In this document: positions 1-64,000 of the stretch, piece after piece | How the letters are laid out: the number at the start of each line of letters is the position of its first letter | Position numbering within the stretch: position 1 is the first letter of the stretch | Assembly: GCF_033153115.1 (NCBI RefSeq) | Contig: NW_026889762.1 | Span: 5,852,496-5,916,495 of the forward strand | Direction of reading: 5' to 3' | Source of the DNA: Saccostrea echinata | Taxonomy: Eukaryota | DNA length: 64,000 nucleotides | Notes under the pieces: model-generated | What the model saw: only the letters and a program-made list of their open reading frames with translations | Database searches by the model: none | What the model was told of the DNA's origin: nothing | Position numbers and translations under genes: made by a program

Positions 1-1020
1 CGCACGTTCATAAAATTTTGCGTAGCGCTCGGGAAATCACCAACAGAGACACAAAAGATGCTTGATCAGGCGGACATTAAACCATCGGTATGCCGAACAC
101 TTGTCTTCAAGTGGCACAAAAGATTTTCAGACGGTAGGACATCCGTGGAAAATCTTCTCCCCCACAAAAAGCGAAAGTCCGCCAATCGTCCAGGAAAAAC
201 ATGTTTATTTTCTTTATGGACATCCAAGGCATGCTATTGATCCACGCTGTTCCTGCACATCAAACTGTTAACGCAGATTATTATTCGAAGGTCAGTTTTT
301 TAACACAGATAAAACACTTAATATACATTATGTAGATGTATAAGATAAAACTTGGGTTGAAAAGGTGTATTTTGAAATTGCAATTTTAAAGAACAGGAAT
401 TTATTTATTTAGCTATTTATTTATTTAATTTTATAAAAAAAATTTCATGTTGGAGGTAAATTTCCTTTTTTAAAAAAATCTTAATGAACCCGATATTTAA
501 TTTTCCAGGTTATCAGACGAGATCTCCTTCATGCCGTAAGGAAAAAACGACCAAGTACATGTACAAACTTGGCAGAGATGATCTTACACCAGGATAATGC
601 ACCTGCACATCGAGCTGAAACAACAATTCTAGAGCTTGATCTTCTTGGACTCGAGAGAGTGGAACATGCACCTTACAGTCCTGATTTGGCACCAATGGAC
701 TTTAAAGTCTTCCCGACGGTGAAATCCCAGCTTCGCGGCAGGAAGTTTGACAATATTGACGAACTGAAGTATGCGACTCGATCTATAGTTTCTAAGTTGG
801 ACAAGAAATGGTATAGAGATGTCTACGATGAATGGATAAGGAGACACAAACTGTGCATCAAACACAAAGGGGAGTACTTTGAAAAGATGTGAGCGCACCT
901 TTTTATGACGCCAATGACGTCGCAGATATCACGCGCCGACTGCGCCGTGACTTCAGGATATATGCTAATTCAGCACCCTCTACTGATGTCAATTTGCGAT
1001 GTTTTGAAATGAAATTTTAA
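1..1020 (+). mobile_element. Mariner-like (Tc1/mariner) DNA transposon copy, internally deleted. The 5' end may be cut by the window edge.
   Basis: The two ORF pieces match the mariner transposase N-terminus (FKWHKRFSDGRTSVE..RKSANRPGK, compare WFQRFKSGDFDVDDKEHGKPP) and C-terminus (ILHQDNAPAHRA..HAPYSPDLAPMDF..GEYFEKM, the third-Asp region of the DD34D catalytic motif). The central ~180 aa are missing (AT-rich filler at 271-512). There are weakly inverted terminal sequences at about 1-30 and about 990-1020. Confidence 0.8.
58..892 (+). pseudogene. Mariner transposase remnant, in two fragments (58-270 N-terminal and 513-892 C-terminal DDE region) with frameshifts and an internal deletion.
   Basis: Six-frame ORFs 58..240, 62..271 and 569..892. 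Conserved HQDNAPAH and PYSPDLAP motifs. No single intact ORF. Confidence 0.8.
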
Positions 1021-1564
1021 AAATTATATAAGTAAAGATTTCTTTATAATATGTGTGGTTTTTCATTTGTTTTTGTCGTCAAATATTTTTTCTATGCAAC
1101 AAGTCCGCGTAATTTTTGAACGACCCTCGTATTTAATGAATTACCTTTAAGTAACCAAAATTATTCATTTTTTGGCACAATTTGGAAATGATATTTTCGT
1201 CATTTTATCTAAAAGCTGTAATGTCATACGCATTTACAAACAATATTTAAAGAATGTTAAATATCGGTGGTCGATGATAAAAGACCTGTAACAATTCAGA
1301 CTAAGATTGTTAAAAAAATGTTTACAACTCATTTCGGACATTTTGAAAGAAAAAAATAGATAATCAGATTGATAATTGATTATTTAATATTTATTTTAAG
1401 GTGATTTAAATTGTAAACAATTATAAGTAAAACCAAGATTAAGTCTGAAACATCCCAAGTTAGTTGAATTGTCTTACTGTTTCATTGAGGAGTAGATTCA
1501 CAGATACATTAGCAGATGATTTTTGCTTTCACATAATTATGAATAAATAAAATTTAAATTTCAG

Positions 1565-1649
1565 GGGAGAGAGCCACCTCCACCACCTCGTGGTCTACCA
1601 CCTCGGACTGGGAGGGCTCTACCATCACCAACAGTTAGAGGACGCAGAG
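1565..1649 (+). CDS. Candidate internal exon (polyproline: GREPPPPPRGLPPRTGRALPSPTVRGRR). It lies in a duplicated copy of the 5' part of the VCA exon at 19144. Usage uncertain.
   Basis: Acceptor tttcag at 1559-1564 and donor GTGAGG at 1650. The upstream intron sequence (gatttttgctttcacataattatgaataaataaaatttaaatttcag) is paralogous to the sequence preceding exon 19144. Phase 0 start and phase 1 end, compatible with exon 4649. Confidence 0.4.
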
Positions 1650-1656
1650 GTGAGGA

Positions 1657-1800
1657 AGGAAAAGTCTTAAAATGACCAGTTCTCTTCACTTGAGCAGTTG
1701 TCTTAGAATGAGCAGTTCTCTTCACTTGAGCAGTTGTCTTAAAATGAGCAATCACCTGAGTAGTTGTCTTAAAATGAGCATTGGTCTTATCCTGAGCAGT
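1657..1800. repeat. Tandem repeat, about 36-bp unit, 4 copies (cttaaaatga(c/g)cagttctcttcacttgagcagttgt).
   Basis: Direct visual repeat immediately 3' of candidate exon 1565-1649. It creates an artefactual minus-strand ORF at 1561..1755. Confidence 0.8.
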
Positions 1801-3521
1801 AATCTAGGCTGAGAAAATCATGCTACATGCACTCAGGTGCCCATCAAGGCCCGTGAGTAGCTGCAGATCTGTAGCTCACTGGTCTGAAAAAAATTACAAT
1901 GGACGACCAGAGAGCTACAGTGCCATCCATTGAAAAAAGCGAGCTACAGATCTGCAGTTAGGCTCGTTCGCATTTTGTCAAAATTTCTTATTTCTTATAT
2001 CAAAAGTATGAAAGACAAGTGTTGTAAAACTATCAAGTCTTGTATACATATAAACATAGGAACTACTGGTGAATCTGTAGAAAACGTTCCACATTTAATG
2101 CTTTTTAATTTGTTTACAGAATATTGAAATAAAAAAGTTCCTGTTTATAAAATATTCTAATCTTTTGGTCTTAGGGGACGGTGGTGGAACTGTGGAATCC
2201 TTTGAAGCAGAACCGAAGGGATCATATGAAAGTTTGTAATAGTGACTTTTACCGTGGTATACTGTATGTGTACTTAAAAAAGCGGGCTTCATATTTTAGA
2301 GGCTTTGGCGCACACAACGATGCGCTAATTCATGAATACCGCTAAGAAATAATTTATAGATACAATACACGATACGGAGATGTGTAGCGCTAATTCATGA
2401 TTTTGCCAACAACTCCATACCCCTTGATTGCGCTAAATTTTAAATACGCCAATTTATATACACGTAAAGTATTACTTTTTAAGGTAAAAGAAATGTAAAA
2501 CTTTTTATAGCACTTGCATTGCACACAAATTCTTTACTAAAATCTTTTGAAAATATCTTTTTAAACAGGACTACCGTGTTTTGAGTTGTTGACAAAAGAA
2601 GGTACCGATATGTATTATTTTGCTTCGTCTATTACTGTACATGTAACTACCCTGTTTACCTTTAAGGAAGAATTCAAATAGAAGTACACTGACTCTCAAT
2701 TTTCTTGGTAATTTCTTAAAAGATTAGTAACAGATATAAATGTACAGTAAAAATCATTTGTAAGAAATCACATGTAAGAAATAACAGTTTTTAGGAAACT
2801 TTTACAAAGAGACTTTCCGTAATCACACCTTATTAATGTTATTGTAATTTGAAGTTTAATTGTAGAGTAGAACCAGTTTTATTACAACAGAAAATCGATA
2901 TAGTCTGTTTATTTAAAATACCATGGCAGAACGTGATTTCATACCTTTTGTTTAAGAAAAAGGTGGAGGGGGTTTTAGGTGAATTTCGCTATAGTGATAA
3001 TTTACAGTAAGGCATCTTGCCCGATACCGACATTTGCACCCTGTCCACCCCAGATCTTGGTTGGATTGTATTCTAATAACAAAAAATTCTACAATAACAA
3101 AATACTTCAATAACAAACCTTTACCTTATATGGCTATTGTTATTGCCTTAAATCTTTTTTAATTTATACATTTCCACTGTCATTGTGAAACGATGAAAAC
3201 TGAAACGTAACGTAACTTTTCTGTTTACCCTATCTCCACATTCAAGTCACTGCCTATCCACATTACAGTGAATAATTTACCTGATCCACTAACAGTCTCG
3301 CTGTAGTTTCACTTAATCTCTACAGAGCTACCTCGAACTCCTCGGGTATTTTGATACCATAAGATAAAAGGTTCCGAACACGTTTGTATGGGTGAAAATA
3401 GTCACACAAGTACGAGGCAGAATGCAAAGTCCCAATAACTTTTCTCTTAACTTTGTTTTGGTATGAAATCCTTATCATGTTGGTAAAATATAAATGAAGA
3501 TTGACTTAAATTCACCATGGT

Positions 3522-3820
3522 TGGTTTGTTTGTGTGTTGTATAACGTCCCTCTCGAGAATTTTTCATTCATATGGAGACGCCACCACTTGCTGGTGGAGA
3601 GCTGCAAATTTTGACCTATATTTGGCACTCAGGGACATTAAGCACAGAGGGATCTTTTTCGTGCCAGCACCTACTGCGACACAGGACCTCAGTTTATATG
3701 GTCTTATTGGAAGGACCGGTCTCCACGTCCCGCAGTGGTTTCGAACCCGCGACGTAAGGATCAACTCCTTACTCCGCGACTCTACAGTAGACGCTCTAAC
3801 CACTGCGCCACACGGGCGAC
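3522..3820 (-). mobile_element. tRNA-derived SINE (minus orientation) with an 11-bp target-site duplication ttcaccatggt.
   Basis: The reverse complement begins with a tRNA-like head (A box tggcgcagtggttagagcg, B box ggttcgaaacc). The conserved central block is ...gatccctc...tctccatatgaatgaaaaattctcgagagggacgtt, and the tail is (CAAA)n-like. Direct repeats ttcaccatggt at 3511-3521 and 3821-3831. ORFs 3517..3843 and 3564..3803 are artefacts of this element. Confidence 0.85.
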
Positions 3821-4648
3821 TTCACCATGGTAAAACTGTATGAAATACAAGAAAATACCTAGTACTGATAATTATGCTTCGTCACTTAGAAGTTCAAGAT
3901 AAAGAAAGGCTGTATATAATGATTCAGGGATGCAACAAAAAGTATTTAGCTGTCCCAAATTTTGTTCCCTATCCACAGATTTAAAATACGTATTAAGTAG
4001 AAGATTGCACATACATCTCAAAGTCATCACTTCGACGTACTTAAGGTTTTGTTCTTTTAAAATGAACAGTTAATCTGTAATCTTACTCAGACTTCATGAT
4101 AAAATTTTCAACTCTTACTACCTTTTTTACTAATTTTTTTTTTTTGAAATCATAAACAGTGTATTAAGTCTTATTTAACGTTTTTATCTTCCTCTGTAGA
4201 AGAAATCGACCAATATCAATTAAAATTGTCATATTATAGCATCGCTTTATATAGTTGATTCAGTTTGAACAAATGAAGAACCAGACCCTCTTTTGAAGCA
4301 GCAAGGGTCTTATTATATTAATTTGTTTTTTCTTTTGTTTTAAATTTAGACTGTGTAACAATGAGTGGAAAAGGAGGTGGTGGGGGAAATCTAGTCCTAG
4401 GCTCAGTTCTTTTTTTTTTTTTTTTTTTTTTTCATTTTAAGAAATGCACAATTTTATTGATCACAAATTTTCATTAAAAAAAGTTTTTATGGCATCAACA
4501 AGCATTTCATAAAAGAAAAATTTAAAAAGAACCTGCAGTACTCTTTTGTGTGGTAACTAAGGATAACTAGATCTCATAAGTTCGTTTATTAAAAAAAATT
4601 TCTCAGTTCGGAACAAATATACACATTATTCTGATTATTTTGATCTAG

Positions 4649-4702
4649 AATCTGAAGAAGAGGAAGAACTTGAAGACCAGTGGATGGGTCTTTTTGATGA
4701 CG
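4649..4702 (+). CDS. Exon encoding acidic-Trp motif (E)SEEEEELEDQWMGLFDD, probably from the same gene as the VCA exons.
   Basis: Acceptor ctag at 4645-4648 and donor GTGGGT at 4703. Phase 1 in and phase 1 out, which chains with 1565-1649 and with 4811-4845. Confidence 0.45.
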
Positions 4703-4810
4703 GTGGGTCAAGTACTTATCTATTGCATACTCTGGTCAGCTTTGAATTTTTATAATAATTATTATAATTGAATTTTAATTTACATGTAGTTAATTATTTT
4801 TCCCTTTCAG

Positions 4811-4845
4811 TTGAATTGCCAAAGGAAAAGGCACCACCTAGAGAA
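4811..4845 (+). CDS. Small exon VELPKEKAPPRE. The donor could alternatively be at 4849/4850.
   Basis: Polypyrimidine tract plus cag at 4808-4810 and perfect donor GTAAGT at 4846. In frame with exon 4649-4702. The phase relation to the next acidic exon (8392) is unresolved; the weaker donor at 4850 fixes it. Confidence 0.4.
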
Positions 4846-6316
4846 GTAAGTATTGGATTTTATTATGTTTTTTTATGAAACAAAATGTACTGTAAAAACA
4901 ATACATTTGCCTGTGTATTCTATTTAGTATCTTTGGTGGAATGCATCTGCCACTCAATCAACTACAATGCTCTATTTTGCATATATAATATTATACATGT
5001 ACATGCTCAAATCAGATACATTTTGCAGTAGTTATTTCACCCTTCGTTATATTTTTAAAGTTTCTTTTATCAGTTTATCAGTGTCTTATTTATTTCAGTC
5101 TTTAGTCCCGTAGGATTTATTATTTTGCCTGCTGCAGAAGATTCAAAGCCTTATATTTATCTGTCTCATTAAGATAATTTAACATATTCTCTGTCTGAAA
5201 GAGATTTTTTGGTTTTGTTGGTGACTGACATGTTATAAAATTCATCCTTTATTCTGGTTTAAGGTAGGCTGATTCTCAGTAATGTGTATTTACCCACGGT
5301 ATTTCTTCAAAGTTGATCATTAGAATTAGTCATATCATATAGAGAAAATTATCAAATCTCAAAATATATTTTCAGGAAACGTGAATAAAACCACCTGCTA
5401 TGCATTTTCTAATTGAAAATTGATCAACAAATATATTTTAAGATAAAAAAAACTATAGGTATCCAGGCATTTGGAGAAAATTGCATGTTTTTGTACTTAC
5501 ATGATTGGTATTTTAGTTCTTCTATTTACTTTAGTTATATATGATACAAAGTGTAAAAAAAACAAAAAAAAAAACTTTCGCTTTCATTGCAAGACATCAC
5601 AGATCACTTAATTTCATATCATGCCAAAAAACATTGGCATCTAAGGCTAGATTAAAGAAATTCGATTTCTCTAAATACGTATTTATTTTTGTAGTTTTAT
5701 GGGGTACAAATGTCAATTTTTTACAAGTTTGTTTCTAAGACTTCAAGGAACCTTGAATCATATTGAGATGCATGAAATGAAAATTGTTGCATGAAAAAAA
5801 TTCAATTTCAAGTTTCATTTTGAGACTTTTTAAATTAAATAACAATTTCAGGAGTTATCATTCCTGGCTGAGGGTAGGATATCCTTATATGCACATTTAA
5901 TCAACACATTTTTTTTATATTTGCCTGATAAATATATAATGGATAGCCCGTATTTTTTTGTTTTTTAAGTGCGTAATAAAACCATAATTCTGTTTTAAAT
6001 GATAGCATAGGAAATATCTTTTACATTTATTATATTTTATTATATAACATTTTAAAATAAAGTACTTGTTTGAATTCTTCTTCATATATTTTGAATTTCC
6101 TACTAAATTTTTTATCAACTTATATATTCTCCCATTAATACCACCATAAATGCACAGCGCTTAGCAAGACGCTTACTTAGTTTCTTGTCAATTTTCTAAG
6201 TTTGGCTTGTGGAGTCAGAGAGAGAAGCATCCCTTGTTCTATTTTGCATGTTCCACCATATTCCCATCCTTGTTAACATTTTTTTCGTCCGATACATCTC
6301 CTGTTTTTACGCTGAG

Positions 6317-6367
<51 letters not shown>

Positions 6368-6386
6368 CTCTCTCTCTCTCTCTCTG
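6317..6386. repeat. (CT)n microsatellite, about 33 units with one interruption.
   Basis: Direct reading. Confidence 0.95.
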
Positions 6387-7177
6387 AAAAACCCATGGAA
6401 TTATTGTCGTGAGATTTTATGACAGTGCGGGAAGATTAAAATTTAAGCATCTATTTTTCCTTTAAAAAAATTAACCTTGGTTAAAACTTTTGTATGAGAA
6501 AAGATGTCGTATTTATAGTTTTGTTACAAGAACTTCCTGATTGTTTTCTGACACTTGACCTCATTATATCAATTAATTAATGACTTTAACCAATAAGACC
6601 CACAAATTAATGAAGGACAATATTTCTGAATATTCTTATTAAAATTTTTTTGTCAGAGAGTATTTCGAGCTTCAGGGGGATAACCCCTTTAGAGTTACAA
6701 AAAAGAAACAAAAAAATTGGCAAATGTATAATTCAGTACACAAAAATGTGCATTTAAATCTGTAACAACTGTAAATGAAAATTTGAATCTGTAATTGTAA
6801 GGAGTATAACAATTGCAATATAACGTCCTTGACTCTTGTTCAAATCATAGACGATGGGGAAAGGGTGGGGCTACAATAAGGGAGCAAATTTTTATATAGG
6901 CACACATGTACTGTAAAAGCATTTACTTACGTGGGGACAAACTTTGGAGGTTGTTGAAAAAGTTCTAATTAAAATGGATTTAATTTAATAGTTGGTAGAT
7001 AAACATGATGCTGTACTTGAAATTTAAACATTTCATGGAGGACATGAATTTGTCCATCTCTTCATTCATTAAAAACTAATGATTTTACATTATGTAGGAC
7101 AAATCTATGAATCTTCTTTTCAAGATTAGCTTTTCAAAATAAGTCTTATTAATGTACAAACATCCTCAAATATTGTT

Positions 7178-7226
7178 GGCGTCTCCATATGAGTGAAAAA
7201 TTCTCGAGAGGGACGTTAAACAACAT
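7178..7226 (+). mobile_element. 5'-truncated fragment (about 50 bp of 3' tail) of the same tRNA-SINE family.
   Basis: ggcgtctccatatgagtgaaaaattctcgagagggacgttaaacaaca matches the conserved 3' block of the SINE copies at 3522, 20093, 22051 and 23445. Confidence 0.6.
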
Positions 7227-8391
7227 ACAATTGATCAATCAAATATTGTTCTTTCATTTTTTTTTTCAAACTACAAGCTCTTTGAAAAGGTTTGGGCCAC
7301 TTAATATGTAAAGAAATCAACGTTTAACATGGGAACATATAGGGAAAATCTTCTTAAACCTTCTAAACCATATGATTAGTCATATCGATATGCAAGTATC
7401 CACTTGTGGTGAAAATTCAAATTTGCAATCAAGTCCCCTGGGGAGACAGTTAGGCCACTATAGGGGATCAGTTTTACATTGCAGTATAGTGAGAAGAAAA
7501 CATTTCAAACTTTGCTCAACAAGAGCTAGTCTATTGGTTACGTAACTATATCTTTATACAATCGACCAGAGGTAAATTCAGCTCTGTTAAACATGGTCCC
7601 TGGGAACAGGGTAGGTTGGGACGACAATTTGGGATCAGTTTTACTTGGGAATATATAGAGAATTCAAACAATATTTTGATTGGACCTAATTGACACAGGC
7701 CAGCATTGTGGCCCTTGGTTATTTTTAAAATGGTTTGATACATATGATAGATATATGTTGTTGATTTTGGAATAATTTACACAAAAGCAATATTCATTGT
7801 AAGTTTTCAAGCTAAAAAATACCAATCCAATGCTTTTAATTTAAGATCAAAGAATCTAAGTTATATGACCTGCAACGTCAGCAGCTTGGAGAACTTACTG
7901 TGCTAAATGGAACTCGAAAGTCAAAGGTTAACAACGTAGTGTAAGTAGGAAATGAGAAGAATAAAGATATAGAGGGAATTATTAGGGATGATATAAATGT
8001 TAAGCCAAGGATTGTAACATTTATGATACATTCATTGCAATGAATACTCATGAAAACTCTATTTCCGATAGAAAAAGATTCGTGATTCTTGTGAGAGCTA
8101 GGGTTTGTTCTTACTACATGTACAACAAATGGTGGTGGTGGGAGGAGGCAGTTGGCCTTTCAATGAAAAATCTTAAACTGAGTATACAGTAAAGCAATAA
8201 TCATTTTACCAATCACTTCATGAAAATTGTGAAACATTTTGTGCAAACCATTAACTGAATATGCACTGTGCTTATGCAGTGTGCGTTTGGGGTAGTAGCA
8301 TGTTTAAAGCCACTGAAATGTAAAATTGAAAGTACCTCCAAGCAGGATATATTTACTTGAAATAAAAAGAAATTTTGATATTTTAGAGTAG

Positions 8392-8432
8392 GTTCCTTAT
8401 TTGATGAGGAGGAGCCTGAATTGGAAGATGAG
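8392..8432 (+). CDS. Exon encoding (G/S)SLFDEEEPELEDE, an acidic LFDEEE-type motif.
   Basis: Acceptor agtag at 8387-8391 and donor GTAATA at 8433. Ends in phase 0, compatible with exon 9686. Either a phase 1 carry-over from 4649-4702 or the alternative donor of 4811 gives an open acidic frame. Confidence 0.45.
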
Positions 8433-9105
8433 GTAATATAAAATATTTTTAAATTGCTTTACATGTAATCAGTCTTGAGTGTTTTGTGCATAATTAATTG
8501 ACCAAGTGTATTGATTAGAATGATGAGAATATTCAGCCAGAGTGTGCTGATAAAGTGAAGAAGAGAGGGGATCTCAGTTGAAATGTCTGTTATTCGTGGA
8601 GGGGGTCTCAATGGGGCTTGTATGGGCCCTTGTTATTAGTTTCTTGGTGAGGGACATCATCAAACAATGAATGCAGATAATTCCCAAATATACTTTAATT
8701 AAAACTGGTAATCCTACTTTAACAGAAAGGTCGGTTGTTTTGGACAATCATGCTTCTAATAAATGGCACTTGATCCCACCTCTGATGTTTCAGAGGTCCG
8801 TGTTTGCTCTGCTCCTGATTTGTATTGTTTAATGGACTTTTGAGCTTGAATACCGTTCGTTATCTCCATATATTATATTTGAAGAAGAATTTGAAAAGTT
8901 GTGACCACTCTTCATGATATCAATGATAACAGAATTTGGTATTTAAAATATAAATGGTAGTGATAAATGAAATCACACCCCATATGTTGAAAGTGTATGT
9001 GCTTTCAAACTACCTTAAGGAACAGACATTCTGTATTTTCTCATAACAGCACAAAAACTCTGTAAAATACTGCAAAATTGCAATTCCTTTTAGCATGATT
9101 ACATG

Positions 9106-9108
<3 letters not shown>

Positions 9109-9136
<28 letters not shown>
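9109..9136. repeat. (TC)14 microsatellite.
   Basis: Direct reading. Confidence 0.95.
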
Positions 9137-9139
<3 letters not shown>

Positions 9140-9685
9140 CAACCTTCAGCAAGTTGAACAGATTCATTTTTCTTTCCAATCGAAGAGACATCGGGTAACA
9201 TGGGGACAAATTATGGGATTAAATTTTATATTTGTATATAAAATTGATGAAATAAAATATTTTTCAAGAGTAGCTGGGTCACAAATCAAACATTATCAAG
9301 TTGTGTGCGTACATTTTTTGAAAATAAAATTATGAAGCCTAGAGTTACATGTATAGGGTGGGACATAAATCGGGAATTAAGTTTACCATGCATGTATACG
9401 GCAAATTTTTTTTCCAGAACAGCATGTCGGTCATGTTGATATTGAAGCATTCGCATGTGTGGATTGAAGTTCCATGATAGCTCCTTGGGACTAGTGTAGG
9501 CCACAAAATTGTGTTAAATCTTTTCATAGAGATAAAGGGAGGGGTGTTTCTTTTTTAATTTACAAAACCTTTTTGTTGAACAGCAGGACCAAAGTGGTTC
9601 AGATGACCATTTTGATGCACGGACCTCTTGACATTAGGACTGTCTCATTTTCTGACTTTTATTTATTTATTTATTTATTTTGCAG

Positions 9686-9781
9686 TACATGTCTTTCATG
9701 GCTGAGATAGAAAATGACCAACCTTCACTGAAGACTGAGGTACAGTCTATCCTTCAGCATTATAAAGAATCCGTTCTTAAA
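9686..9781 (+). CDS. Exon YMSFMAEIENDQPSLKTEVQSILQHYKESVLK. An internal alternative donor GTACAG lies at 9737.
   Basis: Strong acceptor (tttatttatttattttgcag at 9666-9685) and donor GTAAAT at 9782. Phase 0 in and out, open frame. Confidence 0.45.
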
Positions 9782-10260
9782 GTAAATATTTAAAAAAAAC
9801 TCCTGCATGCTCCAAGGTTCAAACGAGCTTTCTTTCTTGATTGATTGATTATTGTTGTTTTACGCCGAGTCGGCAATATATCAGCCATATTTCGGCGGTT
9901 TCTTGATTGAATAGTGCCCAAAAAATACTGTAAACAAGGATATTTTTACGGGGTAAAATTTTGCGATTTTAAAAACATGCAACAAGTCTTTTGTATGGCG
10001 GTTATTTTTGCGGGAGTTAAAGAATTTACAATATGTGTTAGTTTGTTGTTTAGTATTTTACCCTTTTTGGAAAATGTTCGTGTGTTGATAAATTTTGTGA
10101 AACATCGCAAAATTCGCAAACAATTCCACTACGCAAACATTTCCACATTTAGAGAATGTCATCGGGATCAATGGCATTTGCTGCCTCGCTGAATTGAATA
10201 TCTCTCATTATTTAACTTGTTTATTTCATTATTTCTAAATTGCAATCACGAAAATATAAA

Positions 10261-10265
<5 letters not shown>

Positions 10266-10348
<83 letters not shown>
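10266..10348. repeat. (AT)n microsatellite, about 41 units.
   Basis: Direct reading. Confidence 0.95.
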
Positions 10349-10350
<2 letters not shown>

Positions 10351-10837
10351 CTTAGTCATGATGGTATTTTAACATTGTTGTTCTTTTTTTTAAATGTGAA
10401 TATTGAGCTGTGTGCAATATGGGTTGGAATCATTCTTTTTTTCAATTCGCAAATTAAGTGCTGCTTAATGGGAGTATCAGCAGTTTATAATTAAAAAAAA
10501 ATAAAAGTGTGAGGGATTATGTTTCATATATTGTTAAATATAAATGAATTAAATAAACCATATTCATTTCAAAACCATGCATAGGCAGTGCTTGGGCCTG
10601 CATTCCGAAACGGTCCAACATAGGCCCACACCACCTGTGAGAAGAAAATGGCCCTTTTGACAGGGATGGGGTCAATTACTTTAAAAAAGTAATAAATTAA
10701 ATTATAATTAGTTTGACTTTTTCTTCAATTAAATTACAGACTTTATAAGACATGTAATTTTAAAATTAAATTACAATTACTTTGCAAAAGTAATTAAATA
10801 AATTACATATTAAATTTTTATTTTTATATATTTTCAA

Positions 10838-11113
10838 ATTTTTATAATCTTGAATGAATATACATGTACAAAACATCAATGTGTAAGCTCATGCAGCCTC
10901 GATCTGCACAAACATATATGACTTTAGGCATCATGTATCTTTATGGTGTTATAACTTTCATTTACAAAACATTAAAAAAATATCCATGATCAGTTTGATG
11001 CAGTTTACCTCACACAAAAGCTACATATGTACACAAATTGCATGCATTATGAAACTTGATTTAAAGTGGATATTTAAAGTAAATGAGTTACAACTGAATC
11101 CCCTCAGATTATA
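10838..11113. repeat. Copy 1 of an approximately 276-bp local duplication (copy 2 at 11923-12198).
   Basis: tttttataatcttgaatgaatatacatgtacaaaacatcaatgtgtaagctcatgcagcctcgatctgcac...ccctcagattata is repeated nearly verbatim. Confidence 0.8.
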
Positions 11114-11741
11114 ATCATGATCCCCGGGGGTAGGGTGGGGCCATAATGGGCGATCAAAGTTTTATATACAGTAGGAATAAATAGGAATAAGTCTTTAAAA
11201 ATCTTCTTCTCAAGAACAGCAAAGCCATGATTAGTCATATTTAAATAGAAGCAGCCTCAGGTAGTGTAGATTCAAGTTTGTTCAAATCATGACCCCTGTG
11301 GGTAGGATGGCCCCACAATGGGGGATCAAAGTTTTACATAGGAATACATAGGAAAAATCAGCAACAGCCATTTTGTGTCATATTAATTCAAAAGCATCCT
11401 CAGGAAGTGTAGATTCAAATAAGTTCAAATCATCACTCACCCACCCGCCAACCACTTTTATAGTTAAACTTTTCAAGACTGAACTGATTTCTGCCTTTTC
11501 CTAGCCAAAGTGCCCAGGTGAGCGATGTGGCCCCTGGGCGTCTTGTTGCCTGACGCCACGTGCGTCAGGCAGTATAAGGATTAATTTTTCCAAGATCCGA
11601 AACTAAGCGATCATTCTTAATGAACTAGATTTTCTGGAAGCTGATTTACACTGGATTTTGTTACCTGCCTTTAAACAAATACAGTTTGCAGAAGAAAGAA
11701 TCATATTACTGATGCAAAATAATAATCTGTTTAATTTCTTC

Positions 11742-11795
<54 letters not shown>

Positions 11796-11905
11796 ATGCA
11801 CATATTTATTATTTGCGATTCTTTGCACGGGCATGTCCGTGTAACATGTTTTCTGCGTTTCTAAACTACTGGATTAGTTCATTTGCCTTCTACGAAAGGG
11901 GTGAC
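11113..11905. repeat. Copy 1 of an approximately 0.8-kb near-identical segmental duplication (copy 2 at 15133-15925). It includes two units of the ~168-bp satellite and a poly-T tract.
   Basis: Long stretches identical by eye, including the 23-bp palindrome gcctgacgccacgtgcgtcaggc and flanking unique sequence. The poly-T length differs (50 T versus 11 T). Confidence 0.85.
11744..11793. repeat. Poly(T) tract, 50 nt.
   Basis: Direct reading. It creates artefactual poly-F and poly-K ORFs (11603..11803 and 11658..11864). Confidence 0.95.
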
Positions 11906-11922
11906 ACAATCTTTTCGCGCCA

Positions 11923-12198
11923 ATTTTTATAATCTTGAATGAATATACATGTACAAAACATCAATGTGTAAGCTCATGCAGCCTCGATCTGCACAAACAT
12001 ATATGACTTTAGGCATCATGTATCTTTATGGTGTTATAACTTTCATTTACAAAACATTTAAAAAATATCCATGATCAGTTTGATGCAGTTTACTTCACAC
12101 AAAAGCTACATATGTACACAAATTGCATGCATTATGAAACTTGATTTAAAGTGGATATTTAGAGTAAATGAGTTACAACTGAATCCCCTCAGATTATA
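11923..12198. repeat. Copy 2 of the approximately 276-bp local duplication.
   Basis: See 10838-11113. Confidence 0.8.
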
Positions 12199-12289
12199 TT
12201 TAATTGCAGATAACCTGAACATCCTAATTTGCGAATTATGTGGAACATTTTTATGCCCCGCCATGAATATGGCTTGGGCATATAGTGTT

Positions 12290-13265
12290 TGTCATGTCCG
12301 TCTTCCGTCCTTCCGTCCTTCTGTCCTTCCATCTGTCCTTCCATCACACTTTGCTTTTAGCTCTGTTCAAATCTCAGTTTTAAAGAAACTGTCCAAGATA
12401 TTTTTATCAAACTTCATATGATGATAGATATTGATGAGAGCTATGCAACTGCATCAACATTTATTGACCTTGACCTTTCCTTTGACCTTGACATCACTTT
12501 TCTTAAATTAGTGTTTAGCTCAGTTTTTAAGATACCATTCAAGATAGTGTAATCAAACTTCATATGTTGATACATACTGATGTAAGCTATTCAACTGCTT
12601 CAACATTTTTTGACCTAGACCTTTCTTTTGACCTTGACCTCACTTTTCTTAAATTATTGTTTAGCTAAGTATTAATGAAACCATTCAAGATATTTTTAAC
12701 AAACTTCATATGCTGATACATACTGATGAGAGCTATTCAACTGCATCAATATTTTTTACCTTGACCTTTCCTTTGACCTTGACCTCACTTTTCGTAAATA
12801 AGTGTTTAGCTCACTTTGAAAGATAATATTCAAGATAGTGTTATCAAACTTAATATGCTGATACAAACTGATGAGAGCTATTCAACTGCATCAATATTTT
12901 TTGACCTTGACCTTTCCTTTGACATTGACCTCACTTTTCTTAAATTAGTGTTTAGCTCAGTTTTAAAGAAACCATTCATAATATTTTTATCAAACTTCAT
13001 ATGCTAATACATACTGATGTAACCTTTTCAACTGCATCAACATTTTTTGACCTTGACATTTCCTTGGACCTTAACTTCATTTATTTTTAATTAGTGTTTT
13101 GCTCAGTTTTAAATAAACCATTCAAAATATTTTTATCAAACTTAATATGCTGATATGTATTTATGAGAACTATTCAACTGCATCAAAAACGTTTGACCTT
13201 GAACTTTTCTGGGACCTTGACCTCATTTTACTTAAATTTGCATTTTGCTTAATTTTAAAGAAACC
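12290..13265. repeat. Satellite-like tandem array, about 148-bp unit, about 6.5 copies (tgaccttgacctttcctttgaccttgacctcacttttcttaaattagtgtttagctcag...caaacttcatatgctgatacatactgatgagagctattcaactgcatcaa).
   Basis: The motif ttcaactgcatcaa recurs every ~148 bp at about 12447, 12590, 12735, 12885, 13033 and 13177. Related single units lie at 20530-20760, 20996-21140 and 23740-23800. ORFs 12071..12421 and 12816..13007 lie inside it. Confidence 0.85.
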
Positions 13266-13489
13266 ATTTAAGATATATTTATGTAAGCTTATGCACTTAT
13301 ACATAATTTGGTGAAAATTTATCATCTATATCCAACTTTTTAGATTTCAATTTCAATTTTAAAGAAACTATTCAAGATATTCTCATCAAATTTCATACAA
13401 TAATACAGATTTTCATGTTGCATTACTAATATACCCTCGGCGGGGCATTCATGTCCTATGGACATATTTCTAGTTACTTCTATATAACA

Positions 13490-14147
13490 CTTGTAACTTT
13501 TTTAAATACAAAACGTCAAATTTGAGTACTATTTGGTTTAGAGTCATCAAACTTTGTCAGTTGATGTATCTTGGGTCCTCAGAGTAGGTCGACTGAAAAG
13601 TAGGTCACCGTGACCTACTTTTCAATTTATATTACTATTAAATATTTCGGGTCCTAAATGGCTTAGAATCATCAAACTTTGTCAGTTGATGCATCTTGGG
13701 TCTTTGGAGTAAGTCGACTGAAAAGTAGGTCACCGTGACCTACTTTTGAAAATTTATGGCTTTTATTAAATATTTCAGGTACTAATTGGCTTAGAATCAT
13801 CAAACTTTGTCAGTTGATGCATCTTGGGTCCTTGGAGTATGTCGACTTAAATGTAGGTCACTCTGACCTACTTTTGGAATTTTATGGCTATAGTTCAATA
13901 TTTTTCGGGTATTAATTTGCTTAAAGTCATCAATATTTGTTGGTTGATGCATCTTGGATGCTTGGAGTACGTCGACTGAAAGGTAGATCACTATGACCTG
14001 ATATAAATATTTTTTCAGGTACTAATTAGCTCAGAATTATCAAACTTTGTCAGTTGATGCATCTTGGGTCCTCAAAGTATGTCGACTTAAATGTAAGTCA
14101 CTCTGACCTACTTTTGAAATTTATGGCTTTATTAGCTCACCTGAGCT

Positions 14148-14150
<3 letters not shown>
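13490..14150. repeat. Satellite-like tandem array, about 125-bp unit, 5 copies. Each unit contains the palindrome AGGTCAnnnTGACCT.
   Basis: caaactttgtcagttgatgcatcttgggtc recurs at about 13549, 13675, 13801, 13923 and 14041. Perfect inverted repeats taggtcaccgtgacctac at about 13601 and 13727. Diverged copies at 17165-17400. Confidence 0.85.
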
Positions 14151-14190
<40 letters not shown>

Positions 14191-14217
14191 TGTCGTCGTT
14201 GTCTTTGTTGTCGTCGT

Positions 14218-14248
<31 letters not shown>

Positions 14249-14439
14249 AAGAACCACTGGGTCAATTTCAACCAGACTTGCTGCAAAGTATCCTTGGGTA
14301 AAGGGGATTCAATTAGTTTGTTCAAATGAAGGGCTATGCATTCTTCCAAGGGGAGATAATTATGAATTTGTGAAAAATTAATGGCATCATTTAAAAATCT
14401 TCTCAAGAACCACTGTGCTTGAAAATATGAAACTCACAT

Positions 14440-15460
14440 GGAATCATTGTGAGGTAGTGCAGATTCAAGTTTGTTCAAATCATGACCCCTGGGGGTAGGG
14501 TGGGGCCACAATGGGCGATCAAAATTTTACATAGGAATACATGGGAAAAAATCTTCTTCTCTAGAACAGCAAAGCCAAGATTGGTTATATCTATATGCAA
14601 GCATCCTCAGGTAGTGTAGATTCAAATTTGTTCAAATCATGACCCCCTGGGGTAGGGTGGGGCCACAATGGGCGATCAAAGTTTTACATAGCAACACATA
14701 GGAAAAATCTTTAAAAATCTTCTTCTCAAGAACAGCTAAGCCATGATTAGTCATATTTAAATGGAAGCATCCTCAGGTAGTGTAGATTCAAGTTTGTTCA
14801 AATCATGATCCCCGGGGGTAGGGTTGGGCCATAATGGACAATCAAAGTTTTATATACAGTAGGAATAAATAGGAATAAGTCTTTAAAAATCTTCTTCCCA
14901 AGAACAGCAAAGCCATGACGGGTCTTATCTATATCATGCAAGCATCCTCAGGTAGTGTAGATTCAAGTTTGTTCAAATCATGACCCCCGAAGGTATGGTG
15001 GGGCCACAGTGGGTGATCAAAGTTTTACATAGGAATACATAGGAAAAATCTTTAAAAATCTTCTTCTCAAGAACAGCAAAGCCATGATTAGTCATATTTA
15101 AATGGAAGCATCCTCAGGTAGTGTAGATTCAAGTTTGTTCAAATCATGATCCCCGGGGGTAGGGTGGGGCCATAATGGGCGATCAAAGTTTTATATACAG
15201 TAGGAATAAATAGGAATAAGTCTTTAAAAATCTTCTTCTCAAGAACAGCAAAGCCATGATTAGTCATATTTAAATAGAAGCAGCCTCAGGTAGTGTAGAT
15301 TCAAGTTTGTTCAAATCATGACCCCTGTGGGTAGGATGGCCCCACAATGGGGGATCAAAGTTTTACATAGGAATACATAGGAAAAATCAGCAACAGCCAT
15401 TTTGTGTCATATTAATTCAAAAGCATCCTCAGGAAGTGTAGATTCAAATAAGTTCAAATC
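14440..15460. repeat. Satellite-like tandem array, about 168-bp unit, 6 copies (ggtagtgtagattcaagtttgttcaaatcatgacccc..gggtagggtggggccacaatgggcgatcaaagttttacataggaatacatagg).
   Basis: Unit recurs at about 14447, 14617, 14777, 14950, 15118 and 15286. Related units at 11113-11450 and diverged units at 30130-30640. Confidence 0.85.
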
Positions 15461-15925
15461 ATCACTCACCCACCCGCCAACCACTTTTATAGTTAAACTT
15501 TTCAAGACTGAACTGATTTCTGCTTTTTCCTAGCCAAAGTGCCCAGGTGAGCGATGTGGCCCCTGGGCGTCTTGTTGCTTGACGCCACGTGCGTCAGGCA
15601 GTATAAGGATTAATTTTTCCAAGATCCGAAACTAAGCGATCATTCTTAATGAACTAGATTTTCTGGAAGCTGATTTACACTGGATTTTGTTACCTGCCTT
15701 TAAACAAATACAGTTTGCAGAAGAAAGAATCATATTACTGATGCAAAATAATAATCTGTTTAATTCCTTCAGTTTTTTTTTTTTCGCATGCACATATTTA
15801 TCATTTGCGATTCTTTGCACGGGCATGTCCGTGTAACATGTTTTCTGCGTTTCTAAACTTCTGGATTAGTTGATTTGCCTTCTACGAAAGGGGTGACACA
15901 ATCTTTTCGCGCCAAATGTCACGTA
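15133..15925. repeat. Copy 2 of the approximately 0.8-kb near-identical segmental duplication.
   Basis: See 11113-11905. ORF 15632..15826 is the duplicate of ORF 11603..11803. Confidence 0.85.
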
Positions 15926-17451
15926 AATTATCTTCGCGCCTTTTTCTTGGATTGTTCTATTGAATGGGTGTGATAACTTCTATGGAAATAAATAACTTTT
16001 ATTCTTTTAACCTGATTCTTAAGCTTCAGATTTTTTATTAACAGTAAATTTTATCTCATTTTTAAAAGAACACATTGTATATGGGCAGGCAACACGAAAG
16101 CAATTTGCTGATTATTCTTACTATTTATCCCATAAGTGAACTACTCCAATCATAAACAAACTCCCTCGACCTAGTAAATGGGACATCCCTTCTTGATTCA
16201 GTCTGTTTTCCACCTTTTCTTTCAATATTACATTCATTAATAATGTACATTACAAGGTTGGGTTTTTTAAAAAGCTTAGAAAGTACAGCCAGTAGCATAT
16301 TATTTCATGCTTTATGATGAACAAGGATAGTGAGTGACAAGAGTGTTGGTCAGTACCCATAGAGGAATGGGCTTAACTCCCATAAGGTTCTAAGCAAAGA
16401 ATCGGCAAAATGAAGAAGACATCATGATCTCTACTAGTTTTCATTTCATATAAAAGCACGTTATTATAATTATGAGAAAGGTCCTGAAATCGATTGAAAA
16501 GAAAAAAACTAGACAATTTTAAAACTGTACATAAAGATGTATTTTAAACTCATTTATAATAGATGTATATGGTAAGGCCATCAGCGCGTGAGTTTCGTCC
16601 GGTTGGAGGGGGGGGGGGGTATTAGTATCTTGTTTTGCTCTAGCTATAATGTGTACAGTCCATTTACTTTGAATTCTAGAGCAGCATTGAAGCATTTTTG
16701 TCTCAAACACTTCAAACCAAGGCAGTTAAAACTGTTCATAATTTACTTCGTCGTCGAGAACGACGGAAAACAGACCAGTCTATAAAAAGAGGCCGTCGCA
16801 TCAATCTATCACTGACCAGAGAGTGTGCATGAAGAAGCGCGCCCTCTAGTAAGAGAGTAAATGTAATATGAAATTCTTTAAAACGAATCATCTAACTATT
16901 TTTCCCAAAATTATAATCTACTCTAGATAGCGCACTTAGAGTTTCATCCCAACGTAACTTGTCAGCCCGTGGGCTAACTAATACATGATTAAATAGTGGC
17001 ATGTCTTAGATATTCGTTAATCTGTAGTATTTGGTTATGAGATTTTCAAGAGAAAGTCAATTGTACATCTTGTGTAATGAAGTATCGCAAATATATCGCT
17101 CCTTGCTGACGGACCTCTAGCACCTCTCTTGCTTATACGTTCCATAGATATTGATTGATTAGTCAGGCAAGCTTTTTGAAAAGCTATTACTTGTATAAAT
17201 ATTTCAGGTACTATTTGGCTTAGAATGATCAAACGAAGTTAGTTGATGCAACTTGGGTCCTCAGAGAATGACAAGTGATAAGTAGGTCACCATGACCTAC
17301 TCACAGATACTAATTGGCTTAGAATCATCTTGGGTTCTCAGAGTGTTTTATCTAAAATGTAGATTGAGGACCCATGATGACCTACCTTTGGAATTTCAAG
17401 GCTTTATCTAAATGTACAGGATCAAATTTTTACAAAGGAATATGTGGAAAT

Positions 17452-18133
17452 TTTTTTTATGCCCCCGGATCGAAAGATCCCGGGGGTATATTGTTTTTGT
17501 CCTGTCTGTCTGTTTGTCTGTTTATCTGTTTGTCTGTTTGTCCGTTTTCTGTTTGTCTGTCTGTCTGTTGTCAACTTTAACCTTGCCCATAACTTTTGTT
17601 TGGTTGGAGCTATGACTTTTATATTTCACATGTGTATTCCTTGTGACAAGACCTATTTTGGGTACCATCATATTTGACCTTTTGACCTTGACCTTGGAGT
17701 TTGACCCACTTTTGCAAAATTTTATGAGACTTTAACCTTGGCCATAACTTCTGAACAGTTGGTGCTTGGGGTTTCAAACTTCACATGTGTATTCTTTGTG
17801 ACAAGGCCCTCCTTTGGATACCAACAACTTTGACCTTTTGACGTTGACCTTGGAGTTTGACCTACTTTTGAAAAACTTTAACCTTGGCCATAACTTTTGA
17901 ACAGTTGGTGCTTGGGGTTTCAAACTTCAGAAGTGTATTCCTTGTGACAAGACCTTCCTCTGGATAGATACCACTTTGACCCTTTGACCTTGACCTAGGA
18001 GTTTGACCTACTCTTGAAAAACTTTAACCTTGGCCATAACTTTTGAATGGTTGGAGCTAGGGCTTTCATACTTCACATATGTAATCCTTGCGACAAGACC
18101 TTCCTTTGGATACCAACCACCACTTTGACCTTT

Positions 18134-18164
<31 letters not shown>

Positions 18165-18510
18165 GAAAAACTTTAACCTTGGCCATAACTTTTGAATTGT
18201 TGGTGCTAGGGCTTTCATACTTCACATATGTAATCCTTGTGACAAGATCTTCCTTTGGATACCAACCACTTTGACCTTGACCTTGACGTTTGACTTTTAT
18301 TTAAAAAACTTTAACCTTCGCCATAACTTCTGAACAGTTGTATCTAGGTCTTTCAAATTTCACAGGTGTATTCCTCGAGACAAGACCTTTCTTTGGGTAT
18401 CAACATTTTTTATCTTTTGGCCTGGATTTTGACTTGCATTTGAAGAAACAATAACCTTCGCCATAAGCTGCCATACGGGGGCATCAGTGTTTCACAAACA
18501 CAACTTGTTA
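17452..18510 (+). mobile_element. Composite non-autonomous element, copy 1 of 3. The head is ttttatgcccccggatcgaaagat followed by a (gtct)n microsatellite. The body is an internal ~150-bp tandem array (tttgaccttttgaccttgaccttggagtttgacctacttttgaaaaactttaaccttggccataacttttgaa..). The tail is ccataagctgccatacgggggcatcagtgtttcacaaacaca. Resembles the pearl-type elements of bivalves.
   Basis: The same head, array and tail architecture recurs at 36953-38108 and 43480-44628. Artefactual ORFs 17374..17677 lie in the (gtct)n region. Confidence 0.7.
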
Positions 18511-19143
18511 AAAATTATCTCAAGTACAACTAAGCCATTTGTTTTATTGACATGGAAGCATCATCAGGTAGTTTAAAATTCAATCCAACCCCCCCCGTAA
18601 ACTTTTCAATACTGAACTGATTTGTGCTTTTGCCTAGCCAATGTGCTCAGGTGAGCGATGTGGCCTACGGGCCTCTTGTATTTTGAGCCTTTTTGATCAA
18701 AATATAACCATTGTCAGTGTATGTCATGGAAATGTTTTCACATTTTCATTTTGTCTCTCCAGAATCACTTAATACTCAAATAAGAAATAGAGTATTGTTG
18801 GCTTATTGATGCTCTCTTTCAATGAGAGTTGATCAAGAAAAAGTTTAAAAAATGATGGGTCGTTATATGAAATATTCTCAAAGGACAACAGCTTCATAGA
18901 AGATGACTTACAGAAATTGATTTTTTTTCAAAATATTCCAAAGGGTAGGATGGGCAAAACGAATTAACATGAGTAAACTTGGGGAAAAAGTCTTCAAATA
19001 TTTTCCAAATACTTTAAAAGCCTATTTTATTAATATAAAAACATCCTCACTGAGTGGAGATTGAAGTTTGCTAAATTAACATAGATAGGACAACAAACGA
19101 TTTTTGCTTTAATAACTATGAATAAACAAAATGAAAATTTCAG

Positions 19144-19443
19144 GAAAAAACACCACCACCACCACCACCCACTAAGAATATAATACCTCGGTTTCCACCA
19201 TCTGTAAGTGTATCTAGTATACCGCCTCAATCTCTGAGATCTCCACCACCACAATCAATGATAAGAAGAGGCAGAGGGAGAGACAGAGGAGGTGGGGGAG
19301 GGGGAGGAGACCGACAGACTCTATTACAGTCCATAACTAGAGGACAAACTCTAAAGAAAATTCCACCTCGGCCTGAAAAGCCCTCTGTAGAAGATCACCG
19401 GGATATTGTGTTTCAAGCCCTTGAACATAGAGCCAGTATTTCA
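19144..19443 (+). CDS. Exon encoding polyproline, WH2 and C (connector) motifs of a WASP-family VCA module: EKTPPPPPPTKNIIPRFPP..SPPPQSMIRRGRGRDRGGGGGGGDRQTLLQSITRGQTLKKIPPRPEKPSVEDHRDIVFQALEHRASIS.
   Basis: Acceptor tttcag at 19138-19143 and donor GTAATA at 19444. 300 nt, phase 0 in and out. LLQSITRGQTLKKI fits the WH2 consensus LLxxIxxGxxLKK(V/I). IVFQALEHRASIS fits the C-helix pattern (compare WASP LVGALMHVMQKRSRAI and WAVE VATILSRRIAVEYS). Confidence 0.75.
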
Positions 19444-20092
19444 GTAATAAATTATTTTATTCCATTAATTTTAATTTTAAAAACATTCAGTTGTCATTTA
19501 AAAAACGTGGAAGATAGTATTGTTGACTTATTGATGCCCTTGTCCAAGAAGAGATCGGACAAGAAAATTTTAAAGCTTAAAGTAGGATAAGCCATTAAAA
19601 AATATTCTCAGCTTCAGAGAAGATAACGTCCAGTTTTGATGTAGATACTTTTTTGCTTCAAAATAGGAGTGAAATGGTAATTAGCATTAACTTATTTCAA
19701 CTTGTCTATTCGGACAAATATTCCTAGAATTAAATTCTCTAAACATTTAGTTTACTTCCAAGAGAATTTGAAAACATTTTGTTAGAGGACTTATTAGCGA
19801 CATAAAGCGTGAAACTTTATGTAAAATAAAATTTAAAATTTACCAATTAGGTAGATCTGTTTTTGAATTATATTTATATAGTGTTAACACTACACGATAA
19901 TCACTATTTTAGACCTAAAATACTGAACTTCCTCGGTTACTGGCTACAATTGAAGTTTAAAATCGTAAATAATTGAGAAAATCCCATACTTTGATCTGAT
20001 TGACTTAGAGAACTTGGATTGAAGTTTTTATTTTCAATAGGAATCACATGCACTTAAGTACATTAATAAAAAAATATTTTCATACTATAATT

Positions 20093-20376
20093 GTTGCCTG
20101 CATGGAGCAGTTGTTAGAGCTTCTGCTCTAGAGTCGCGGAGTAAAGGGCTGATCCTTATGTCACGGTTTCGAACGAGAGACCGGTCCTTTGGTTGAGACC
20201 GTATAAACCGAGGTCCCGAGTCGCAGTAGGTGCTGGCACGCAAAAGATCCCTCACTGCTCAATGGCCCTGAACGCCAAATATAGGTATACATTTGCAGCC
20301 CCCAATGGCAAGTGGGGGCGTCTCAAAATGAGTAAAGAATTCTCTCGAGAGAGACGTTAAACAATAAACAAACAAA
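20093..20376 (+). mobile_element. tRNA-derived SINE (+), with target-site duplication catactataatt.
   Basis: The head is gcatggagcagttgttagagc...ggtttcgaacgag. Conserved central and 3' blocks, (CAAA)n tail. Direct repeats at 20081-20092 and 20377-20388. Confidence 0.85.
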
Positions 20377-20755
20377 CATACTATAATTATAATTGTATTA
20401 ATGAAGAGAAATGTTTAAAATGCCAAATGCGTGAGGATCAAAGTGAAATTCAAACACATTGCCCTTATATTTAATTTTTTATTGAAAAGCTGACATCAGC
20501 TTTTTCAATTTAAATTTACATTTGTATATACCACGCCTTGAAATTGGCCAGGGCATATAGTGTTAGTGTTTGTGCATCTTTCTTATATCTGTCTGTCCAT
20601 CTATCACACTTTGTGTTTAGCTCAGTTACAAATAAACTATTCAAAGTATTTTATCAAACTTCATATGCTGATACATATTGATGGGAGCTATTCAACTTCA
20701 TCAACAATTTTTTACCTTGATTGTCTTTTGTTCTTGACCTCACTTTTCTTAAATT

Positions 20756-20995
20756 GAGTAGACCACGTGGCGCAGTGGTTAGAGAGTCTGCTCTAGAGTC
20801 GCAGAGTAAGGAGTTGATCCTTACGTCGCGGATTCGAATCCACTGCGGGACGTGGAGACCGGTCCTTCGGATGAGGCTATGTAAACAGAGGTCCCGTGTC
20901 ACAGTTGGTGTTGGCACAATAAAGATCCCTCACTGCTCATTGGTTCTGAGTATATAGACGTTAAACAACAAACAAACAAACAAAACAAACACTAT
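20756..20995 (+). mobile_element. tRNA-derived SINE (+), inserted into a unit of the 148-bp satellite, with target-site duplication cttaaatt.
   Basis: tRNA-like head gtggcgcagtggttagagag..gattcgaatcc. (CAAA)n tail. Satellite sequence cacttttcttaaatt on one side and cttaaattagtgttcagc on the other. ORFs 20654..20917 and 20721..20957 are artefacts. Confidence 0.85.
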
Positions 20996-22050
20996 TCTTA
21001 AATTAGTGTTCAGCCCAGTTTCGAAGAAAGTTTCAACATATTTCTTTCAAACTTTATAAGCTGATACTTATTAATAAGAATTATACACCACTATATTTTT
21101 TTTTTACCTTAAAATTTCTTTTGACCTTCGCCTCACTTTTCTCAAATTAATTAAGGGTTTTTTCATTTTCCCTGAAAATTTTCAAGACATTTTTAGATCA
21201 CCTCAAGGAAGTTGGTGGAGCTTATGTGATACCCTTGGCGTCGGTGTCGGCGTCTCAGGTTAAATTTTTGGTGCAGTTTTCTTATCTAGTACTTCTATGC
21301 CCTGCATTGATCAGGGTTGCATGGAAAATATTTCTTGTGTGTTTCATTGTACCAGTCAAGGTTTCAGATGCTGCAACTAAGGAATGACCAGGTTAATGTT
21401 TTCAGAGCAGGTTAAAGTTTTTGGAGCACGATAAAGTTTTCCAATAAACTATAAGACCTATGTTGACCAAACTTTCATGGATGATACATCTACGGATTCA
21501 CATTACTAGGCTTGCTTCGGATGCTGGATCTAACTTACATTTTCCAGATGAGTGACCAGGTTAAAGTTTTTGAAGCAGGTTCATTTCTAAGGTAACTATA
21601 AGCCTTATGTTGACCAAACTTGCATGGGTGGTACATCTAAGTATGCACACTACTGGACTTGCTTCGGATGCTGGATAAGACCTACATTTTCCAGATGAGG
21701 GACCATGTTAATGTTTTTGGAGCAGGTTCATTCTTAAGTAAGAATTTGCTGTACCTTGACCAAACTTGCATGGATGATATATGTAAGGATGGACACTACC
21801 AGGCTTGCTTCGGATGCTGGATTTGAATTACATTTTCGAATGAGTGACCAGGTTTAAGCTTTTGGCGCAGGTCCATTACCAAGAAACTATAAGGCCTATC
21901 TGAAGCAAACTTGCCCTGATGATGCGTCAAGGGATGAACACTCTTAAACTTGCTTCAGATGCTTGATTTGAATTACATTTTCTGGAAGAGTGATTAGTTT
22001 TTGGATAAGTTAAGTCCCAATGCATAAATGTTGCATCTTGGGATGTACAC

Positions 22051-22311
22051 GTGTTTTGTTTGTTTGTTTGTTGTTTAATGTCCCTCTCGAGAATTTTTCA
22101 CTCATATGAAGACGCCACCACTTGCCGGTGGAGAGCTACAAATTTTGACCTATACTCGGACTTATGGCTATTGAGCAGTGAGGGATCTTTTTCGTGCCGG
22201 CACCTACTGTGACATGGGACCCAGAGTCGGATTCGAACCCGCGACGTAAGGATCAACTCCTTACTCCGCGACTCTAGAGCAGAGCTCTTACCACTGCGCC
22301 ACGCAGGCGAC
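22051..22311 (-). mobile_element. tRNA-derived SINE (-), with target-site duplication gatgtacac.
   Basis: Reverse-complement head gtcgcctgcgtggcgcagtggtaagagc..ggttcgaatcc. (TTTG)n at the left end. Direct repeats at 22042-22050 and 22312-22320. Confidence 0.85.
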
Positions 22312-23158
22312 GATGTACACTTGTCTACTAGATTATTAGTTTAGTGTGAAACTTTGCATTAAAGACAACATTCGTTGAGGTGAGCTCTGTAATCTCTGAT
22401 TACCTATGTTTATGAAAGCTTATGCACTGATTTATAATTTGGGATGAATTTATCAACTCTGTCCATTTTTTTTTACCTTGACATTCCCAATGACCTTTGA
22501 CTTTATTATCTATTTTGTATAATAAAACCCTGTGTTAGAGGAATTATTAAAGATATTTTCATCCAATCTAATACACTTTTACAATCTTTCATGTTGCATA
22601 ATTAATGAACCCAGATTTTTGAATTCATGTCTTTTGACCATTGTTCTAGCTGAAATGTTTTCTTCACAGAAAAATTACTTGGCAAGTGTCAATAATATTT
22701 CCTTGTCCATTTCAACTGATATAGGACGTTAGGACAAACTTAATATTAATTCCTGCATGTTTAATAAATGCCTTAGAAAAAAGGACAACTCTTTTCCAGT
22801 CATATTTCTAAAAAACAAAACAAAACAAAAAAAAAGAGCAAAATATATATTATATGGGTAGTATGGATTAATTTTTTTTCAACTCAAGGACCTTAGGGAT
22901 AGGGCAAGGCCACAATACTCAATAGGTTATCAAGAATCTTTGTACTTGATGTGATAGATACATTTATTAAAATCAAAGCATATGTGATAGGGAAAACCTG
23001 ATATTGTAATAAGTTATTATGGTTTTTTTTTTTTTTTTTGGCTAGGAACTTGGTTGTAATACGAGTACAGTACGTTATAAGGGAATGTGTAAATAAGGTA
23101 GATTAATCATGAAATAGTAGTGGTCAAAACATATATTACCCTCTTGTTTATTTTACAG

Positions 23159-23266
23159 GAGGAGGAAGAAGGAGATTGGGATTACTCTAAAGAGGAAGCG
23201 CTTGAAGAGGAAGGGAAAAAGAAAGCATTTTATTCTGCAGTGTATGGTTCAAAAGAAAGTGAGAAG
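23159..23266 (+). CDS. Exon encoding the acidic (A) motif of the VCA module: EEEEGDWDYSKEEALEEEGKKKAFYSAVYGSKESEK.
   Basis: Acceptor ttttacag at 23151-23158 and donor GTACTT at 23267. Phase 0 in and out. The acidic run with a single Trp (EEEEGDWDY) directly follows the C helix of exon 19144-19443. If unspliced, the frame stops 10 codons later. Confidence 0.7.
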
Positions 23267-23444
23267 GTACTTTCTACAGTATGTCTCTAGAGTATACCGT
23301 ATAAAGTAATGTTTGGGATTAAGTACATGTAATCCAACTTTTTTGTCTAATCAGCTGCAGGAAACTCATTGTTGAGTGTCTACGAAGTCCCATTTCATAA
23401 AAAATACTTACTACTGTGTCATACTTTCAAATGGTACATTTTTG

Positions 23445-23725
23445 TTTGTTGTTTACCGTCCCTCTCGAGAATTTTTAATCATATGGAGACGCCACCACTT
23501 GCCGGTGGAGGGCTGCGAATTTATACTCGGCACTCGGGACCATTGAGAAGTGTGGGATCTTTTTCGAGACAACATCTACTGCGGCATGGGACCTCGGTTT
23601 ATACGGTCTTATCCGAAGGACCGGTCTCCACTCCCACAGTGGGATTTGAACCCGCGAAGTAAGGATCAGGTACTTAATCTGCGATTCTTGAGCAGACGCT
23701 CTAACCACTGCGCCACGCGGGCAAC
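23445..23725 (-). mobile_element. tRNA-derived SINE (-), with target-site duplication ggtacatttttgt.
   Basis: Reverse-complement head cgttgcccgcgtggcgcagtggttagagcg. Direct repeats at 23432-23444 and 23726-23738. ORFs 23369..23662, 23475..23732 and 23550..23750 are artefacts. Confidence 0.85.
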
Positions 23726-24539
23726 GGTACATTTTTGTAACTCAACATAAGGCCAGGACATATAGTATTTATCATTTCCATTTTCCGTCCTCCCGTCTGA
23801 TAACTTCATAGTTGCACTGTTCTGATTTAGGAAATCCAGACAGAATAATCAGAGAGCTACAGATTTAAACATTGTTAAAACCTTTGATTTATGGAGACAC
23901 TGTCACAAACTGTGTATACTATATTCTTGCATTATCTGTGTTCCCCAGTTCAAAACATGGTATACTTAAATTAACAACTATTTTGTGCCTAATATTGTTT
24001 CTAAATTGATCTTTCAAGGGTTCTTTTCAAGATAACAATTTATTTAGATTTCATCGTCATATTCAACTTTAGCATAAGTTTCTAATTCCACATCCTTGTT
24101 TGTGTTTAGCTCAGTGTAGAAATAAGATATTTTTAATATTTTTAACATTTTGGTGGGAATTTTTCTGTTCTTTACTATTTACATGTGCATCTTCAAAAAA
24201 AACCTGTTTAAAATATTTATTTCAAATTTAACACACAAAACACATCAAATTGAAGTACTTTTCAACTGTGTCATAGTTTTCATGTCTTGGTTTTAGATAT
24301 ACATTTTACTTCTCTAATAAAAAATTGCTTTTATCACAGTGTAGAAAAAAACAGTTGATAATATATTCATCAAACTCATAACACTTATACAAATTGGTGA
24401 GTGTAATTAAATTCTTTCATAATTTTCTTACATTTTTCTTTTCTATGATTATGACCTAGAGTCATTTAATCGTGCCATAAATTCTAGTTTTTACATTAAA
24501 TATGGACTTCATTTTAATTATTAAAACTTAATGATATGA

Positions 24540-24854
24540 TTAATTGATTGTAAGTTGTCTTACGTCCCATTCAAGAATTTATCACTCATATAGAGACGTC
24601 ACCATATACCGGTGAAAGACTTCAAATTTAGACCTCTACTTGGCACTCATGACCATTGAGCAGTGAGGGAACTTGATCGTGCCAATGCCTGCCGTGACAC
24701 TTCAGAGTGCCGAGCGCATGGCGAAGGAACAGTAACTTCCTATTTTTTTATCGACTTTTGTTATCAACTTAGGTAAGTCGTGATCGAGATTCGAACTCAC
24801 GATCTTCCGATCACAGAGCGAGCGTTCTACCGACTGAACTACCGTGACGGTGAT
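24540..24854 (-). mobile_element. tRNA-derived SINE of a second family (-), with target-site duplication ttaatgatatga.
   Basis: Reverse-complement head caccgtcacggtagttcagtcggtagaacgctcgctctgtgatcggaagatcgtgagttcgaatctcgatcacgac (A and B boxes). The T arm cannot fold as a cloverleaf, so it is not a tRNA gene. The 3' block is shared with the other SINEs. Direct repeats at 24528-24539 and 24855-24866. Confidence 0.8.
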
Positions 24855-25280
24855 TTAATGATATGAATACACAGTTGGGAACGACATGGACATTATAGAA
24901 TGATTATTATTATAACAAAAATATACAAAAGACACACCGTTGTGAAAGGCAAAGATAAGCGTTGGCAAATAAGCTGAAAGGTAGCATAATCTTGTTGTAA
25001 GATTGCTGATTTGATATGGAACATATTTTTTTTTACCTCCACATCAATAAAAATAAAAAAGGACAGAATTTAGTTTATCCGGAATAGCAAACGTATCAAA
25101 AACCATATCAAGAAACATATATATACCAATATAAATTAAGCCAGAATAATGCCATTATGATAATTTAGATAAAAAATTAAATTTATGACAAAAAATATAT
25201 TTCTGAAAACTAGTTAAAGGGTTAACATTTCTGTTATGTTTTAAAAATTATTAGCCAACAAAGGTTTTTTTTTTTTGTAG

Positions 25281-26208
25281 AGTGTGATGAAAAAACGACA
25301 TAGGAAAGATCAAAGTACTCCTGCACCACCACCACCACCACCACCACCACTGATAACTAACGAAGACACACTTTTTGGAGCCCAATCACAACCACAGAGT
25401 GGGACAGGCTTTGGGTCATTTCCACCAGCATTTGGGACCCTATCTTCACAATCAGCACCATCAGCCAGCAGTCCGTTTGGAAGTGTGCAAGGTTTTGGCC
25501 CTCCTCCTGCCTTCGGGGCACCCGCTTTATCTAGTGTAAACATTGCATATCAATTCTCATCAGTTTCCGAAAAAAGTGAAACTTCTGGGTTTAGTTTTGG
25601 ACAAACGTTTGGGGCACCTACACAACAAATGTCTACTAACAATGTGTTTGGAGGTCCAGTCACTAAACTCCAAGTGCCCCAACAACAAATGTTTGGAGTA
25701 ACCTCAGGTTTTGGAGGTGGACCACCACCAATTTCTCAAATGTTCCAGCAAACTATGAGAGCAGGTGCTGTTGGAGGACTTCAACCACCTTTATCAAAGA
25801 AAACACATGGATCTGTTGTTCCTGAACCACCTCCTTCATCACGTACTCCGATATTGCGGCCTTCAAAATTTAGAGCAGGTCTGCCTCCAACACCACCCCC
25901 TCCACTCCCTATGGCAGCAGCACCTGGAGGGACTCCAACACCACCCCTTCCACCTCCTACCCAGATGTTCATTGCAGCATCACCTGGAAGGGCTCCACAT
26001 CCTCCTCTTCGACCTTGGCATATAATTGGAGCACCTCCCAAACCTCTTTCAATTGTTCACAATTTAAATATGTTCTCAGAAAAGGAAAGCAGACGTCAAC
26101 CTTCTCAATCTCTTGAAAAAGCAGCGATTTTAACTCAGCATTCACCTCCAGCTCCAACAACAAGAACACTTGAATCTTCCGATAATGCCAAGCAGGTGTC
26201 ATGGAGAA
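25281..26208 (+). CDS. Large exon (928 nt) encoding a Pro-rich, FG-repeat, low-complexity region: SVMKKRHRKDQSTPAPPPPPPPPLITNEDTLFGAQ...FGSFPPAFG...LPPTPPPPLPMAAAPGGTPTPPLPPPTQMF...QVSWR.
   Basis: ORF 25284..26219 with no stops over 309 codons. Preceded by a strong acceptor (15 pyrimidines plus gtag at 25277-25280) and ends at a perfect donor GTAAGT (26209). Phase 0 in, matching exon 23159-23266. Phase 1 out, matching exon 26584. Confidence 0.65.
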
Positions 26209-26583
26209 GTAAGTTTTAAAACAATTTATATTCTTTCACTTTATATCGATCAGGCACCAGTGTAACATACTCAATTTTGAAAGAAAACTCCTATCAAAAA
26301 TTGAAATTTTAAATTTTTCTGAATTTTATGATACCATGTCCAATTATTCATTTATAATGAGTTAAATATCTATTCTAGAAATATTCAAACTAGTCAAACA
26401 CGTGTAATATGTCTAAGTTTTTGTTGTTAGATTCTTTGAGCTATTGAAATTCTTGCTTATTTTTCTATTTTTTTTTTTAAATTAAAAGCTCTTTGAAGTC
26501 CTTACATTCTTTGTTAACAAGAAAATAAAACCATTTATCAAATATACTTTATTTTAATTATTATAATTTCAACATTCTAATAG

Positions 26584-26903
26584 CTATGGGGAGGAAATTG
26601 AACCAAGAGAGAGAAAGCAAACAACAGGAAATGGAAGATAAAATATTGCTAGATTCTCCGCAAGAAAATTTGCGTCAGAGTTTTTTAAAACGATCTCCTG
26701 AGAGAAAACAACAAGAAATGGGAGAGGAAAAATTAGAGAAAACCATGAAAAAAATAAAAACAAAATCCTTGAATCGTAAACAAAAAAAGCTGACAAAAGA
26801 GGATATTTCTCCAGCAAAGGAAGCTGAGCCACTACTGATAGAATCTCCACAAGAAATACAACGTCTGAGTTTTATAGAAAGGTCTCCCGAGAGAAAGGAA
26901 ACG
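26584..26903 (+). CDS. Exon encoding a charged region with two copies of a ~30-aa internal repeat: LLDSPQENLRQSFLKRSPERKQQE and LLIESPQEIQRLSFIERSPERKET.
   Basis: Acceptor ctaatag at 26577-26583 and donor GTGAGA at 26904. ORF 26586..26927. Phase 1 in and phase 0 out. Confidence 0.6.
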
Positions 26904-27307
26904 GTGAGATATCTTAGCCAGAATTAATCTTGAAATGGATTGTTATCTATAGATCATTGTGGTGTTAAAGTTGTCATTTTTTTTACAAACATGTCATGAT
27001 GTGTGAAGTGCTTCACCGTCCCTTTCAGTTCACATAAGGTTTTTTTTTTTTTTTAATCCTTTGGATTTAGTACACAAGCGAAGAGGTTATTTAAGTCACC
27101 TTTTGTTGAGAGTAGTCATCAATTAACTAACATTTGCTTAAGATAATTAATAGATGGAATGTGAATATTACATTTAAATGTATACTGTAGAAACACAGAT
27201 ATTTGTGGGGATAAAATTTCGTTCTTTAGTCTTCCAAGAAGGTTTCATGGGCATTAAATTTCATTGTTTCGAGAGTAACCCTATAGTAACCCTATTCTAT
27301 ACATATA

Positions 27308-29506
27308 CGAGGGTTGTTCGGAAAGTTCGTGGACTATGCCAATCTTCGTTATACTATCTTCAAGTAATTTAAAATGAGCATATGTAAAAATATTTGTTTT
27401 GTTTAAGTGTGAAGTTTCATTCCATGTGATTAAATAGAATTCATGCTGTTTAATTTTAAAATCAACACGTTTTGTAACCACCGAGCAAACTCAACAACAC
27501 TGTACGTCAAAAACATACCGACATGAGGTTCTCAAAAATACTATCCCCATACATTTCGCACAGTATTGCCCAATACGAGTGCACTCATTAAAAACGTTTC
27601 TCTATCACTTTAAGGTAGTATGGGATACCTCCACGTTATGACGTATTTCCGTTTGAAGTATTGTTTTGATTTGCATGAGTGCTTATTATCGGGTCAAAAT
27701 TTGTAGATACACCGTTGAAAAGAACACTCTGAAGCCTATTTCAATGCAAGTTCTCACAAGTCGGCATTTTAAGTAAAAACAGACAAAAAAATCGCAAGTA
27801 TATAAATTTACTTATAATTGTACAACGGACATTTAAAAGAGCAAACCCCTGTAAAAGGTAGTTTCAACATTGCTGCTTTTGAACACTTTTAAGCAAAAGC
27901 TGTATTTCAATTGTTTGAGTAACTGTACAGCACGTTGTGTGCGGTGAGGCATGGATAAGTGCAATTACTTCACATTGTGCTGAATTATCACCAATCAATT
28001 ATCACGTTAACCAGGGCTGGACTTTTTTGTTATTTAATTCAAGAAGTAACTGTTTGGTCACAAATCAGCTAGCTGTTGTATATAGTCCCAAAACGTTCAG
28101 ATGAATGCAATTGCTCTGAACAAGACAGGTCCTGGAAAGCGATTGTCCGTGCATTGTTTTCAAAACCGCTCAAAGTTGAAAACTACAAAGTGCGATTTTT
28201 TATGGTTGGGAAAAAATGCTCATCATTTCTAAAATAGCACCCAGGTTTTTTCAACCCTTGGAAAATAAAGAAGGATAACTCTTCCGCTCGGATCTTTTAA
28301 TTCAAAAAATTTTAAATGCATTTTATATTTTCCATTTATATATATATTTTCAATTTGTTTATTTCACTTTGCTAACATATTAAGATACATTCTAATTGTA
28401 GACTTTCATGAAATGTTATCCGTCTGTTTTCAAGAAATAAAGTTTTCCCAGTTTTTTACGCTTATTTTTTGGTGAAAATTAAAAAAATACTAAGACATAT
28501 TTCTTGTCATTTTTGTTTTTATAAACACTTTATATTAGCAAACGCCTGCCTATAATATTAAGCTTATGAAAAAAGAGTTATGCAAGAAAAAAATCGTTTT
28601 TGTATTTCTCATTAAAATAATAAAAAAATTATTAAAATTACACTTTAATATACTGAAAGGTGGGGGTATTTCAAATCCTTCTAATTTGGGTACATAAATA
28701 TGTAGGAGAAGTTTCCTTTGGTATCCCATACCACCTTAAATCTATTTTGCTAACAATTGTTCCAGTAGCATCATTTTGTTTGTCAATGTTATATTTTTTT
28801 CACTGCATGAGTGTGCTTTCACAAGATCAGCATCTGTGAAGCGCTAAACTCTTAGCATGACGTAAATAACTTTTCAATGTTTTTGATAAAATTTTTACAG
28901 ATAATCCATTTTCTCACAGATATTCTTCATCTAAGCAGAGTATTCTACTATTCAAATACCGCTTGTACCATGTACACACACATGCATGGCTAGCTTTTGA
29001 CGTATATCCTACTTCCTCCGGCATTTTCAGAGTTTTATTGTGAAGTTTTCCAGAGTACAACACAAAATTGAATGGTTAACTACTGCTCCGTGACGTTCTA
29101 CGACGTCATCTTTTTTGCCTTTTTCAATGAGAACTGCCTATCTTCTGAAACCAATTTCTTTTCAACGAAGTAAAATATTAAGTCATAATTTGGAATCAGA
29201 AACGATGAAAAAATTCTTAATTTGAACATGTAGAATTTTTCCGTTTTTTGTGTCATTTTACAGAAGATATGACTTCAGACATTATTTAGTGTCTTGATTG
29301 TAAATTACGAAATTTTGACCTGCTCCGTGATCCGATTTTCACATTTTTTAAGTCTTAATAAGTTTGAAATAAACCATGATATTTTAAAAATTTTAATACA
29401 CATCATTTGAATTTACTATTGAAATATTTCTTACAAATTTGGATATGATATGACGTTAAGTAAAAAAGTTATGACGGTAGTCCACGAACTTTCCGAACAA
29501 CCCTCG
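27308..29506. mobile_element. TA-flanked DNA transposon with ~30-bp terminal inverted repeats (cgagggttgttcggaaagttcgtggactat), about 2.2 kb, with no intact transposase ORF (non-autonomous). Tc1/mariner-superfamily-like.
   Basis: Left terminus at 27308-27337 and its reverse complement at 29477-29506. TA dinucleotides flank both ends (27306-27307 and 29507-29508). Termini are related to the element at 39469-40433. Confidence 0.75.
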
Positions 29507-30129
29507 TAGTCATATAAAAATTTCGTGTGGGGTTTAATTTCGTTGAAAATTGTTTACAACAAAATAAATGAAATTAAATCCCACACGAATATTTCTGCTT
29601 TTACAGTATTAAATGTTTTAAAGATTAAGAGTATATGACATCACACTTTTCATTCATGAAATATGAAGGTAACGAACAGTTAACAAGCTAAAAAAAAATC
29701 CATTAAAACAATACAAACTTGTAGCAGAGCAAACATGGGAATTTTATTAAATATCAGAGGTAGGATAAGGTGTCGTAGAGAAGCATCCCTTGCACCCCCA
29801 TGCATATCTGTTATGAAGTTCAAACGCTACTTATGATGTGTGACTGGTTCGAAACTTTGTGGAAATATTTTAGTTCAACTGACCTGAGAGCTCTAGTGAG
29901 CTTTTCTGATCATCCATTGTTCAGATTCCATCTGTTTGTGTGTATATCCATCTTTACACCCATTTATGTTCTAAAGAACCACTTGACAGATTAGCAAAGT
30001 TTGCACAAAGTATTTTTCGTAAAGGAGATTCAAAGTTTTCAAATAAAGGACCTATCCCCCTTAAAAGAGGAGATAATCAAGAAGACAAAAATAGGGTAGG
30101 GTCATTAAAATTTTCTCTAGAACCGCTTG

Positions 30130-30640
30130 GCCAAAAGATCAACTTAATCTAAAGGCATCCTGAGGTAAAGATTTGTTTAAACATAGCTCTTGAGGGTAGA
30201 GTGGGGCCACAAAAATGGATCAAAATTTTCAATTAAATTTGTAGGAAAACCTTTAAAATTCTTTTCACGAACCACTTCACAAGAAAAGATAAAACATTTG
30301 ACACCAGGGGTTATTTAGATTCTACGTTGTTCGGATCATGGTCCTATGGTACCATGAATCAGAGTTTTATATCGAAATATATAGGGAAAAATTATTTAGA
30401 TTCTGATTTGTTAAAGTTTGGCCCAGTGGAGGGGGGGGGGGGGGGCAGAAGTGGCTCATATTTTACATTGAAATGAATTGGAAAAAGCTTTTAAACTCTG
30501 AAAAGTTGTAACTTATGTGAAAGCCTTCTTTTAACGTTGATTGTATTTCATTGATCAAATCATGCTTCTGGGGATATGGTGTAGGCACTATAGGGAAATT
30601 TTTACATTGGACTATTTAAAAAATATCAAATTCTCTCACC
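30130..30640. repeat. Diverged tandem units related to the ~168-bp satellite.
   Basis: ...gggtagagtggggccacaaaaatggatcaaaattttcaat... and similar motifs recur three times. Confidence 0.55.
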
Positions 30641-33017
30641 TGGGTATATTTTACTTAATGCAAGTATACCGAAAATAAAATTCTCCGAAACTGCAAGACC
30701 ATGTTAGTTATATTGAAGAATCCCCATGTTGTGTGGAATCAGAAACTCCTCATAATTAGGGTGTGCTTAAAATATAAGAACATTACCTCTCATGGAAATA
30801 AAAAAAAATCTCTTAATTTTCTAAAGAACTGCTTAAGTGACACGCATCCAGGTGCGGTTTGTGGCCCACATTGACGTTCTGTCGTGGACTATCTCACTAT
30901 GTCTTGAATCAAACATGACAAAAAAAAAACTCAAAAATGACTATCTAATACAAGCCTTGTAGATATCCATGTTGGAAGTATAATCTCGAAAATGCGGTGG
31001 TTACACAAATTATAGAATCTGTCACAATCTCTTAATGAAGTATGCAAAACATAAATAAGATAAGGAAAGGTATAATGTTCAATAATTATTTTTCAACGTA
31101 TGGCACCATACTTGCTTTATTTTTGCATTTTGTTTCAACCAGTGCAAATGTAGTTGAGGAACCACTTGATACATTAAAAAAATAGTGATATCAATATTCT
31201 TATGTTTAATAAATTAATATCGATATGAAGTCATATTTTGATGGCATCGTGCAGTCTGCATTAGCAAGTAAGGATTACTTCAAAGTCTTTTCAGATATGG
31301 AACAACTAAAATATAGTACATAGAAAAAATTGTAAATCAAAAAGAAAAATCTTCATCTTTTCTATACTACATTGTTTTCATTCGTGTGGGGTAGTAGAAA
31401 CATTTCAGAGTAGAGGGAGAAAGAAAGAAAGAACATTGACATTATTTCACTTAATAACAGTCACGCCATATTATTCAAGATACGAGTGTCCTAATGGTTA
31501 TTTCATATCTTGTTTACAAATTAAATTTGCATTAGTTACAAAAGATAATGTTGTTGGTTCTGCATGGATTAATGACTGGAAGCGTCACTTATAAAATAAT
31601 GTAAAGAGTGAAATTTTAACTGACTTGTGTTATTGTGTCTTCTAGTACAGTACTATTTCGAAAATTTTAAATGGTTCAAAATAATTGTTATTATACCCCC
31701 GCAAACGAAGTTGGGGGGGGGGGGGGTATTGGAATCAGCATGTCTGTCTGTCCGTCTGTCTGTAGACGTGATTTTGTCCGGATCATTTCTCGGAGACTAT
31801 TACATGGATTTGTCTGAAAATTTGTACAGTCATTATGCACCATATGAAGGTGTGCACCTGGTATTTTCGTCTTGATTGGATAATATTTCTGCATTTTACA
31901 GGTGTTTTTTCTCATTTTTATTGACTTAGTCATTTTGAGTTCCTGTAGGTTTGAGGCATAGAATCTAGAACTGCCAGTTGGTACATCTGTATAAAAACGT
32001 GAATTGCAGCTTAAAACTACTCTTTAAAACTCAAAAAATCACCAAGTATTCAAAAAAGTTATTTGGTAGATAATCCATACAAATCTAAGAGTCATAAAGT
32101 ACCCTTATTAAAAAAAAGTTGCATCAAAATTAAACAGTTCTTTTTTTTCATTATATAAAACTTTGTAAGAAATTTAGAAAATCTTTGTTTTCAACAGAAT
32201 GACATATACATGCATTTTCTATTGTGTGACAGATTCACAGCACATAACACAGCAGATAGTGTAAATCCATTTGTTACCTGGGAGTAATGAGTGGACATGC
32301 ATCCAGTTTAAGATTAATTAATGGGCAGAGTGGGAAGCTGTTAGAGGTGTTATCTATATCTCCTGGGAATTTGGCAGAAGAATTAAAGATCTCTGTTCTC
32401 TAACTCTCTTAATATTAATTTATATTAGTCTAGCTGTCAAATTAAAATACATAGTTACTGGATGACCAGTCTTTTATTTTTAAGATGAATTTGGGATAAA
32501 GTTTTTTATTTTTATTTTATTTCATTTTCAACAAACAAATTGCAGAGTGTACAGTGTAATTTCTAACAAAAATGACAAATGCAATTTATTTTTTCAATCT
32601 AATAAAAAAACAGTATAATTGAACAACAATAATTATAAATATTATTAATTAATTAATATAATTAATAAACAATGTAACAATAATTATTATTATAGATGTG
32701 TTATTTGGCTGCACCTTATTTCATCATTCATTAAAAAAAATATAAAGATCAATGAAATTTTCACTCTTAATTGTTTAAACAAATTGTGAACACCTCTTAG
32801 AGCCATAAAATATGTTTAGTGACTTGGCACCTTTTCTGAAAAATCCAGCGGGGGTTATTTGTCCATATTGAACAGTTCTAGTTTTTACTGTTTTAAGTTT
32901 AACTACAAATTAAGTTAAATCATCACTTGTGAATGAAAATTGATAATAATACTTTAACGTTATCAAGTATACAACTTTGTATAATCATTTTACTTTTAAA
33001 ATATATATTATTTTTAG

Positions 33018-33137
33018 GAGTCTCATTCACTATTGCTGTTGGACGTCGCACCACTTTCTATAGGGGTAGAGGACGCCGAGGGGAATTTCTGTGTAGTTAT
33101 CGCAAGAAACACCACGATTCCTTGTCGGAAAGAACAG
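33018..33137 (+). CDS. Exon 1 of 8 seen of an Hsp70-family substrate-binding-domain gene: [40 protein letters not shown].
   Basis: Compare canonical Hsp70 [36 protein letters not shown]. Acceptor tttttag at 33011-33017, with an in-frame stop immediately upstream, so it must be spliced to an upstream exon. Weak donor GTTCAA at 33138. Phase 0. Confidence 0.75.
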
Positions 33138-33984
33138 GTTCAATTCTTGATAATTGAAATATATTTGAAGAATTTTAATTTTAAACAAAAAATGTATACA
33201 TTACTCAATGTTTCGTATAAGAAGAAGTTTAACTTAAATTTATCAGTAATGATAGCGATCACTCTAGAAAATACACCAATTTCGGAAACTTAATTGAATC
33301 TTTAGATCTATTTTTTCATAAATGTAGTTTATTTGAAGCAAATTCAAATTAAATTTCATACTACGATGTTCCTATATGTGAATGATTTTTTTTTGTTCAA
33401 TATGTTTTCAAAACAAATGCAAAATTATTTTTAATACATTGCAAACAGTTAGTGAAGGCAGTAGCGAGAGATAAACAAATATTCACTTTTTGTATCTTGA
33501 GCTTGATCCATTTTAAATAGTATCAATTCCTTATCATCCAATAGTACTTATCCACTAGTATAAATTTTGTTGACACAACAAAATATAATTTGAAATATTT
33601 TGGAACAGACTGAAGAATGCAGTTTAAAAATAAGCCTATCTTCTACATGTACTTCAGTGTATAATGGCATTTGAAGCAAAACAGCTTTACATGAACTTAA
33701 TAAATTTGAGAGATTTTATCGAGGGAAAGTGCAGCAATTTTATAGATATCGTTATATACTGTGATTGAGACAGGTTATAACGAAAACATAAATTTTAGAT
33801 TTCAATAAAGTGTCAGTGATATTTAAATAAATTATTTTTAAAACGTAATTCAAAAATGTCTATATAGAAAATGCTTCAAAACTCACCTTATATTACAAAA
33901 TGTTTCAAGTTTGCTTTTCACAAAAAAATACTATTTTCTTATATGAATTATATCTATTATAGATTTTTAAAATATGCTTTTTAG

Positions 33985-34089
33985 AATTTCACGTGTATTG
34001 ATAACAAACAGAGCAGAGTAGATGTCAGAGTTTATGAAGGATGCATGAAGGAGGCCAAGCGGAACCATTTTCTGGGACAGCTCCAGATT
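33985..34089 (+). CDS. Hsp70 SBD exon 2: NFTCIDNKQSRVDVRVYEGCMKEAKRNHFLGQLQI.
   Basis: Compare Hsp70 [35 protein letters not shown]. Acceptor tttttag at 33978-33984 and donor GTAAGT at 34090. Phase 0 in and out. Confidence 0.75.
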
Positions 34090-34364
34090 GTAAGTAAAGA
34101 TTAACATGCTAATATGTAAAAGTTGAACTGGTTTTTAAATTGAAGTAATTGCTTGATATTCGTTGCATGCAAAATGTGATATAACTGGTGGCTTTGTAAT
34201 TCCATATGCATATCTAGAATGTCAGCAAAGTATGTCTATAAAATATTTTTTTTAATTTTTAAGACAGATTTGTTTTCCAATATATTTTTTCTAATTTTGT
34301 TTCAGAAAATTAGAAGAAGTATATAAGATATGTATCTAAATAATAAACATTTTTAATTTTCTAG

Positions 34365-34482
34365 AAAAATATTTTGCCTTCCCATCCTGGAAGCCCATGG
34401 ATAAAAGTGACCATTGATATTGACGCCAACGGAATAACAACAGTTAAAGTAACAGACATCAGATCTCTGCGCTCTGAGTCCT
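34365..34482 (+). CDS. Hsp70 SBD exon 3: KNILPSHPGSPWIKVTIDIDANGITTVKVTDIRSLRSES.
   Basis: Compare Hsp70 [29 protein letters not shown]. Acceptor ctag at 34361-34364 and donor GTAAGC at 34483. Phase 1 out. Confidence 0.75.
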
Positions 34483-34650
34483 GTAAGCAATAATACACCT
34501 ACACTGCACTCTGAGTCCTGTAAGCAATAATACACATACACTGCACTCTGAGTCCTGTAAGCAATAATACACCTACACTGCGCTTTGAGTCCTGTAAGCA
34601 ATAATAACCTACACTGCGCTCTGAGTCCTGTAAGCAATAAAAAACATACT
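34483..34650. repeat. Tandem repeat, about 38-bp unit, 5 copies. Each copy reproduces the last ~17 nt of exon 34365-34482 plus its GTAAGC donor (ctacactgcactctgagtcctgtaagcaataatacac).
   Basis: Direct reading. It creates four extra potential donor sites downstream of the exon. ORF 34353..34637 (minus) is an artefact. Confidence 0.85.
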
Positions 34651-35026
34651 CTGTTCCAACTTCTCTTAAGTTTTGCTTCTTTCAGATTACAATTTACATA
34701 GAAAATAATTTTTCAGGGGGAAAGTGATTTTTTAACAAGTGAGCTGATTAAACCATAATTATTAAATTCCATGATATAAGTAATGGATTATCATATAATA
34801 GTCCTTTTATTAAAATGTCATATTTAATAATAATGGTCATTCTAATGACATCAAATCAGAAATATTACAAAAATAATATTTCTAATGAACAATTGCAGTT
34901 TTCTCTACTCAAACCTGATTGGTAGATTTATATAACTCCATAAATATTATTAAGGTTTGTCTGTAGATTGTTTCAATTAAAATTTAGGATTTAATTTATA
35001 TCTGATGATTTTATATGTACATACAG

Positions 35027-35121
35027 TTAAGATAGGAAATGACAAAGGCAGACTGAGTCAAGAACAAATTGAGCACATGGTAAAGGAAGCTGAAAAAGAG
35101 AGAATGAAATCTGCTACAGAG
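35027..35121 (+). CDS. Hsp70 SBD exon 4: (F)KIGNDKGRLSQEQIEHMVKEAEKERMKSATE.
   Basis: Compare Hsp70 [30 protein letters not shown]. Acceptor atacag at 35021-35026 and donor GTAAGT at 35122. Phase 1 in, matching the previous exon, and phase 0 out. Confidence 0.75.
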
Positions 35122-36342
35122 GTAAGTCTTCATTTTAAGGGTCTCCATTGAGTTATGGCTACCTATTGCAGTTCTTTGGCCAGAAGCTTCTTAAGGGTTT
35201 TTTTTCTAAAATAGATGGAAAATTTTATTAATATTTAATACACATTTAATTCATTTGTGCAAGGGAAACAAACTTGTTTTTGCATGGTCTCCAATATTCT
35301 TACCTTACTCTTCATCGTCTTAGAACTGAGGAAGGGCAAATTTTGTATTGAAAATGCAATATACTTTAAGAGCACTATTTTTCATTTAATTGGTCATATC
35401 TACAGATCAAGCAGACAAATAGATTTGGTGGACAAGTTCGGACATGCTTTGTCCTAGAATATTCTTGAAAATACTCTTATTCCTTTGTGATTGTCAAGAA
35501 CCCTTGTCATCTTTTGTGTATAGCAACATATCTACCATTAACAATTTGAGGATCTGAAAATAAATATTCTTTAAAAATTTCTATCTCAATGTATTATTAA
35601 GAGAAATATTAAAGTAACAGTGTGATGGAAAAGGAAAAAACTGACAAAAGTAGAATTTTTGGATGACCAATTCTTGAAGATATTAGGTTTCAGAAAATTA
35701 CAGGTTTCTGAACCTAAAAAAATCTACTTTTTTGGAGAAAAATAAAAGTAAAATTAATTTTTGTTTGCCCCTAAACAAAAATATTGCTTCACTTCTTCCT
35801 CTTTATTGTACACATGCGCAGAAAAGTTGAAGAATTTACTATGGTGTCAATTCCATAGATGAAATATATGATATAAATATCGGATGACCGATGATTTTGA
35901 TACAATCTTCAATAAAGATGATCAGAACCTATTTCTCACTTCTGTTTGCTCCAATTCAATGTTGTTTACAAGTTTCACGCTAAAAATAAAAGTCGCTCGA
36001 CCTTGACATTGTTGACATTGACGATAACAACAAAGCGGTAGATACAACCTTCAAGTTTGTTTTTCCGGCACTTATATTTTGCAGTTCTTTTCTTGCTTTA
36101 CAGTGCAGTTGAGTTGTCAAACCTTCGCTTTAGTCATATTTCATATATTAAATCTTTTGTTTTATGATACAATTATCTTGAAAGAAACACACGATTTTGA
36201 CTCATTATGTAACTTTAAATAAAATATCTAGAAAAATAAATATTTCCAGAATTAAAATATTTAACCAAAAAGAATTTTGCTAAAGAAATTCATATATCAT
36301 CAAGTTGTATAAGATGTTAATGTACAATTTTTGTTTGTCTAG

Positions 36343-36397
36343 CTTATGCCAAGGACTTCAAAACTACCTGCGTTGCCAGTGGGATATGAAGAAAAAG
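36343..36397 (+). CDS. Candidate exon 5 of the same gene: LMPRTSKLPALPVGYEEK.
   Basis: Acceptor gtctag at 36337-36342 and donor GTACTT at 36398. Phase 0 in and phase 1 out, consistent with its neighbours. No recognisable homology. Confidence 0.45.
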
Positions 36398-36952
36398 GTA
36401 CTTTTGTGCACTATTTATGATGAAAGTTAAATACAAATATAAAGATTCTTTTTTCATGATTCAGGATGATAACATTGTCTTGATCATACAGTTTTTCGCT
36501 CAGTAAAGAACTCAGTGAGCTTTTATGACTGAAGATTGCCTTGTGACATTCTGTCTTTTTGCCGTGTCTTCTATAAGTATTTCACACTTAACATCTTCAC
36601 AAAAAACATGTACGAAATTTAAAAAAAACTGGAAAAATACTAACATTATATTTAAGCCATATAAAAAGCATACAAAATAGAAATAGCATTTTAAGAGCTA
36701 CATTCAGGGTTAATTATGTCACTAGGAGTTTATTGTAATGATGGTGTTACCATAGGTACCAAACTTAACAACTAAAGGCTTTAAAAAATTCTTGTAAATG
36801 AGCAGCAGAATTAGGATTTTGCCATTTACTAGTTAATATACAACACTCCAAATATAGTGCAGATTCAGATATGTCATGAGCTCTGGGCTAGGTAAGGCTC
36901 TACTAGAGATTCATTGTGTATGGGAATAAATGTACATAAGAAATGGTTTTTA

Positions 36953-37293
36953 TTTTGCCCCGGGATCGAAAGATATATATTGTTTTTGTCCTGTCTGCCT
37001 GTTTGTCTGTCTGTCTGTCTGTTGTCAACTTTAACCTTGCCCATAACTTTTGATTGGTTGGAGCTGTGACTTTCATATCTCACATGTGCATTCCTTGTGA
37101 CAAGACCTTTCTTTGGGTACCATCGTATTTGACCTTTTGACCTTGGCCTTGGAGTTCGACCCACTTTTGCAAAATTTTATGAGACTTTAACCTTGGCCAT
37201 AATTTCTGAACAGTTGGTGCTTGGGGTTTCAAACTTCACAAGTGTATTCTTTGTGACTAGGCCTCCCTTTGGATACCAACAACTTTGACCTTT

Positions 37294-37324
<31 letters not shown>

Positions 37325-38108
37325 GAAAAAATTTAACCTTGTCCATAACTTTTGAACAGTTGGTGCTTGGGGTTTCAAACTTCACATGTGTATTCCTTGT
37401 AACAAGACCTTCCTCTGGATATCAACCTCTTTGACCCTTTGACCTTGACCTAGGAGTTTGACCTACTTTTGAAAAACTTTAACCTTGGCCATAACTTTTG
37501 AATGGTTGGAGCTAGGGCTTTCATACTTTACATATGTAATCCTTGTGACAAGACCTTTTTGGATACCAACCACTTTGACCTTTTGACCTTGACCTAGGAG
37601 TTTGACCTACTTTTGAAAAACTTAAACCTTGGCCATAACCTAGGAGTTTGACCTACTTTTGAAAAACTTTAACCTTGGCCATAACTTTTGAATGGTTGAA
37701 GCTAGGGCTTTCATACTTCACATATGTTATCCTTGTGACATCACCTTCCTTTGGATACCAACCACTTTGACCTTTTGACCTTGACATAGGAGTTTGACCC
37801 ACTTTTGAAAAACTTTAACCTTGGCCACAACTTTTGAATGGTTGGTGCTAGGGCTTTCATACTTCACCAACCACTTTGACCCTGACTTTGACGTTTTCCT
37901 TACTTTTAAAAAACTTTAACCTTCGCCGTAACTTTTGAACAGTTGCAGCTAGGTCTTTCAAATTTCACAAGTATATTCCTCGAGACAAGACCTTTCTTTG
38001 GGTACCAACATTTTTTATCTTTTGGCTTGGATTTTGACTTGCATATGAGAAACTTTAACCTTCGCCATAAGCTGCCATATGGAGGCATCAGTGTTTCACA
38101 AACACATA
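36953..38108 (+). mobile_element. Composite pearl-like element, copy 2 (head ttttgccccgggatcgaaagat, (gtct)n, ~150-bp tandem array, tail ccataagctgccatatggaggcatcagtgtttcacaaacaca). Lies in an intron of the Hsp70-like gene.
   Basis: Same architecture as 17452-18510 and 43480-44628. ORFs 36874..37164, 37906..38088 and 37943..38149 are artefacts. Confidence 0.7.
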
Positions 38109-38531
38109 TTGTTATATTTTCTTTAAGAATAGCAGTTCCAACTAAGTGATATTGATATAAACATTCCTAAGTTGTGTTTATTTTTTTTCTTCATATAATG
38201 GATCCTGTAGTTAGAATGGGTCAAAAACAGGGGTTCAAATTTTACATTAGATAAAAAAAAAACCCATATTATACTCTCCAGCACAAAAGGCGTAATGTTA
38301 GTAATATTTATTATGTACAGAAGCACCATGTAGTATGACTTTAAGTTTGGTTACGCCATTGCCTCTTGATGCTTAAAAGGGTTATTATATGGGGTAGAAA
38401 TATTATATGCCAGTATTTATGGGAATTTTTTTTAATTTGATTAACCAAGGGTCAAATAACAACATTATTTACATGTAATTTCATGTTTGATTCCGATACC
38501 TCATAACAAAATCTTCTGTATTCATTGGTAG

Positions 38532-38638
38532 CTTCTGATGTAAACTCTTATGGTATTGGATCTTCTGTCAGCAATGTTCTTAAGGAGACCCCAAGACTGA
38601 ATATATCCTCACTACAAGCGATGTTTAATATTCAAGAG
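38532..38638 (+). CDS. Candidate exon 6: (A)SDVNSYGIGSSVSNVLKETPRLNISSLQAMFNIQE.
   Basis: Acceptor ttggtag at 38525-38531 and donor GTAATC at 38639. Phase 1 in and phase 0 out. Confidence 0.45.
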
Positions 38639-39133
38639 GTAATCTTTTACTCATAATATGTGTAGGTACAACATGATTACTTAATGCAACATTCTTTTTG
38701 TTCATAATGGTACATTTCAGCTCCGCCACTTTGCAATGGATTTTTGGGGGTTTAGAAGCAATTTCTAATCTAAGAAGGGACTGAATCAATATTAAAACAG
38801 GAATATTTTTAAAACTAATATAGCCATGTGAGAAGTATTCTGAAGTACCCTTTGACCATTAGCTTGACTCTCAATATAAAATACTGTCAAGAATTTCTTC
38901 AATATATCAGGTTGTACATGACTGTATATAACTTCTTGACATATGTATGTAAGGTACATGCATATTTGATGAAAATAGTTCAAACTGTTGTAAATTTTAT
39001 GACTTTGAATCTTCCTGTGAACTTATTTACATAAATATAGACTACATGAACATGTACATACATTATGAATATTTGACTGAGTGTTTTGCATATGATAAAT
39101 GTGCTTAGTTTGAAATACTTCTGTCACCAACAG

Positions 39134-39233
39134 AACAATTTATGGAAACTTGGAGCGAATTTGGAGGAGACTTTTGGAATTGACATCACAAAATGTATGG
39201 ACATCCTCCAAGGAGCAGGATTAAATTCACTTG
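39134..39233 (+). CDS. Candidate exon 7: NNLWKLGANLEETFGIDITKCMDILQGAGLNSL(G).
   Basis: Acceptor caacag at 39128-39133 and donor GTATGT at 39234. Phase 0 in and phase 1 out. Lies within ORF 39086..39361. Confidence 0.45.
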
Positions 39234-39468
39234 GTATGTACACAAAGAACTGGACATTATGCTTGGTTAAAACACATATAAAAGAACATAGGAATATGAA
39301 GATGAGGAGGCCACCACAAATATATATAGGGATTCATCTAAATTTTTTTCTGACATGCTAAGAAAAATTTCTCTCAACATAAATTCTTTCTTTTATATGA
39401 TACAGGTGTATTTTGTTTCAAATTTCTTTGTATAAAATACTCTTCTCTTTTTAATTAATTTGAAAATA

Positions 39469-40433
39469 CGAGGGGTGATCAAAAAGTTCGCGAACTAATT
39501 GAATAACTTCCTTGGAAGAAATAAAATGAGATTTCAATGTTCATTATTTTTTAAGGTAGTCCTCTCCAATTATAATGTACATCTGCCATTGTTCTGCCCA
39601 TTCGCGAATCACGTGATCCAGGCGGTCACGTGACATGCTTCGTAGCGGTTTGTTCACAAAAGATAAGAGATTTTTCCTTGTCTTATATTTCTTACCATGC
39701 AAATTATTTTTTAAAACAAAACAGACCATCTGTCAGAAATGGCCAAATCTCGGCAATAGGATGGCTGGATAAGGATATCCCTTCCCAGAATTAGAATGGT
39801 GACCATCAAATCCCGAGTCCTCTGTCTCGGGAGCGTCGTTTATCCAATATGGAAAAAGTATGGGTGCCTTCTTTTTATCATATCTGATATTTTTAAAGTT
39901 TAAAACAAACGATATTTTAGGGATTTGATAATCATATTATTGTTCAGATATTCAACTATTTTTCTAATTGTAACTTGGCGATCTTTCCAAACAAATTGCT
40001 CAACTAAGGACGCATCTTTTTACCGGCTTGCTTTCGCTGGGCAACAGAATGGACATCATTTTTAACCATCTACCTGCCTTCACTAAAACAATCAATCCAA
40101 TTAATAATTGAACTTCTGGTAAGTCTTTTGTCTTCTTAAACCGTGTACAAATTATCATATTCTACTGCAAAGGAATTTCCGAGATATATGTTAAACTTTA
40201 CAGCCGTTCGTTGCTCGAGTACAACTGAGTGAACCATTTTTTGTCACAAGTCACCTAGATATTGACGTCATTTTCACATTATGACGTCACAAACACGAAA
40301 CAAAACATTATATAACATCTGCTATTTATAGAACATGTATATGACTATATGTGTGCCAAATTTCTTACTGATCTGAATTGTGGTTTAATTTGTAAATATA
40401 GAGATAGTTCACGAACTTTTTGATCACCCCTCA
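39469..40433. mobile_element. TA-flanked TIR element, about 0.96 kb (termini cgaggggtgatcaaaaagttcgcgaact), non-autonomous. Related to the element at 27308-29506. Lies in the intron between candidate exons 7 and 8.
   Basis: Left terminus at 39469-39496 and its reverse complement at 40406-40433 with one terminal mismatch. Flanked by TA at 39467-39468 and 40434-40435. Confidence 0.75.
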
Positions 40434-40497
40434 TATATGTGTACTTGTATTCATTTTCCATAAAGCTAACTACGAATATTTTCTCTTTCTGTATCAG

Positions 40498-40841
40498 GTA
40501 AAAAGGTTGGAGATGATGTCCTAGAATTGATATCTTCAGCCCTGGCCCTGCTCCTTATCCTTAAAATAATTGTTCCAGAGTTATTTCCTTTAGACTTTTC
40601 TAATCAGCTCAGTCTTTTGTCTGCATTCATGAAAGCAGAAAATAAATTAAAGAAAATGAGCATTGATGGTGGATTTTTAGAGGAAAGGCTAAGAGTTTCG
40701 GTGGAGACATACATAGCCAAGAGACAGAAATATGACTGGGTGTGTGATATGTTGGAATTAGGTCATACGTGGGAGGAGGCGGCCAGTAGAATGCTTGGAT
40801 ACACTTCATCTCTGGAAACTAAAGCCCCTCTTTATATATAA
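40498..40841 (+). CDS. Candidate terminal exon 8: (G)KKVGDDVLELISSALALLLILKIIVPELFPLDFSNQLSLLSAFMKAENKLKKMSIDGGFLEERLRVSVETYIAKRQKYDWVCDMLELGHTWEEAASRMLGYTSSLETKAPLYI, then stop.
   Basis: ORF 40527..40841 extends upstream to the acceptor tatcag at 40492-40497. Phase 1 in, matching exon 39134-39233. Stop TAA at 40839-40841. No recognisable homology. Confidence 0.45.
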
Positions 40842-41015
40842 GTGAAACTGTAAAGGATGACTGAGATACGTGTTATTGTAGAAAGAAGATAATTTATAGA
40901 ATCAAAAATAATATTATAAGTGATGTTTCCATGTCTTATTTTTTTCTATTCAAGATTTTCATCTGTAGTTTGTTATATGCAAATTGACGAGATAAATCTT
41001 CATACAAGTCAATGC

Positions 41016-41180
41016 ATATTTAAGGAATAACTGTCTTATTTTTTGGATTCATGATGTGATCAATCGAGTGGCTTGTGTGATAATTTGCATAAACGCCGAA
41101 GGCGTTTATGCATAAAATTATCACGCAAGCCAATCGATTGATCATCGTCATGAATCCAAAAAATAAGACAGTTATTCCTT
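41016..41180. repeat. Foldback element: near-perfect palindrome with ~77-bp arms around a 3-bp centre.
   Basis: taaggaataactgtcttattttttggattcatgatgtgatcaatcgagtggcttgtgtgataatttgcataaacgcc | gaa | reverse complement with about 6 mismatches. Confidence 0.9.
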
Positions 41181-42739
41181 ATATTTACATGCTCCTGATT
41201 CTGCAAATTCCCGTGCTAATAACCCCGCTTCTGTCTCTATTTGTCCCGCCCCGCACGTGATTTTTTTTAACCGCGCCTATCGATGAACCAGTAGATTTAT
41301 GTAGAAATAAAGTATTTTTACAATTTGTAATTTTATCTAGGACAAAGACATTGGAAATGTAAATATATAGATTTAAAAACTTTATATCTATTTTTCGTGA
41401 TTTTGACTTACTTGTTCTATGTTTTCTTATAAGTGGATAATGATAGAAAGTCACACGTGTGATGACCTTAATTCTAGAAAAAATATCATTCCCACTTGAT
41501 AATCCAAAATGTATGCATTTTGCACAAAGAAAAACAATTATAAAAATTATAATTGGAATAAACTTATTTTGTTTTTTTTTTCTTGTATACACTTATTTAT
41601 ATGATATAGTGGAATATTTTCTAACCATCAATTTACAACCATTTCTAATGACTTGTGACAAGGATATATTTGTTTTTTATTATACATTTTGATGTCTTAC
41701 ATGTTAATGTATATAATTTATTTTTATAGTTTATTTTTATGCTCTAATACAACTTTTTAAAGTTCATATTCCTAATAATTAGCATTTAACCTAGAGTAAC
41801 TTTATATTTAAAGGACTGCTATGCTACACTTTTTTTCAATAAGCATAAGTTGTAATTAATGAATTTCACCTTTCAAAGTTATAACATGTATTTTGAACAT
41901 ATTGACTGAATTGGGCTGGTATAAAAAAGTTTTTTTTTTCAAAAAAAAAAAGTGGATTATGCTACAAGATTGGATGAAAACAAACAACAAGCAAATTGCA
42001 TCTGAATATTTACAGGAATCTTCAATTCTTCATGGGAATTGAATCCTGTACAAGTCTTCAATTACAATGAAATACAAGCTCCACAATCGACAAGTGGTGT
42101 ATATATGCACATGTTTTTCCAAATATTTTACTTTAGTTTTGCAGATCTCCACCAGAATTAACTGTGATAATATTTATGTAAAATGCACTCTGCTTCTTTT
42201 ACTGAGGTATATTTTGTTAAATACATGTAAATTATGATTAAATTACCTTTACAATAGTTTAGTATGTCATTAGACATTTTTGTAGCTGTGTTAATCTTGT
42301 TTTGATTATTGGAAAAATGAAATAAATAAACTTCTTGAAATTCATCTGAACTCTTTTTTCCACGTAAAGTTCCAAGCATCATAAATGCAATGTGAATATT
42401 CGTTGGCCCTCAGTGATAGGTGTTGGTACATGTCCAAATTCAACAAAACATGCAGTTATTTTTATGCTTATCGACAAGCCTGCAAATATACACTATTTCA
42501 ATTCTTTGGAAAACGCACAAATAAATTCACACCATACAGATGACCTCTATGTACATACATTATCTAATACTAACATAAGCAAATTCGAAGAATTGTGGTC
42601 CCCTCGGTGTCTTAGCGTTTGGGATGCATTTATTTACGGCATATTGTTACTGTCTTTTTTATGTGTCCTGTCTTGTCTGTTTATCATACAAAAGAAATAT
42701 AATTTTTTGAATAAGTAAAAATTGTGTTCAAGACTGAAG

Positions 42740-43260
42740 CTTCTGAAGTCTGCATCAAACTTCAAGATCAAGGTCATGAGATAAAATTTCATAATACAAT
42801 CTAAAAGTTCTTTTTTTCACAAGTAATGTACATGTGAAAAAAAAATATGAAAGTCCTGTCTTTTCTGGAGCAAAAGTTTAAAGTTTTGGTAAGTTTGTCA
42901 AACTTCAAGGTCATGAAGTCATATCTGAAAGGTGTTGTCAAGGTAATGAACATATAAAATATGAACGCCCCTATCATCGTTAATACCTATGTAAAAAAAA
43001 AAATTGAAAAAGAATGTTGGTAAAAACTTAAGGACAAGAGATCAAAAATCAGAATACAATCGGAAAGGTTTTTCACTGGTAATGCACATGTCAAATACGA
43101 AAGTCTAATCTCTCATTCGAAAGTTATCGGCAATGTTAAAGATTTCGAGAATTAGGTCAAACTTCAAGTTCACAGGGTCAAAAATCAGCACACTTGGAAA
43201 CATCTTGTCACAGGTAATGCAAATATCAAATATGAATGCCCTATCTTAGCAATGTGTAAG
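42740..43260. repeat. Tandem array of about 4 diverged units (~130-150 bp) with the motif aacttcaag(a/g)tca(a/t)g..gtcat..aaatatgaa.
   Basis: Repeated motifs aacttcaaggtcatga and aaatatgaaagtcctgtct, and variants. Confidence 0.6.
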
Positions 43261-43479
43261 TTATACACAGTGTTAATTTTTGGATATAAATACAGGTAGT
43301 AAGAGAGAGAGATTATTCAGTCAAAGGATAAATTTTTCCCTATGACGGCAGGACAAAAATAAATAAATAAATTTTTAAGAATAATAATAAATAATCATTA
43401 AACAAAAGGAATTTCAGCACACTTCATATTCACAAAGGCTAAGGACAAAAAAGTCAAAGAAACACTGGGCCTGTATTAA

Positions 43480-44628
43480 CTTCTCTGTTTTGCTTTTTGC
43501 CCTGTCCGTCCCTCTAGCTGTCTGTTTGTCCGCAAAATCTTTAATATTGCTCACAACTTTTGATTGTTTGGAGATATGGCTTTCATATTTCACATGTGTA
43601 TTCCTTGTGACAAGACCTTTCTTTGAGTACCATCATATTTGACCATTTGATATTACCTTGGAGTTTGACCCAATTTTACAAAATTTTACCCAACATTAAC
43701 CTTGGCCATAACTTTTGAATGGTTGGTGCTAGGGCTTTCATACTTCACATGTGTAATCCTTATGACAAGACCTTCCTTTGGATGCCAACAAATTTGTCTT
43801 TGACTTAGGAGTTTGACCTACTTTTGAAAAACTTTAACCTTGACCATAACTTTTGAATGGTTGGTGTGAGGGCTTTCATTCTTCACATGTGTAATTCTTG
43901 TGACAAGAGCTTCCTTTAGATACCAACAACTTTGACCATTTGACCTTGACCTAGGAGTTTGACCTACTTTCGAAAAACTTTAACCTTGGCCATAACTTTT
44001 GAATGGTTGGTGCTAGGGCTTTCATTCTTCACGTGTATTCCTTGTGACAATACCTTCCTTTAGATACCAACAATCTTAGCCCATTGACCTTGATTTTGGA
44101 GTTTGACCTACTTTTGAAAAAAACTTTAACCTTGGCCATAACTTTTGAACAGTTGATGGTAGGGCTTTCGTACTTCACGTATGTAATCCTTGTGACAAGA
44201 TCTTACTTTGGATCACAACAACTTTGACCCTTTGCCTGTTTTTGAAAAACTTTAACCTTTGTTATACCTTTTGAATGGTTGGTGCTAGGGCTTTCATATT
44301 TCACACCTGTATTTCTTGTTAGGCCTTGTCTCATGCACCATTAATTTTGACCTTGACCTTAATGTGTGACTTACTTTTGAGAATTTTTAACCTTTTCATT
44401 ATCTATTCAATGGTTGCTGCTAGGGGCTTTCATATTTCACAGGTATATTCCTCTGGACAAGACCTTAGTTTGGATACTAAAATATTTGATTTGCATTTGA
44501 GAAAGTTTAACCTTTGCTATAAGTTGCCATATGGGGGCATCAGTGTTTCACAAACACATCTTCTTTTTGTTTTTTGTTTTGTTTTTTATTTGGGGGGGGG
44601 GGGGGGGGGGGGGGGGGTGAATGCACAT
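43480..44628 (+). mobile_element. Composite pearl-like element, copy 3. It ends in a 36-nt poly(G) tract (44592-44627) about 120 bp downstream of the BCCIP stop codon.
   Basis: Head gccctgtccgtccctctagctgtctgtttgtcc, ~150-bp tandem array, and tail ctataagttgccatatgggggcatcagtgtttcacaaacaca. ORF 44326..44649 is an artefact. Confidence 0.7.
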
Positions 44629-44730
44629 TTAATACAAGCAGTCTTGTGACATCTAAATGTACTGTGATTGCTAGCTAATAACCTTGACTTAATCTCAAAA
44701 TAATGAAAAAAGAAAAGAAATAAAAAAATT

Positions 44731-44736
44731 TATTTT
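44731..44736 (-). other. BCCIP: AATAAA polyadenylation signal candidate for BCCIP (minus strand).
   Basis: The reverse complement of the plus-strand tttatt lies 13 nt downstream of the stop codon. Confidence 0.4.
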
Positions 44737-44748
44737 CCAATTTTCACA

Positions 44749-44919
44749 TCAAGTTGTGGCTAGCTCAGTTTTTATTTTCTCCACCCCCTGCTTCAGCTTA
44801 TCTGCGGGGATAAGCAGTACGGTCCTGAATGCCTCAAACTGGTCCTCCGAGTCCCAAGTTCCTGTCACAACCGTGTCTCTGTCTGCCTGAACTGAATACT
44901 GGAATTTTGCTTCACTCAC
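44749..44919 (-). CDS. BCCIP: BCCIP/Bcp1 homologue, exon 7 of 7 (last): VSEAKFQYSVQADRDTVVTGTWDSEDQFEAFRTVLLIPADKLKQGVEKIKTELATT, then stop.
   Basis: Compare the human BCCIP alpha tail AILKFNYSVQEESD...LRTVMLIPGDKMNEIMDKLKEYL and yeast Bcp1 LIPAEKFQTAVETL. Acceptor tgtag (reverse complement of 44920-44924). Stop TGA at 44749-44751. 57 codons. Confidence 0.85.
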   Translation of the reverse strand: MSEAKFQYSVQADRDTVVTGTWDSEDQFEAFRTVLLIPADKLKQGVEKIKTELATT

Positions 44920-45924
44920 CTACACATAACAAAATGAAATTAAAGACAAAGTTTACTATACATCTATCAATGCAGTCCATACTAATTAAAGAAAACTGTG
45001 AGAAATATCCCAAATTATACAGTGAAATCTGTCTAATCTCACATGCACTGGGTCAAGTGATGGGAAATCGGAATTTTTTTCATAATTGATTATCGAAATA
45101 ATTGGATGCACTATTATCGATTAATAATCTATTGATTTCAAGTATTTAATTAATTCATTTTTGAATGAAGGATACATGGGTAAAAAAATTCAGGAATGAT
45201 TTCTAAAATGCACTTTTGATGTATTTTGTATCATTGGAATCATTTATTAAATTAATACTTAAGATTTAGTGATTTTCATAAAAGAATGAATTAAGAATTC
45301 ATAGGAATAATTTGCTTTAAACTAATATTTTGATTAATCGATTATCAAAATTATAATCGATTATCTATAATCGGGGCCATTTCGATTAGATAATCGATTT
45401 AATCGATTAAACGGTACATCACTAACTGGGACACAAATTGTGACTGAATACACAGGATGTCAGATTACACAGTGTAAAGAACAGGGAAGATGTAAGTTAG
45501 TCAGAATACACAGTACAACAGATTGACAGGTGTCAGATTTTCTATTGTAAATTAAACACATGTTCACAATCTAGCCTCCTTAGGTATATAAAATCTATAA
45601 TACGTGCTTGTTTTATTTTAGTTTTTTTTTCTTTTAATCTTTCAAAAATTTTCCTAATTTTTTTTTTTAGAATCTTTGATGATTTTCTTGTTTTGGAAAT
45701 GGGGTTAAAGCTTCTCATATTTGAGGTTTGTGTATTGAGAACCTTTTAGTTTAAATGGATATCAGGGGGTAGCCTTGCAGTGACTACCTCGTAATTGTTC
45801 CAATTTTTCAGAGTTCCTGAAATTTTTTTTATTTGCTATAAACATTTTTAAAACACATATTTTAACTTTTCTGATGTGACATATAATTACATTTCTACAA
45901 ATCAAACGGCACTATATCCCTCAC

Positions 45925-46066
45925 CTCCTGTAGATATTCCTCCTCTGCGTTGGTGAAGAACAGGGGACTATTTTTCTGGCCCTTCTGTCGGTATGTCTTA
46001 CACAGAAGGATGTAATATGAAAAGTCGTACTTCATCTTCTTATTTTTACACTTCTCCACTTCTTTT
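45925..46066 (-). CDS. BCCIP: BCCIP exon 6: (L)KEVEKCKNKKMKYDFSYYILLCKTYRQKGQKNSPLFFTNAEEEYLQE.
   Basis: Compare human KPCGKCYFYLLISKTFVEAGKN...ALMFANAEEEFFYE. Acceptor aacag and donor GTGAGG. Phase 2 in and phase 0 out. Confidence 0.85.
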
Positions 46067-46317
46067 CTGTTAAATTTAATTTGAGGAAGCACTTATGAAT
46101 ATAACAATCATTATTGAATTGATATTTCAATGCAGATATTATAACTTATTTAAGAGAATAACTTTGCATCATAACACTAGCTATAGCACACACATAATAA
46201 CAAATTTCAGGTTATTGACAAGCATAAGCATTTTGATTTTTTTTGCAGAGTAAATTCTAACCTCCCCCCTTTTCCCAGCATCTTACAAAATAAGTGAATA
46301 TGAATTTATTTACTTAC

Positions 46318-46496
46318 AGCAATGAATCAAACATTGGGACTGATATTTGTGGAGGGATGTTGATATATCGCTCACTGACCAGCAGGCCTACGTGGTGGTC
46401 ACCGTCATTCAGGACCTTGCTGAATTTTGGATCTCCTCCACACTTCTGACACTGGTCAATCAGCATTGACCGTACCTGTTTCACACATTCCATGTC
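46318..46496 (-). CDS. BCCIP: BCCIP exon 5: DMECVKQVRSMLIDQCQKCGGDPKFSKVLNDGDHHVGLLVSERYINIPPQISVPMFDSL.
   Basis: Compare human DKFLNDTTKPVGLLLSERFINVPPQIALPMYQQL. Acceptor ttgtag and donor GTAAGT. Confidence 0.9.
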
Positions 46497-46811
46497 CTAC
46501 AAACCAAGCAGTCATCCAAGCAAAGTTATTCGAATGTCATGAAATGTCAAACAAGCAGTTGTCATGCAACACTGAATGCTCCTTTGACATATTTCTATTC
46601 TTTATTGAATCAAATTTGAAGCACGTACACTAGTCCACAACCAATTTGTACCAATGTGACTAAACTTTGATTTCTGTCTGTAATCATTGTAATATTTATT
46701 TTATTAACCTCCAGCTGCCTTTTTTCTGTGATATTTACACAGCTGACGACCTCTGACCTTTTCATAAACAACATTGACATCTGACCTTTATGAGTGATGT
46801 TGACCTCTAAC

Positions 46812-46910
46812 CTTTTTATCAGTGATGTTGATGACTGAAGTAACTGCTAAGACTGGATCATCTTCTGCCATCTCCTCTTCATCATCATCTTCTTCAGGTA
46901 CATAGGATTG
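46812..46910 (-). CDS. BCCIP: BCCIP exon 4: QSYVPEEDDDEEEMAEDDPVLAVTSVINITDKK.
   Basis: Compare human SEDSNDDMDEDEVFGFISLLNLTERK. Acceptor ccccag and donor GTTAGA. 33 codons. Confidence 0.85.
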
Positions 46911-47312
46911 CTGGGGAATTAAATATATTAAATAAGTACTGAATTTAAATAAAAAAAATCAAAGGAAAGTACTGCAGAAATTTTCAAAACTACACGTATT
47001 GTAAGAAACAATTTTCTGTTTATAGTTAAGATGAATTCATACTTCTTTTAATTGTTTAAATCTAAATGTAATTGTTTCTACTTAAACATTGGAAAATCTA
47101 CACTCCATCAATCTTTTTATTTTGGTTGATTAGTGGGTCTTAAAATTGTTAACATCATGTCACTATCTACATTGTACTTTATTTTTTGATCTGAGAAAAA
47201 AATATTGCTTAATTCAGTTGCAAGACCATCTTTTCTCTAAATGGTAAAAGTAACAGAAATCATGCTGGCTGTAAAATTTGACAGTTACCAAAATAAAAAA
47301 AAATTAGATTAC

Positions 47313-47393
47313 CTTGACGACACTTCCAACTTGTCCCTGTGATATAATGATGTCTGCCATTTCTGACAAGTTGATGTTGGCTTTCAAAAATAG
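47313..47393 (-). CDS. BCCIP: BCCIP exon 3: LFLKANINLSEMADIIISQGQVGSVVK.
   Basis: Compare human LFLKAPVNTAELTDLLIQQNHIGSVIK. Acceptor catttag and donor GTAATC. 27 codons. Confidence 0.9.
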
Positions 47394-47675
47394 CTAAATG
47401 ATAAAAATTAAAAATTTGAGAACATGCAAACCTTTTTTTTTTTCAAAGGTACATGTACATGTACTGATTTTTAAAAAATCCTAAAGTTATGTCTCCAACC
47501 AATTTTTTTTTTCTTTCAATGCTTATCTTTAAAAATATCAACTTCACTTCACAGGGGGTGTACACAGGTTTGAAAAATATATAATTACTGTATTGGATAT
47601 ATTTCTGAAAGTTTTAATTGAATATTTTCAATTTGATACCACCTAAATAATAATATGAGCTGATCATTATGCTAC

Positions 47676-47750
47676 CTGCTGTAGAAGGGTTCTGATGCCA
47701 TGAAAATCACTTCCCTCGGGAACTCTGGCCTCAAAGTCAACCTGTATCTC
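47676..47750 (-). CDS. BCCIP: BCCIP exon 2: EIQVDFEARVPEGSDFHGIRTLLQQ.
   Basis: Compare human VNIEFEAYSLSDNDYDGIKKLLQQ. Acceptor tttacag and donor GTAGCA. 25 codons. Confidence 0.85.
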
Positions 47751-48189
47751 CTGTAAAATGGAAATAGAATTCATGTACCGGTAATCCATTCAGCACAGAC
47801 TTAAAGACATTTTTCCTTATCTCGTGACAGAGTTTTATTCGAATATTTCCATTTCTATTTAATGTTTTCTCTGTGATATCTCTTTGAAAGTTAGTTGAGT
47901 TGATTTCTTGATCATTCTACCGGAATGTCAATTTCGCCAAGTGAAAAGTCAAGACAGGTGCTCAGAAGGCCAAATATGCATGTAATTCTCGTGTGGCTGT
48001 CTGTGTGTCTGATGCTAAGGAGGCCTAATATGCATGTAATTCTCTTGCAGCTGTCTTTATATTGATGTCAGTGGGCGGGGACTATTGAAATTGACATGTG
48101 AGGCCTCGTGTAATTTAAATCTATTAATCTAGATTTTTAAGATCTAAATTTACAATTTTATTACACAAATGGAAATATAAGGAATCAAT

Positions 48190-48312
48190 GTCTAGTTAGT
48201 AGAGTATGCCAGGAACTTCAATGATAGTTGGAAACGTGGGATAATTCATGCAAATTATCCCACGTTTCCAACTATCGTTGATGCCCTGGCATACTCTACT
48301 AACTAGACAGTG
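48190..48312. repeat. Foldback palindrome (~55-bp arms) in BCCIP intron 1.
   Basis: ctagttagtagagtatgccagg..caatgatagttggaaacgtgggataatt catg aattatcccacgtttccaactatcgttg..cctggcatactctactaactag. Confidence 0.85.
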
Positions 48313-48632
48313 ATTCCTTAAATAATGCAACAAATGTTAGACTTCTGAAAAGGCAAACCAAGTGTAAGTCGACTTCTAATCTTCACAGTGTTTATTTATT
48401 TTATCTTTAATTAAGTTCTGAAGTTCACTAGTATTCACACAGGATCAATGTAATGTCAGCTAACAGCATGGCATTGTCTACTTCTCTTACAAAAGATCAC
48501 ATTAAAATACTTTAAAGGGTATAGTTTTTATTGTATTTTTATTGTATTGAAAAATCAAAAACATAAAAATTTAGAGGAAATTCAAGTTAGACATGTCTTG
48601 CACAACACGCGGAAACTGGTATATATGTTTAC

Positions 48633-48740
48633 CTCGTTCACCTCCATTTCAGTCTCCTCGTCCATATTTTCCCCATCACTTGGGTCTGACATTTGTTCAG
48701 CCGTATCTAATTCTCCAACTCTTTTCTTTTTAGAAGCCAT
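48633..48740 (-). CDS. BCCIP: BCCIP exon 1, with the start codon: MASKKKRVGELDTAEQMSDPSDGENMDEETEMEVNE.
   Basis: ATG at 48740-48738 on the minus strand. Donor GTAAAC after the 36th codon. Acidic N-terminus as in BCCIP/Bcp1. Confidence 0.8.
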
Positions 48741-51128
48741 TTCTTTTTTTTTCTGACAAACTCAGTCTAACGTGCTTTCGTCAAGAAAAATAACAGGAAA
48801 CAGTTTACAATCTGTTTCCCGAACCCGACTTTCATTTCATAACATCTTGTGTTTAATAGATCACTTAATAATTCTTTTTTGGCCAAAGACACATTTTTAT
48901 TACCACCACTGTGTAAATATCTCAAAGCATTCATGTATATGTTTTTAAGTAATAAGAATACGGTATGCCTTTAAAATAAAATTTTAAATTTTATTAACAA
49001 ATTATTTAAGGAGGTTTCGTCTGATATTTATTGTATTTAAAAATTAATGAAATTTTCAAAGATTCAAGAAGACAATATCACCTAGTGATTGTATTAATTA
49101 GATTTAAGTTGGCCGTATTATTTAGAAGCACGATCAGGTCAAGGTCATTATCTTTTTCTTTGACAATGATATTTAAAAAAAATACTGTTGCCAACATTTT
49201 TCTATTTCAAAAGATTTTTTTCTTTTTGCATAAAAAGATGTTACCATATAGTATCTATCAGATGGTACTATCAAATTGACATTAATAGTTTAACTGAAAT
49301 AGATATTGGCTTATCGGAATTTCCTCTATTTTTCTTAAATTTTTGGGAATATTGATGTGGTTGCTTCGTATTTTTAAATTTTTCTTATTTTCACATATTA
49401 TGAAGTAGTCCTATAAAGATACAAAATAATACAAAAACAAAAAGATTTGTCCGTTTCCTAGAGAGAAAAAAAAATACTTTTTTCTGATTTTTTGTTCAAA
49501 TCTACATGTACATGTACTTGGATTAGAAGCTTTCGAAAGCTTTCAAGACTGTAGTTCGTTTAGAAAATCATATTTCATTTGATATACATGTACTTTAAGA
49601 TTTTTGTCTATAATTATTGATTTTAGTTACATAAGAAAGTTCCTTTAAGTCTTTGATTGTTTAAAAATTTTAAGTAAATTCATTGCTCTGTATATATAGT
49701 TATTTAAGGAAATATTTTCATACACCGCCGATCACTGCGCCGTGCCGCCAAAATTAACATGGTTCCTGCTAGATTACAAACTTACTTTACCATTTCTATA
49801 TTAAGTTGTTGAATTATGAAGAGGAAAGAAAAATATGATATTTTAAATTCTTTCTATCTAAATACATATTAAGACATACCGGGTATAAGCAAATATATTC
49901 TGAGTATTTCATTTAGTCAGAAAGGAGACAAGTATCTTTATGTAGTTAAGAGTGATCTGTCCTTAGATCTATGATGAAATAAATTCAAATCTACAACATA
50001 TTACATTATTTTTATCAATTCAAGAATTTTTTAAATTTCATAAGGCAAAGATAAATTATTTGCATTATTTTCCTATTTGAATAAGTAAAATTGTCTCTGA
50101 ACATTTTTCCTGAGGGCAAATGGCATATTCCCTGTGTTAGATAAAATAGATAATCTAATTATTTATAATAAGTGTTTATGATATGATTTTTCAATGACCA
50201 AGAAACATTTTTCTTTTGTTTAATAGAGGATTCTCAATTTAAAAAATCCTGAAAGGATGGGTCAATTTTTTTTTCAGATACATGACTCTTCTTACTGTAT
50301 ATTTGATGAGGGGTTCGTATCAGGTCATTTTTCGTTACTTTGCATAAAAACTTAGTAACTGTAGAAATCCCAAAGGTGAGGGGGTCAGACCCCCCCCCCC
50401 CCCCGTCTTCTACATCCGTACATGACACCGTTCACTGATTTTCAAACTAATGTTCAAGCAACTATTAACTCGGTCTATATTTTCAAAACTGTCTCTTTTA
50501 AAGTAAAAGAAATCCAAGCGGTTGCGGATTCGGAACATCTAATTTTGATTATAATGAGAAATCCACAATATTTGTTTATAAACAAGACTTAACCCAGATG
50601 CTTTCAAGTTGTATTGCCCCTGCATGTCGGGGAAAATTTGACCCTAAAATTGATTAAATGATGTTTGAGTCATGCTGCATCCCTGACCACAGCCAATATA
50701 TCAATAATATTATGCATATTTAAAACTTTCATAAAGTGACGAATGGCATAAAAATTTTACTTCGAATCACTGACTTGCCCATTACATTGATACTTACGAA
50801 TTAAAAAAGGTCAAGGTCATGACACACTCCCAGATAATGATCTCCAATAAAAACTATATTTCCCATAATGAAGATAATGATTGGACAACAGACCTCCAAT
50901 CCTTGTTACCTTCTCATAATGACTTGGTCCATGCAGGACCAAAAATAGCCAAAAAGAGCAAAAACCTCACAGCTGTGGGATATGAAAAAAAATATCCAGT
51001 GGGTCATATTCATGGGATAAAGGGGTTAACATGTGATAGCTTTCTGACTAGATTTTAATTTTAATGTTTTATTAAATTGTTTGAACTTGGCAAGCATTCT
51101 GAATTACAATTCACTTTTTTTTACTTTT

Positions 51129-51129
<1 letters not shown>

Positions 51130-51193
<64 letters not shown>
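51130..51193. repeat. (GA)n microsatellite, about 30 units.
   Basis: Direct reading. Confidence 0.95.
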
Positions 51194-51759
51194 TACATTT
51201 TGGCGAAAACACTTGATCAAAAGTATTAATGAATTCAAAGCGTTTTGTTTGTACTGATAATGCAGAAATACAAGGCTAGCGTGTTTTCATCTGAACACCA
51301 TTATAATTACATGTAAGTGCACAATTATACAAATGAAGCGCTCCTTCCAATTATTCAACTATCAGTTATTTATTTTTTAAATCGTTTAATAGGCAATTAT
51401 TAATTTGAAATACAGCGAAAAAAAATCAACAAAGACCTTAGTGTTTTCAAAGTTAAGTTAAGCAGCGCGTTATTATAAAGAAACCGATAATTTTCCTCTG
51501 CAGGCTTTAATTAACTTGATGGCGGTCTGATGTCGGGCTTTTTTGCTCATTTCTTGAACGGAAACAACTTCCCCGGGAAACATAAAAGGAAAAGAAATGG
51601 AAAAAAGTCACAAATCATAAACATGGAGAGAAAGAAAGCAAATCAATATCTAGAAATACAATTAAAAGGTGGAAAATCTTGTAAAATAACAAACAAAACT
51701 ATGAACTTTTGAGGACTGTTGAGCAGATTAAAACGAATCATGGACTGCTGGGACATAGA

Positions 51760-52169
51760 TAGTGCCTGACGAATCCCTTTAAAAATCTGTCCTGACTGAG
51801 CGAGGCGGGGACCTTGATTTCAGCGGAGGTGCGACACTGTATGTTTCCTCGCGATACGAAGCTTTAAGTCGCGAACAAAAGATTATTGATATATTACAAG
51901 ATAACGGTCAGAGGAGCAACTATTTAGGCCTGTATGAACAATACCCGACAATTACGCGATGTCAAATCAAACTAAAATGACAATTGACGCTCAAATCTCG
52001 CGAGAGGTTGTGTATAATGTTTGTGTGATCTTACCGGTTGGTGTCTGCTTTATTAAAATATGACGGGGAAATTTTAGACTCCATTAGAAAATATGGATGA
52101 AAAGTGTCGCGTCGTTTATTCAGAAAATAGAGGGTTATTTTCGCTGTTCAGATCAGTGTAACGTTTTTA
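51760..52169 (+). promoter_or_regulatory. Putative promoter and 5'UTR region of the HUNK-like gene (CpG-containing, Sp1-like aggcgggg at about 51813, TATA-like tataatg at about 52013).
   Basis: Local rise in CpG and GC content relative to the AT-rich surroundings, immediately upstream of the first coding exon. No transcription start site can be placed from sequence. Confidence 0.3.
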
Positions 52170-52382
52170 ATGGAGTCGGAGAAAACGGACGAGGATAATG
52201 GCACGAAGGAAGCAAGCGGAGCGGAAGAAGATGCTGATGCGAAGACTTCCGGCGAACATCATTCCACACCGGAAACCACAGAGAAAAAAAAGAAGGTCGG
52301 AAATTACATCCTTGGAAAGACTCTAGGAGAAGGCTCTTTTGCTAAAGTACGCCAAGGCATCCATTTAATCGCCCATGAAAAG
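52170..52382 (+). CDS. HUNK: HUNK-like Ser/Thr kinase, exon 1 (start codon, acidic N-terminus, glycine loop): ...KKVGNYILGKTLGEGSFAKVRQGIHLIAHEK.
   Basis: ORF 52170..52394. Compare human HUNK KRVGNYLIGSRKLGEGSFAKVREGLHVLTGEK. Donor GTATAT at 52383. Confidence 0.85.
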
Positions 52383-55300
52383 GTATATATGTAAAATTGA
52401 ATTCAATTATCCTTTTAACAACAAAAATATTTTTTTATACTATAGGGTTGAAATTTTCAAATATTTTCAGATCCGAAAGTCAAAGTTTCTCGTTTTATCC
52501 CCTCTCCCACTTCATAGAACAAAACTTAAAGGACTGTTTTTGGACCTGGTTCTAAAAGTACACTGTAAGTCTTCAAGACAAGGTGAAAAAACAACGTTAA
52601 TGGGTGATTCATTGTAATGAATTTCCAAATGATGACTTAATGTCCCCCATATGTTTACAACTAAAGCCAATATTTGAATTGTGTATGTAAAAAAAAATGC
52701 GCTTGATCAGAATTAAAAGACCTACATTAGAATTTAAAAGTTGCTAACAAATCCACACCTTTAAAATTAGCTTTAGTTTCCCCCCAAATTTCTGACAAAA
52801 TGCATGGACAGTTTTGAAACCAGAAAAAGTGCCACAATAATGGATGCAGTTTTAAATCAAATAGGTGCAACAGAATACCCCAGCTGCCAATACTGGTACA
52901 TTTCTAGAGTATTTAATTTATCGATATAGAGATTTACATATACTATAACACTCTGAATCTCTTATCTATCATGGTCAAGACACAAGCGTGTTTTTCGTAA
53001 TATAATCAGCTGTTATATTCATTTTTACTCATGTACACGACACAATTTTTTTCTTTACAGTCGTACAGTATATGCACAAGATTGAATCTCAACATTCACG
53101 TTTAATAACAATCATTAAATCCTTATACTGCCATAAAGAATGACAATTTAGTCTATATAATGCTTGGACATTTATTAAGTTAACTGCATGTAAATGACAC
53201 TTGAAAGAGTCAATTCTTTGCTCATTTCTTTCTCTTTGTAGAGTTTTCTGTCGGTTAAGGTATTTCATTTAAGATTCACGCATTAAAATCCGTCCATTAA
53301 ATAAACAGTTAAACAGCTGATTTCACGCAATGATAAATCACAAATTGTTACGTAAAGATGTTTCATATAAATTTTATCAAGGTTATAGAACCGCGATATT
53401 ATCAACTACTGATGAATATCGATGTATAAATGTTTTCATTCAACGGCCATCCTGCACGATGTCGAGGGCAAGGCTAAATCCAAGTGCATTATAGGAATAT
53501 TAGTTTAAAGTTCTAGATTATGTTTTTAAATTACCTTTATCAAGTAAGAAAGCTATAGTCTTGAGTGGACACTTGTTAGAAGATTCCAGTGGCACAAGTT
53601 TATCAGTCGTTTTATCAGTATTGGTGATTTAAGTTATGAGCAAATTGATCTTGCATTTTTCAATGTGTATAGCCAAAGTTTGTTGTGACAATTACGAGTT
53701 TTAAAAAGAATCTTATCCTCGTGCTGTTTTGATCCTCGAGGATTAAAATCATGTCCACTTTTAAAATGTCTGACACGGAGAGCCGGTATAAATCAATACA
53801 AGTGAAGAACGCTAAACAGCATCTCACTGTGCGTGCACTTTTCATTATTTTTAATTTTATAAACAAGTTTGACATTGGCCCTTTCCATAACTTGGTTGTC
53901 GTTCATAAAATGTTAACCCCGTATTTTGAATACTCTAGAAGTTTGAATGAAAAAAAAAAATCTTTTTTTTTGTTAGACAGGAAAATTGATTTCAGATACA
54001 CATTTTAAATATGTTCTTATACTAAACTTTATCGTCATTTACTTGTTCATTTAACAGCACATACGTGAAAGGCAATCATTTTAAAGCTAAATTATAAATT
54101 TCAAAAGATTCTTTGGAAAATATTTGATAAGCGAAGGTTTAAAGAATTTTTTTCTTCTCCTTAGGCTTCTTGTATACCAAGGTTATCATTTTTGGTTAGG
54201 AAGGTTTTGTTTTTTTTTATACATCTTGCATTGAGACTTGCACTAAATCTTAACCATGCTTCTAAATGAAATTCAAGCAAATAGAAAAGGAAAAGGACGC
54301 TTTCTTTGTCCAGGTGATGGAGCTAGTTTAGATATAACTCGAGAGTCGAGATACGTAAAAGAAATTCAGCAGTTTTCTTGCATTTCTGATTTGGGAAATA
54401 TTGCTGAATCAAGTCTCCGAAAACCACGATTTGGAGGTTTAAATCTTTTAGGGGGGTCATAGTAGTCATGCGTCCAGGTCCCTGATGGCGTCTTCATGAT
54501 AATGAAATGTAAAACAATTTGATGTATACAGCAAAGGCCATGATTAAAAAGATAGTGTTTAATACCACACAAAAGTTTAAATTGCATAATTTTTTATCTA
54601 TCTAATTAATACCAACCGTAAAGCAATAGCGGGACCTATATTTTCAATTCAACGCGTTTATGATGAACAGTGATGGATATTTTTCAGAACATATGTACAA
54701 CAACAAATCTACTTTTAATTGCTTTATTTACATAGGGTTATAATGCTAGTTCAATTATTTCCGATTTTGTTTTTATATTTAAGTACAATTAATAAAAAAA
54801 TAATTCTGATTCATCAAGAATCATGAACAAAAGTAGGGCAAATTTGGTTATTCGGAAGTACTCTTGATATTATATGAGTAAAAAAAAAAGTAAAGCGTTT
54901 TTTTCTAGTTTGGATGTACAAAGCCACAAAAAGACTTGGAATAAAAATTTTCAACCAATGAACTATTCTTCCCTGTTTAGAATGAAGTTGGGGGTTTTCA
55001 AATCTTGAATCAATTATAATATTTTCTTTTCATACTCCAGCTTAGGTTTATTTGCCCATTTAACCCACAAATGAACAGGACCATTTATTAAGTCAGTATT
55101 AAAATGTTGACACAGAAGAACGTTTTCTGATTTTTGAGATAAAGAGATTTAAGTTAAATACATGAACATCGAGACAGATTGACATTTTAAATGGAGAAAA
55201 TTCTTTTCACAGAATAGATAAAGAGAGTCTTGTCAGACATGTACATTTTTTCAAAAATGCAGCCCCCTCGCTTTCTCATACAATCTCAGTATTCTCTCCC

Positions 55301-55597
55301 TCCTTCTCTCTCTCTCAATATATCAATACTCTCTCTCTCTCTCTTACTCTTTCTATATACATGTTGAAGTAATCTCTCTCTCTCATTTTCTCTCTCTCTC
55401 TCTCTCTGAACAAAGTATGAAAATAAATTTGTCTGCCTCCTTGCTTAAAAATGGTTTGCCTAATCCTTACCGGGATAATCTATACATGTATCATTCCCTA
55501 TACTATACCACATACTAATAAGTAAATATGCTCTATAGATAAGTTAACAGGAACTGTCCTGTAGACAAACCTGTCTCATATTATAATTGTTTTACAG

Positions 55598-55800
55598 GTT
55601 GCTGTAAAAGTTGTCTCCAAGAAGGCGTTATTGGTGCGAGACTTTGTTCGTAAGAACGTTAGACGTGAGGCCATTGTGTTACAGAAACTCTCACATCCAA
55701 ACATTATCAGAATGTACGAAGTCATGGAAACGGAGAATTCTTATTATCTAGTCCTGGAGTACGCCGATTGTGGGGAATTCATCAAATATTTGTCTATAAA
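55598..55800 (+). CDS. HUNK: HUNK exon 2: VAVKVVSKKALLVRDFVRKNVRREAIVLQKLSHPNIIRMYEVMETENSYYLVLEYADCGEFIKYLSI(K).
   Basis: Compare human VAIKVIDKKRAKKDTYVTKNLRREGQIQQMIRHPNITQLLDILETENSYYLVMELCPGG. Acceptor tttacag and donor GTTAGT. Phase 0 in and phase 2 out. Confidence 0.9.
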
Positions 55801-56331
55801 GTTAGTATAGAAAATGCGTTAATATTTATTTCTTGATCTCACTCGAAAGAAACTGATATTTCAAACTTACATATCATTCCTTCTTAGAACATGGTGAAAA
55901 AGTAAATTTATGCAAATTAGAAAGGTAGAAAGTGGAATATAAATTACTAATAATTTCACATCTCCTAGAAAAGTACTTCACTGTTCACCCAAAAGCACTC
56001 CATATTTAAACGAAACTTGTATTCATAAGAATGCACGTATATTCCATGTCATCTGCAAGGTGTTTCTTACACTTTATTTTATATATTTTCCTAACTTCAT
56101 ACAGCTGGAGCTTTGCTCATTTTTTATTTTTATGTTTTAATTGACTCCCCTTTTCTTCGCGATTTTCTACCAATTTTGTCAGTATAATTCATTAAGTTTA
56201 AAAAGAATTATGCCCTAAACATTTTCTTACAATTGCAATCATGAATGCTTTGTTCAAGTAATGTAATATCTAATATAAGAATATGCAGATTAATTGTTTC
56301 TCGTTTAATGAAGAATTGATCAATATTTCAG

Positions 56332-56421
56332 AAAATGTCTACCTGAAAATGAATGCAAAAAATACGCCCGTCAGATAGTTTCTGCCGTGGATCATATGCA
56401 TGTGTCTAACATTGTTCACAG
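56332..56421 (+). CDS. HUNK: HUNK exon 3: KCLPENECKKYARQIVSAVDHMHVSNIVH(R).
   Basis: Compare human LEESEARRYIRQLISAVEHLHRAGVVHR. Acceptor ttcag and donor GTAAAA. Confidence 0.85.
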
Positions 56422-58223
56422 GTAAAAACAGCTATACTCATTGTCTTGTTATAACCAATAAATATTGATAAAATACCAATAACGAAATAAAGTATAGTTC
56501 GCGGAATTTAATTTATTCTTGACATCATCCACACACAATAGACGAGTTTCACATTCGTAAGAGTTATCTCCCGATGTCGGCGTTACGCTCATTTTTCTGT
56601 AAATATTTCCAACCTCTAAACGCTATCGGAAAATTTTGATCCGTTCCTGTATTGTCATAGTATGGGGCAACATAAAAAAACATAATAAACGTATTTATAT
56701 ATAGATTTCATTTGTAATACATTACCCCATAAATTTGGTAATGGTATAGAGGGAAAACAGTGTCTTAGGCCGGTTGACCGCAGATTAACCCCGCAAAGGG
56801 AAATAACTTTTGTAAATGTGGAAGTCGTCTATTATATAACTAAACAAGAGGCCCATGATCCACAACACTCACCTGAGTCACCATAACCAATTCAGCAGCA
56901 GATCCCCCCTATATATTCCTATGTAAAACTTACAGCACAAAGTGGGACTCCACCATACAGACTTGAATCTTACACTACCTGAGAATACTTCCATATAAAT
57001 ATGACTAATCATGCTTTGCTGTCAGAAATGCTCTCTAGAGCCATCGGCTCAGATGAGCTATTAATTACATAAAAAAATATAATAAAACATATTTTGGCCG
57101 TACTTTGATGCTACAATTATTATACTAAGTTCACTTTATATAGATTTATTCTATAAACTAATAAACACCGTAAATCTATTTCTCCTACATTAAAATAAAA
57201 ACTGTAATGTATATAAGTTACAATAAAATAATCAATGTAATTTATATCTAATACATAGGAATAAACATTGTAATCAGTATCTGTTACAATGAAATAAACA
57301 ATGTAATTTATATCTAATACATAGGAATAAACACTGTAATCAATATCTGTTACAATGAAATAAACGATGTAATCTTTTTCTCTTACGATGAAATATATGG
57401 AGATAACGAACAGTATTCAAGCTCAAAAGTCCATTAAATAATACAAAATAGGAGCAGAGCAAACACGGACCTCCAAAACATCAGAGTTGGGATCAGGTGC
57501 CATGGAGGAGTGAGCATCCCCTGCCGACCGGTCACACCCGCCGTGTGCTCCTTGTCATGATCGAGAAATAACGATGAAAGAAAGCAAAAAGACTGTACTT
57601 GTTTTTCTTATAATGAAAAAAAAAAACTATTGCAATCTCTTACAATGATGTGTATACTCTGTAATCTATATTTCTTACAATGAAATAAATAGGTCTATGA
57701 CCAATAGGGCTCCACACTAACGCCTGAACCTCTGACCCTGGAGCCATGAATTTTTTAAGTTTGGTAGAGGATTTAAATTTGTAATCTGTATTTCCTAATA
57801 CTTGTACGATTTTGATATAAGCATTGTAATTTATTACCTCTTACATGTAATTGTAATCCATTTCTCTGAAAAAGAAATAAAACAAATCAATATATTTTCT
57901 TATAGGAAACAAGATTTTTTTGAAATTGTATTCTACACCCCTTACAATCTAATAGACATTGTAATCTAATCATATCAACCATGCAAGAAATGAACACTGA
58001 AATTTATCTCTCTCTCCCTGTAGTTCCAATAACAATGAGATAAACACAGTCTTTTCCTTTTACAAAGAAATTAACATTGTAATTTATTTCCTATAACAAT
58101 AAATCTATTTCCCTTACAATGGAATAAGAAAGGTAATTTATTTTTCCTACAAAGAAGTAAACTTTGTAGTCGATATGTCTTGTAATGTAATAATTACTGT
58201 AATCAATTTCTGTTGCAATACAG

Positions 58224-58279
58224 GGATTTGAAGTTAGAAAATTTTCTCCTTGACGCAAATCTGGATATTAAGATAATAG
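58224..58279 (+). CDS. HUNK: HUNK exon 4: (R)DLKLENFLLDANLDIKII, the catalytic loop.
   Basis: Compare human DLKIENLLLDEDNNIKLI. Acceptor aatacag and donor GTATGT. Confidence 0.85.
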
Positions 58280-58431
58280 GTATGTTTTGATAGTTAACTC
58301 CTGATTGCATGTTAAGCATCAATGTATGTTGTATTTTCTAAATGAATTTTGAATGTTGTCAAACTTCTTTGGTAACGTTAAGTTCACTGTGGAAGTTCGC
58401 ATGGTAACTTAATTTCTACTTAAGAAATGAA

Positions 58432-58580
58432 TTTAATTTTTGAAGATTCATGAGGACATGCACTACGACGCTTCACGCCGGCATATTTCATGAAGCGCGT
58501 TAGCGCTTCATGATAAATATGCCAGCGTGAAGCGTTGTAGTTCATGTACCTCATGAATCTTCAAAAATTAAATTCATTTC
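58432..58580. repeat. Foldback palindrome (~70-bp arms) in a HUNK intron.
   Basis: aatttaatttttgaagattcatgaggacatgcactacgacgcttcacgccggcatatttcatgaagcgc..gcgcttcatgataaatatgccagcgtgaagcgttgtagttcatgtacctcatgaatcttcaaaaattaaatt. Confidence 0.85.
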
Positions 58581-59022
58581 TTATATACATTATTTTTCTG
58601 ATGAATTACCACAAATTTCACCATTCAACTGTCATTTTTAAAGCAAAACAGTTTGCACTATAGTTTTGACGTCAAGTACGGCATTATGACGTAACAATTG
58701 AGATATTTATGCTCATCCATGGTAGTTCATGAGAAAATGAACAGCATTCTAATTTGCAAAGAATATTAAGAAAAAATATTTGGAAATGTAAATATATATT
58801 CATAAATGCTATATTTCAGTTTTTGATCAATAAGCAAAGCAATTGCCACGAATATAAAACAATTTTATTAAAAAGTTAGTTAAGTAGTATTGAAAGTGAA
58901 TATAGGCATCTGAATTAACATCAAGATGCATGTATAATCTTGGCAATTAACTACATGTATCTATTGAATAAATAAGATAAAAGTTGTAAGTACTTAGTTT
59001 AATTTCTTCATCAATATTTCAG

Positions 59023-59149
59023 ACTTTGGATTGAGTAATGTGTTTTACGGTGACACCTCCCTGTCCACTCAATGCGGTTCCCCCGCCTACGCCGCCCCGG
59101 AAATCCTCAATAACCAGAAATACGGACCCGCTGTAGACATATGGAGCGT
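59023..59149 (+). CDS. HUNK: HUNK exon 5: [43 protein letters not shown].
   Basis: Compare human [46 protein letters not shown]. Acceptor tttcag and donor GTAAGA. Confidence 0.9.
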
Positions 59150-59878
59150 GTAAGATAGCATTTATACTTACTAGATTAATCAGTAAATAAACCTGAAAAA
59201 TAAAGCTAAAACATACCCAGGAGAGATGTGGAATCAAAAGCCTGTTTTTGTCCTGTTTAAGTAAAAAAAAAGGTACACGATTCTCATCTAAAGGCTCAGT
59301 ATGTGTTCAAAATAGTCACAGTATTCCGTTTACGTGATCTATACATAGTGCTTACGGCGGGAGATGCTTATTCCTCCTAGGCACCTGATCCTACCTCTAG
59401 ATTTTCCGGGGATCCGTTTTTATGCCCTATTCAGAAATCTGTATTGTTTGTAGATTTTTTCGAGATCGATCACTGTTCGTTATCTTCACCTTTTTCATCA
59501 AAATAGAATGAAAATGCGGGGCATTATATTTTTTTCTTTTGCTAAAGTTTTTATATGCCGCCAATATTTTCCCAACATGTGATAAAACTTTACTATGAAA
59601 TATTGTCCTCTTTCCACCTTTCTTCTATAGCTCAAGTGCACAGAAAATTTGCATTAACAAATCTTGCATTGTTTACTCTTGAGATATGTTTATTACATAT
59701 AACGTTTTTTTTATTTTGGCGACGTTAAAAGGGTTAAATTAAATAAACAAATAAAGATTTCGATTAGGCTATTATTCTTGTGTATAACATTTGATATTTA
59801 GTGGAGTTTGTCTGTTCACCATGCTTTTGAAGCTATCATTTTTGTGTGTGACGCTTCTATCCTTTTTTTCTTTTTTAG

Positions 59879-60003
59879 AGGAGTTTGTCTGTTTGCCATG
59901 CTTGTTGGTTCACTTCCGTTTATTCCTCAGCCCGCAAACAATATAGCACAGCTCAATTCCCTGATTCTGAAAGGATGCGTAATTCCTGAAACACTGAGCG
60001 AAG
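59879..60003 (+). CDS. HUNK: HUNK exon 6: GVCLFAMLVGSLPFIPQPANNIAQLNSLILKGCVIPETLSE.
   Basis: Compare human GVNMYAMLTGTLPFTVEPFSLRALYQKMVDKEMNPLPTQLST. Acceptor ttttttag and donor GTAATG. Confidence 0.85.
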
Positions 60004-60572
60004 GTAATGCTTTGAAATGGTTTAAAATAAATATTATGAATTAACTATTTATAGCAGATGATAATCTAATTGTAGAGTTTAAATATGATAATGAAACCTT
60101 ATTTAAATATCTTACGTTTGGTCGGTTAATTAACATTGAAAGAGAAATTTAAAAAAAATGAATTTGTCTTAGAGTTAAAGTAAAAGTTGTACTGGGCTTA
60201 TATTGTCTGAAGGTAAACTGACTAAACTCTCTCAAATCAATTTTGCTTCAAGGACAATCCCTTTTACAGCGATTTATTGGTTTAGATCTTATTTGAAATT
60301 ATAAAATAGTTTTAGAAAAAAAGTTGTTAATATCTCTGTAGCTAGAATTTTTAGGTGGTTGCTAACAAATTTGATAACACAGTCTTAGACTGGATTAGTA
60401 ATATACCAATATCAGAGGAAAGTTTGTTTTTATCAAAAACCAACCAGCATTTACAGCACAAAGATTCAAGTTGTGAAAGGTATAGTAGGACAAACATTAC
60501 ATCTGTTGACAAATATTTGATGATGATGGAATTGCGAACTAATAGTGATGTGATGATAATTTTCTTCTGTAG

Positions 60573-61904
60573 AATGCAGGGATCTATTACAGTCAATGTT
60601 AACATCCGATCCCAGGCGGAGAATCAAGATGGAGGAAATTTTGCGACATCAGTGGCTTGTAGGAGAAAATGAGGAGACCGTTTTTCGGCAGTCCGCCATT
60701 TCAAATCTTCTTCCGCTTGTGCCCCAGGGATCTGTGATTAATTATATGACAAAGATGTTTGATTTTAAAGAGAGTGAGGTAGTGAATGCTCTCGGTGAAC
60801 GTAAAGTGAATTCTATCGCAGCAACTTACTATCTTCTTAAGAAAAGATTCGATTCTGGATTACATTTAGTGAGTTGTCCACAAAACATGAGGAATCATAG
60901 ACGCGAATCTGCATTTTCTGCTTTCAGCATTGAATTAAACAACAGAAACACAAAATCGTGTCCAACAAAAGATCAGGGTGTCGAAAATGTGGAATCAAAA
61001 AGGGTAAATACAACAGGTGAAATTAAACACAATAACTATAGGAGCTATCTACAATATTTGAAAGTTTCTAGGGAGAGAACAAATGCATTCTCGAAGAACA
61101 TTTTCCTCCGACGGCAAAAGACAAGAAACTCACTCACGAGGTCGTATAACAAAGTAGAAAAGAACGATAACCCTGTTCCCGATCTTATTACGTCGGAATC
61201 CACAAAACCAGATTTTAGGCTCACCTACACTCCTATTCACGCAGACGCTTTGTTTGAGTGGGACAAGGAAGGGTTAATCCGCAGAGAAAATAGAAGAGTA
61301 AGACCCAAGCTTCCAGAATCCTTCTCAAAAGAAAAACCCAAGATTCAGAACAATAAAAACTTACAAAGCTTACCAATGATGGTTACCGGTGATAAGAAAC
61401 GTAGTTATATTAGTCATATTGGTCATTCTGTGTATTCTCCCCCTCCTCCTCCAAATACATCTCTAGGCATGGGGGATCTTTTAACACCACCCAATACGCC
61501 ACTTGGCCAACGAATTACCCTAGGAACAACCATTGATGAAGACTTAGAGAGTCGAGCAGACTTGGATATCCCTGTTGCCCCAAGAACTGCACCTTCATTT
61601 AATTCAAGGACTAATCACTCCTTGTTAAATTCGAAACAAAATTCGGAATTTGAAACTGTCAAATCTATCTCTGATGATGATAAACTAGAAAAGCCAGATC
61701 TTGCCCTGGTTTTAGCTGATCCATGCTCTCAAGAAATTTGGGGATCGTTTCACAAACATAAAGCTAAGCTAATAAAAAGTGGAGTAATTTCATTAAATCG
61801 ATCAAAAACTGTGTACGCTAATCCGATCTCTTCACAGAAAATGTTGACACCAAGAGACCATAAAGCAATAGACGAAGTACAAAAAGCACAGATAGTTGGA
61901 AAAG
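60573..61904 (+). CDS. HUNK: HUNK exon 7 (1332 nt), the end of the kinase domain plus a long regulatory region: ECRDLLQSMLTSDPRRRIKMEEILRHQWLVGENE...SVINYMTKMFDFKESEVVNALGERKVNSIAATYYLLKKRFD...VQKAQIVGK.
   Basis: ORF 60596..61984. Compare human ISFLRSLLEPDPVKRPNIQQALANRWLNENY...SVVLHMTEKLGYKNSDVINTVLSNRACHILAIYFLLNKKLERY. Acceptor tctgtag and donor GTATGT at 61905. Confidence 0.85.
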
Positions 61905-62543
61905 GTATGTTTTTATCAATTACTGTTAACACATTTGTTAACCCAAGATTTCTATTACTTTCGACACCCCGTCATTTCATTTAAAGATATGCGCACATCT
62001 CCACATGATAAGGCAAGTAATAGCGAGCGCAGCGAGCGGCGCGAAGCGCCGCTCGTCACTGCGAGCTCTAACGACAACGCCTGGGCGAAGAGAAAATTCG
62101 GACTACTGCACATTCGTTTCAATAGAATTTTTTTCCGCAGTAATTCTGGACCCACAATGCATCGCTTGTTGTTCTCGCTGCTAACTTCGTTTGCGCGGTA
62201 ACAACAACTAAAAATTCACAAAAAATAAAATCACCTTTATTTAATGGATATTGCAAACAGATAGTAGATTAAACGTTCTTTGTTAAAATTTTTGCACTTT
62301 TCAAACTTCGTTCGAAAATCGGAAATGCAGCTAACATACGACGTCGTGACGTCACAGTCTAGACATTGCAAATGTCTCGTGCGGTTTGAAGAGGCGGATC
62401 TTAAAATTAAGTGAACAATGCGCTCGCCCCAACGGTCGCACCGTCAACATATTATAAAAAGGCAGGGATCTGGAAACTTGTTTGATAAAGAATTGGATTT
62501 TGCTAGAACTTACCTTAATTTTTTTTGTAATTTCTCTTATCAG

Positions 62544-62902
62544 GGCGTCTTCTTCTTGAACGTAGTTCCACTCGAATAAGCGTTGGTTTCTCGGACTTCC
62601 AAAAACAAAATTCATACCTTCCTGAATATGCCAAACCAAACACTGCTATTGGTGGTACAAGGGAAGTATTCCCGGAAGTAATAGGCTCTGCAAAATCTCG
62701 AGCCCGATCCGATATTATAGACTTCGAAAGAAAAGGTGTTCCTAAGTTACCACAAATGACAATAGAGCCAATCAGACAAGACACAGAATCTGAGATAGAT
62801 ATTCCCGACATGCCGCCATCTCCAACTGCATACGAAAGACTGATTGTTGAAGACGAAACGCCAATGATGCGGATCAGAATCACAAGTTCATTAAAACATT
62901 AA
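62544..62902 (+). CDS. HUNK: Candidate terminal HUNK exon 8: (G)RLLLERSSTRISVGFSDFQKQNSYLPEYAKPNTAIGG...DMPPSPTAYERLIVEDETPMMRIRITSSLKH, then stop.
   Basis: Acceptor ttatcag at 62537-62543, phase-matched to exon 7. 119 open codons to TAA at 62900-62902. The overlapping minus-strand ORF 62515..62883 is judged an artefact. No close homology was recognised for this tail. Confidence 0.55.
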
Positions 62903-63169
62903 GTATATATTGTCCAAAAATTCAAATTATATTTGATTTGATTTCATATATTGTGTAATAAAATTCACATTCCACTTTCAAGCATAGCCAGTCTGAAATA
63001 GTATTTGTAAATTTTTTTAAACAAAACATTTTTCCTCTGTTTCTTTCGCACATCTATAATTAAGGGTTAAACATTTTTTTCGCAACAATGATGACAGAGA
63101 AAAACAGAAACACAATGTACACGTAGATTGAACTGGTAAGTAATGTTTATTTAGAAGCTATTATTTTAG

Positions 63170-63315
63170 GAATGACTCTAATTCTTAGCCAAATTATTCG
63201 AGTATAACCTGGTTTGGGGCAGTTTACGCTTTAAAATCCGCGAAGCGGATTATAAAACAGCGTAACTGACCCAAATCAGGTTATACTCGAATAATTTGGC
63301 CAAGAATTATAGTCA
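63170..63315. repeat. Foldback or MITE-like palindrome (~42-bp terminal arms: ctaattcttagccaaattattcgagtataacctggtttggg ... cccaaatcaggttatactcgaataatttggccaagaattatag).
   Basis: Direct reading. A partial related arm lies at 63625-63660. Confidence 0.8.
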
Positions 63316-64000
63316 TTCCTTATAATATAATTTTAAAATCATTAAATAACTATGGATGTAAAATTTCGTTGCTTTTTATTAGTTAAATTTGCCGCTCAAT
63401 AATACAACCGTAGTAACGGAAGTGATGGGAAGCGAGGGGAGGTAAAAACTGATACATAGCCTAGCAGCCTTGTTGTTTGTTTACATGTGGTAAGATTGAA
63501 TTATTGTTTGAAGTTAAAGGTACATTTATTAAATCTGGATTTTTCCATGAATCCCGAGGACTGGAAATGAGAGGATTGTATGGATACAAATGATTCAGCT
63601 GGTTGTCAAGGGGGGGGGGGGGTGTCCCCATACCAAACCAGGTTATACAGAAATAATTTGTGTTCCTTTTTGGATATTAACCAATCAGAGGCTAGAATAC
63701 AAACAAAATTAAATTATTAGAAAATAACCGATGAATGATACGTGCACTTAATTAATTAGAGGGTTTTGCTATCACTTTATGTCAATCCATTCCTTTAAAT
63801 TGAAACTGTTTATATACATTTTATTGTATACAATTTTCCTCGTATGAGGCAGTTGGTTTAACCGGAAGAAACAAAGGGGGAAAAAAACCATATTTGTAGA
63901 CAAAAATCAAATTTGGCCAGGGGCGTAGCTGCCTATACGCAAATACGCAAGTGCGTACACATCATTTTCAAAAAAAAAAAAAAAAAAATAAATAAATAAA

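Follow-up and report, generated by a model that had tools for sequence, protein, structure and literature searches.

The window, a stretch of 64,000 nucleotides of Saccostrea echinata DNA, contains a 100% match to RefSeq protein XP_061177490.1 (P0001), the RefSeq model for this species. It was compared with locus L001 of S. cucullata and a further locus, L002, with the S. cucullata protein (P0002) and with a Gnomon model (P0003). The features, all on the forward strand, are as follows (a slash marks an exon boundary).

1565-1649, +, truncated copy of the first Pro-rich/RGG exon (S. cucullata 'unit 1'), by match to L001
2585-2625, +, remnant of the S. cucullata start-codon exon (ATG GCA GGA GGA GTT AAG G/gtatgt), by alignment
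4649-4711, +, acidic N-terminal exon (E)SEEEEELEDQWMGLFDDGGS; AG/GT; ortholog at L001 1178-1237, donor conserved
4811-4845, +, small exon IELPKEKAPPRE; AG/GTAAGT boundaries, conserved in S. cucullata
7846-7940, +, exon IKESKLYDLQRQQLGELTVLNGTRKSKVNNV; included in P0001; dN/dS 0.27
8387-8432, +, exon VGSLFDEEEPELEDE, carrying an 'LF-acidic' motif; not conserved in the sister species
9686-9739, +, exon YMSFMAEIENDQPSLKTE; AG/GT, frame open in the reconstructed chain
19144-19443, +, cassette exon of 300 nt, phase 0/0; flanks cag/G and TCA/gtaata
19321-19362, +, WH2-like motif LLQSITRGQTLKKI within the cassette exon
23159-23266, +, acidic, A-like exon EEEEGDWDYSKEEALEEEG... with one Trp; flanks acag/G and AAG/gtactt
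25281-26208, +, Pro/FG-rich low-complexity exon of 309 codons plus 1 nt; 11 FG dipeptides, 19% Pro
26584-26903, +, charged exon with two LLxxSPQE...SF..RSPERK repeats; dN/dS 0.16
33018-35121, +, Hsp70 linker, beta-sandwich substrate-binding domain (SBD) and lid start, in four exons (33018-33137, 33985-34089, 34365-34482 and 35027-35121)
36343-38638, +, two linker exons (36343-36397 and 38532-38638), phase-compatible, AG/GT, conserved in L001
39134-40838, +, MINT-like helical C-terminal domain, in exons 39134-39233 and 40498-40838 (stop included)

These features are accounted for, by a modest preference, as one long gene of at least 17 coding exons that begins at window position 4649 or earlier, ends at 40838, encodes about 1000 residues and is limited to Saccostrea. 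The reconstructed chain has AG/GT at every boundary and a frame that is open throughout. The initial annotation had quoted translations for exons 19144-19443 and 23159-23266 (the latter EEEEGDWDY...SEK) and a frame continuing into the 309-codon Pro/FG exon and the repeat-bearing charged exon; the translations, boundaries and open frames were confirmed, and the joins from the acidic exon onward are those of XP_061177490.1, which is 100% identical there. The end coordinate had been given as 26903. That position is not the end of the gene but a splice donor (g/gtgaga), conserved and in phase 0, which P0001 reads past to a stop at 26925-26927, and conserved folded domains lie further downstream. 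Continuation of the gene through this donor into the eight exons at 33018-40838 is most likely. The frame of the charged exon is open to the identical phase-0 donor in the window and in L002, and to the same donor in L001 once one A is removed from an A9 run; the early stop in L001 is due to one extra A in a homopolymer run. P0003 joins the charged exon to the SBD exon in exactly this manner and is the sole model to do so, although it is itself chimeric, with a SNAP-25-like N-terminal exon that lies within an insertion.

Two separate genes, a disordered orphan ending at 26927 and an independent SBD/MINT-like gene downstream, are a somewhat unlikely arrangement. In neither species do the RefSeq models reach the SBD exons: P0001 halts at the read-through stop, S. 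cucullata isoforms X1-X4 at the frameshift stop. A single gene would also require a 6.1-kb intron in the window, one that is full of insertions. However, the same intron measures only 213 nt in S. cucullata, and inspection of this gap revealed no compatible first exon for the SBD part. The first SBD exon lacks an ATG of its own and opens at a phase-0 acceptor directly after a stop codon, the donor and frame are conserved in all three loci, and the L001 stop comes from the extra A described above, all of which argue for the single gene.

Within the single gene the eight downstream exons have identical architecture in both species, with 87% identity and dN/dS of 0.16. The disordered N-terminal two thirds, in which the WH2 module is housed, probably evolves fast. 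dN/dS between S. echinata and S. cucullata is 0.57 over the whole region, and an exhaustive search for homologs of this part beyond Saccostrea found none. The initial annotation had placed an N-terminal family-defining domain outside the window. The S. cucullata protein instead starts (MAGGVKESEEE) at the ortholog of window position 4649 and is predicted by AlphaFold to be disordered over its whole length of 657 residues (mean pLDDT 40.9), the counterpart of exon 7846-7940 forming a predicted helix at residues 49-68. A Pfam scan of the 657 residues returned a weak WH2 and no other family, neither WH1, WHD nor WAHD1 among them.

The proposed membership of exon 1565-1649 in the gene was not confirmed. 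Matches to L001 7109-7209 and 12003-12063 cover its intron flank and the beginning of the exon, a 36-bp tandem repeat (1664-1750) interrupts the copy near position 1660, and the exon lies upstream of the start-codon exon region, which corresponds to window 2500-2735 and L001 190-462. The proposal of a second, CA- or LFa-like module upstream was not supported by the comparison. Both motifs exist, the acidic-Trp one at 4649-4711 and the LF-acidic one at 8387-8432, but neither is conserved: EDQWMGLFDD of S. echinata answers to EDLCFEFFGDE, without Trp, in S. cucullata, and GSLFDEEEPELEDE answers to RDPSFSKKAAMDDE.

Alignment with S. cucullata further revealed that the remnant start-codon exon of S. 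echinata has lost both the ancestral ATG and the donor. The S. echinata copy could on this account be decaying at its 5' end, with the WH2/C exon a relic and expression ceased. The 'unit 1' exon is missing from its syntenic intron, its truncated copy being displaced upstream, the WH2/C exon is left out of P0001, which starts at a non-conserved ATG at 7593, and the donor of that exon is GTAATA rather than the GTAAGT of S. cucullata. Decay is nevertheless quite improbable given that open frames and AG/GT sites are intact in all nine exons of the disordered part over 1.97 kb, at a dS of about 0.5, that every gap between species in the WH2/C exon is a multiple of 3, and that the in-frame ATG at 4684, in exon 4649-4711, could act as a start.

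Exon 19144-19443 encodes a polyPro tract, an RGG/Gly run, the WH2-like motif, a linker and the C-like segment DIVFQALEHRASIS. It aligned with the S. cucullata protein at 64% identity (tblastn, E=4e-20), and exon identity was 77% versus 47-58% in the flanking introns. The WH2 core is the best-conserved 25-residue window of the disordered region (21/25 against an average of 51%). The Pro/FG exon has a dN/dS of 0.61. With dN/dS of 0.68 for the WH2/C exon and 0.93 for the acidic exon (44% amino acid identity), selective constraint is confined to the WH2 core and not distributed over these two exons. The motif scored 14-19 bits against Pfam WH2 in every test, below the cutoff of 23.1, yet was the sole match in the disordered part among 24,736 families, at an identical site in both species. 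Against a human WASP/WAVE VCA profile validated with PDB chains, hhalign aligned the WH2 part alone (P=2.5e-5). Translating the window in six frames gave a single instance of the WH2 pattern, S. cucullata had one at the orthologous site, and shuffled windows gave 0 to 0.01 matches. The sequence comparisons point to a WH2-like motif that is real and conserved, followed by a weak C/A-like tail.

The sub-threshold Pfam scores, the overall dN/dS of the disordered region and the lack of a homolog outside the genus that would show long-term retention also fit a chance or convergent motif, in which LLQSIT.GQ.LKKIPPRPEKP would bind a non-actin partner, for example an SH3 domain through PPRPEK. This is rather unlikely in view of the presence of all key WH2 positions (LL..I..G..L[KR]K[VIT], preceded by Arg) at a site unique in the window, the Pfam and hhalign results above, and Pro tracts that flank the motif as in known WH2 proteins.

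The description of the module as a textbook VCA was overstated, since the Pfam WH2 match is sub-threshold and C/A profiles from human WASP and WAVE were not consistently above shuffled controls; the conserved WH2 motif is the part that stands, and C and A could not be demonstrated by profile. The internal layout does stand. The module of WH2, linker, amphipathic segment and acidic Trp is internal, the frame runs hundreds of residues past the Trp, and WH2-C-A is mid-protein in 4/4 annotated isoforms (X1-X4) of S. cucullata LOC134282206. The in-frame stop cited near 23298, which would have given a conventional C-terminal VCA, is at 23288-23290.

Like the modules of the WASP family (WASP, N-WASP, WAVE/SCAR, WASH, WHAMM/JMY, WHIMP, WAWH and WAML), the oyster module places a single WH2-like motif behind a Pro-rich tract. 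About 14 linker residues lead from there to an amphipathic segment that has the conserved Arg, and an acidic run containing one Trp follows; the spacing is closest to that of WAVE. Actin and Arp2/3 motifs can function at internal or other non-C-terminal sites and within disordered regions, as the acidic-Trp or WH2 motifs of cortactin (NtA), WIP/verprolin, Abp1, Listeria ActA and baculovirus P78/83 illustrate, proteins to which the oyster protein is unrelated in sequence. The differences from the WASP family are several: WH1, WHD, WAHD1, GBD and IMD domains are lacking, the C motif is degenerate, homology is detectable in WH2 alone, the gene is limited to one oyster genus, and about 450 residues (short model) or about 790 (long model) come after the Trp, whereas the mammalian members have just two there (PMC7112243). 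Since WH2 is located in the disordered front of a rock-oyster-specific gene with an Hsp70-SBD/MINT-like back, the protein is not a WASP-family member.

Activation of Arp2/3 by the oyster module is possible. That the protein is a true class I nucleation-promoting factor, whose internal WH2, C and A engage actin and Arp2/3 to set off branch nucleation, is unlikely, although compatible with the long gene model. The WAVE-like order and spacing (LKKI, then 14 residues) and the presence of the module in both species are in its favor, as is a human VCA HMM that spans the S. cucullata WH2 through A at 12-13 bits. The acidic-motif Trp occupies pockets of ArpC1 and Arp3 (PMC7274804), and a C-terminal position would be unnecessary for it judging from cortactin, unrelated in sequence, which according to PMC10613254 binds Arp2/3 through an N-terminal acidic motif. 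On the other hand, the C segment retains two of three spaced large hydrophobics, has one Arg in place of the R/K doublet of Kollmar's pattern and contains an indel between the species. With the CA-only profile p was about 0.04 for S. echinata, while S. cucullata showed no signal once bias was corrected, the hhalign alignment ended after WH2, a PDB sequence search with the WH2-C-A module yielded no WASP-family chain, and the A exon is poorly conserved. Segments of CA type may instead inhibit Arp2/3, as PMC12592476 describes for Coro7.

The conserved back part of the gene comprises an ATPase-less Hsp70 SBD followed by a PARP4 MINT-like domain; both are folded domains C-terminal to the coordinates of the initial annotation. 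The SBD exons, with AG/GT at all boundaries, scored 116 bits with Pfam HSP70 (E=1.5e-33, profile positions 382-522 of 599) and matched PDB Hsp70 SBD chains with E of about 1e-33. Shared with canonical Hsp70 of the HSPA8/HSPA1A type are the interdomain linker LLLLDV, the beta-sandwich and the first lid helix. The oyster protein differs in that its lid is cut short at profile position 522, the EEVD tail is lacking and unrelated sequence is joined to the SBD on both its N- and C-terminal sides; a search of the gene and the whole window found no ATPase (nucleotide-binding) domain.

Remote homology appears to link the C-terminal domain to the MINT (major-vault-protein interaction) domain of human PARP4. 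An alignment of about the last 150 residues covers almost all of the MINT domain and extends to the C-terminal ends of the two proteins, at about 25% identity. A phmmer search against PDB gave E=0.0012 with one species; the E-values with the other species and with a two-sequence profile were 0.24 and 0.44. Smith-Waterman z-scores were 16.8 (S. echinata) and 13.0 (S. cucullata), and reciprocal tblastn gave a best match at 40728-40835. The MINT-like exons are 89% identical between the species. An AF2 model of the last exon was of low confidence, and a Foldseek search returned no match. S1614 and K1618, mutation of which abolishes binding of PARP4 to MVP (PMC12280208), are retained within NSLGKKVG, while the contact residues Q1682 and R1689 are replaced. 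In both proteins long disordered stretches precede the docking domain, but the oyster protein lacks the BRCT, PARP catalytic, VIT and vWA domains.

We propose a protein that opens with an acidic N-terminus and a short helix, continues through polyPro, RGG and WH2-like elements to a degenerate C-like segment and a one-Trp acidic stretch, and then passes via a Pro/FG-rich low-complexity region and charged repeats into the SBD and the MINT-like domain. Docking on major vault protein would fall to the MINT-like domain, the SBD could work as a peptide clamp, and the disordered arm would bear short linear motifs. Of these, WH2 would bind an actin monomer, profilin or SH3 domains would recognize the Pro tracts, and the acidic Trp might touch Arp2/3. 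Inclusion or skipping of the 300-nt phase-0 exon would turn the WH2/C part on or off. Co-inclusion of this exon with the acidic exon, expected in the initial annotation, was found in S. cucullata X1-X4 but not in the S. echinata RefSeq model.

The query built from the exons of the partial gene first annotated at 1565-26903 matched the S. echinata RefSeq protein XP_061177490.1 (P0001, "uncharacterized protein LOC133186285", 530 aa) with 100% identity. Only two further matches were returned, both from S. cucullata: P0002 (isoform X2 of LOC134282206) and P0003, a "formin-F-like" model on a short contig. The exon at 19144-19443, encoding the WH2 and C segments, reads as it had been quoted, with acceptor cag/G, donor TCA/gtaata and phase 0 at both ends. 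The acidic exon at 23159-23266 was also confirmed, reading EEEEGDWDYSKEEALEEEGKKKAFYSAVYGSKESEK bounded by acag/G and AAG/gtactt, and the frame runs on past it as proposed into the following two exons, the second in phase 1.

25281-26208, + strand, Pro/FG exon of 309 codons plus 1 base, with 11 FG dipeptides and 19% Pro
26584-26903, + strand, charged exon with two copies of the repeat LL..SPQE...SF..RSPERK

The last three joins, leading from the acidic exon through the Pro/FG exon to the charged exon, are identical in P0001. Retention of the intron after the acidic exon would lead to a stop at 23288-23290, still 28 residues beyond the Trp. P0001 omits the 300-nt WH2/C exon, joining ...SLKTE to EEEEGDWDY, and the exon is included in all four of the annotated S. 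cucullata isoforms (X1-X4). The S. cucullata protein, together with the locus L001, served as guide in rebuilding the upstream chain. The exons recovered have AG/GT boundaries and splice sites common to S. cucullata.

4649-4711, + strand, upstream exon
4811-4845, + strand, upstream exon
7846-7940, + strand, upstream exon
8387-8432, + strand, upstream exon
9686-9739, + strand, upstream exon

The S. cucullata protein starts with MAGGVKESEEE and the corresponding start-codon exon maps to approximately 2600 in the window, where both the ATG and the donor of that exon have been lost from S. echinata; an in-frame ATG is retained at 4684. A search of 1650-4648 for an alternative first exon, defined as an ATG exon with a phase-1 donor, revealed nothing convincing. 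The RefSeq start codon of S. echinata (MVPGNR) is located in a short exon at 7593-7610 (+). Since this exon has no blastn match to L001, the annotated N-terminus of S. echinata is probably not the ancestral one. The initial annotation had placed an N-terminal family-defining domain beyond the window, a proposal not supported by the S. cucullata protein, which begins inside the orthologous region and has no Pfam domain there. Pfam gave no N-terminal WH1, WHD/SHD, WAHD1, GBD or IMD domain in either the S. cucullata model P0004 or the S. echinata reconstruction. The S. cucullata protein was predicted by AF2 to be disordered throughout, with a mean pLDDT of 40.9 and short helices only.

Every key position of a WH2 motif is filled by RQTLLQSITRGQTLKKI. 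The pattern LL..I..G..L[KR]K[VIT] had a single match in the window translated in all six frames and a single match at the orthologous site of L001, compared with 0 to 0.01 occurrences in shuffled windows. Pfam PF02205 (WH2) matched the same site in both species with 14.2-19.4 bits (E of 0.036 to 0.0008), below the gathering score of 23.1, and was the sole family to appear in the disordered part among the 24,736 scanned. The WH2 pattern of Kollmar 2012 was present except at three positions, each of which is a conservative change. A VCA profile was constructed from five human sequences (WASP/N-WASP/WAVE1-3), and its retrieval of real PDB chains with E of 1e-33 to 1e-10 validated the profile. Only the WH2 part was aligned with this human profile by hhalign (P=2.5e-5, probability 75%). 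The WH2 core is the peak of conservation in the 650-aa disordered region, reaching 21/25 in the best 25-residue window versus an average of 51%. At the DNA level the WH2/C exon is 77% identical between the species versus 47-58% for the flanking introns, and the indels are all in-frame. A sequence search of the PDB with the 88-aa module returned no WASP-family chain, the nearest match being a Spire WH2 with E=1.8.

In Kollmar 2012 the C motif is described as having three large hydrophobics at a spacing of three, together with an R/K doublet and a hydrophobic residue at the end. The segments DIVFQALEHRASIS and DLLSFSVLQSRACIQ each contain two of the three spaced hydrophobic residues, a single Arg in place of the doublet and a terminal Ile, and the C segment differs by an indel between S. 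echinata and S. cucullata. For S. cucullata the VCA profile scored 12-13 bits in HMMER over the span from WH2 to A; for S. echinata it scored 6 bits, on the WH2 only. When a CA-only profile was compared against composition-preserving shuffles, p was ~0.04 for S. echinata and no signal was left after bias correction for S. cucullata. An acidic run with Trp is present in both species (EEEEGDWDY and EEDEESWSD), and the acidic exon is 44% identical between them with a dN/dS of 0.93. The A motif is neither at nor near the C-terminus, being followed by 452 residues in the model ending at 26927 and by more in the long model that adds eight exons at 33018-40838. The segment had been called a textbook VCA. 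The WH2-like motif, the order and the spacing stand, but the WH2 is under the Pfam cutoff, the C segment is degenerate and the CA profile does not score consistently above shuffled sequence. The term is therefore too strong, and a fair description from the sequence is a WH2-like motif with a degenerate C/A-like tail, correctly ordered and spaced.

Of the four sequence features that define the WASP family, the predicted protein lacks three (the C motif, the C-terminal acidic Trp and the N-terminal domain). The segment may act like a VCA since, according to PMC10613254, the internal acidic-Trp motif of cortactin binds Arp2/3. CA-like segments such as those of Coro7 can inhibit the Arp2/3 complex, as stated in PMC12592476. 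A literature search on baculovirus P78/83, a possible precedent for a VCA inside a protein, gave no paper. To judge from its motif, the WH2-C-A segment would bind actin or Arp2/3. If it works, it would be an animal example of an Arp2/3-type module that is internal to a disordered, lineage-restricted protein and can be switched by a single cassette exon, and as such would bear on the origin and spread of short-motif modules. A second CA-like or LFa-like module had been suggested from the upstream motifs and was rejected, since they are unconserved in S. cucullata: EDQWMGLFDD pairs with EDLCFEFFGDE, which has no Trp, and GSLFDEEEPELEDE pairs with RDPSFSKKAAMDDE.

With P0002 as query, an exhaustive phmmer search of 1.84 billion representative proteins recovered three Saccostrea proteins only. 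The disordered part is fast-evolving, with 51% identity and a dN/dS of 0.57 at a dS of 0.52 between S. echinata and S. cucullata. Exon 1565-1649, from which the partial gene had been drawn, duplicates, in truncated form, a Pro-rich exon (unit 1) whose place in S. cucullata is after the YGSLMAEL exon and before the WH2 exon. The window has this copy 5' of the promoter-proximal region, with a tandem repeat of 36 bp interrupting it. It is phase-compatible with the exon at 4649 and, given a duplication of the 5' half upstream of the window, could be part of the gene. Unit 1 of S. cucullata is itself a degenerate WH2/C exon (DLMMFSAKALPPRKA...GEDLLMMEVSPQRGSLQR), a second copy placed directly before the good one, an arrangement which points to tandem exon duplication.

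Several repeats were also observed at the locus. Adjoining the 5' side of the displaced Pro-rich copy, window 1-900 (+) contains an ORF (488-889) for a DDE transposase fragment (Pfam DDE_3, E=3.5e-4, under threshold) that by eye is mariner/Tc1-like (HQDNAPAHRA...). An interspersed repeat of ~300 bp is present in both orientations at window 3517-3843, 20093-20376, 20757-20920, 22059-22311 and 23369-23732 and also at ~15059-15711 of L001. Its copies in the introns of the gene and at the S. cucullata locus account for the 85% "conservation" seen in the intron that follows the acidic exon. Large tandem arrays, with periods in the ranges 128-166 bp and 295-341 bp, were found at window 12373-13282, 13526-14109, 14547-15388, 17729-18423 and 21408-21993, and such arrays occupy the 9.4-kb intron 5' of the WH2/C exon. 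In S. cucullata the 128-bp array also occurs, 3' of the gene at L001 18405-20250; the window and L001 loci are therefore rearranged relative to each other.

The charged exon terminates in phase 0 at the donor g/gtgaga. Conservation on that strand resumes with an exon at 33018-33137, in phase 0 with a strong acceptor directly after a stop codon, that encodes the Hsp70 interdomain linker and the beginning of the substrate-binding domain (SBD). It is the first of eight exons with AG/GT boundaries and compatible phases, which together encode 346 aa.

33018-33137, + strand, exon 1 of the unit (linker and beginning of the SBD)
33985-34089, + strand, exon 2
34365-34482, + strand, exon 3
35027-35121, + strand, exon 4
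36343-36397, + strand, exon 5
38532-38638, + strand, exon 6
39134-39233, + strand, exon 7
40498-40838, + strand, exon 8, with the stop at 40838

The first 145 residues of the unit matched PF00012 (Pfam HSP70) with 116.4 bits versus a cutoff of 20.6, over profile positions 382-522 of 599, and PDB chains of Hsp70 SBDs matched at E about 1e-33. The unit has the SBD of the Hsp70 family. No motif of the Hsp70 ATPase, or nucleotide-binding domain, was found on either strand of the 64-kb window, where the one tblastn match to this domain of human HSPA8 had E=4.4 and was on the opposite strand. In S. cucullata the eight exons agree with those of S. echinata in length and splice sites, and the protein is 87% identical with a dN/dS of 0.16 at a dS of 0.445. 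The unit reads clearly as expressed coding sequence.

Since the first exon has no start codon, the eight-exon unit needs an upstream partner. The RefSeq models of both species stop short of the SBD exons. In S. cucullata the charged-exon donor is only 213 nt 5' of the SBD exon. At the second S. cucullata locus, L002, the frame is open to this donor, and the Gnomon model P0003 makes the join from ...SREPMAM onto the first SBD exon. L001 (contig JAVVLV010011933.1) has a run of nine A residues at ~17395-17410 that is A8 in L002; the A9 run leads to the early stop of isoforms X1-X4, and deletion of one A leaves the frame open to the conserved donor. The additional A is an error of the assembly or else a genuine frameshift allele. 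The short spacing, the open frame and join at L002, and the restored frame at L001 argue for a single gene, and there is good reason to expect that the ancestral, probably also the present, gene is one unit of ~1000 aa. The model P0003 (L002 413-529, contig JAVVLV010015316.1) is chimeric, combining a SNAP-25-like SNARE exon with the FG, charged and first Hsp70-SBD exons; the SNAP-25-like exon sits in a 2.5-kb insertion. The DNA of L002 is 85% identical to that of L001 over 2.5 kb, consistent with either a paralog or a very divergent haplotype.

The last ~150 residues of the long model matched no Pfam model. A phmmer search of the PDB with the S. echinata sequence returned residues 1581-1716 of human PARP4 (E=0.0012) in an alignment that reaches the C-terminus of both proteins. 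[quoted passage not shown] PARP4 was also the top match for S. cucullata (E=0.24), and the two-sequence profile gave E=0.44. Smith-Waterman scores against PARP4 were 114 for S. echinata and 95 for S. cucullata versus 30 ± 5 for 2000 shuffles (z=16.8 and 13.0 respectively). In the reciprocal tblastn with the PARP4 segment, the best match in the window was the last exon (E=4.6e-4). Joint mutation of S1614 and K1618 of PARP4 abolishes MVP binding (PMC12280208), and both residues are kept in the alignment (NSLGKKVG versus QSLGVKG); Q1682 and R1689 are not conserved, being K and M in the oyster sequence. AF2 on the last exon alone gave a helical model of low confidence, with which Foldseek against the PDB was uninformative. 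The C-terminal domain is likely homologous to MINT, and by this homology would direct the protein to vaults. A HEPN identity for the domain was dropped because the Rx4-6H motif is absent.

Overall, the feature reads as a conserved cluster of short motifs (a WH2, possibly with a C/A tail) on the disordered arm of a chimeric protein restricted to the genus. The constrained parts of this protein are its Hsp70 peptide-binding domain and what is probably a vault-docking domain. A bolder reading, considered unlikely, is that rock oysters have assembled a new vault-resident protein from three unrelated pieces: a PARP4-type vault-docking domain, an ATPase-less Hsp70 peptide clamp and a long disordered arm. 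The arm would carry FG-type repeats and a working WH2-C-A with the WH2/C part toggled by alternative splicing, and through this protein vault particles would be connected with actin and Arp2/3. If true, a vault-resident oyster protein would mark the MINT domain as a natural signal for vault targeting that can be transferred. An ATPase-less Hsp70 SBD with a PARP4-like docking end would be a candidate new vault component, and may matter more than the VCA. Vaults have no established function or natural cargo, and a second natural MINT-like protein would open cargo recruitment to direct testing. The significance attached to all of these points is drawn from gene-structure inference and remote homology.

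Elsewhere in the window, a 462-aa ORF at 60596-61984 (+) has first residues (DPRRRIKMEEILRHQWL) that resemble the tail of a protein kinase domain, and a weak SIK3-type UBA match (E=0.007, under threshold). The ORF is probably the final exon of a gene for an AMPK-related kinase.

Follow-up and report, generated by a model that had tools for sequence, protein, structure and literature searches.

WASP-family nucleation-promoting factors (NPFs) activate Arp2/3 and bind actin monomers, and the MINT/MVP-interaction domain (MVP-ID) of PARP4 binds repeats 3-5 of the major vault protein (MVP) and is associated with residence inside vaults. In human PARP4, this domain comprises residues 1562-1724 (PDB 9bw6, 9bw7 and 11jf; PMC12280208), and the MVP-contact residues are S1614, K1618 and R1689 (PMC12280208). 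The locus analysed here lies on the + strand of a 64,000-nt stretch of Saccostrea echinata DNA (the window, to which all coordinates refer) and contains exons with WASP/WAVE-like motifs, an Hsp70 substrate-binding domain (SBD) and a PARP4-like C-terminal domain. The initial annotation had considered a single transcript across the 6.1-kb gap at 26904-33017 structurally possible, fusing a VCA-containing, NPF-like gene to the SBD exons. The gap is quite probably one transposon-enlarged intron within a single S. echinata gene and not intergenic. The features are listed below, where P0121 is RefSeq XP_061177490.1 of S. echinata and L003, L004 and L009 are S. cucullata loci.

19144-19443, + strand: 300-nt cassette exon, phase 0/0, proline-rich, with a WH2-like motif DRQTLLQSITRGQTLKKI and a C-like helix HRDIVFQALEHRASIS (ORF, splice sites, homology to S. 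cucullata P0223)
23159-23266, + strand: acidic exon with Trp, EEEEGDWDYSKEEALEEEG..., 'A'-like motif (included in P0121; boundaries inspected)
25281-26208, + strand: proline/FG-rich (P/FG) exon, C-terminal ...AKQVSWR (99.7% match to P0121; boundaries inspected)
26209-26583, + strand: 375-nt intron between the P/FG and K/E exons (removed in P0121, P0122-P0125 and P0123; alignable to L003, L004 and L009)
26584-26903, + strand: K/E-rich linker exon, ATG at 26586 (donor kept in three S. cucullata loci)
26904-33017, + strand: probable GT-AG intron, 6114 nt (ends homologous to the short S. cucullata intron)
27306-29508, no strand assigned: non-autonomous TIR element of Tc1/mariner type, 2.2 kb (perfect 31-nt TIRs at 27306-27336 and 29478-29508; TA flanks on both sides)
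29656-29793, no strand assigned: SINE-like dispersed repeat (further copies at ~8767-8871 and 57388-57524; several in S. cucullata loci)
33018-33137, + strand: SBD exon 1, Hsp70 interdomain linker (LLLLDV) and first SBD-beta strands (90% aa identity in L003, L004 and L009)
33985-34089, + strand: SBD exon 2
34365-34482, + strand: SBD exon 3, DIDANG motif, phase-1 donor
35027-35121, + strand: SBD exon 4, NDKGRLS motif; lid helix A begins here
36343-36397, + strand: linker exon (LMPRTSKLPALPVGYEEK)
38532-38638, + strand: exon 6, in which the C-terminal domain begins
39134-39233, + strand: exon 7, PARP4 MINT/MVP-ID-like domain (NLWKLG...GLNSLG; HMMER homology)
40498-40841, + strand: last exon, rest of the MINT/MVP-ID-like domain (HMMER homology), TAA at 40839-40841; first AATAAA past this stop at 41306

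The splice signals at both ends of the gap were as initially annotated. The K/E exon ended in phase 0 at a good donor (GAA ACG/GTGAGA), and SBD exon 1 started in phase 0 at a good acceptor (tattatttttag/GAG). Since SBD exon 1 contained no ATG and the codon just before it was the TAG of the acceptor, an in-frame stop, it cannot be the first coding exon and requires a coding exon upstream. Comparison with orthologous loci, proposed as a check, showed the K/E exon and SBD exon 1 to be 198 nt (L003), 211 nt (L009) and 1.85 kb (L004) apart in S. cucullata, with the same phase, the same GTGAGA donor and the same TAG acceptor; the polypyrimidine tract and acceptor at 33017 were also conserved. The short spacing leaves no room for an extra exon, and conserved exons with invariant splice sites around a barely alignable intron are more than chance would give. 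Two RefSeq models of S. cucullata, XP_062575596.1 and XP_062594583.1 (P0123 and P0222), spliced the K/E exon exactly to SBD exon 1. From ATG 26586, a 453-aa ORF ran unbroken over nine exons, with every intron GT-AG. Between 4.6 kb and 41 kb, the window and L009 were collinear; a contrary point is that the L009 ORF was broken by a 1-nt frameshift within an A9 run. The join of 26903 to 33018 is supported by these orthologous loci, and the same splicing presumably takes place in S. echinata.

The same organization was found in more distant relatives. The motif R.SF[LI][KE]RSPERK occurred twice in the K/E exon; it was common to the Pinctada and Crassostrea-like homologues and stood directly before the SBD there. 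In Pinctada imbricata, the linker motif (R.SFLK.SP) and LLLDV shared one exon, with no intron immediately before LLLDV; 'VSWRKEQTEVKG' lay within a single exon, as did 'SFLKGSPKSSSQDILLLDV'. A Crassostrea-like mRNA contig (L001), spliced relative to genomic contigs L006-L008, had the linker, SBD and MINT parts in one ORF. Together with the S. cucullata loci, these structures point to an ancestral one-gene organization that the S. echinata annotation has split, rather than to a new two-gene fusion. Thus, the single-transcript proposal stood for the K/E-SBD join but not as a fusion of two genes.

The gap had a GC content of 26-35% and contained, as described initially, a 2.2-kb TIR transposon in AT-rich sequence. 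At its ends, ~120 nt on the 5' side and ~60-110 nt on the 3' side aligned to the ~200-nt S. cucullata intron, and the middle ~5.9 kb was extra, made up of one clear TIR transposon, one SINE-like repeat and an uncharacterised remainder. Inspection of open reading frames revealed no long ORF in the TIR element. The statement that introns here reach 9 kb was borne out by an intron of 9.4 kb (9739 to 19144).

In RefSeq, P0121 matched the K/E exon at 100%, then ran 7 codons into the intron to a tail ETVRYLSQN* (stop at 26922-26924), and no S. echinata protein spanning the SBD exons was found in a lossy protein search. Most simply, the end of P0121 marks a break of the annotation where the 6.1-kb repeat-rich intron begins; it may also reflect a minor isoform made by intron retention or alternative polyadenylation. 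At the other side of the K/E exon, the two bases following the acceptor (...ttctaatag/CT) finished the codon opened by the phase-1 donor at 26208 (TGG AGA A/GTAAGT). In six RefSeq models from two species (P0121, P0122-P0125 and P0123), the P/FG and K/E exons were joined over 26208/26584, giving VSWR/T-MG. The WH2-C-A motifs were also carried by P0122-P0125. P0121 left out the exon at 19144-19443, and the WH2 and SBD may therefore be on different isoforms. Linkage of the K/E and SBD exons to the P/FG exon and to the WH2/acidic ("VCA-like") exons is less certain, since it is drawn from gene models of two Saccostrea species and from the collinear Pinctada model; the WH2/acidic exons are presumably carried on the SBD mRNA.

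An unlikely reading of the same models is that two independent transcription units overlap here, a VCA-like gene polyadenylated just past 26924 and an SBD-MINT gene that has its own promoter within the K/E exon or shortly before it, takes ATG 26586 or else an internal Met as its start and keeps the splice of 26903 to 33018; the WH2/acidic motifs and the SBD would then never be in the same protein. The intronic end of P0121 and an ATTAAA at 27253, inside the gap, agree with this, as do the conservation of ATG 26586 in three loci and in-frame stops 25-70 nt 5' of the ATG in L001 (with an A11 run between, and another frame open to the contig end). In L004, the K/E exon had lost its acceptor and 5' part to an ~830-nt insertion, and the RefSeq model there (P0222) began at a Met inside what was left, implying that the SBD belongs to a gene of its own at L004; the model upstream of L004 ended near the acidic exon. 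However, the six models splicing 26208/26584 would join what this reading separates. In Pinctada, VSWRK and the ensuing K/E-rich sequence were in one exon, and one model (KAK3096544.1) ran through P-rich, VSWRK, acidic-Trp, K-rich linker, SBD and MINT parts. In all family members, the SBD was preceded by a long N-terminal region rich in P/FG, the read-through tail past the 26903 donor was not conserved in L003 or L004, and no AATAAA was present within 700 nt of that donor.

Resemblance of the upstream exons to WASP/WAVE proteins consisted of a V-C-A order across 19144-19443 and 23159-23266, comprising a WH2-like LLxxIxxGxxLKKI, an amphipathic helix and an acidic-Trp stretch. Judged by eye, the WH2-like sequence fitted the LLxxIxxGxxLKK pattern; its Pfam match (PF02205, E=0.019) scored 15.1 bits against a cut-off of 23.1 bits. 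Unlike in WASP/WAVE, the module was internal, with more than 700 residues and the P/FG, K/E, SBD and MINT exons after it, and a WH1, SHD or WAHD-type N-terminal domain was lacking; Pfam detected no N-terminal regulatory domain in P0121 or P0223. The Pinctada homologue had no clear WH2. Given the sub-threshold Pfam score and the internal rather than C-terminal position of the motifs, the initial 'NPF/VCA' label denotes motif-level resemblance only.

The SBD was assigned by Pfam HSP70 (PF00012, E=1.3e-33) at residues 106-250 of the 453-aa product, covering profile positions 379-522 of 599 only, that is, the interdomain linker and the beta-sandwich SBD. It shared ~50% identity with SBD-beta of canonical Hsp70/Hsc70 (HSPA8), a level seen against many Hsp70 SBDs, with LLLLDV, RNTTIP, DIDANG and NDKGRLS all present. 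In tblastn searches of the window, an Hsp70 nucleotide-binding domain query gave nothing at E<=1 and a lid/C-terminal query gave no match. Unlike canonical Hsp70, the product lacked the nucleotide-binding domain, had only the first lid helix and had no EEVD tail, and ATP-driven substrate cycling is thus impossible in cis.

The C-terminal ~150 aa (exons 38532-40841) are homologous to the PARP4 MINT/MVP-ID domain, as profile and sequence searches showed. A profile from seven family members matched human PARP4 residues 1575-1707 (E=1.6e-13), phmmer with the C-terminal domain gave E=0.0014 against PARP4, and Pfam PF26156 was precomputed on P0002, P0222 and P0227, including S. cucullata orthologues. 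In the HMMER alignment, S1614 and K1618 corresponded to the S and K of NSLGKK, and R1689 to Met. As in human PARP4, the domain followed a long disordered region; unlike in vertebrate PARP4, an Hsp70 SBD directly preceded it. The Pinctada protein (KAK3096544.1, UniProt A0AA88YGQ2) is titled 'PARP4 MVP-ID C-terminal domain-containing protein' and has rotifer and Aplysia relatives, the Aplysia member being without the SBD. Its elements and their overall order were those of the oyster gene (P/FG-rich disordered region, VSWR(K), acidic-Trp, K-rich R.SFLK.SP linker, SBD and MINT-like domain), but it was only ~38% identical to the Crassostrea-like orthologue P0001, and its acidic-Trp and P-stalk-like motifs came after VSWR versus before it in Saccostrea.

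It is distinctly unlikely that the entire unit represents the 3' half of the oyster PARP4 (vault PARP) gene and shares its transcript with BRCT-PARP-VIT-vWA exons situated 5' of the window. Such an arrangement is modelled in K1PUC2 of C. gigas (Magallana gigas; P0226, 'Poly [ADP-ribose] polymerase 4'), in which an orthologous SBD, 92% identical to mRNA-derived P0001, is attached to BRCT, PARP, VIT, vWA and an actin N-terminal fragment, without a MINT part; rotifer P0376 (2098 aa) has PARP, VIT, vWA and Hsp70 SBD in one model, and the S. cucullata model upstream of L004 shared the actin-fragment match. However, the K1PUC2 model is old and of ab initio style, omits SBD exon 1 and may merge neighbouring genes. 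The window, including 1-4.6 kb, contained no BRCT, PARP, VIT or vWA exon, a K1PUC2 query matching only the SBD exons (tblastn), and no PARP domains were present in the S. cucullata LOC134282206 models or the Pinctada model, each of which stands by itself.

It is highly improbable that the SBD exons and those after them are an exon-shuffled relic in decay, cut off from the upstream gene by transposons and no longer expressed as protein, as the missing S. echinata protein model, the growth of the intron from ~200 nt to 6.1 kb and a 37-nt minisatellite duplicating the exon-3 donor 4.7 times might suggest, since all eight exons from 33018 on were intact with canonical GT-AG introns and no stops or frameshifts, the 33017 acceptor was conserved, and dN/dS of 0.13-0.17 (dS ~0.40) against the three S. 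cucullata loci showed the SBD and MINT exons to be under purifying selection. For the P/FG exon, dN/dS against S. cucullata was ~0.74.

As a single gene with a transposon-enlarged intron, the unit would occupy the + strand up to 40.8 kb, beginning at ~4.6-7.8 kb or earlier. The N-terminal part of its product would be long, disordered and fast-evolving and would contain short linear motifs in the order ribosomal P-stalk-like acidic tail, WH2-like, acidic-Trp, FG/proline-rich and K/E-rich linker with R.SFLKRSP. The middle part would be an Hsp70 substrate-binding beta-domain without the ATPase domain or full lid, and the C-terminal part a homologue of the MINT/MVP-ID domain by which human PARP4 is docked within the vault shell. 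The protein may function as a vault-anchored adaptor, in which the SBD would hold extended peptides and the motifs of the disordered region would engage partners.

The DNA of the window was AT-rich and of animal origin, with numerous transposon fragments, and in a protein search its upstream exons shared 99% identity with P0121 (XP_061177490.1, LOC133186285), a RefSeq protein of S. echinata. The features concerned were as follows, slashes marking splice junctions; the eight exons from 33018 onward were placed under the guidance of P0002, an S. cucullata protein, and P0001, a transcript-derived protein.

19144–19443, WH2-like/C exon, 300 nt, phase 0/0, upstream of the P/FG exon
23159–23266, acidic-Trp exon, upstream of the P/FG exon
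25281–26208, P/FG exon, ending ...QVSWR in phase 1
26584–26903, K/E exon; acceptor ttctaatag/CT, ATG at 26586, phase-0 end at GAA ACG/GTGAGA
26904–33017, probable intron, 6114 nt, containing a TIR element and a SINE-like repeat
27306–27336 and 29478–29508, perfect 31-nt TIRs of the element, with TA flanks and no long ORF
29656–29793, SINE-like repeat
33018–33137, SBD exon 1; phase-0 start after tattatttttag, 40 amino acids, no ATG, the acceptor TAG being the preceding in-frame codon
33985–34089, exon
34365–34482, SBD exon 3
35027–35121, exon
36343–36397, exon
38532–38638, exon
39134–39233, exon
40498–40841, exon

The initial annotation had held that the K/E exon ends in phase 0 at a good donor, that SBD exon 1 starts in phase 0 and cannot be a first exon, and that the 6.1-kb gap between them contains a TIR transposon; all of this was borne out.

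Joined to the K/E exon, the eight downstream exons formed an unbroken ORF of 453 amino acids from the ATG at 26586, with introns that were all GT-AG. The Pfam HSP70 match (E = 1.3e-33) was limited to profile positions 379–522, covering the linker, SBD-beta and the first lid helix, and exons for an Hsp70 nucleotide-binding domain (NBD) or lid were detected nowhere in the window by tblastn. The C-terminal ~150 residues matched residues 1581–1716 of human PARP4 (E = 0.0014), and a profile built from seven family sequences matched residues 1575–1707 (E = 1.6e-13); this region is the MINT, or MVP-interaction, domain, through which PARP4 docks within vaults (PMC12280208). The assignment agreed with precomputed matches to Pfam PF26156, and for the Hsp70 and MINT domains alike the sequence and profile matches were decisive. 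Relative to three S. cucullata copies, dN/dS was 0.13–0.17 for the SBD and C-terminal exons (dS ~0.40), and it was ~0.7 for the P/FG and K/E exons relative to S. cucullata. Judged from sequence, the downstream exons are functional coding exons; as translation cannot start in SBD exon 1, a coding exon further upstream is required. A 37-nt minisatellite (34467–34640; 4.7 copies, 94% match) begins within SBD exon 3. Its repeats copy the final 16 bases of the exon along with the GTAAGC donor, which adds four potential donors, and use of any one of them would shift the frame (37 mod 3 = 1); the unit is present in single copy in S. cucullata locus L002.

Orthologous loci indicate that the K/E exon would be this upstream coding exon. 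Comparison with such loci, a check proposed in the initial annotation, placed the same two exons 198 nt apart in S. cucullata L003, where the homologous K/E exon ends ...CCT ATG GCA ATG/GTGAGA, 211 nt apart in L009, whose collinearity with the window extends over 4.6–41 kb, and 1.85 kb apart, with a repeat inside, in L004, which is collinear too. The donor G/GTGAGA and the acceptor TAG/GAGT.TCAT were invariant between the S. echinata and S. cucullata loci, with conservation of ~90% in the exon versus flanking intron that was scarcely alignable. The first ~120 nt and the last ~60–110 nt of the S. echinata intron aligned to the corresponding termini of its short counterpart in S. cucullata, so that S. 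echinata carries ~5.9 kb of extra sequence between them, including the TIR transposon. The exact K/E-to-SBD splice is made by two RefSeq models of S. cucullata, XP_062575596.1 (P0123) and XP_062594583.1 (P0222). In the Pinctada imbricata protein KAK3096544.1, KTKKIERRSDSASFLKGSPKSSSQDILLLDVTPLSIGV was found inside one exon, and its SFLKGSP motif matches the oyster K/E-exon motifs SFLKRSPERK and SFIERSPERK. L001, a Logan contig from a Crassostrea/Magallana-like oyster, encoded, in one ORF, ...MVRRSFAGRPQQSTSENGKTTLLLLDV... and, after it, the SBD and MINT; this contig is spliced relative to genomic contigs L006–L008 and thus RNA-derived. The join 26903 to 33018 in S. echinata is therefore considered highly probable.

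P0121 was 100% identical over the K/E exon and then continued into 7 codons of intron (ETVRYLSQN*, stop at 26922–26924). Use of 26584–26903 as a terminal exon was rejected as the main form, this read-through tail being unconserved. A first exon hidden within the 6.1-kb intron was likewise rejected, as the orthologous introns are only ~200 nt and the recognisable content consists of repeats.

A tandem satellite/TE family of ~130–170 nt occurred in introns of the SBD-MINT gene in both Saccostrea species (window 13500–15400 and 11100–11560; L004 10436–11500, inside the K/E-to-SBD intron; L009 18405–20205, in the intron after SBD exon 1). The window also contained a mariner/Tc1-type transposase remnant (…HQDNAPAHRA…DLAPMDF…) at 1–900 (+), many dispersed repeats common to 3.5, 20–23.7, 37–38 and 43–44.6 kb, and, unrelated to the finding, a downstream multi-exon Ser/Thr protein kinase gene at ~52130–63000 (+) (GNYILGKTLGEGSFAKV..., HPNIIRMYEV...) with a long C-terminal exon at 60560–61981.

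The initial annotation had further regarded a single transcript carrying both VCA-like and SBD parts as structurally possible. Its structural inference is supported as regards the 26903 to 33018 join, and co-transcription of the VCA-like part, in at least some isoforms, is held with lower confidence, as reasonably probable. The last codon of the P/FG exon takes its other two bases from the K/E exon, and this junction is used by six RefSeq models in two species (P0121, P0122–P0125 and P0123). In Pinctada, VSWRKEQTEVKG was contiguous inside one exon and a single model extends from the P-rich part through to MINT; a long P/FG-rich N-terminal region is also a feature of the rotifer and Aplysia relatives. 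The WH2-like/C and acidic-Trp exons are joined to the P/FG exon in isoforms of S. cucullata LOC134282206, and the WH2 exon is skipped in P0121. Several observations count against linkage. In L004 the K/E exon has lost its acceptor and 5' portion to an insertion of ~830 nt, and RefSeq calls a separate SBD gene of 358 amino acids there. In L001 the ATG is preceded by in-frame stops, although an A11 run just ahead of the ATG lies in between and another frame is open to the contig end. All four RefSeq isoforms of LOC134282206 end within the K/E exon through a 1-nt frameshift (A9 versus A8 in L003); past the A9 run in L009, the 'correct' frame stays open as far as the conserved donor, which points to a fault in the assembly or to a change of recent date. 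Homopolymer A-runs in this K-rich coding exon coincided with apparent frameshifts (L009 17389–17410; L001 50–60), and the A9 and A11 runs probably reflect either recent slippage or errors made in sequencing or assembly.

As to the nature of the VCA-like motifs, DRQTLLQSITRGQTLKKI fits the WH2 pattern; an amphipathic stretch comes next, with EEEEGDWDYSKEE after it. However, the Pfam WH2 score was 15 bits against a cut-off of 23.1 bits, the module is internal, unlike that of WASP-family nucleation-promoting factors (NPFs), the oyster protein lacks an NPF-type N-terminal domain, and the equivalent position in Pinctada reads GFDRPPTLIQPMRFGAGIPPP, which is not a WH2. The elements are thus treated as putative short linear motifs in a disordered region and are not taken as a sign of WASP-family membership.

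Some relatives combine the SBD with PARP4 modules: the old C. gigas model K1PUC2 (P0226) has BRCT, PARP, VIT, vWA and an actin N-terminal fragment with the orthologous SBD, a rotifer model of 2098 amino acids (P0376) and a rotifer SBD aside, an actin match was likewise seen in the S. cucullata model that precedes L004. that the S. echinata unit is the present or former 3' half of a spiralian PARP4 is unlikely.

Captured fragments of unrelated proteins were observed in the disordered region or neighbouring exons of family members, including a SNAP-25-like Qc-SNARE exon (L003 413–529), Synaptobrevin and Actin Pfam matches in the model upstream of L004, and the actin fragment at residues 1260–1317 of K1PUC2. 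ESEEEEELEDQWMGLFDDGG is the product of a probable exon at ~4640–4715 (+) (ORF 4567–4752), which precedes the start annotated for XP_061177490.1. The homologue of this exon in LOC134282206 is the first coding exon (ESEEEAELEDLCFEFFGDEGP), and the encoded peptide is similar to the C-terminal tail of the ribosomal P-stalk (DDDMGFGLFD). Pinctada (DDDMAFSLFDD, with a weak Pfam Ribosomal_60s match) and K1PUC2 (DDLGFNLFGDDDD) have comparable motifs.

Rather than the fusion of two genes first raised as possible, the orthologous loci point to the ancestral structure of one gene, whose intron appears to have grown ~30-fold, partly by transposon insertion. XP_061177490.1 is probably truncated, and the result corrects the annotation of the locus. 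The ~350 codons under purifying selection were found in no S. echinata protein model, which is weak evidence since the word-index search is lossy: with the K/E exon and SBD exons 1–2 it returned generic Hsp70s only, missing P0121 and P0123. The gene is a member of an uncharacterised spiralian family combining an ATPase-less Hsp70 peptide-binding domain with the PARP4 vault-anchor domain. Its members carry automatic names only in databases, and the architecture (disordered region, SBD and MINT), of which no description was found in the literature searched, appears undescribed there.

In alignment to human PARP4, the equivalents of S1614 and K1618 are kept and the R1689 position is Met (residues from PMC12280208). 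In the proposed mechanism, the MINT-like domain would serve as the anchor to the vault inner wall, extended hydrophobic peptides would be held by the NBD-less SBD with no ATP cycle, and the disordered region would offer motifs to other partners. We tentatively suggest, as a possibility short of an even chance, that spiralians (bivalves, gastropods and rotifers) have a vault-targeted protein with an NBD-less Hsp70 SBD directly before a PARP4-type MINT, joined in some lineages to the PARP4 catalytic module in a single polypeptide, and that client polypeptides, either unfolded or specific ones, are captured by vaults, with the oyster locus as one TE-disrupted, mis-annotated example. If so, the vault lumen would hold a tethered peptide-binding clamp and a long disordered region with mimic motifs (WH2-like, acidic-Trp, ribosomal P-stalk tail, and actin and SNARE fragments). 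For vault function, a naturally occurring SBD-MINT cargo adaptor would suggest that clients are captured within vaults, an idea concrete enough to test, and it would be a natural counterpart to the engineered MINT-fusion packaging strategy (PMC12280208).

What the first reader, a model, noticed from the sequence alone, without database searches (positions are those of the whole stretch)
33018..40841. Hsp70 substrate-binding-domain coding region with no nucleotide-binding domain and an unrecognised C-terminus
Four perfectly phase-linked exons encode every hallmark of the canonical Hsp70 SBD-beta ([35 protein letters not shown]). The first of them begins at an acceptor with an in-frame stop immediately upstream, so it needs an upstream coding exon. 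The ~385-aa ATPase domain is nowhere in the 33 kb upstream. That space is instead occupied by the VCA-containing gene on the same strand.

The four downstream phase-consistent exons encode about 230 aa with no resemblance to the Hsp70 helical lid or EEVD tail. This is either an SBD-only Hsp70 derivative, a chimeric gene, or an NBD encoded very far upstream.
Basis: partly seen in the sequence, partly recalled or inferred. Interest (0 to 1): 0.7.

Follow-up and report, generated by a model that had tools for sequence, protein, structure and literature searches.

The report
Hsp70 peptide clamp fused to vault-docking domain
These oyster exons are the unannotated 3' half of the neighbouring gene: it carries the peptide-binding part of Hsp70 without its ATPase motor, joined to a domain homologous to the one that anchors PARP4 inside vault particles, a conserved architecture I found undescribed in the literature.

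Summary
Eight AG/GT-bounded, in-phase exons (33018-40841, + strand) encode 347 aa: the Hsp70 interdomain linker, SBD-beta and helix A, then about 205 aa that are not Hsp70. No nucleotide-binding domain lies anywhere in the 64 kb.

The "VCA gene" upstream is most likely the same gene. Its last coding exon ends in phase 0 at 26903 and fits the 33018 acceptor. In Saccostrea cucullata the same two exons are 198 bp apart and joined in a RefSeq model. In Pinctada imbricata the non-NBD flank and the start of the SBD share one exon. A spliced mRNA contig from another bivalve has the same SBD-plus-MINT layout.

dN/dS against S. cucullata is 0.13, so this is not a pseudogene. The window is S. echinata, and its RefSeq model LOC133186285 stops early at 26924.

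Inferred function: an ATP-independent peptide clamp tethered to the vault, or to another MINT partner. This is a new domain architecture built from known parts.

The parts
33018..33137 (+). SBD exon 1: last linker residues ([10 protein letters not shown]), strands beta1-beta2 and the NTTIP loop. Phase 0 at both ends.
   Evidence: It is 90% identical at nucleotide level to S. cucullata L004 5253-5372.
33985..34089 (+). SBD exon 2 (NFTC...VRVYEG...LGQLQI). It carries the pocket residues equivalent to DnaK F426, V436 and I438.
34365..34482 (+). SBD exon 3 (WIKVTIDIDANGI...). It ends in phase 1.
   Evidence: Its donor lies in the first copy of a 37-bp tandem repeat.
35027..35121 (+). SBD exon 4: last beta strand (KIGNDKGRLS) plus helix A (QEQIEHMVKEAEKE). 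Similarity to Hsp70 ends here.
36343..36397 (+). Linker exon with the conserved motif PRxxKLPALPxG.
   Evidence: Predicted disordered, yet dN/dS for exons 5-6 is 0.10.
38532..38638 (+). Linker exon (NSYGIGSSVS...) running into the start of the MINT-like domain (SSLQAMFNIQE).
39134..39233 (+). MINT-like domain, first part (NNLWKLGANLEETFGIDITKCMDILQGAGLNSLG). The S of SLG aligns with human PARP4 S1614.
40498..40841 (+). MINT-like domain, main part, plus the TAA stop (KKVGDD...PELFPLDF...KRQKYDWVCDMLELGHTWEE...).
   Evidence: dN/dS for exons 7-8 is 0.09.
26584..26903 (+). Upstream exon B: charged K/E/S-rich segment ending ...RLSFIERSPERKET. Its donor ACG|GTGAGA is in phase 0. This is the exon proposed to splice to 33018.
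   Evidence: The homologous exon is joined to the SBD in S. cucullata P0126/L004. The RxSFxxR motif 16-17 aa before LLLLDV is shared with P0002 and P0128.
25281..26208 (+). Upstream exon A: 309 aa of Pro-rich and FG-rich low-complexity sequence ending QVSWR.
   Evidence: It is part of RefSeq P0124. The VSWR motif is also in Pinctada P0128.
23159..23266 (+). Acidic exon with tryptophan (EEEEGDWD...), the A part of the VCA-like module.
19144..19443 (+). WH2-like (TLLQSITRGQTLKKI) plus C-like (DIVFQALEHRASIS) exon. It is in phase but skipped in RefSeq isoform P0124.
   Evidence: The homologous segment of P0125 gives a weak Pfam WH2 match (E 0.017, below the cut-off).
7593..9739 (+). 5' coding exons of LOC133186285: 7593-7610 (ATG), 7846-7940, 8387-8432 and 9686-9739.
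   Evidence: Exact reconstruction of the P0124 N-terminus from the window with GT/AG sites.
26904..33017 (+). Proposed 6.1-kb intron between exon B and SBD exon 1. The orthologous intron in S. cucullata is 198 bp. RefSeq P0124 reads 7 codons into it (VRYLSQN, then stop).

Best explanation
Shown:
- The eight exons are the 3' half of one conserved pteriomorph-bivalve gene. In this window, from Saccostrea echinata, that gene is LOC133186285, whose RefSeq model stops early at 26924.
- The full product is about 870 aa, or about 970 aa with the WH2 exon.
- Its layout is a long disordered N-terminal region (acidic motifs, optional WH2/C/A module, Pro/FG-rich stretch, charged stretch), then a cytosolic-Hsc70-type interdomain linker with SBD-beta and helix A, then a roughly 60-aa linker, then a C-terminal all-helical domain homologous to the PARP4 MINT domain.
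- It has no ATPase domain, no helical lid and no EEVD.
- The coding sequence is under purifying selection. The same SBD-plus-MINT layout is spliced and expressed in another bivalve.

Inferred:
- The MINT-like domain docks the protein onto major vault protein inside vault particles, as PARP4's does.
- The lid-less SBD-beta keeps its hydrophobic pocket and acts as an ATP-independent clamp for extended peptide segments, that is, as a holdase or cargo receptor.
- The disordered FG/Pro/WH2 region supplies further multivalent contacts.
- The SBD exons were captured from a cytosolic Hsp70 paralogue into a gene of the FG-rich-plus-MINT type. That type is also seen in mollusc PARP4.
For: One gene, not two:
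- Exons 19144-19443, 23159-23266, 25281-26208 and 26584-26903 are AG/GT-bounded. They read in one frame with each other and with 33018, giving 552 + 347 codons without a stop.
- S. cucullata model P0126 runs from the Pro/FG region through the exon-B homologue into [23 protein letters not shown]. In its contig the intervening intron is 198 bp.
- Pinctada imbricata P0128 (742 aa) has the Pro/FG region, VSWR, an acidic motif, SBD-beta (Pfam E 1.9e-35) and the MINT-like C-terminus, with no NBD.
- In the Pinctada genome, TKKIERRSDSASFLKGSPKSSSQD and ILLLDV...RVSK lie in a single exon. The first two SBD intron positions match those of the window.

Expression:
- Contig L001 carries all eight exon equivalents without introns.
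- Genomic contigs of the same species have introns at the same places. L001 is therefore a spliced mRNA.

Selection:
- dN/dS against S. cucullata is 0.13 over 287 codons at dS 0.40. By part it is 0.26 for the SBD, 0.10 for the linker and 0.09 for the MINT-like domain.

SBD fold and pocket:
- The AF2 model has pLDDT above 90 in the SBD and superposes on the human Hsp70 SBD 4wv5_A at 1.7 A over 130 columns.
- The DnaK pocket positions I401, F426, V436, I438 and I472 read V, F, V, V, I in the window. They stay hydrophobic in all three fusion proteins, with V436 reduced to Ala in P0002.
- An Hsp70 lacking its ATPase domain still binds substrate in vitro (PMC3638396).

MINT identity:
- Precomputed Pfam PF26156 PARP4_MVP-ID hits the S. 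cucullata orthologue.
- The C-terminal profile retrieves a full chiton PARP4 (BRCT, PARP_reg, VIT, VWA, FG repeats, MINT) at its extreme C-terminus.
- A 26-sequence mollusc profile hits human PARP4 1598-1707 at E 2.5e-8.
- PARP4 S1614 and K1618 are the residues whose double alanine mutant abolishes MINT binding to MVP repeats 3-5 in gel filtration (PMC12280208). They align with S and K of the window's NSLGKKV.
- Bivalves express MVP: an MVP primer pair is listed for C. gigas.
Against: - No RNA evidence from S. echinata itself for the 26903-to-33018 junction.
- RefSeq P0124 (S. echinata) and P0125 (S. cucullata) both end before the SBD. No S. echinata protein covering the SBD or MINT part was in the protein database. 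Short isoforms without the SBD-MINT half may therefore predominate.
- mRNA contig L001 has in-frame stops 5' of an ATG that lies 58 codons before the SBD. A short stand-alone SBD-MINT product is possible, although the last stop abuts an A12 run.
- Vault docking is untested. PARP4 R1689 and Q1682 are not conserved (M and K in the window). The K1618 position varies among orthologues: Q in P0002, R in P0128.
- PMC12280208 reports that the MVP residues contacting PARP4 are conserved only in vertebrates.
- The L1,2 loop of the SBD is remodelled and acidic (EDAEG instead of ETAGG), so substrate preference may differ from that of Hsp70.
Confidence: 0.5

Rival explanations
1. Same fused gene, but the MINT-like domain does not dock to vaults in molluscs. 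It would be a general helical interaction module. The protein would then act elsewhere, for example as a cytoskeletal or condensate scaffold using its WH2/acidic, poly-Pro and FG-rich region, with the SBD-beta binding a peptide of a partner or of the protein's own disordered region.
For: - The MVP residues that contact PARP4 are reported as conserved only in vertebrates (PMC12280208).
- Two of the four named PARP4 contact residues are not conserved.
- Molluscs carry a whole family of proteins with this C-terminal domain and unrelated N-termini.
- The N-terminal region has WH2-like, acidic-W and poly-Pro features typical of actin regulators.
Against: - The only experimentally known role of this fold is MVP docking.
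- The domain sits at the extreme C-terminus after an FG/Pro-rich spacer, exactly as in the chiton PARP4.
- The S1614 and K1618 equivalents are present in the window.
Confidence: 0.28
2. Two separate genes. The VCA/Pro-rich gene ends at 26924, as RefSeq annotates. An independent short gene or internal-promoter isoform then encodes only a short leader, the SBD-beta and the MINT-like domain, about 390-450 aa, as in contig L001.
For: - RefSeq P0124 ends by reading through the 26903 donor.
- P0125 of S. cucullata also ends before the SBD.
- L001 has stops upstream of its ATG, giving a complete 392-aa ORF.
- Exon B contains several in-frame ATGs.
Against: - The acceptor at 33018 still needs an upstream exon. 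The only conserved candidate is exon B.
- The L001 leader is homologous to the exon-B tail through the RxSFxxR motif, so even a short isoform would start inside the "other" gene.
- P0126 and P0128 are fused models.
- The intron is 198 bp in S. cucullata and absent in Pinctada.
Confidence: 0.15
3. A decaying fragment left by a partial Hsp70 duplication: a non-functional pseudogene or exon relic that happens to stay open.
For: - No protein is annotated over it in S. echinata.
- The NBD is missing.
- A tandem repeat sits on one donor site.
Against: - dN/dS is 0.13 at dS 0.40.
- All 16 splice sites are intact.
- The architecture and the first two SBD intron positions are conserved between Ostreida and Pterioida.
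- A spliced mRNA exists in another species.
Confidence: 0.03
4. A canonical Hsp70 whose NBD exons lie beyond the window and splice over the intervening gene into 33018.
For: Only that the window ends 33 kb upstream of the acceptor.
Against: - No orthologue has an NBD. Pinctada encodes non-NBD sequence in the same exon as ILLLDV.
- The S. cucullata model and L001 both show a disordered leader directly before the linker.
- No NBD lies anywhere in the 64 kb.
Confidence: 0.02

Closest known systems
Cytosolic Hsp70/Hsc70 (HSPA8/HSPA1 type; Pfam PF00012)
   Same: - The hydrophobic interdomain linker LLLLDV, the eight-stranded SBD-beta sandwich and helix A are present.
- Identity to cytosolic Hsp70 SBDs is 41-54%.
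- The cytosolic-type signatures [10 protein letters not shown] and NDKGRLS are present.
- The hydrophobic pocket positions are retained.
- The predicted fold is 1.7 A from 4wv5_A.
   Different: - No NBD in the window or in any orthologue.
- No lid helices B-E and no EEVD.
- The L1,2 loop is acidic (EDAEG).
- The domain sits in the middle of a larger, non-chaperone protein.
PARP4 (vault PARP) and its C-terminal MVP-interaction (MINT / MVP-ID) domain (Pfam PF26156; PDB 9bw6)
- The domain follows a long FG/Pro-rich disordered spacer, as in the chiton PARP4.
- The S1614 and K1618 equivalents are conserved in the window.
   Different: - No BRCT, PARP catalytic, VIT or VWA domains.
- R1689 and Q1682 are not conserved.
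- Binding to MVP is untested.
Other mollusc proteins with a C-terminal MINT-like domain (Ylistrum XP_060065435, Aplysia XP_005096629 named 'POM121', Argopecten and Haliotis 'PARP4-like', and UPI0005AE4C7E with a ubiquitin-like domain)
   Same: - The same C-terminal domain.
- Mostly long Pro-rich or FG-like low-complexity N-terminal regions.
   Different: Only the Saccostrea, Pinctada and P0002 lineage carries the Hsp70 SBD insert.
HSPA13/STCH-type truncated Hsp70s (from general knowledge, not tested here)
   Same: A natural Hsp70 relative that keeps only one of the two functional halves.
   Different: STCH keeps the NBD and lacks the SBD. This gene is the mirror image and is also fused to foreign domains.
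WASP-family VCA module
   Same: A WH2-like LLQSITRGQTLKKI, a C-like amphipathic stretch and an acidic stretch with Trp, in that order.
   Different: - The Pfam WH2 match is below the cut-off.
- The module is internal, not C-terminal.
- The WH2/C exon is skipped in the RefSeq isoform.

Membership tests
Hsp70 (PF00012) | N-terminal actin-fold ATPase (NBD, about 385 aa) | tested here: not met
   - tblastn of three full Hsp70s against both strands of the window finds no NBD hit at E <= 10.
- Orthologues P0128 and P0002 lack an NBD.
- The Pinctada exon encodes non-NBD sequence contiguous with ILLLDV.
Hsp70 (PF00012) | Hydrophobic interdomain linker followed by the SBD-beta sandwich with a hydrophobic pocket | tested here: met
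   - Pfam HSP70 positions 382-522, E 1.5e-33.
- AF2 pLDDT above 90 and 1.7 A to 4wv5_A.
- Pocket positions conserved.
Hsp70 (PF00012) | Alpha-helical lid (helices B-E) and C-terminal EEVD or other tail | tested here: not met
   The Pfam match stops at profile position 522 of 599. The alignment diverges after helix A. The C-terminus is a MINT-like domain.
PARP4 MINT / MVP-ID domain (PF26156) | Sequence homology to the C-terminal MVP-interaction domain of PARP4 (human 1562-1724) | tested here: met
   - Precomputed PF26156 hit on orthologue P0001.
- Profile hit to the chiton PARP4 C-terminus at E 1.4e-4 against 1.84 billion proteins.
- Profile A4 against PDB sequences finds human PARP4 1598-1707 at E 2.5e-8.
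- The local Pfam copy did not report the family.
PARP4 MINT / MVP-ID domain (PF26156) | All-helical fold of the MINT domain as seen in the vault cryo-EM structure | tested here: met
   - AF2 model with pLDDT 81.6.
- Foldseek: 9bw6_B is the only hit below E 1.
PARP4 MINT / MVP-ID domain (PF26156) | MVP-contact residues S1614, K1618, Q1682 and R1689 | tested here: inconclusive
   S and K are conserved in the window (NSLGKKV). Q1682 becomes K and R1689 becomes M. The K1618 position varies among orthologues.
PARP4 MINT / MVP-ID domain (PF26156) | Physical docking to MVP repeats 3-5 inside the vault | not testable with these tools
   This needs co-expression or pull-down with mollusc MVP.
PARP4 (whole protein) | BRCT, PARP catalytic, VIT and VWA domains upstream of MINT | tested here: not met
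   - No Pfam domains in P0124, P0125 or P0126 other than weak WH2 and HSP70 matches.
- tblastn of the chiton PARP4 against the window finds nothing at E <= 0.01.
WASP-family VCA | WH2 motif, connector helix and acidic Trp tail at the C-terminus of a nucleation-promoting factor | tested here: inconclusive
   The motifs are visible in order. However, Pfam WH2 gives E 0.017, below the cut-off, the module is internal, and its first exon is alternatively skipped.

The most novel reading that the evidence does not exclude
Molluscs use the MINT domain as a modular address tag that loads a family of different proteins into vaults. This gene would be the vault's own ATP-independent Hsp70-type peptide clamp, a natural cargo receptor or holdase fixed to the inner wall. 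It would give the long-enigmatic vault particle a concrete, testable client-holding function.
Probability: 0.25. Interest if true: 0.85.

Novelty: new variant of a known kind. Interest (0 to 1): 0.62.

Why it matters
Three reasons:

1. Hsp70 substrate-binding domains are almost always driven by their ATPase. A conserved natural protein that keeps the peptide clamp and discards both motor and lid shows the clamp has been reused as a stand-alone binding module.

2. The clamp is joined to the only domain known to anchor a protein inside vault particles. Mollusc genomes also hold several other proteins with that same tail. This suggests a natural vault-loading system and offers a direct experiment on vault function, which has stayed unclear for decades. 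It also bears on engineered MINT-tagged vault cargo.

3. On the practical side, the S. echinata RefSeq model LOC133186285 appears truncated. Eight conserved coding exons downstream of it are unannotated.

Tried and rejected
- Local Pfam scans of the 347-aa product, P0001 and P0002 reported only HSP70, even at E 10. The local copy is an older release than the precomputed hits, so the MVP-ID assignment had to be established by other routes.
- A 6-sequence C-terminal profile against PDB sequences found nothing significant. Only the 26-sequence profile reached PARP4.
I used orthologues plus the last-exon translation instead.
- A C-terminus-only word-indexed search gave just 4 hits.
- Contig look-ups for P0124 and P0125 found no record. 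I therefore could not see the S. echinata annotation context, nor whether the P0125 locus carries SBD exons downstream.
- The afdb50 fold library was unavailable, so phyletic spread by structure is unknown.
- The SNAP25-like SNARE N-terminus of model P0126 has no counterpart in the window. I treat it as a model artefact or as S. cucullata-specific.
- Intron positions compared with human HSPA8 exon sizes, recalled from memory, do not coincide. Without a mollusc Hsc70 gene this says nothing firm about how the SBD was captured.
- Self-BLAST of the 6.1-kb intron found only one short repeat family, so what expanded it is not identified.
- Literature searches found no description of an SBD-MINT protein or of NBD-less Hsp70 genes in bivalves.

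Full report
**1. The observation**

The region 33018-40841 on the + strand holds eight exons: 33018-33137, 33985-34089, 34365-34482, 35027-35121, 36343-36397, 38532-38638, 39134-39233 and 40498-40841. Each is preceded by AG and followed by GT. Joined, they give 1044 nt with no internal stop and a terminal TAA, encoding 347 aa.

The first 144 residues match Pfam HSP70 profile positions 382-522 with E 1.5e-33. They carry [27 protein letters not shown] and GNDKGRLS. The codon before 33018 is TAG, so an upstream exon is required.

tblastn of three full-length Hsp70s against both strands of all 64 kb hits only these four exons. No NBD fragment appears even at E 10.

**2. Source organism and existing annotation**

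A search with the upstream exons returned NCBI LOC133186285 of Saccostrea echinata (P0124, 530 aa), which is 99.7-100% identical to the window. Its coding exons can be reconstructed exactly from the window: 7593-7610, 7846-7940, 8387-8432, 9686-9739, 23159-23266, 25281-26208 and 26584-26924.

That model ends by reading through the GT at 26904 for seven codons (VRYLSQN, then stop). No S. echinata protein covering the SBD or the tail was present in the protein collection. The best hit there is an S. cucullata fragment at 90-92% identity. By inference, the eight exons are unannotated in S. echinata.

**3. The upstream "VCA gene" and the SBD exons are one gene**

*In the window.* The WH2/C exon (19144-19443), the acidic-Trp exon (23159-23266), the Pro/FG-rich exon (25281-26208) and the charged exon (26584-26903) are all AG/GT-bounded. 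They read in one frame with each other. The last ends in phase 0 (ACG|GTGAGA), matching the phase-0 acceptor at 33018. Together this gives 552 + 347 codons without a stop.

*In S. cucullata.* RefSeq model P0126 ("formin-F-like") runs from the Pro/FG region through the homologue of exon 26584-26903 directly into [39 protein letters not shown]. In its contig the two exons are separated by only 198 bp (L004 5053-5250). The window has 6.1 kb there.

*In Pinctada imbricata.* P0128 (KAK3096544.1, 742 aa) has the same order: Pro/FG-rich region, VSWR, acidic motif, RRSDSASFLKGSP, SBD-beta (Pfam E 1.9e-35) and the same C-terminal domain, with no NBD. In the Pinctada genome, TKKIERRSDSASFLKGSPKSSSQD and ILLLDV...RVSK lie in one exon (L011 about 11363-11542). 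The non-NBD flank of the SBD is therefore a genomic fact that does not depend on any splice prediction. The first two SBD intron positions, after RKEQ/RVSK and after LQI/FQL, are shared with Saccostrea, and the third falls in the equivalent stretch.

*In a further bivalve.* The 1390-nt Logan contig L001 (SRR20648599) carries all eight exon equivalents without introns. Genomic contigs of the same species have introns at the same places, so L001 is a spliced mRNA. Its leader (…RRSFAGRPQQSTSENGKTT-LLLLDV) shares the RxSFxxR motif and spacing with the end of the window's exon 26584-26903 (…[24 protein letters not shown]).

*Caveat.* L001 has in-frame stops 5' of an ATG 58 codons before the SBD, the last of them abutting an A12 run. 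P0124 and P0125 both end before the SBD. Short isoforms of both kinds may therefore exist.

**4. It is functional**

Against the S. cucullata contigs L002 and L004, all alignable exon sequence is gap-free. dN/dS is 0.13 over 287 codons at dS 0.40. By part it is 0.26 for the SBD, 0.10 for the linker exons and 0.09 for the C-terminal domain.

Ostreida and Pterioida both carry the architecture.

**5. The SBD part**

The closest Hsp70s are cytosolic HSPA1/8-type proteins at 48-54% identity.

The AF2 model, made on orthologue P0002, gives pLDDT above 90 for the beta sandwich. It superposes on human Hsp70 SBD 4wv5_A at 1.7 A over 130 columns.

In an alignment with DnaK, the pocket positions I401, F426, V436, I438 and I472 read V, F, V, V, I in the window. 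They stay hydrophobic in the other two fusion proteins, apart from Ala at the V436 position in P0002. The L1,2 loop has become acidic (EDAEG, EDADG and EAEDG against ETAGG). Similarity stops after helix A, so helices B-E of the lid are absent.

An Hsp70 lacking its ATPase domain still binds substrate in vitro (PMC3638396). ATP-independent peptide binding is therefore a reasonable inference, though it is not shown here.

**6. The C-terminal part**

It is not unrecognisable. Five lines of evidence identify it:
- Precomputed Pfam assigns PF26156 (PARP4_MVP-ID) to the S. cucullata orthologue.
- A profile of the domain, searched with HMMER against 1.84 billion representatives, gave 23 hits. One is a 2150-aa chiton PARP4 with BRCT, PARP_reg, VIT, VWA, an FG-repeat region and this domain at residues 2021-2148.
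- The other hits include several mollusc proteins with unrelated N-termini and the same C-terminal domain.
- A 26-sequence mollusc profile matches human PARP4 residues 1598-1707 at E 2.5e-8 among PDB sequences.

In PARP4 this MINT domain docks onto MVP repeats 3-5. The S1614A/K1618A double mutant abolishes complex formation with MVP repeats 3-5 in gel filtration (PMC12280208). Both residues align with identical residues in the window (NSLGKKV). R1689 and Q1682 do not (M and K), and the K position varies among orthologues.

The same paper states that the MVP residues contacting PARP4 are conserved only in vertebrates. Vault docking in oysters is therefore plausible but unproven. Bivalves do have MVP: a primer pair is listed for C. 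gigas.

**7. Most likely mechanism**

*Shown.* One gene encodes a disordered multi-motif N-terminal region, an NBD-less and lid-less Hsc70-type SBD-beta, a conserved short linker and a C-terminal MINT-domain homologue. It is under purifying selection, and the SBD-plus-MINT layout is expressed as a spliced mRNA in another bivalve.

*Inferred.* The MINT-like domain tethers the protein to MVP in the vault. The SBD-beta acts there as an ATP-independent clamp for extended peptide segments. The FG/Pro/WH2 region adds multivalent contacts. The FG-rich-spacer-plus-MINT arrangement of the chiton PARP4 suggests that the Hsp70 exons were inserted into a gene of that type.

*Confidence.* I put about 0.85 on the gene-structure part and about 0.35-0.4 on vault docking. 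The combined statement is scored 0.5.

**8. Rivals**

- Same gene, but the MINT-like domain has a non-vault partner: 0.28.
- Separate short SBD-MINT gene or internal-promoter isoform: 0.15.
- Pseudogene: 0.03.
- Distant NBD: 0.02.

Evidence for and against each is given in the rival entries.

**9. Novelty**

Both domains are known. Automated pipelines have tagged them: UniRef calls the Pinctada protein "PARP4 MVP-ID C-terminal domain-containing protein".

Four literature searches found no description of an Hsp70 SBD without NBD fused to a MINT domain. They also found no description of a MINT-tailed protein family in molluscs.

I class it as a new variant of a known kind, that is, a new and conserved domain architecture. 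Interest is 0.62. It is a clear surprise for chaperone specialists and gives the vault field a concrete experiment, but the functional reading is still inference.

Noticed in passing
window 34467-34640 (+): A 37-bp tandem repeat (4.7 copies, 94% match) starts inside SBD exon 3. It copies that exon's donor (GAGTCCT|GTAAGC) several times. Only the first copy keeps the frame, because use of a later copy runs into TAA. Only the first ~40 bp of this stretch aligned to the S. cucullata contig L002.
   Followed up: partly
window 26904-26927 (+): RefSeq model LOC133186285 (P0124) ends by reading through the phase-0 donor at 26903/26904 (VRYLSQN, then stop). The nearest AATAAA/ATTAAA is about 330 nt further on, at 27253. 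The model looks truncated, or it represents an intron-retaining short isoform.
   Followed up: partly
window 26904-33017 versus L004 5053-5250: The intron between the charged exon and SBD exon 1 is 198 bp in S. cucullata, 6.1 kb in S. echinata and absent in Pinctada. What expanded it was not identified: only one short in-window repeat was found, at 29656-29793.
   Followed up: partly
window 4645-4707 (+); P0128 residues about 310-330; P0139 residues about 330-345: Acidic stretches ending in M-G/A-F-G/S-L-F-D recur in this protein family: ESEEEEELEDQWMGLFDDGG in the window, EEDDDMAFSLFDD in Pinctada and DDDMGFGLFDGE in P0139. They resemble the conserved C-terminal tail of the ribosomal P-stalk proteins, as recalled from memory. 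The window copy is homologous to the N-terminus of S. cucullata P0125 and may be an extra 5' exon.
   Followed up: no
window 19144-19443 (+): The WH2-like/C-like exon is in phase with its neighbours and conserved in S. cucullata P0125 (64% identity), but it is skipped in the S. echinata RefSeq isoform. It is probably a cassette exon.
   Followed up: partly
P0142, P0134, P0138, P0139, P0140, P0129: Molluscs (chiton, scallops, Aplysia, abalone) have a family of proteins sharing the C-terminal MINT-like domain, with varied N-termini: a full PARP4, a ubiquitin-like domain, and FG-like or Pro-rich repeats. A full PARP4 with a MINT domain in a chiton sits awkwardly with the remark in PMC12280208 that PARP4 binding is a vertebrate feature.
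   Followed up: partly
window 36343-36397 and 38532-38600 (+): The linker between SBD and MINT is predicted disordered (pLDDT below 50) but is strongly conserved: PRxxKLPALPxG...EKAxDxNSYGIGxSVS, dN/dS 0.10. This suggests a short linear binding motif.
   Followed up: no
window 1-900 (+): Remnant of a mariner/Tc1-type transposase ORF (HQDNAPAH...PYSPDLAPMDF).
   Followed up: no
window 3505-3840, 22009-22209, 23351-23659; also L004 3073-3350: An interspersed repeat with a long pseudo-ORF (…SLSRIFHSYGDATTCWWRAANFDLY…) is present in several introns of the gene and in S. cucullata.
   Followed up: no
window 36950-38080 (intron 5), 17370-18450, 43400-44340: Blocks of degenerate repeats of about 170-180 bp, built on ttgaccttgaccttggagtttgacc, look like satellite or MITE sequence.
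   Followed up: no
P0126 residues 1-40 (S. cucullata L004): The S. cucullata model starts with a SNAP25-like SNARE motif ([35 protein letters not shown]). It has no counterpart in the window. It is either a chimeric gene model or a neighbouring gene in that fragmented assembly.
   Followed up: partly
   Followed up: no
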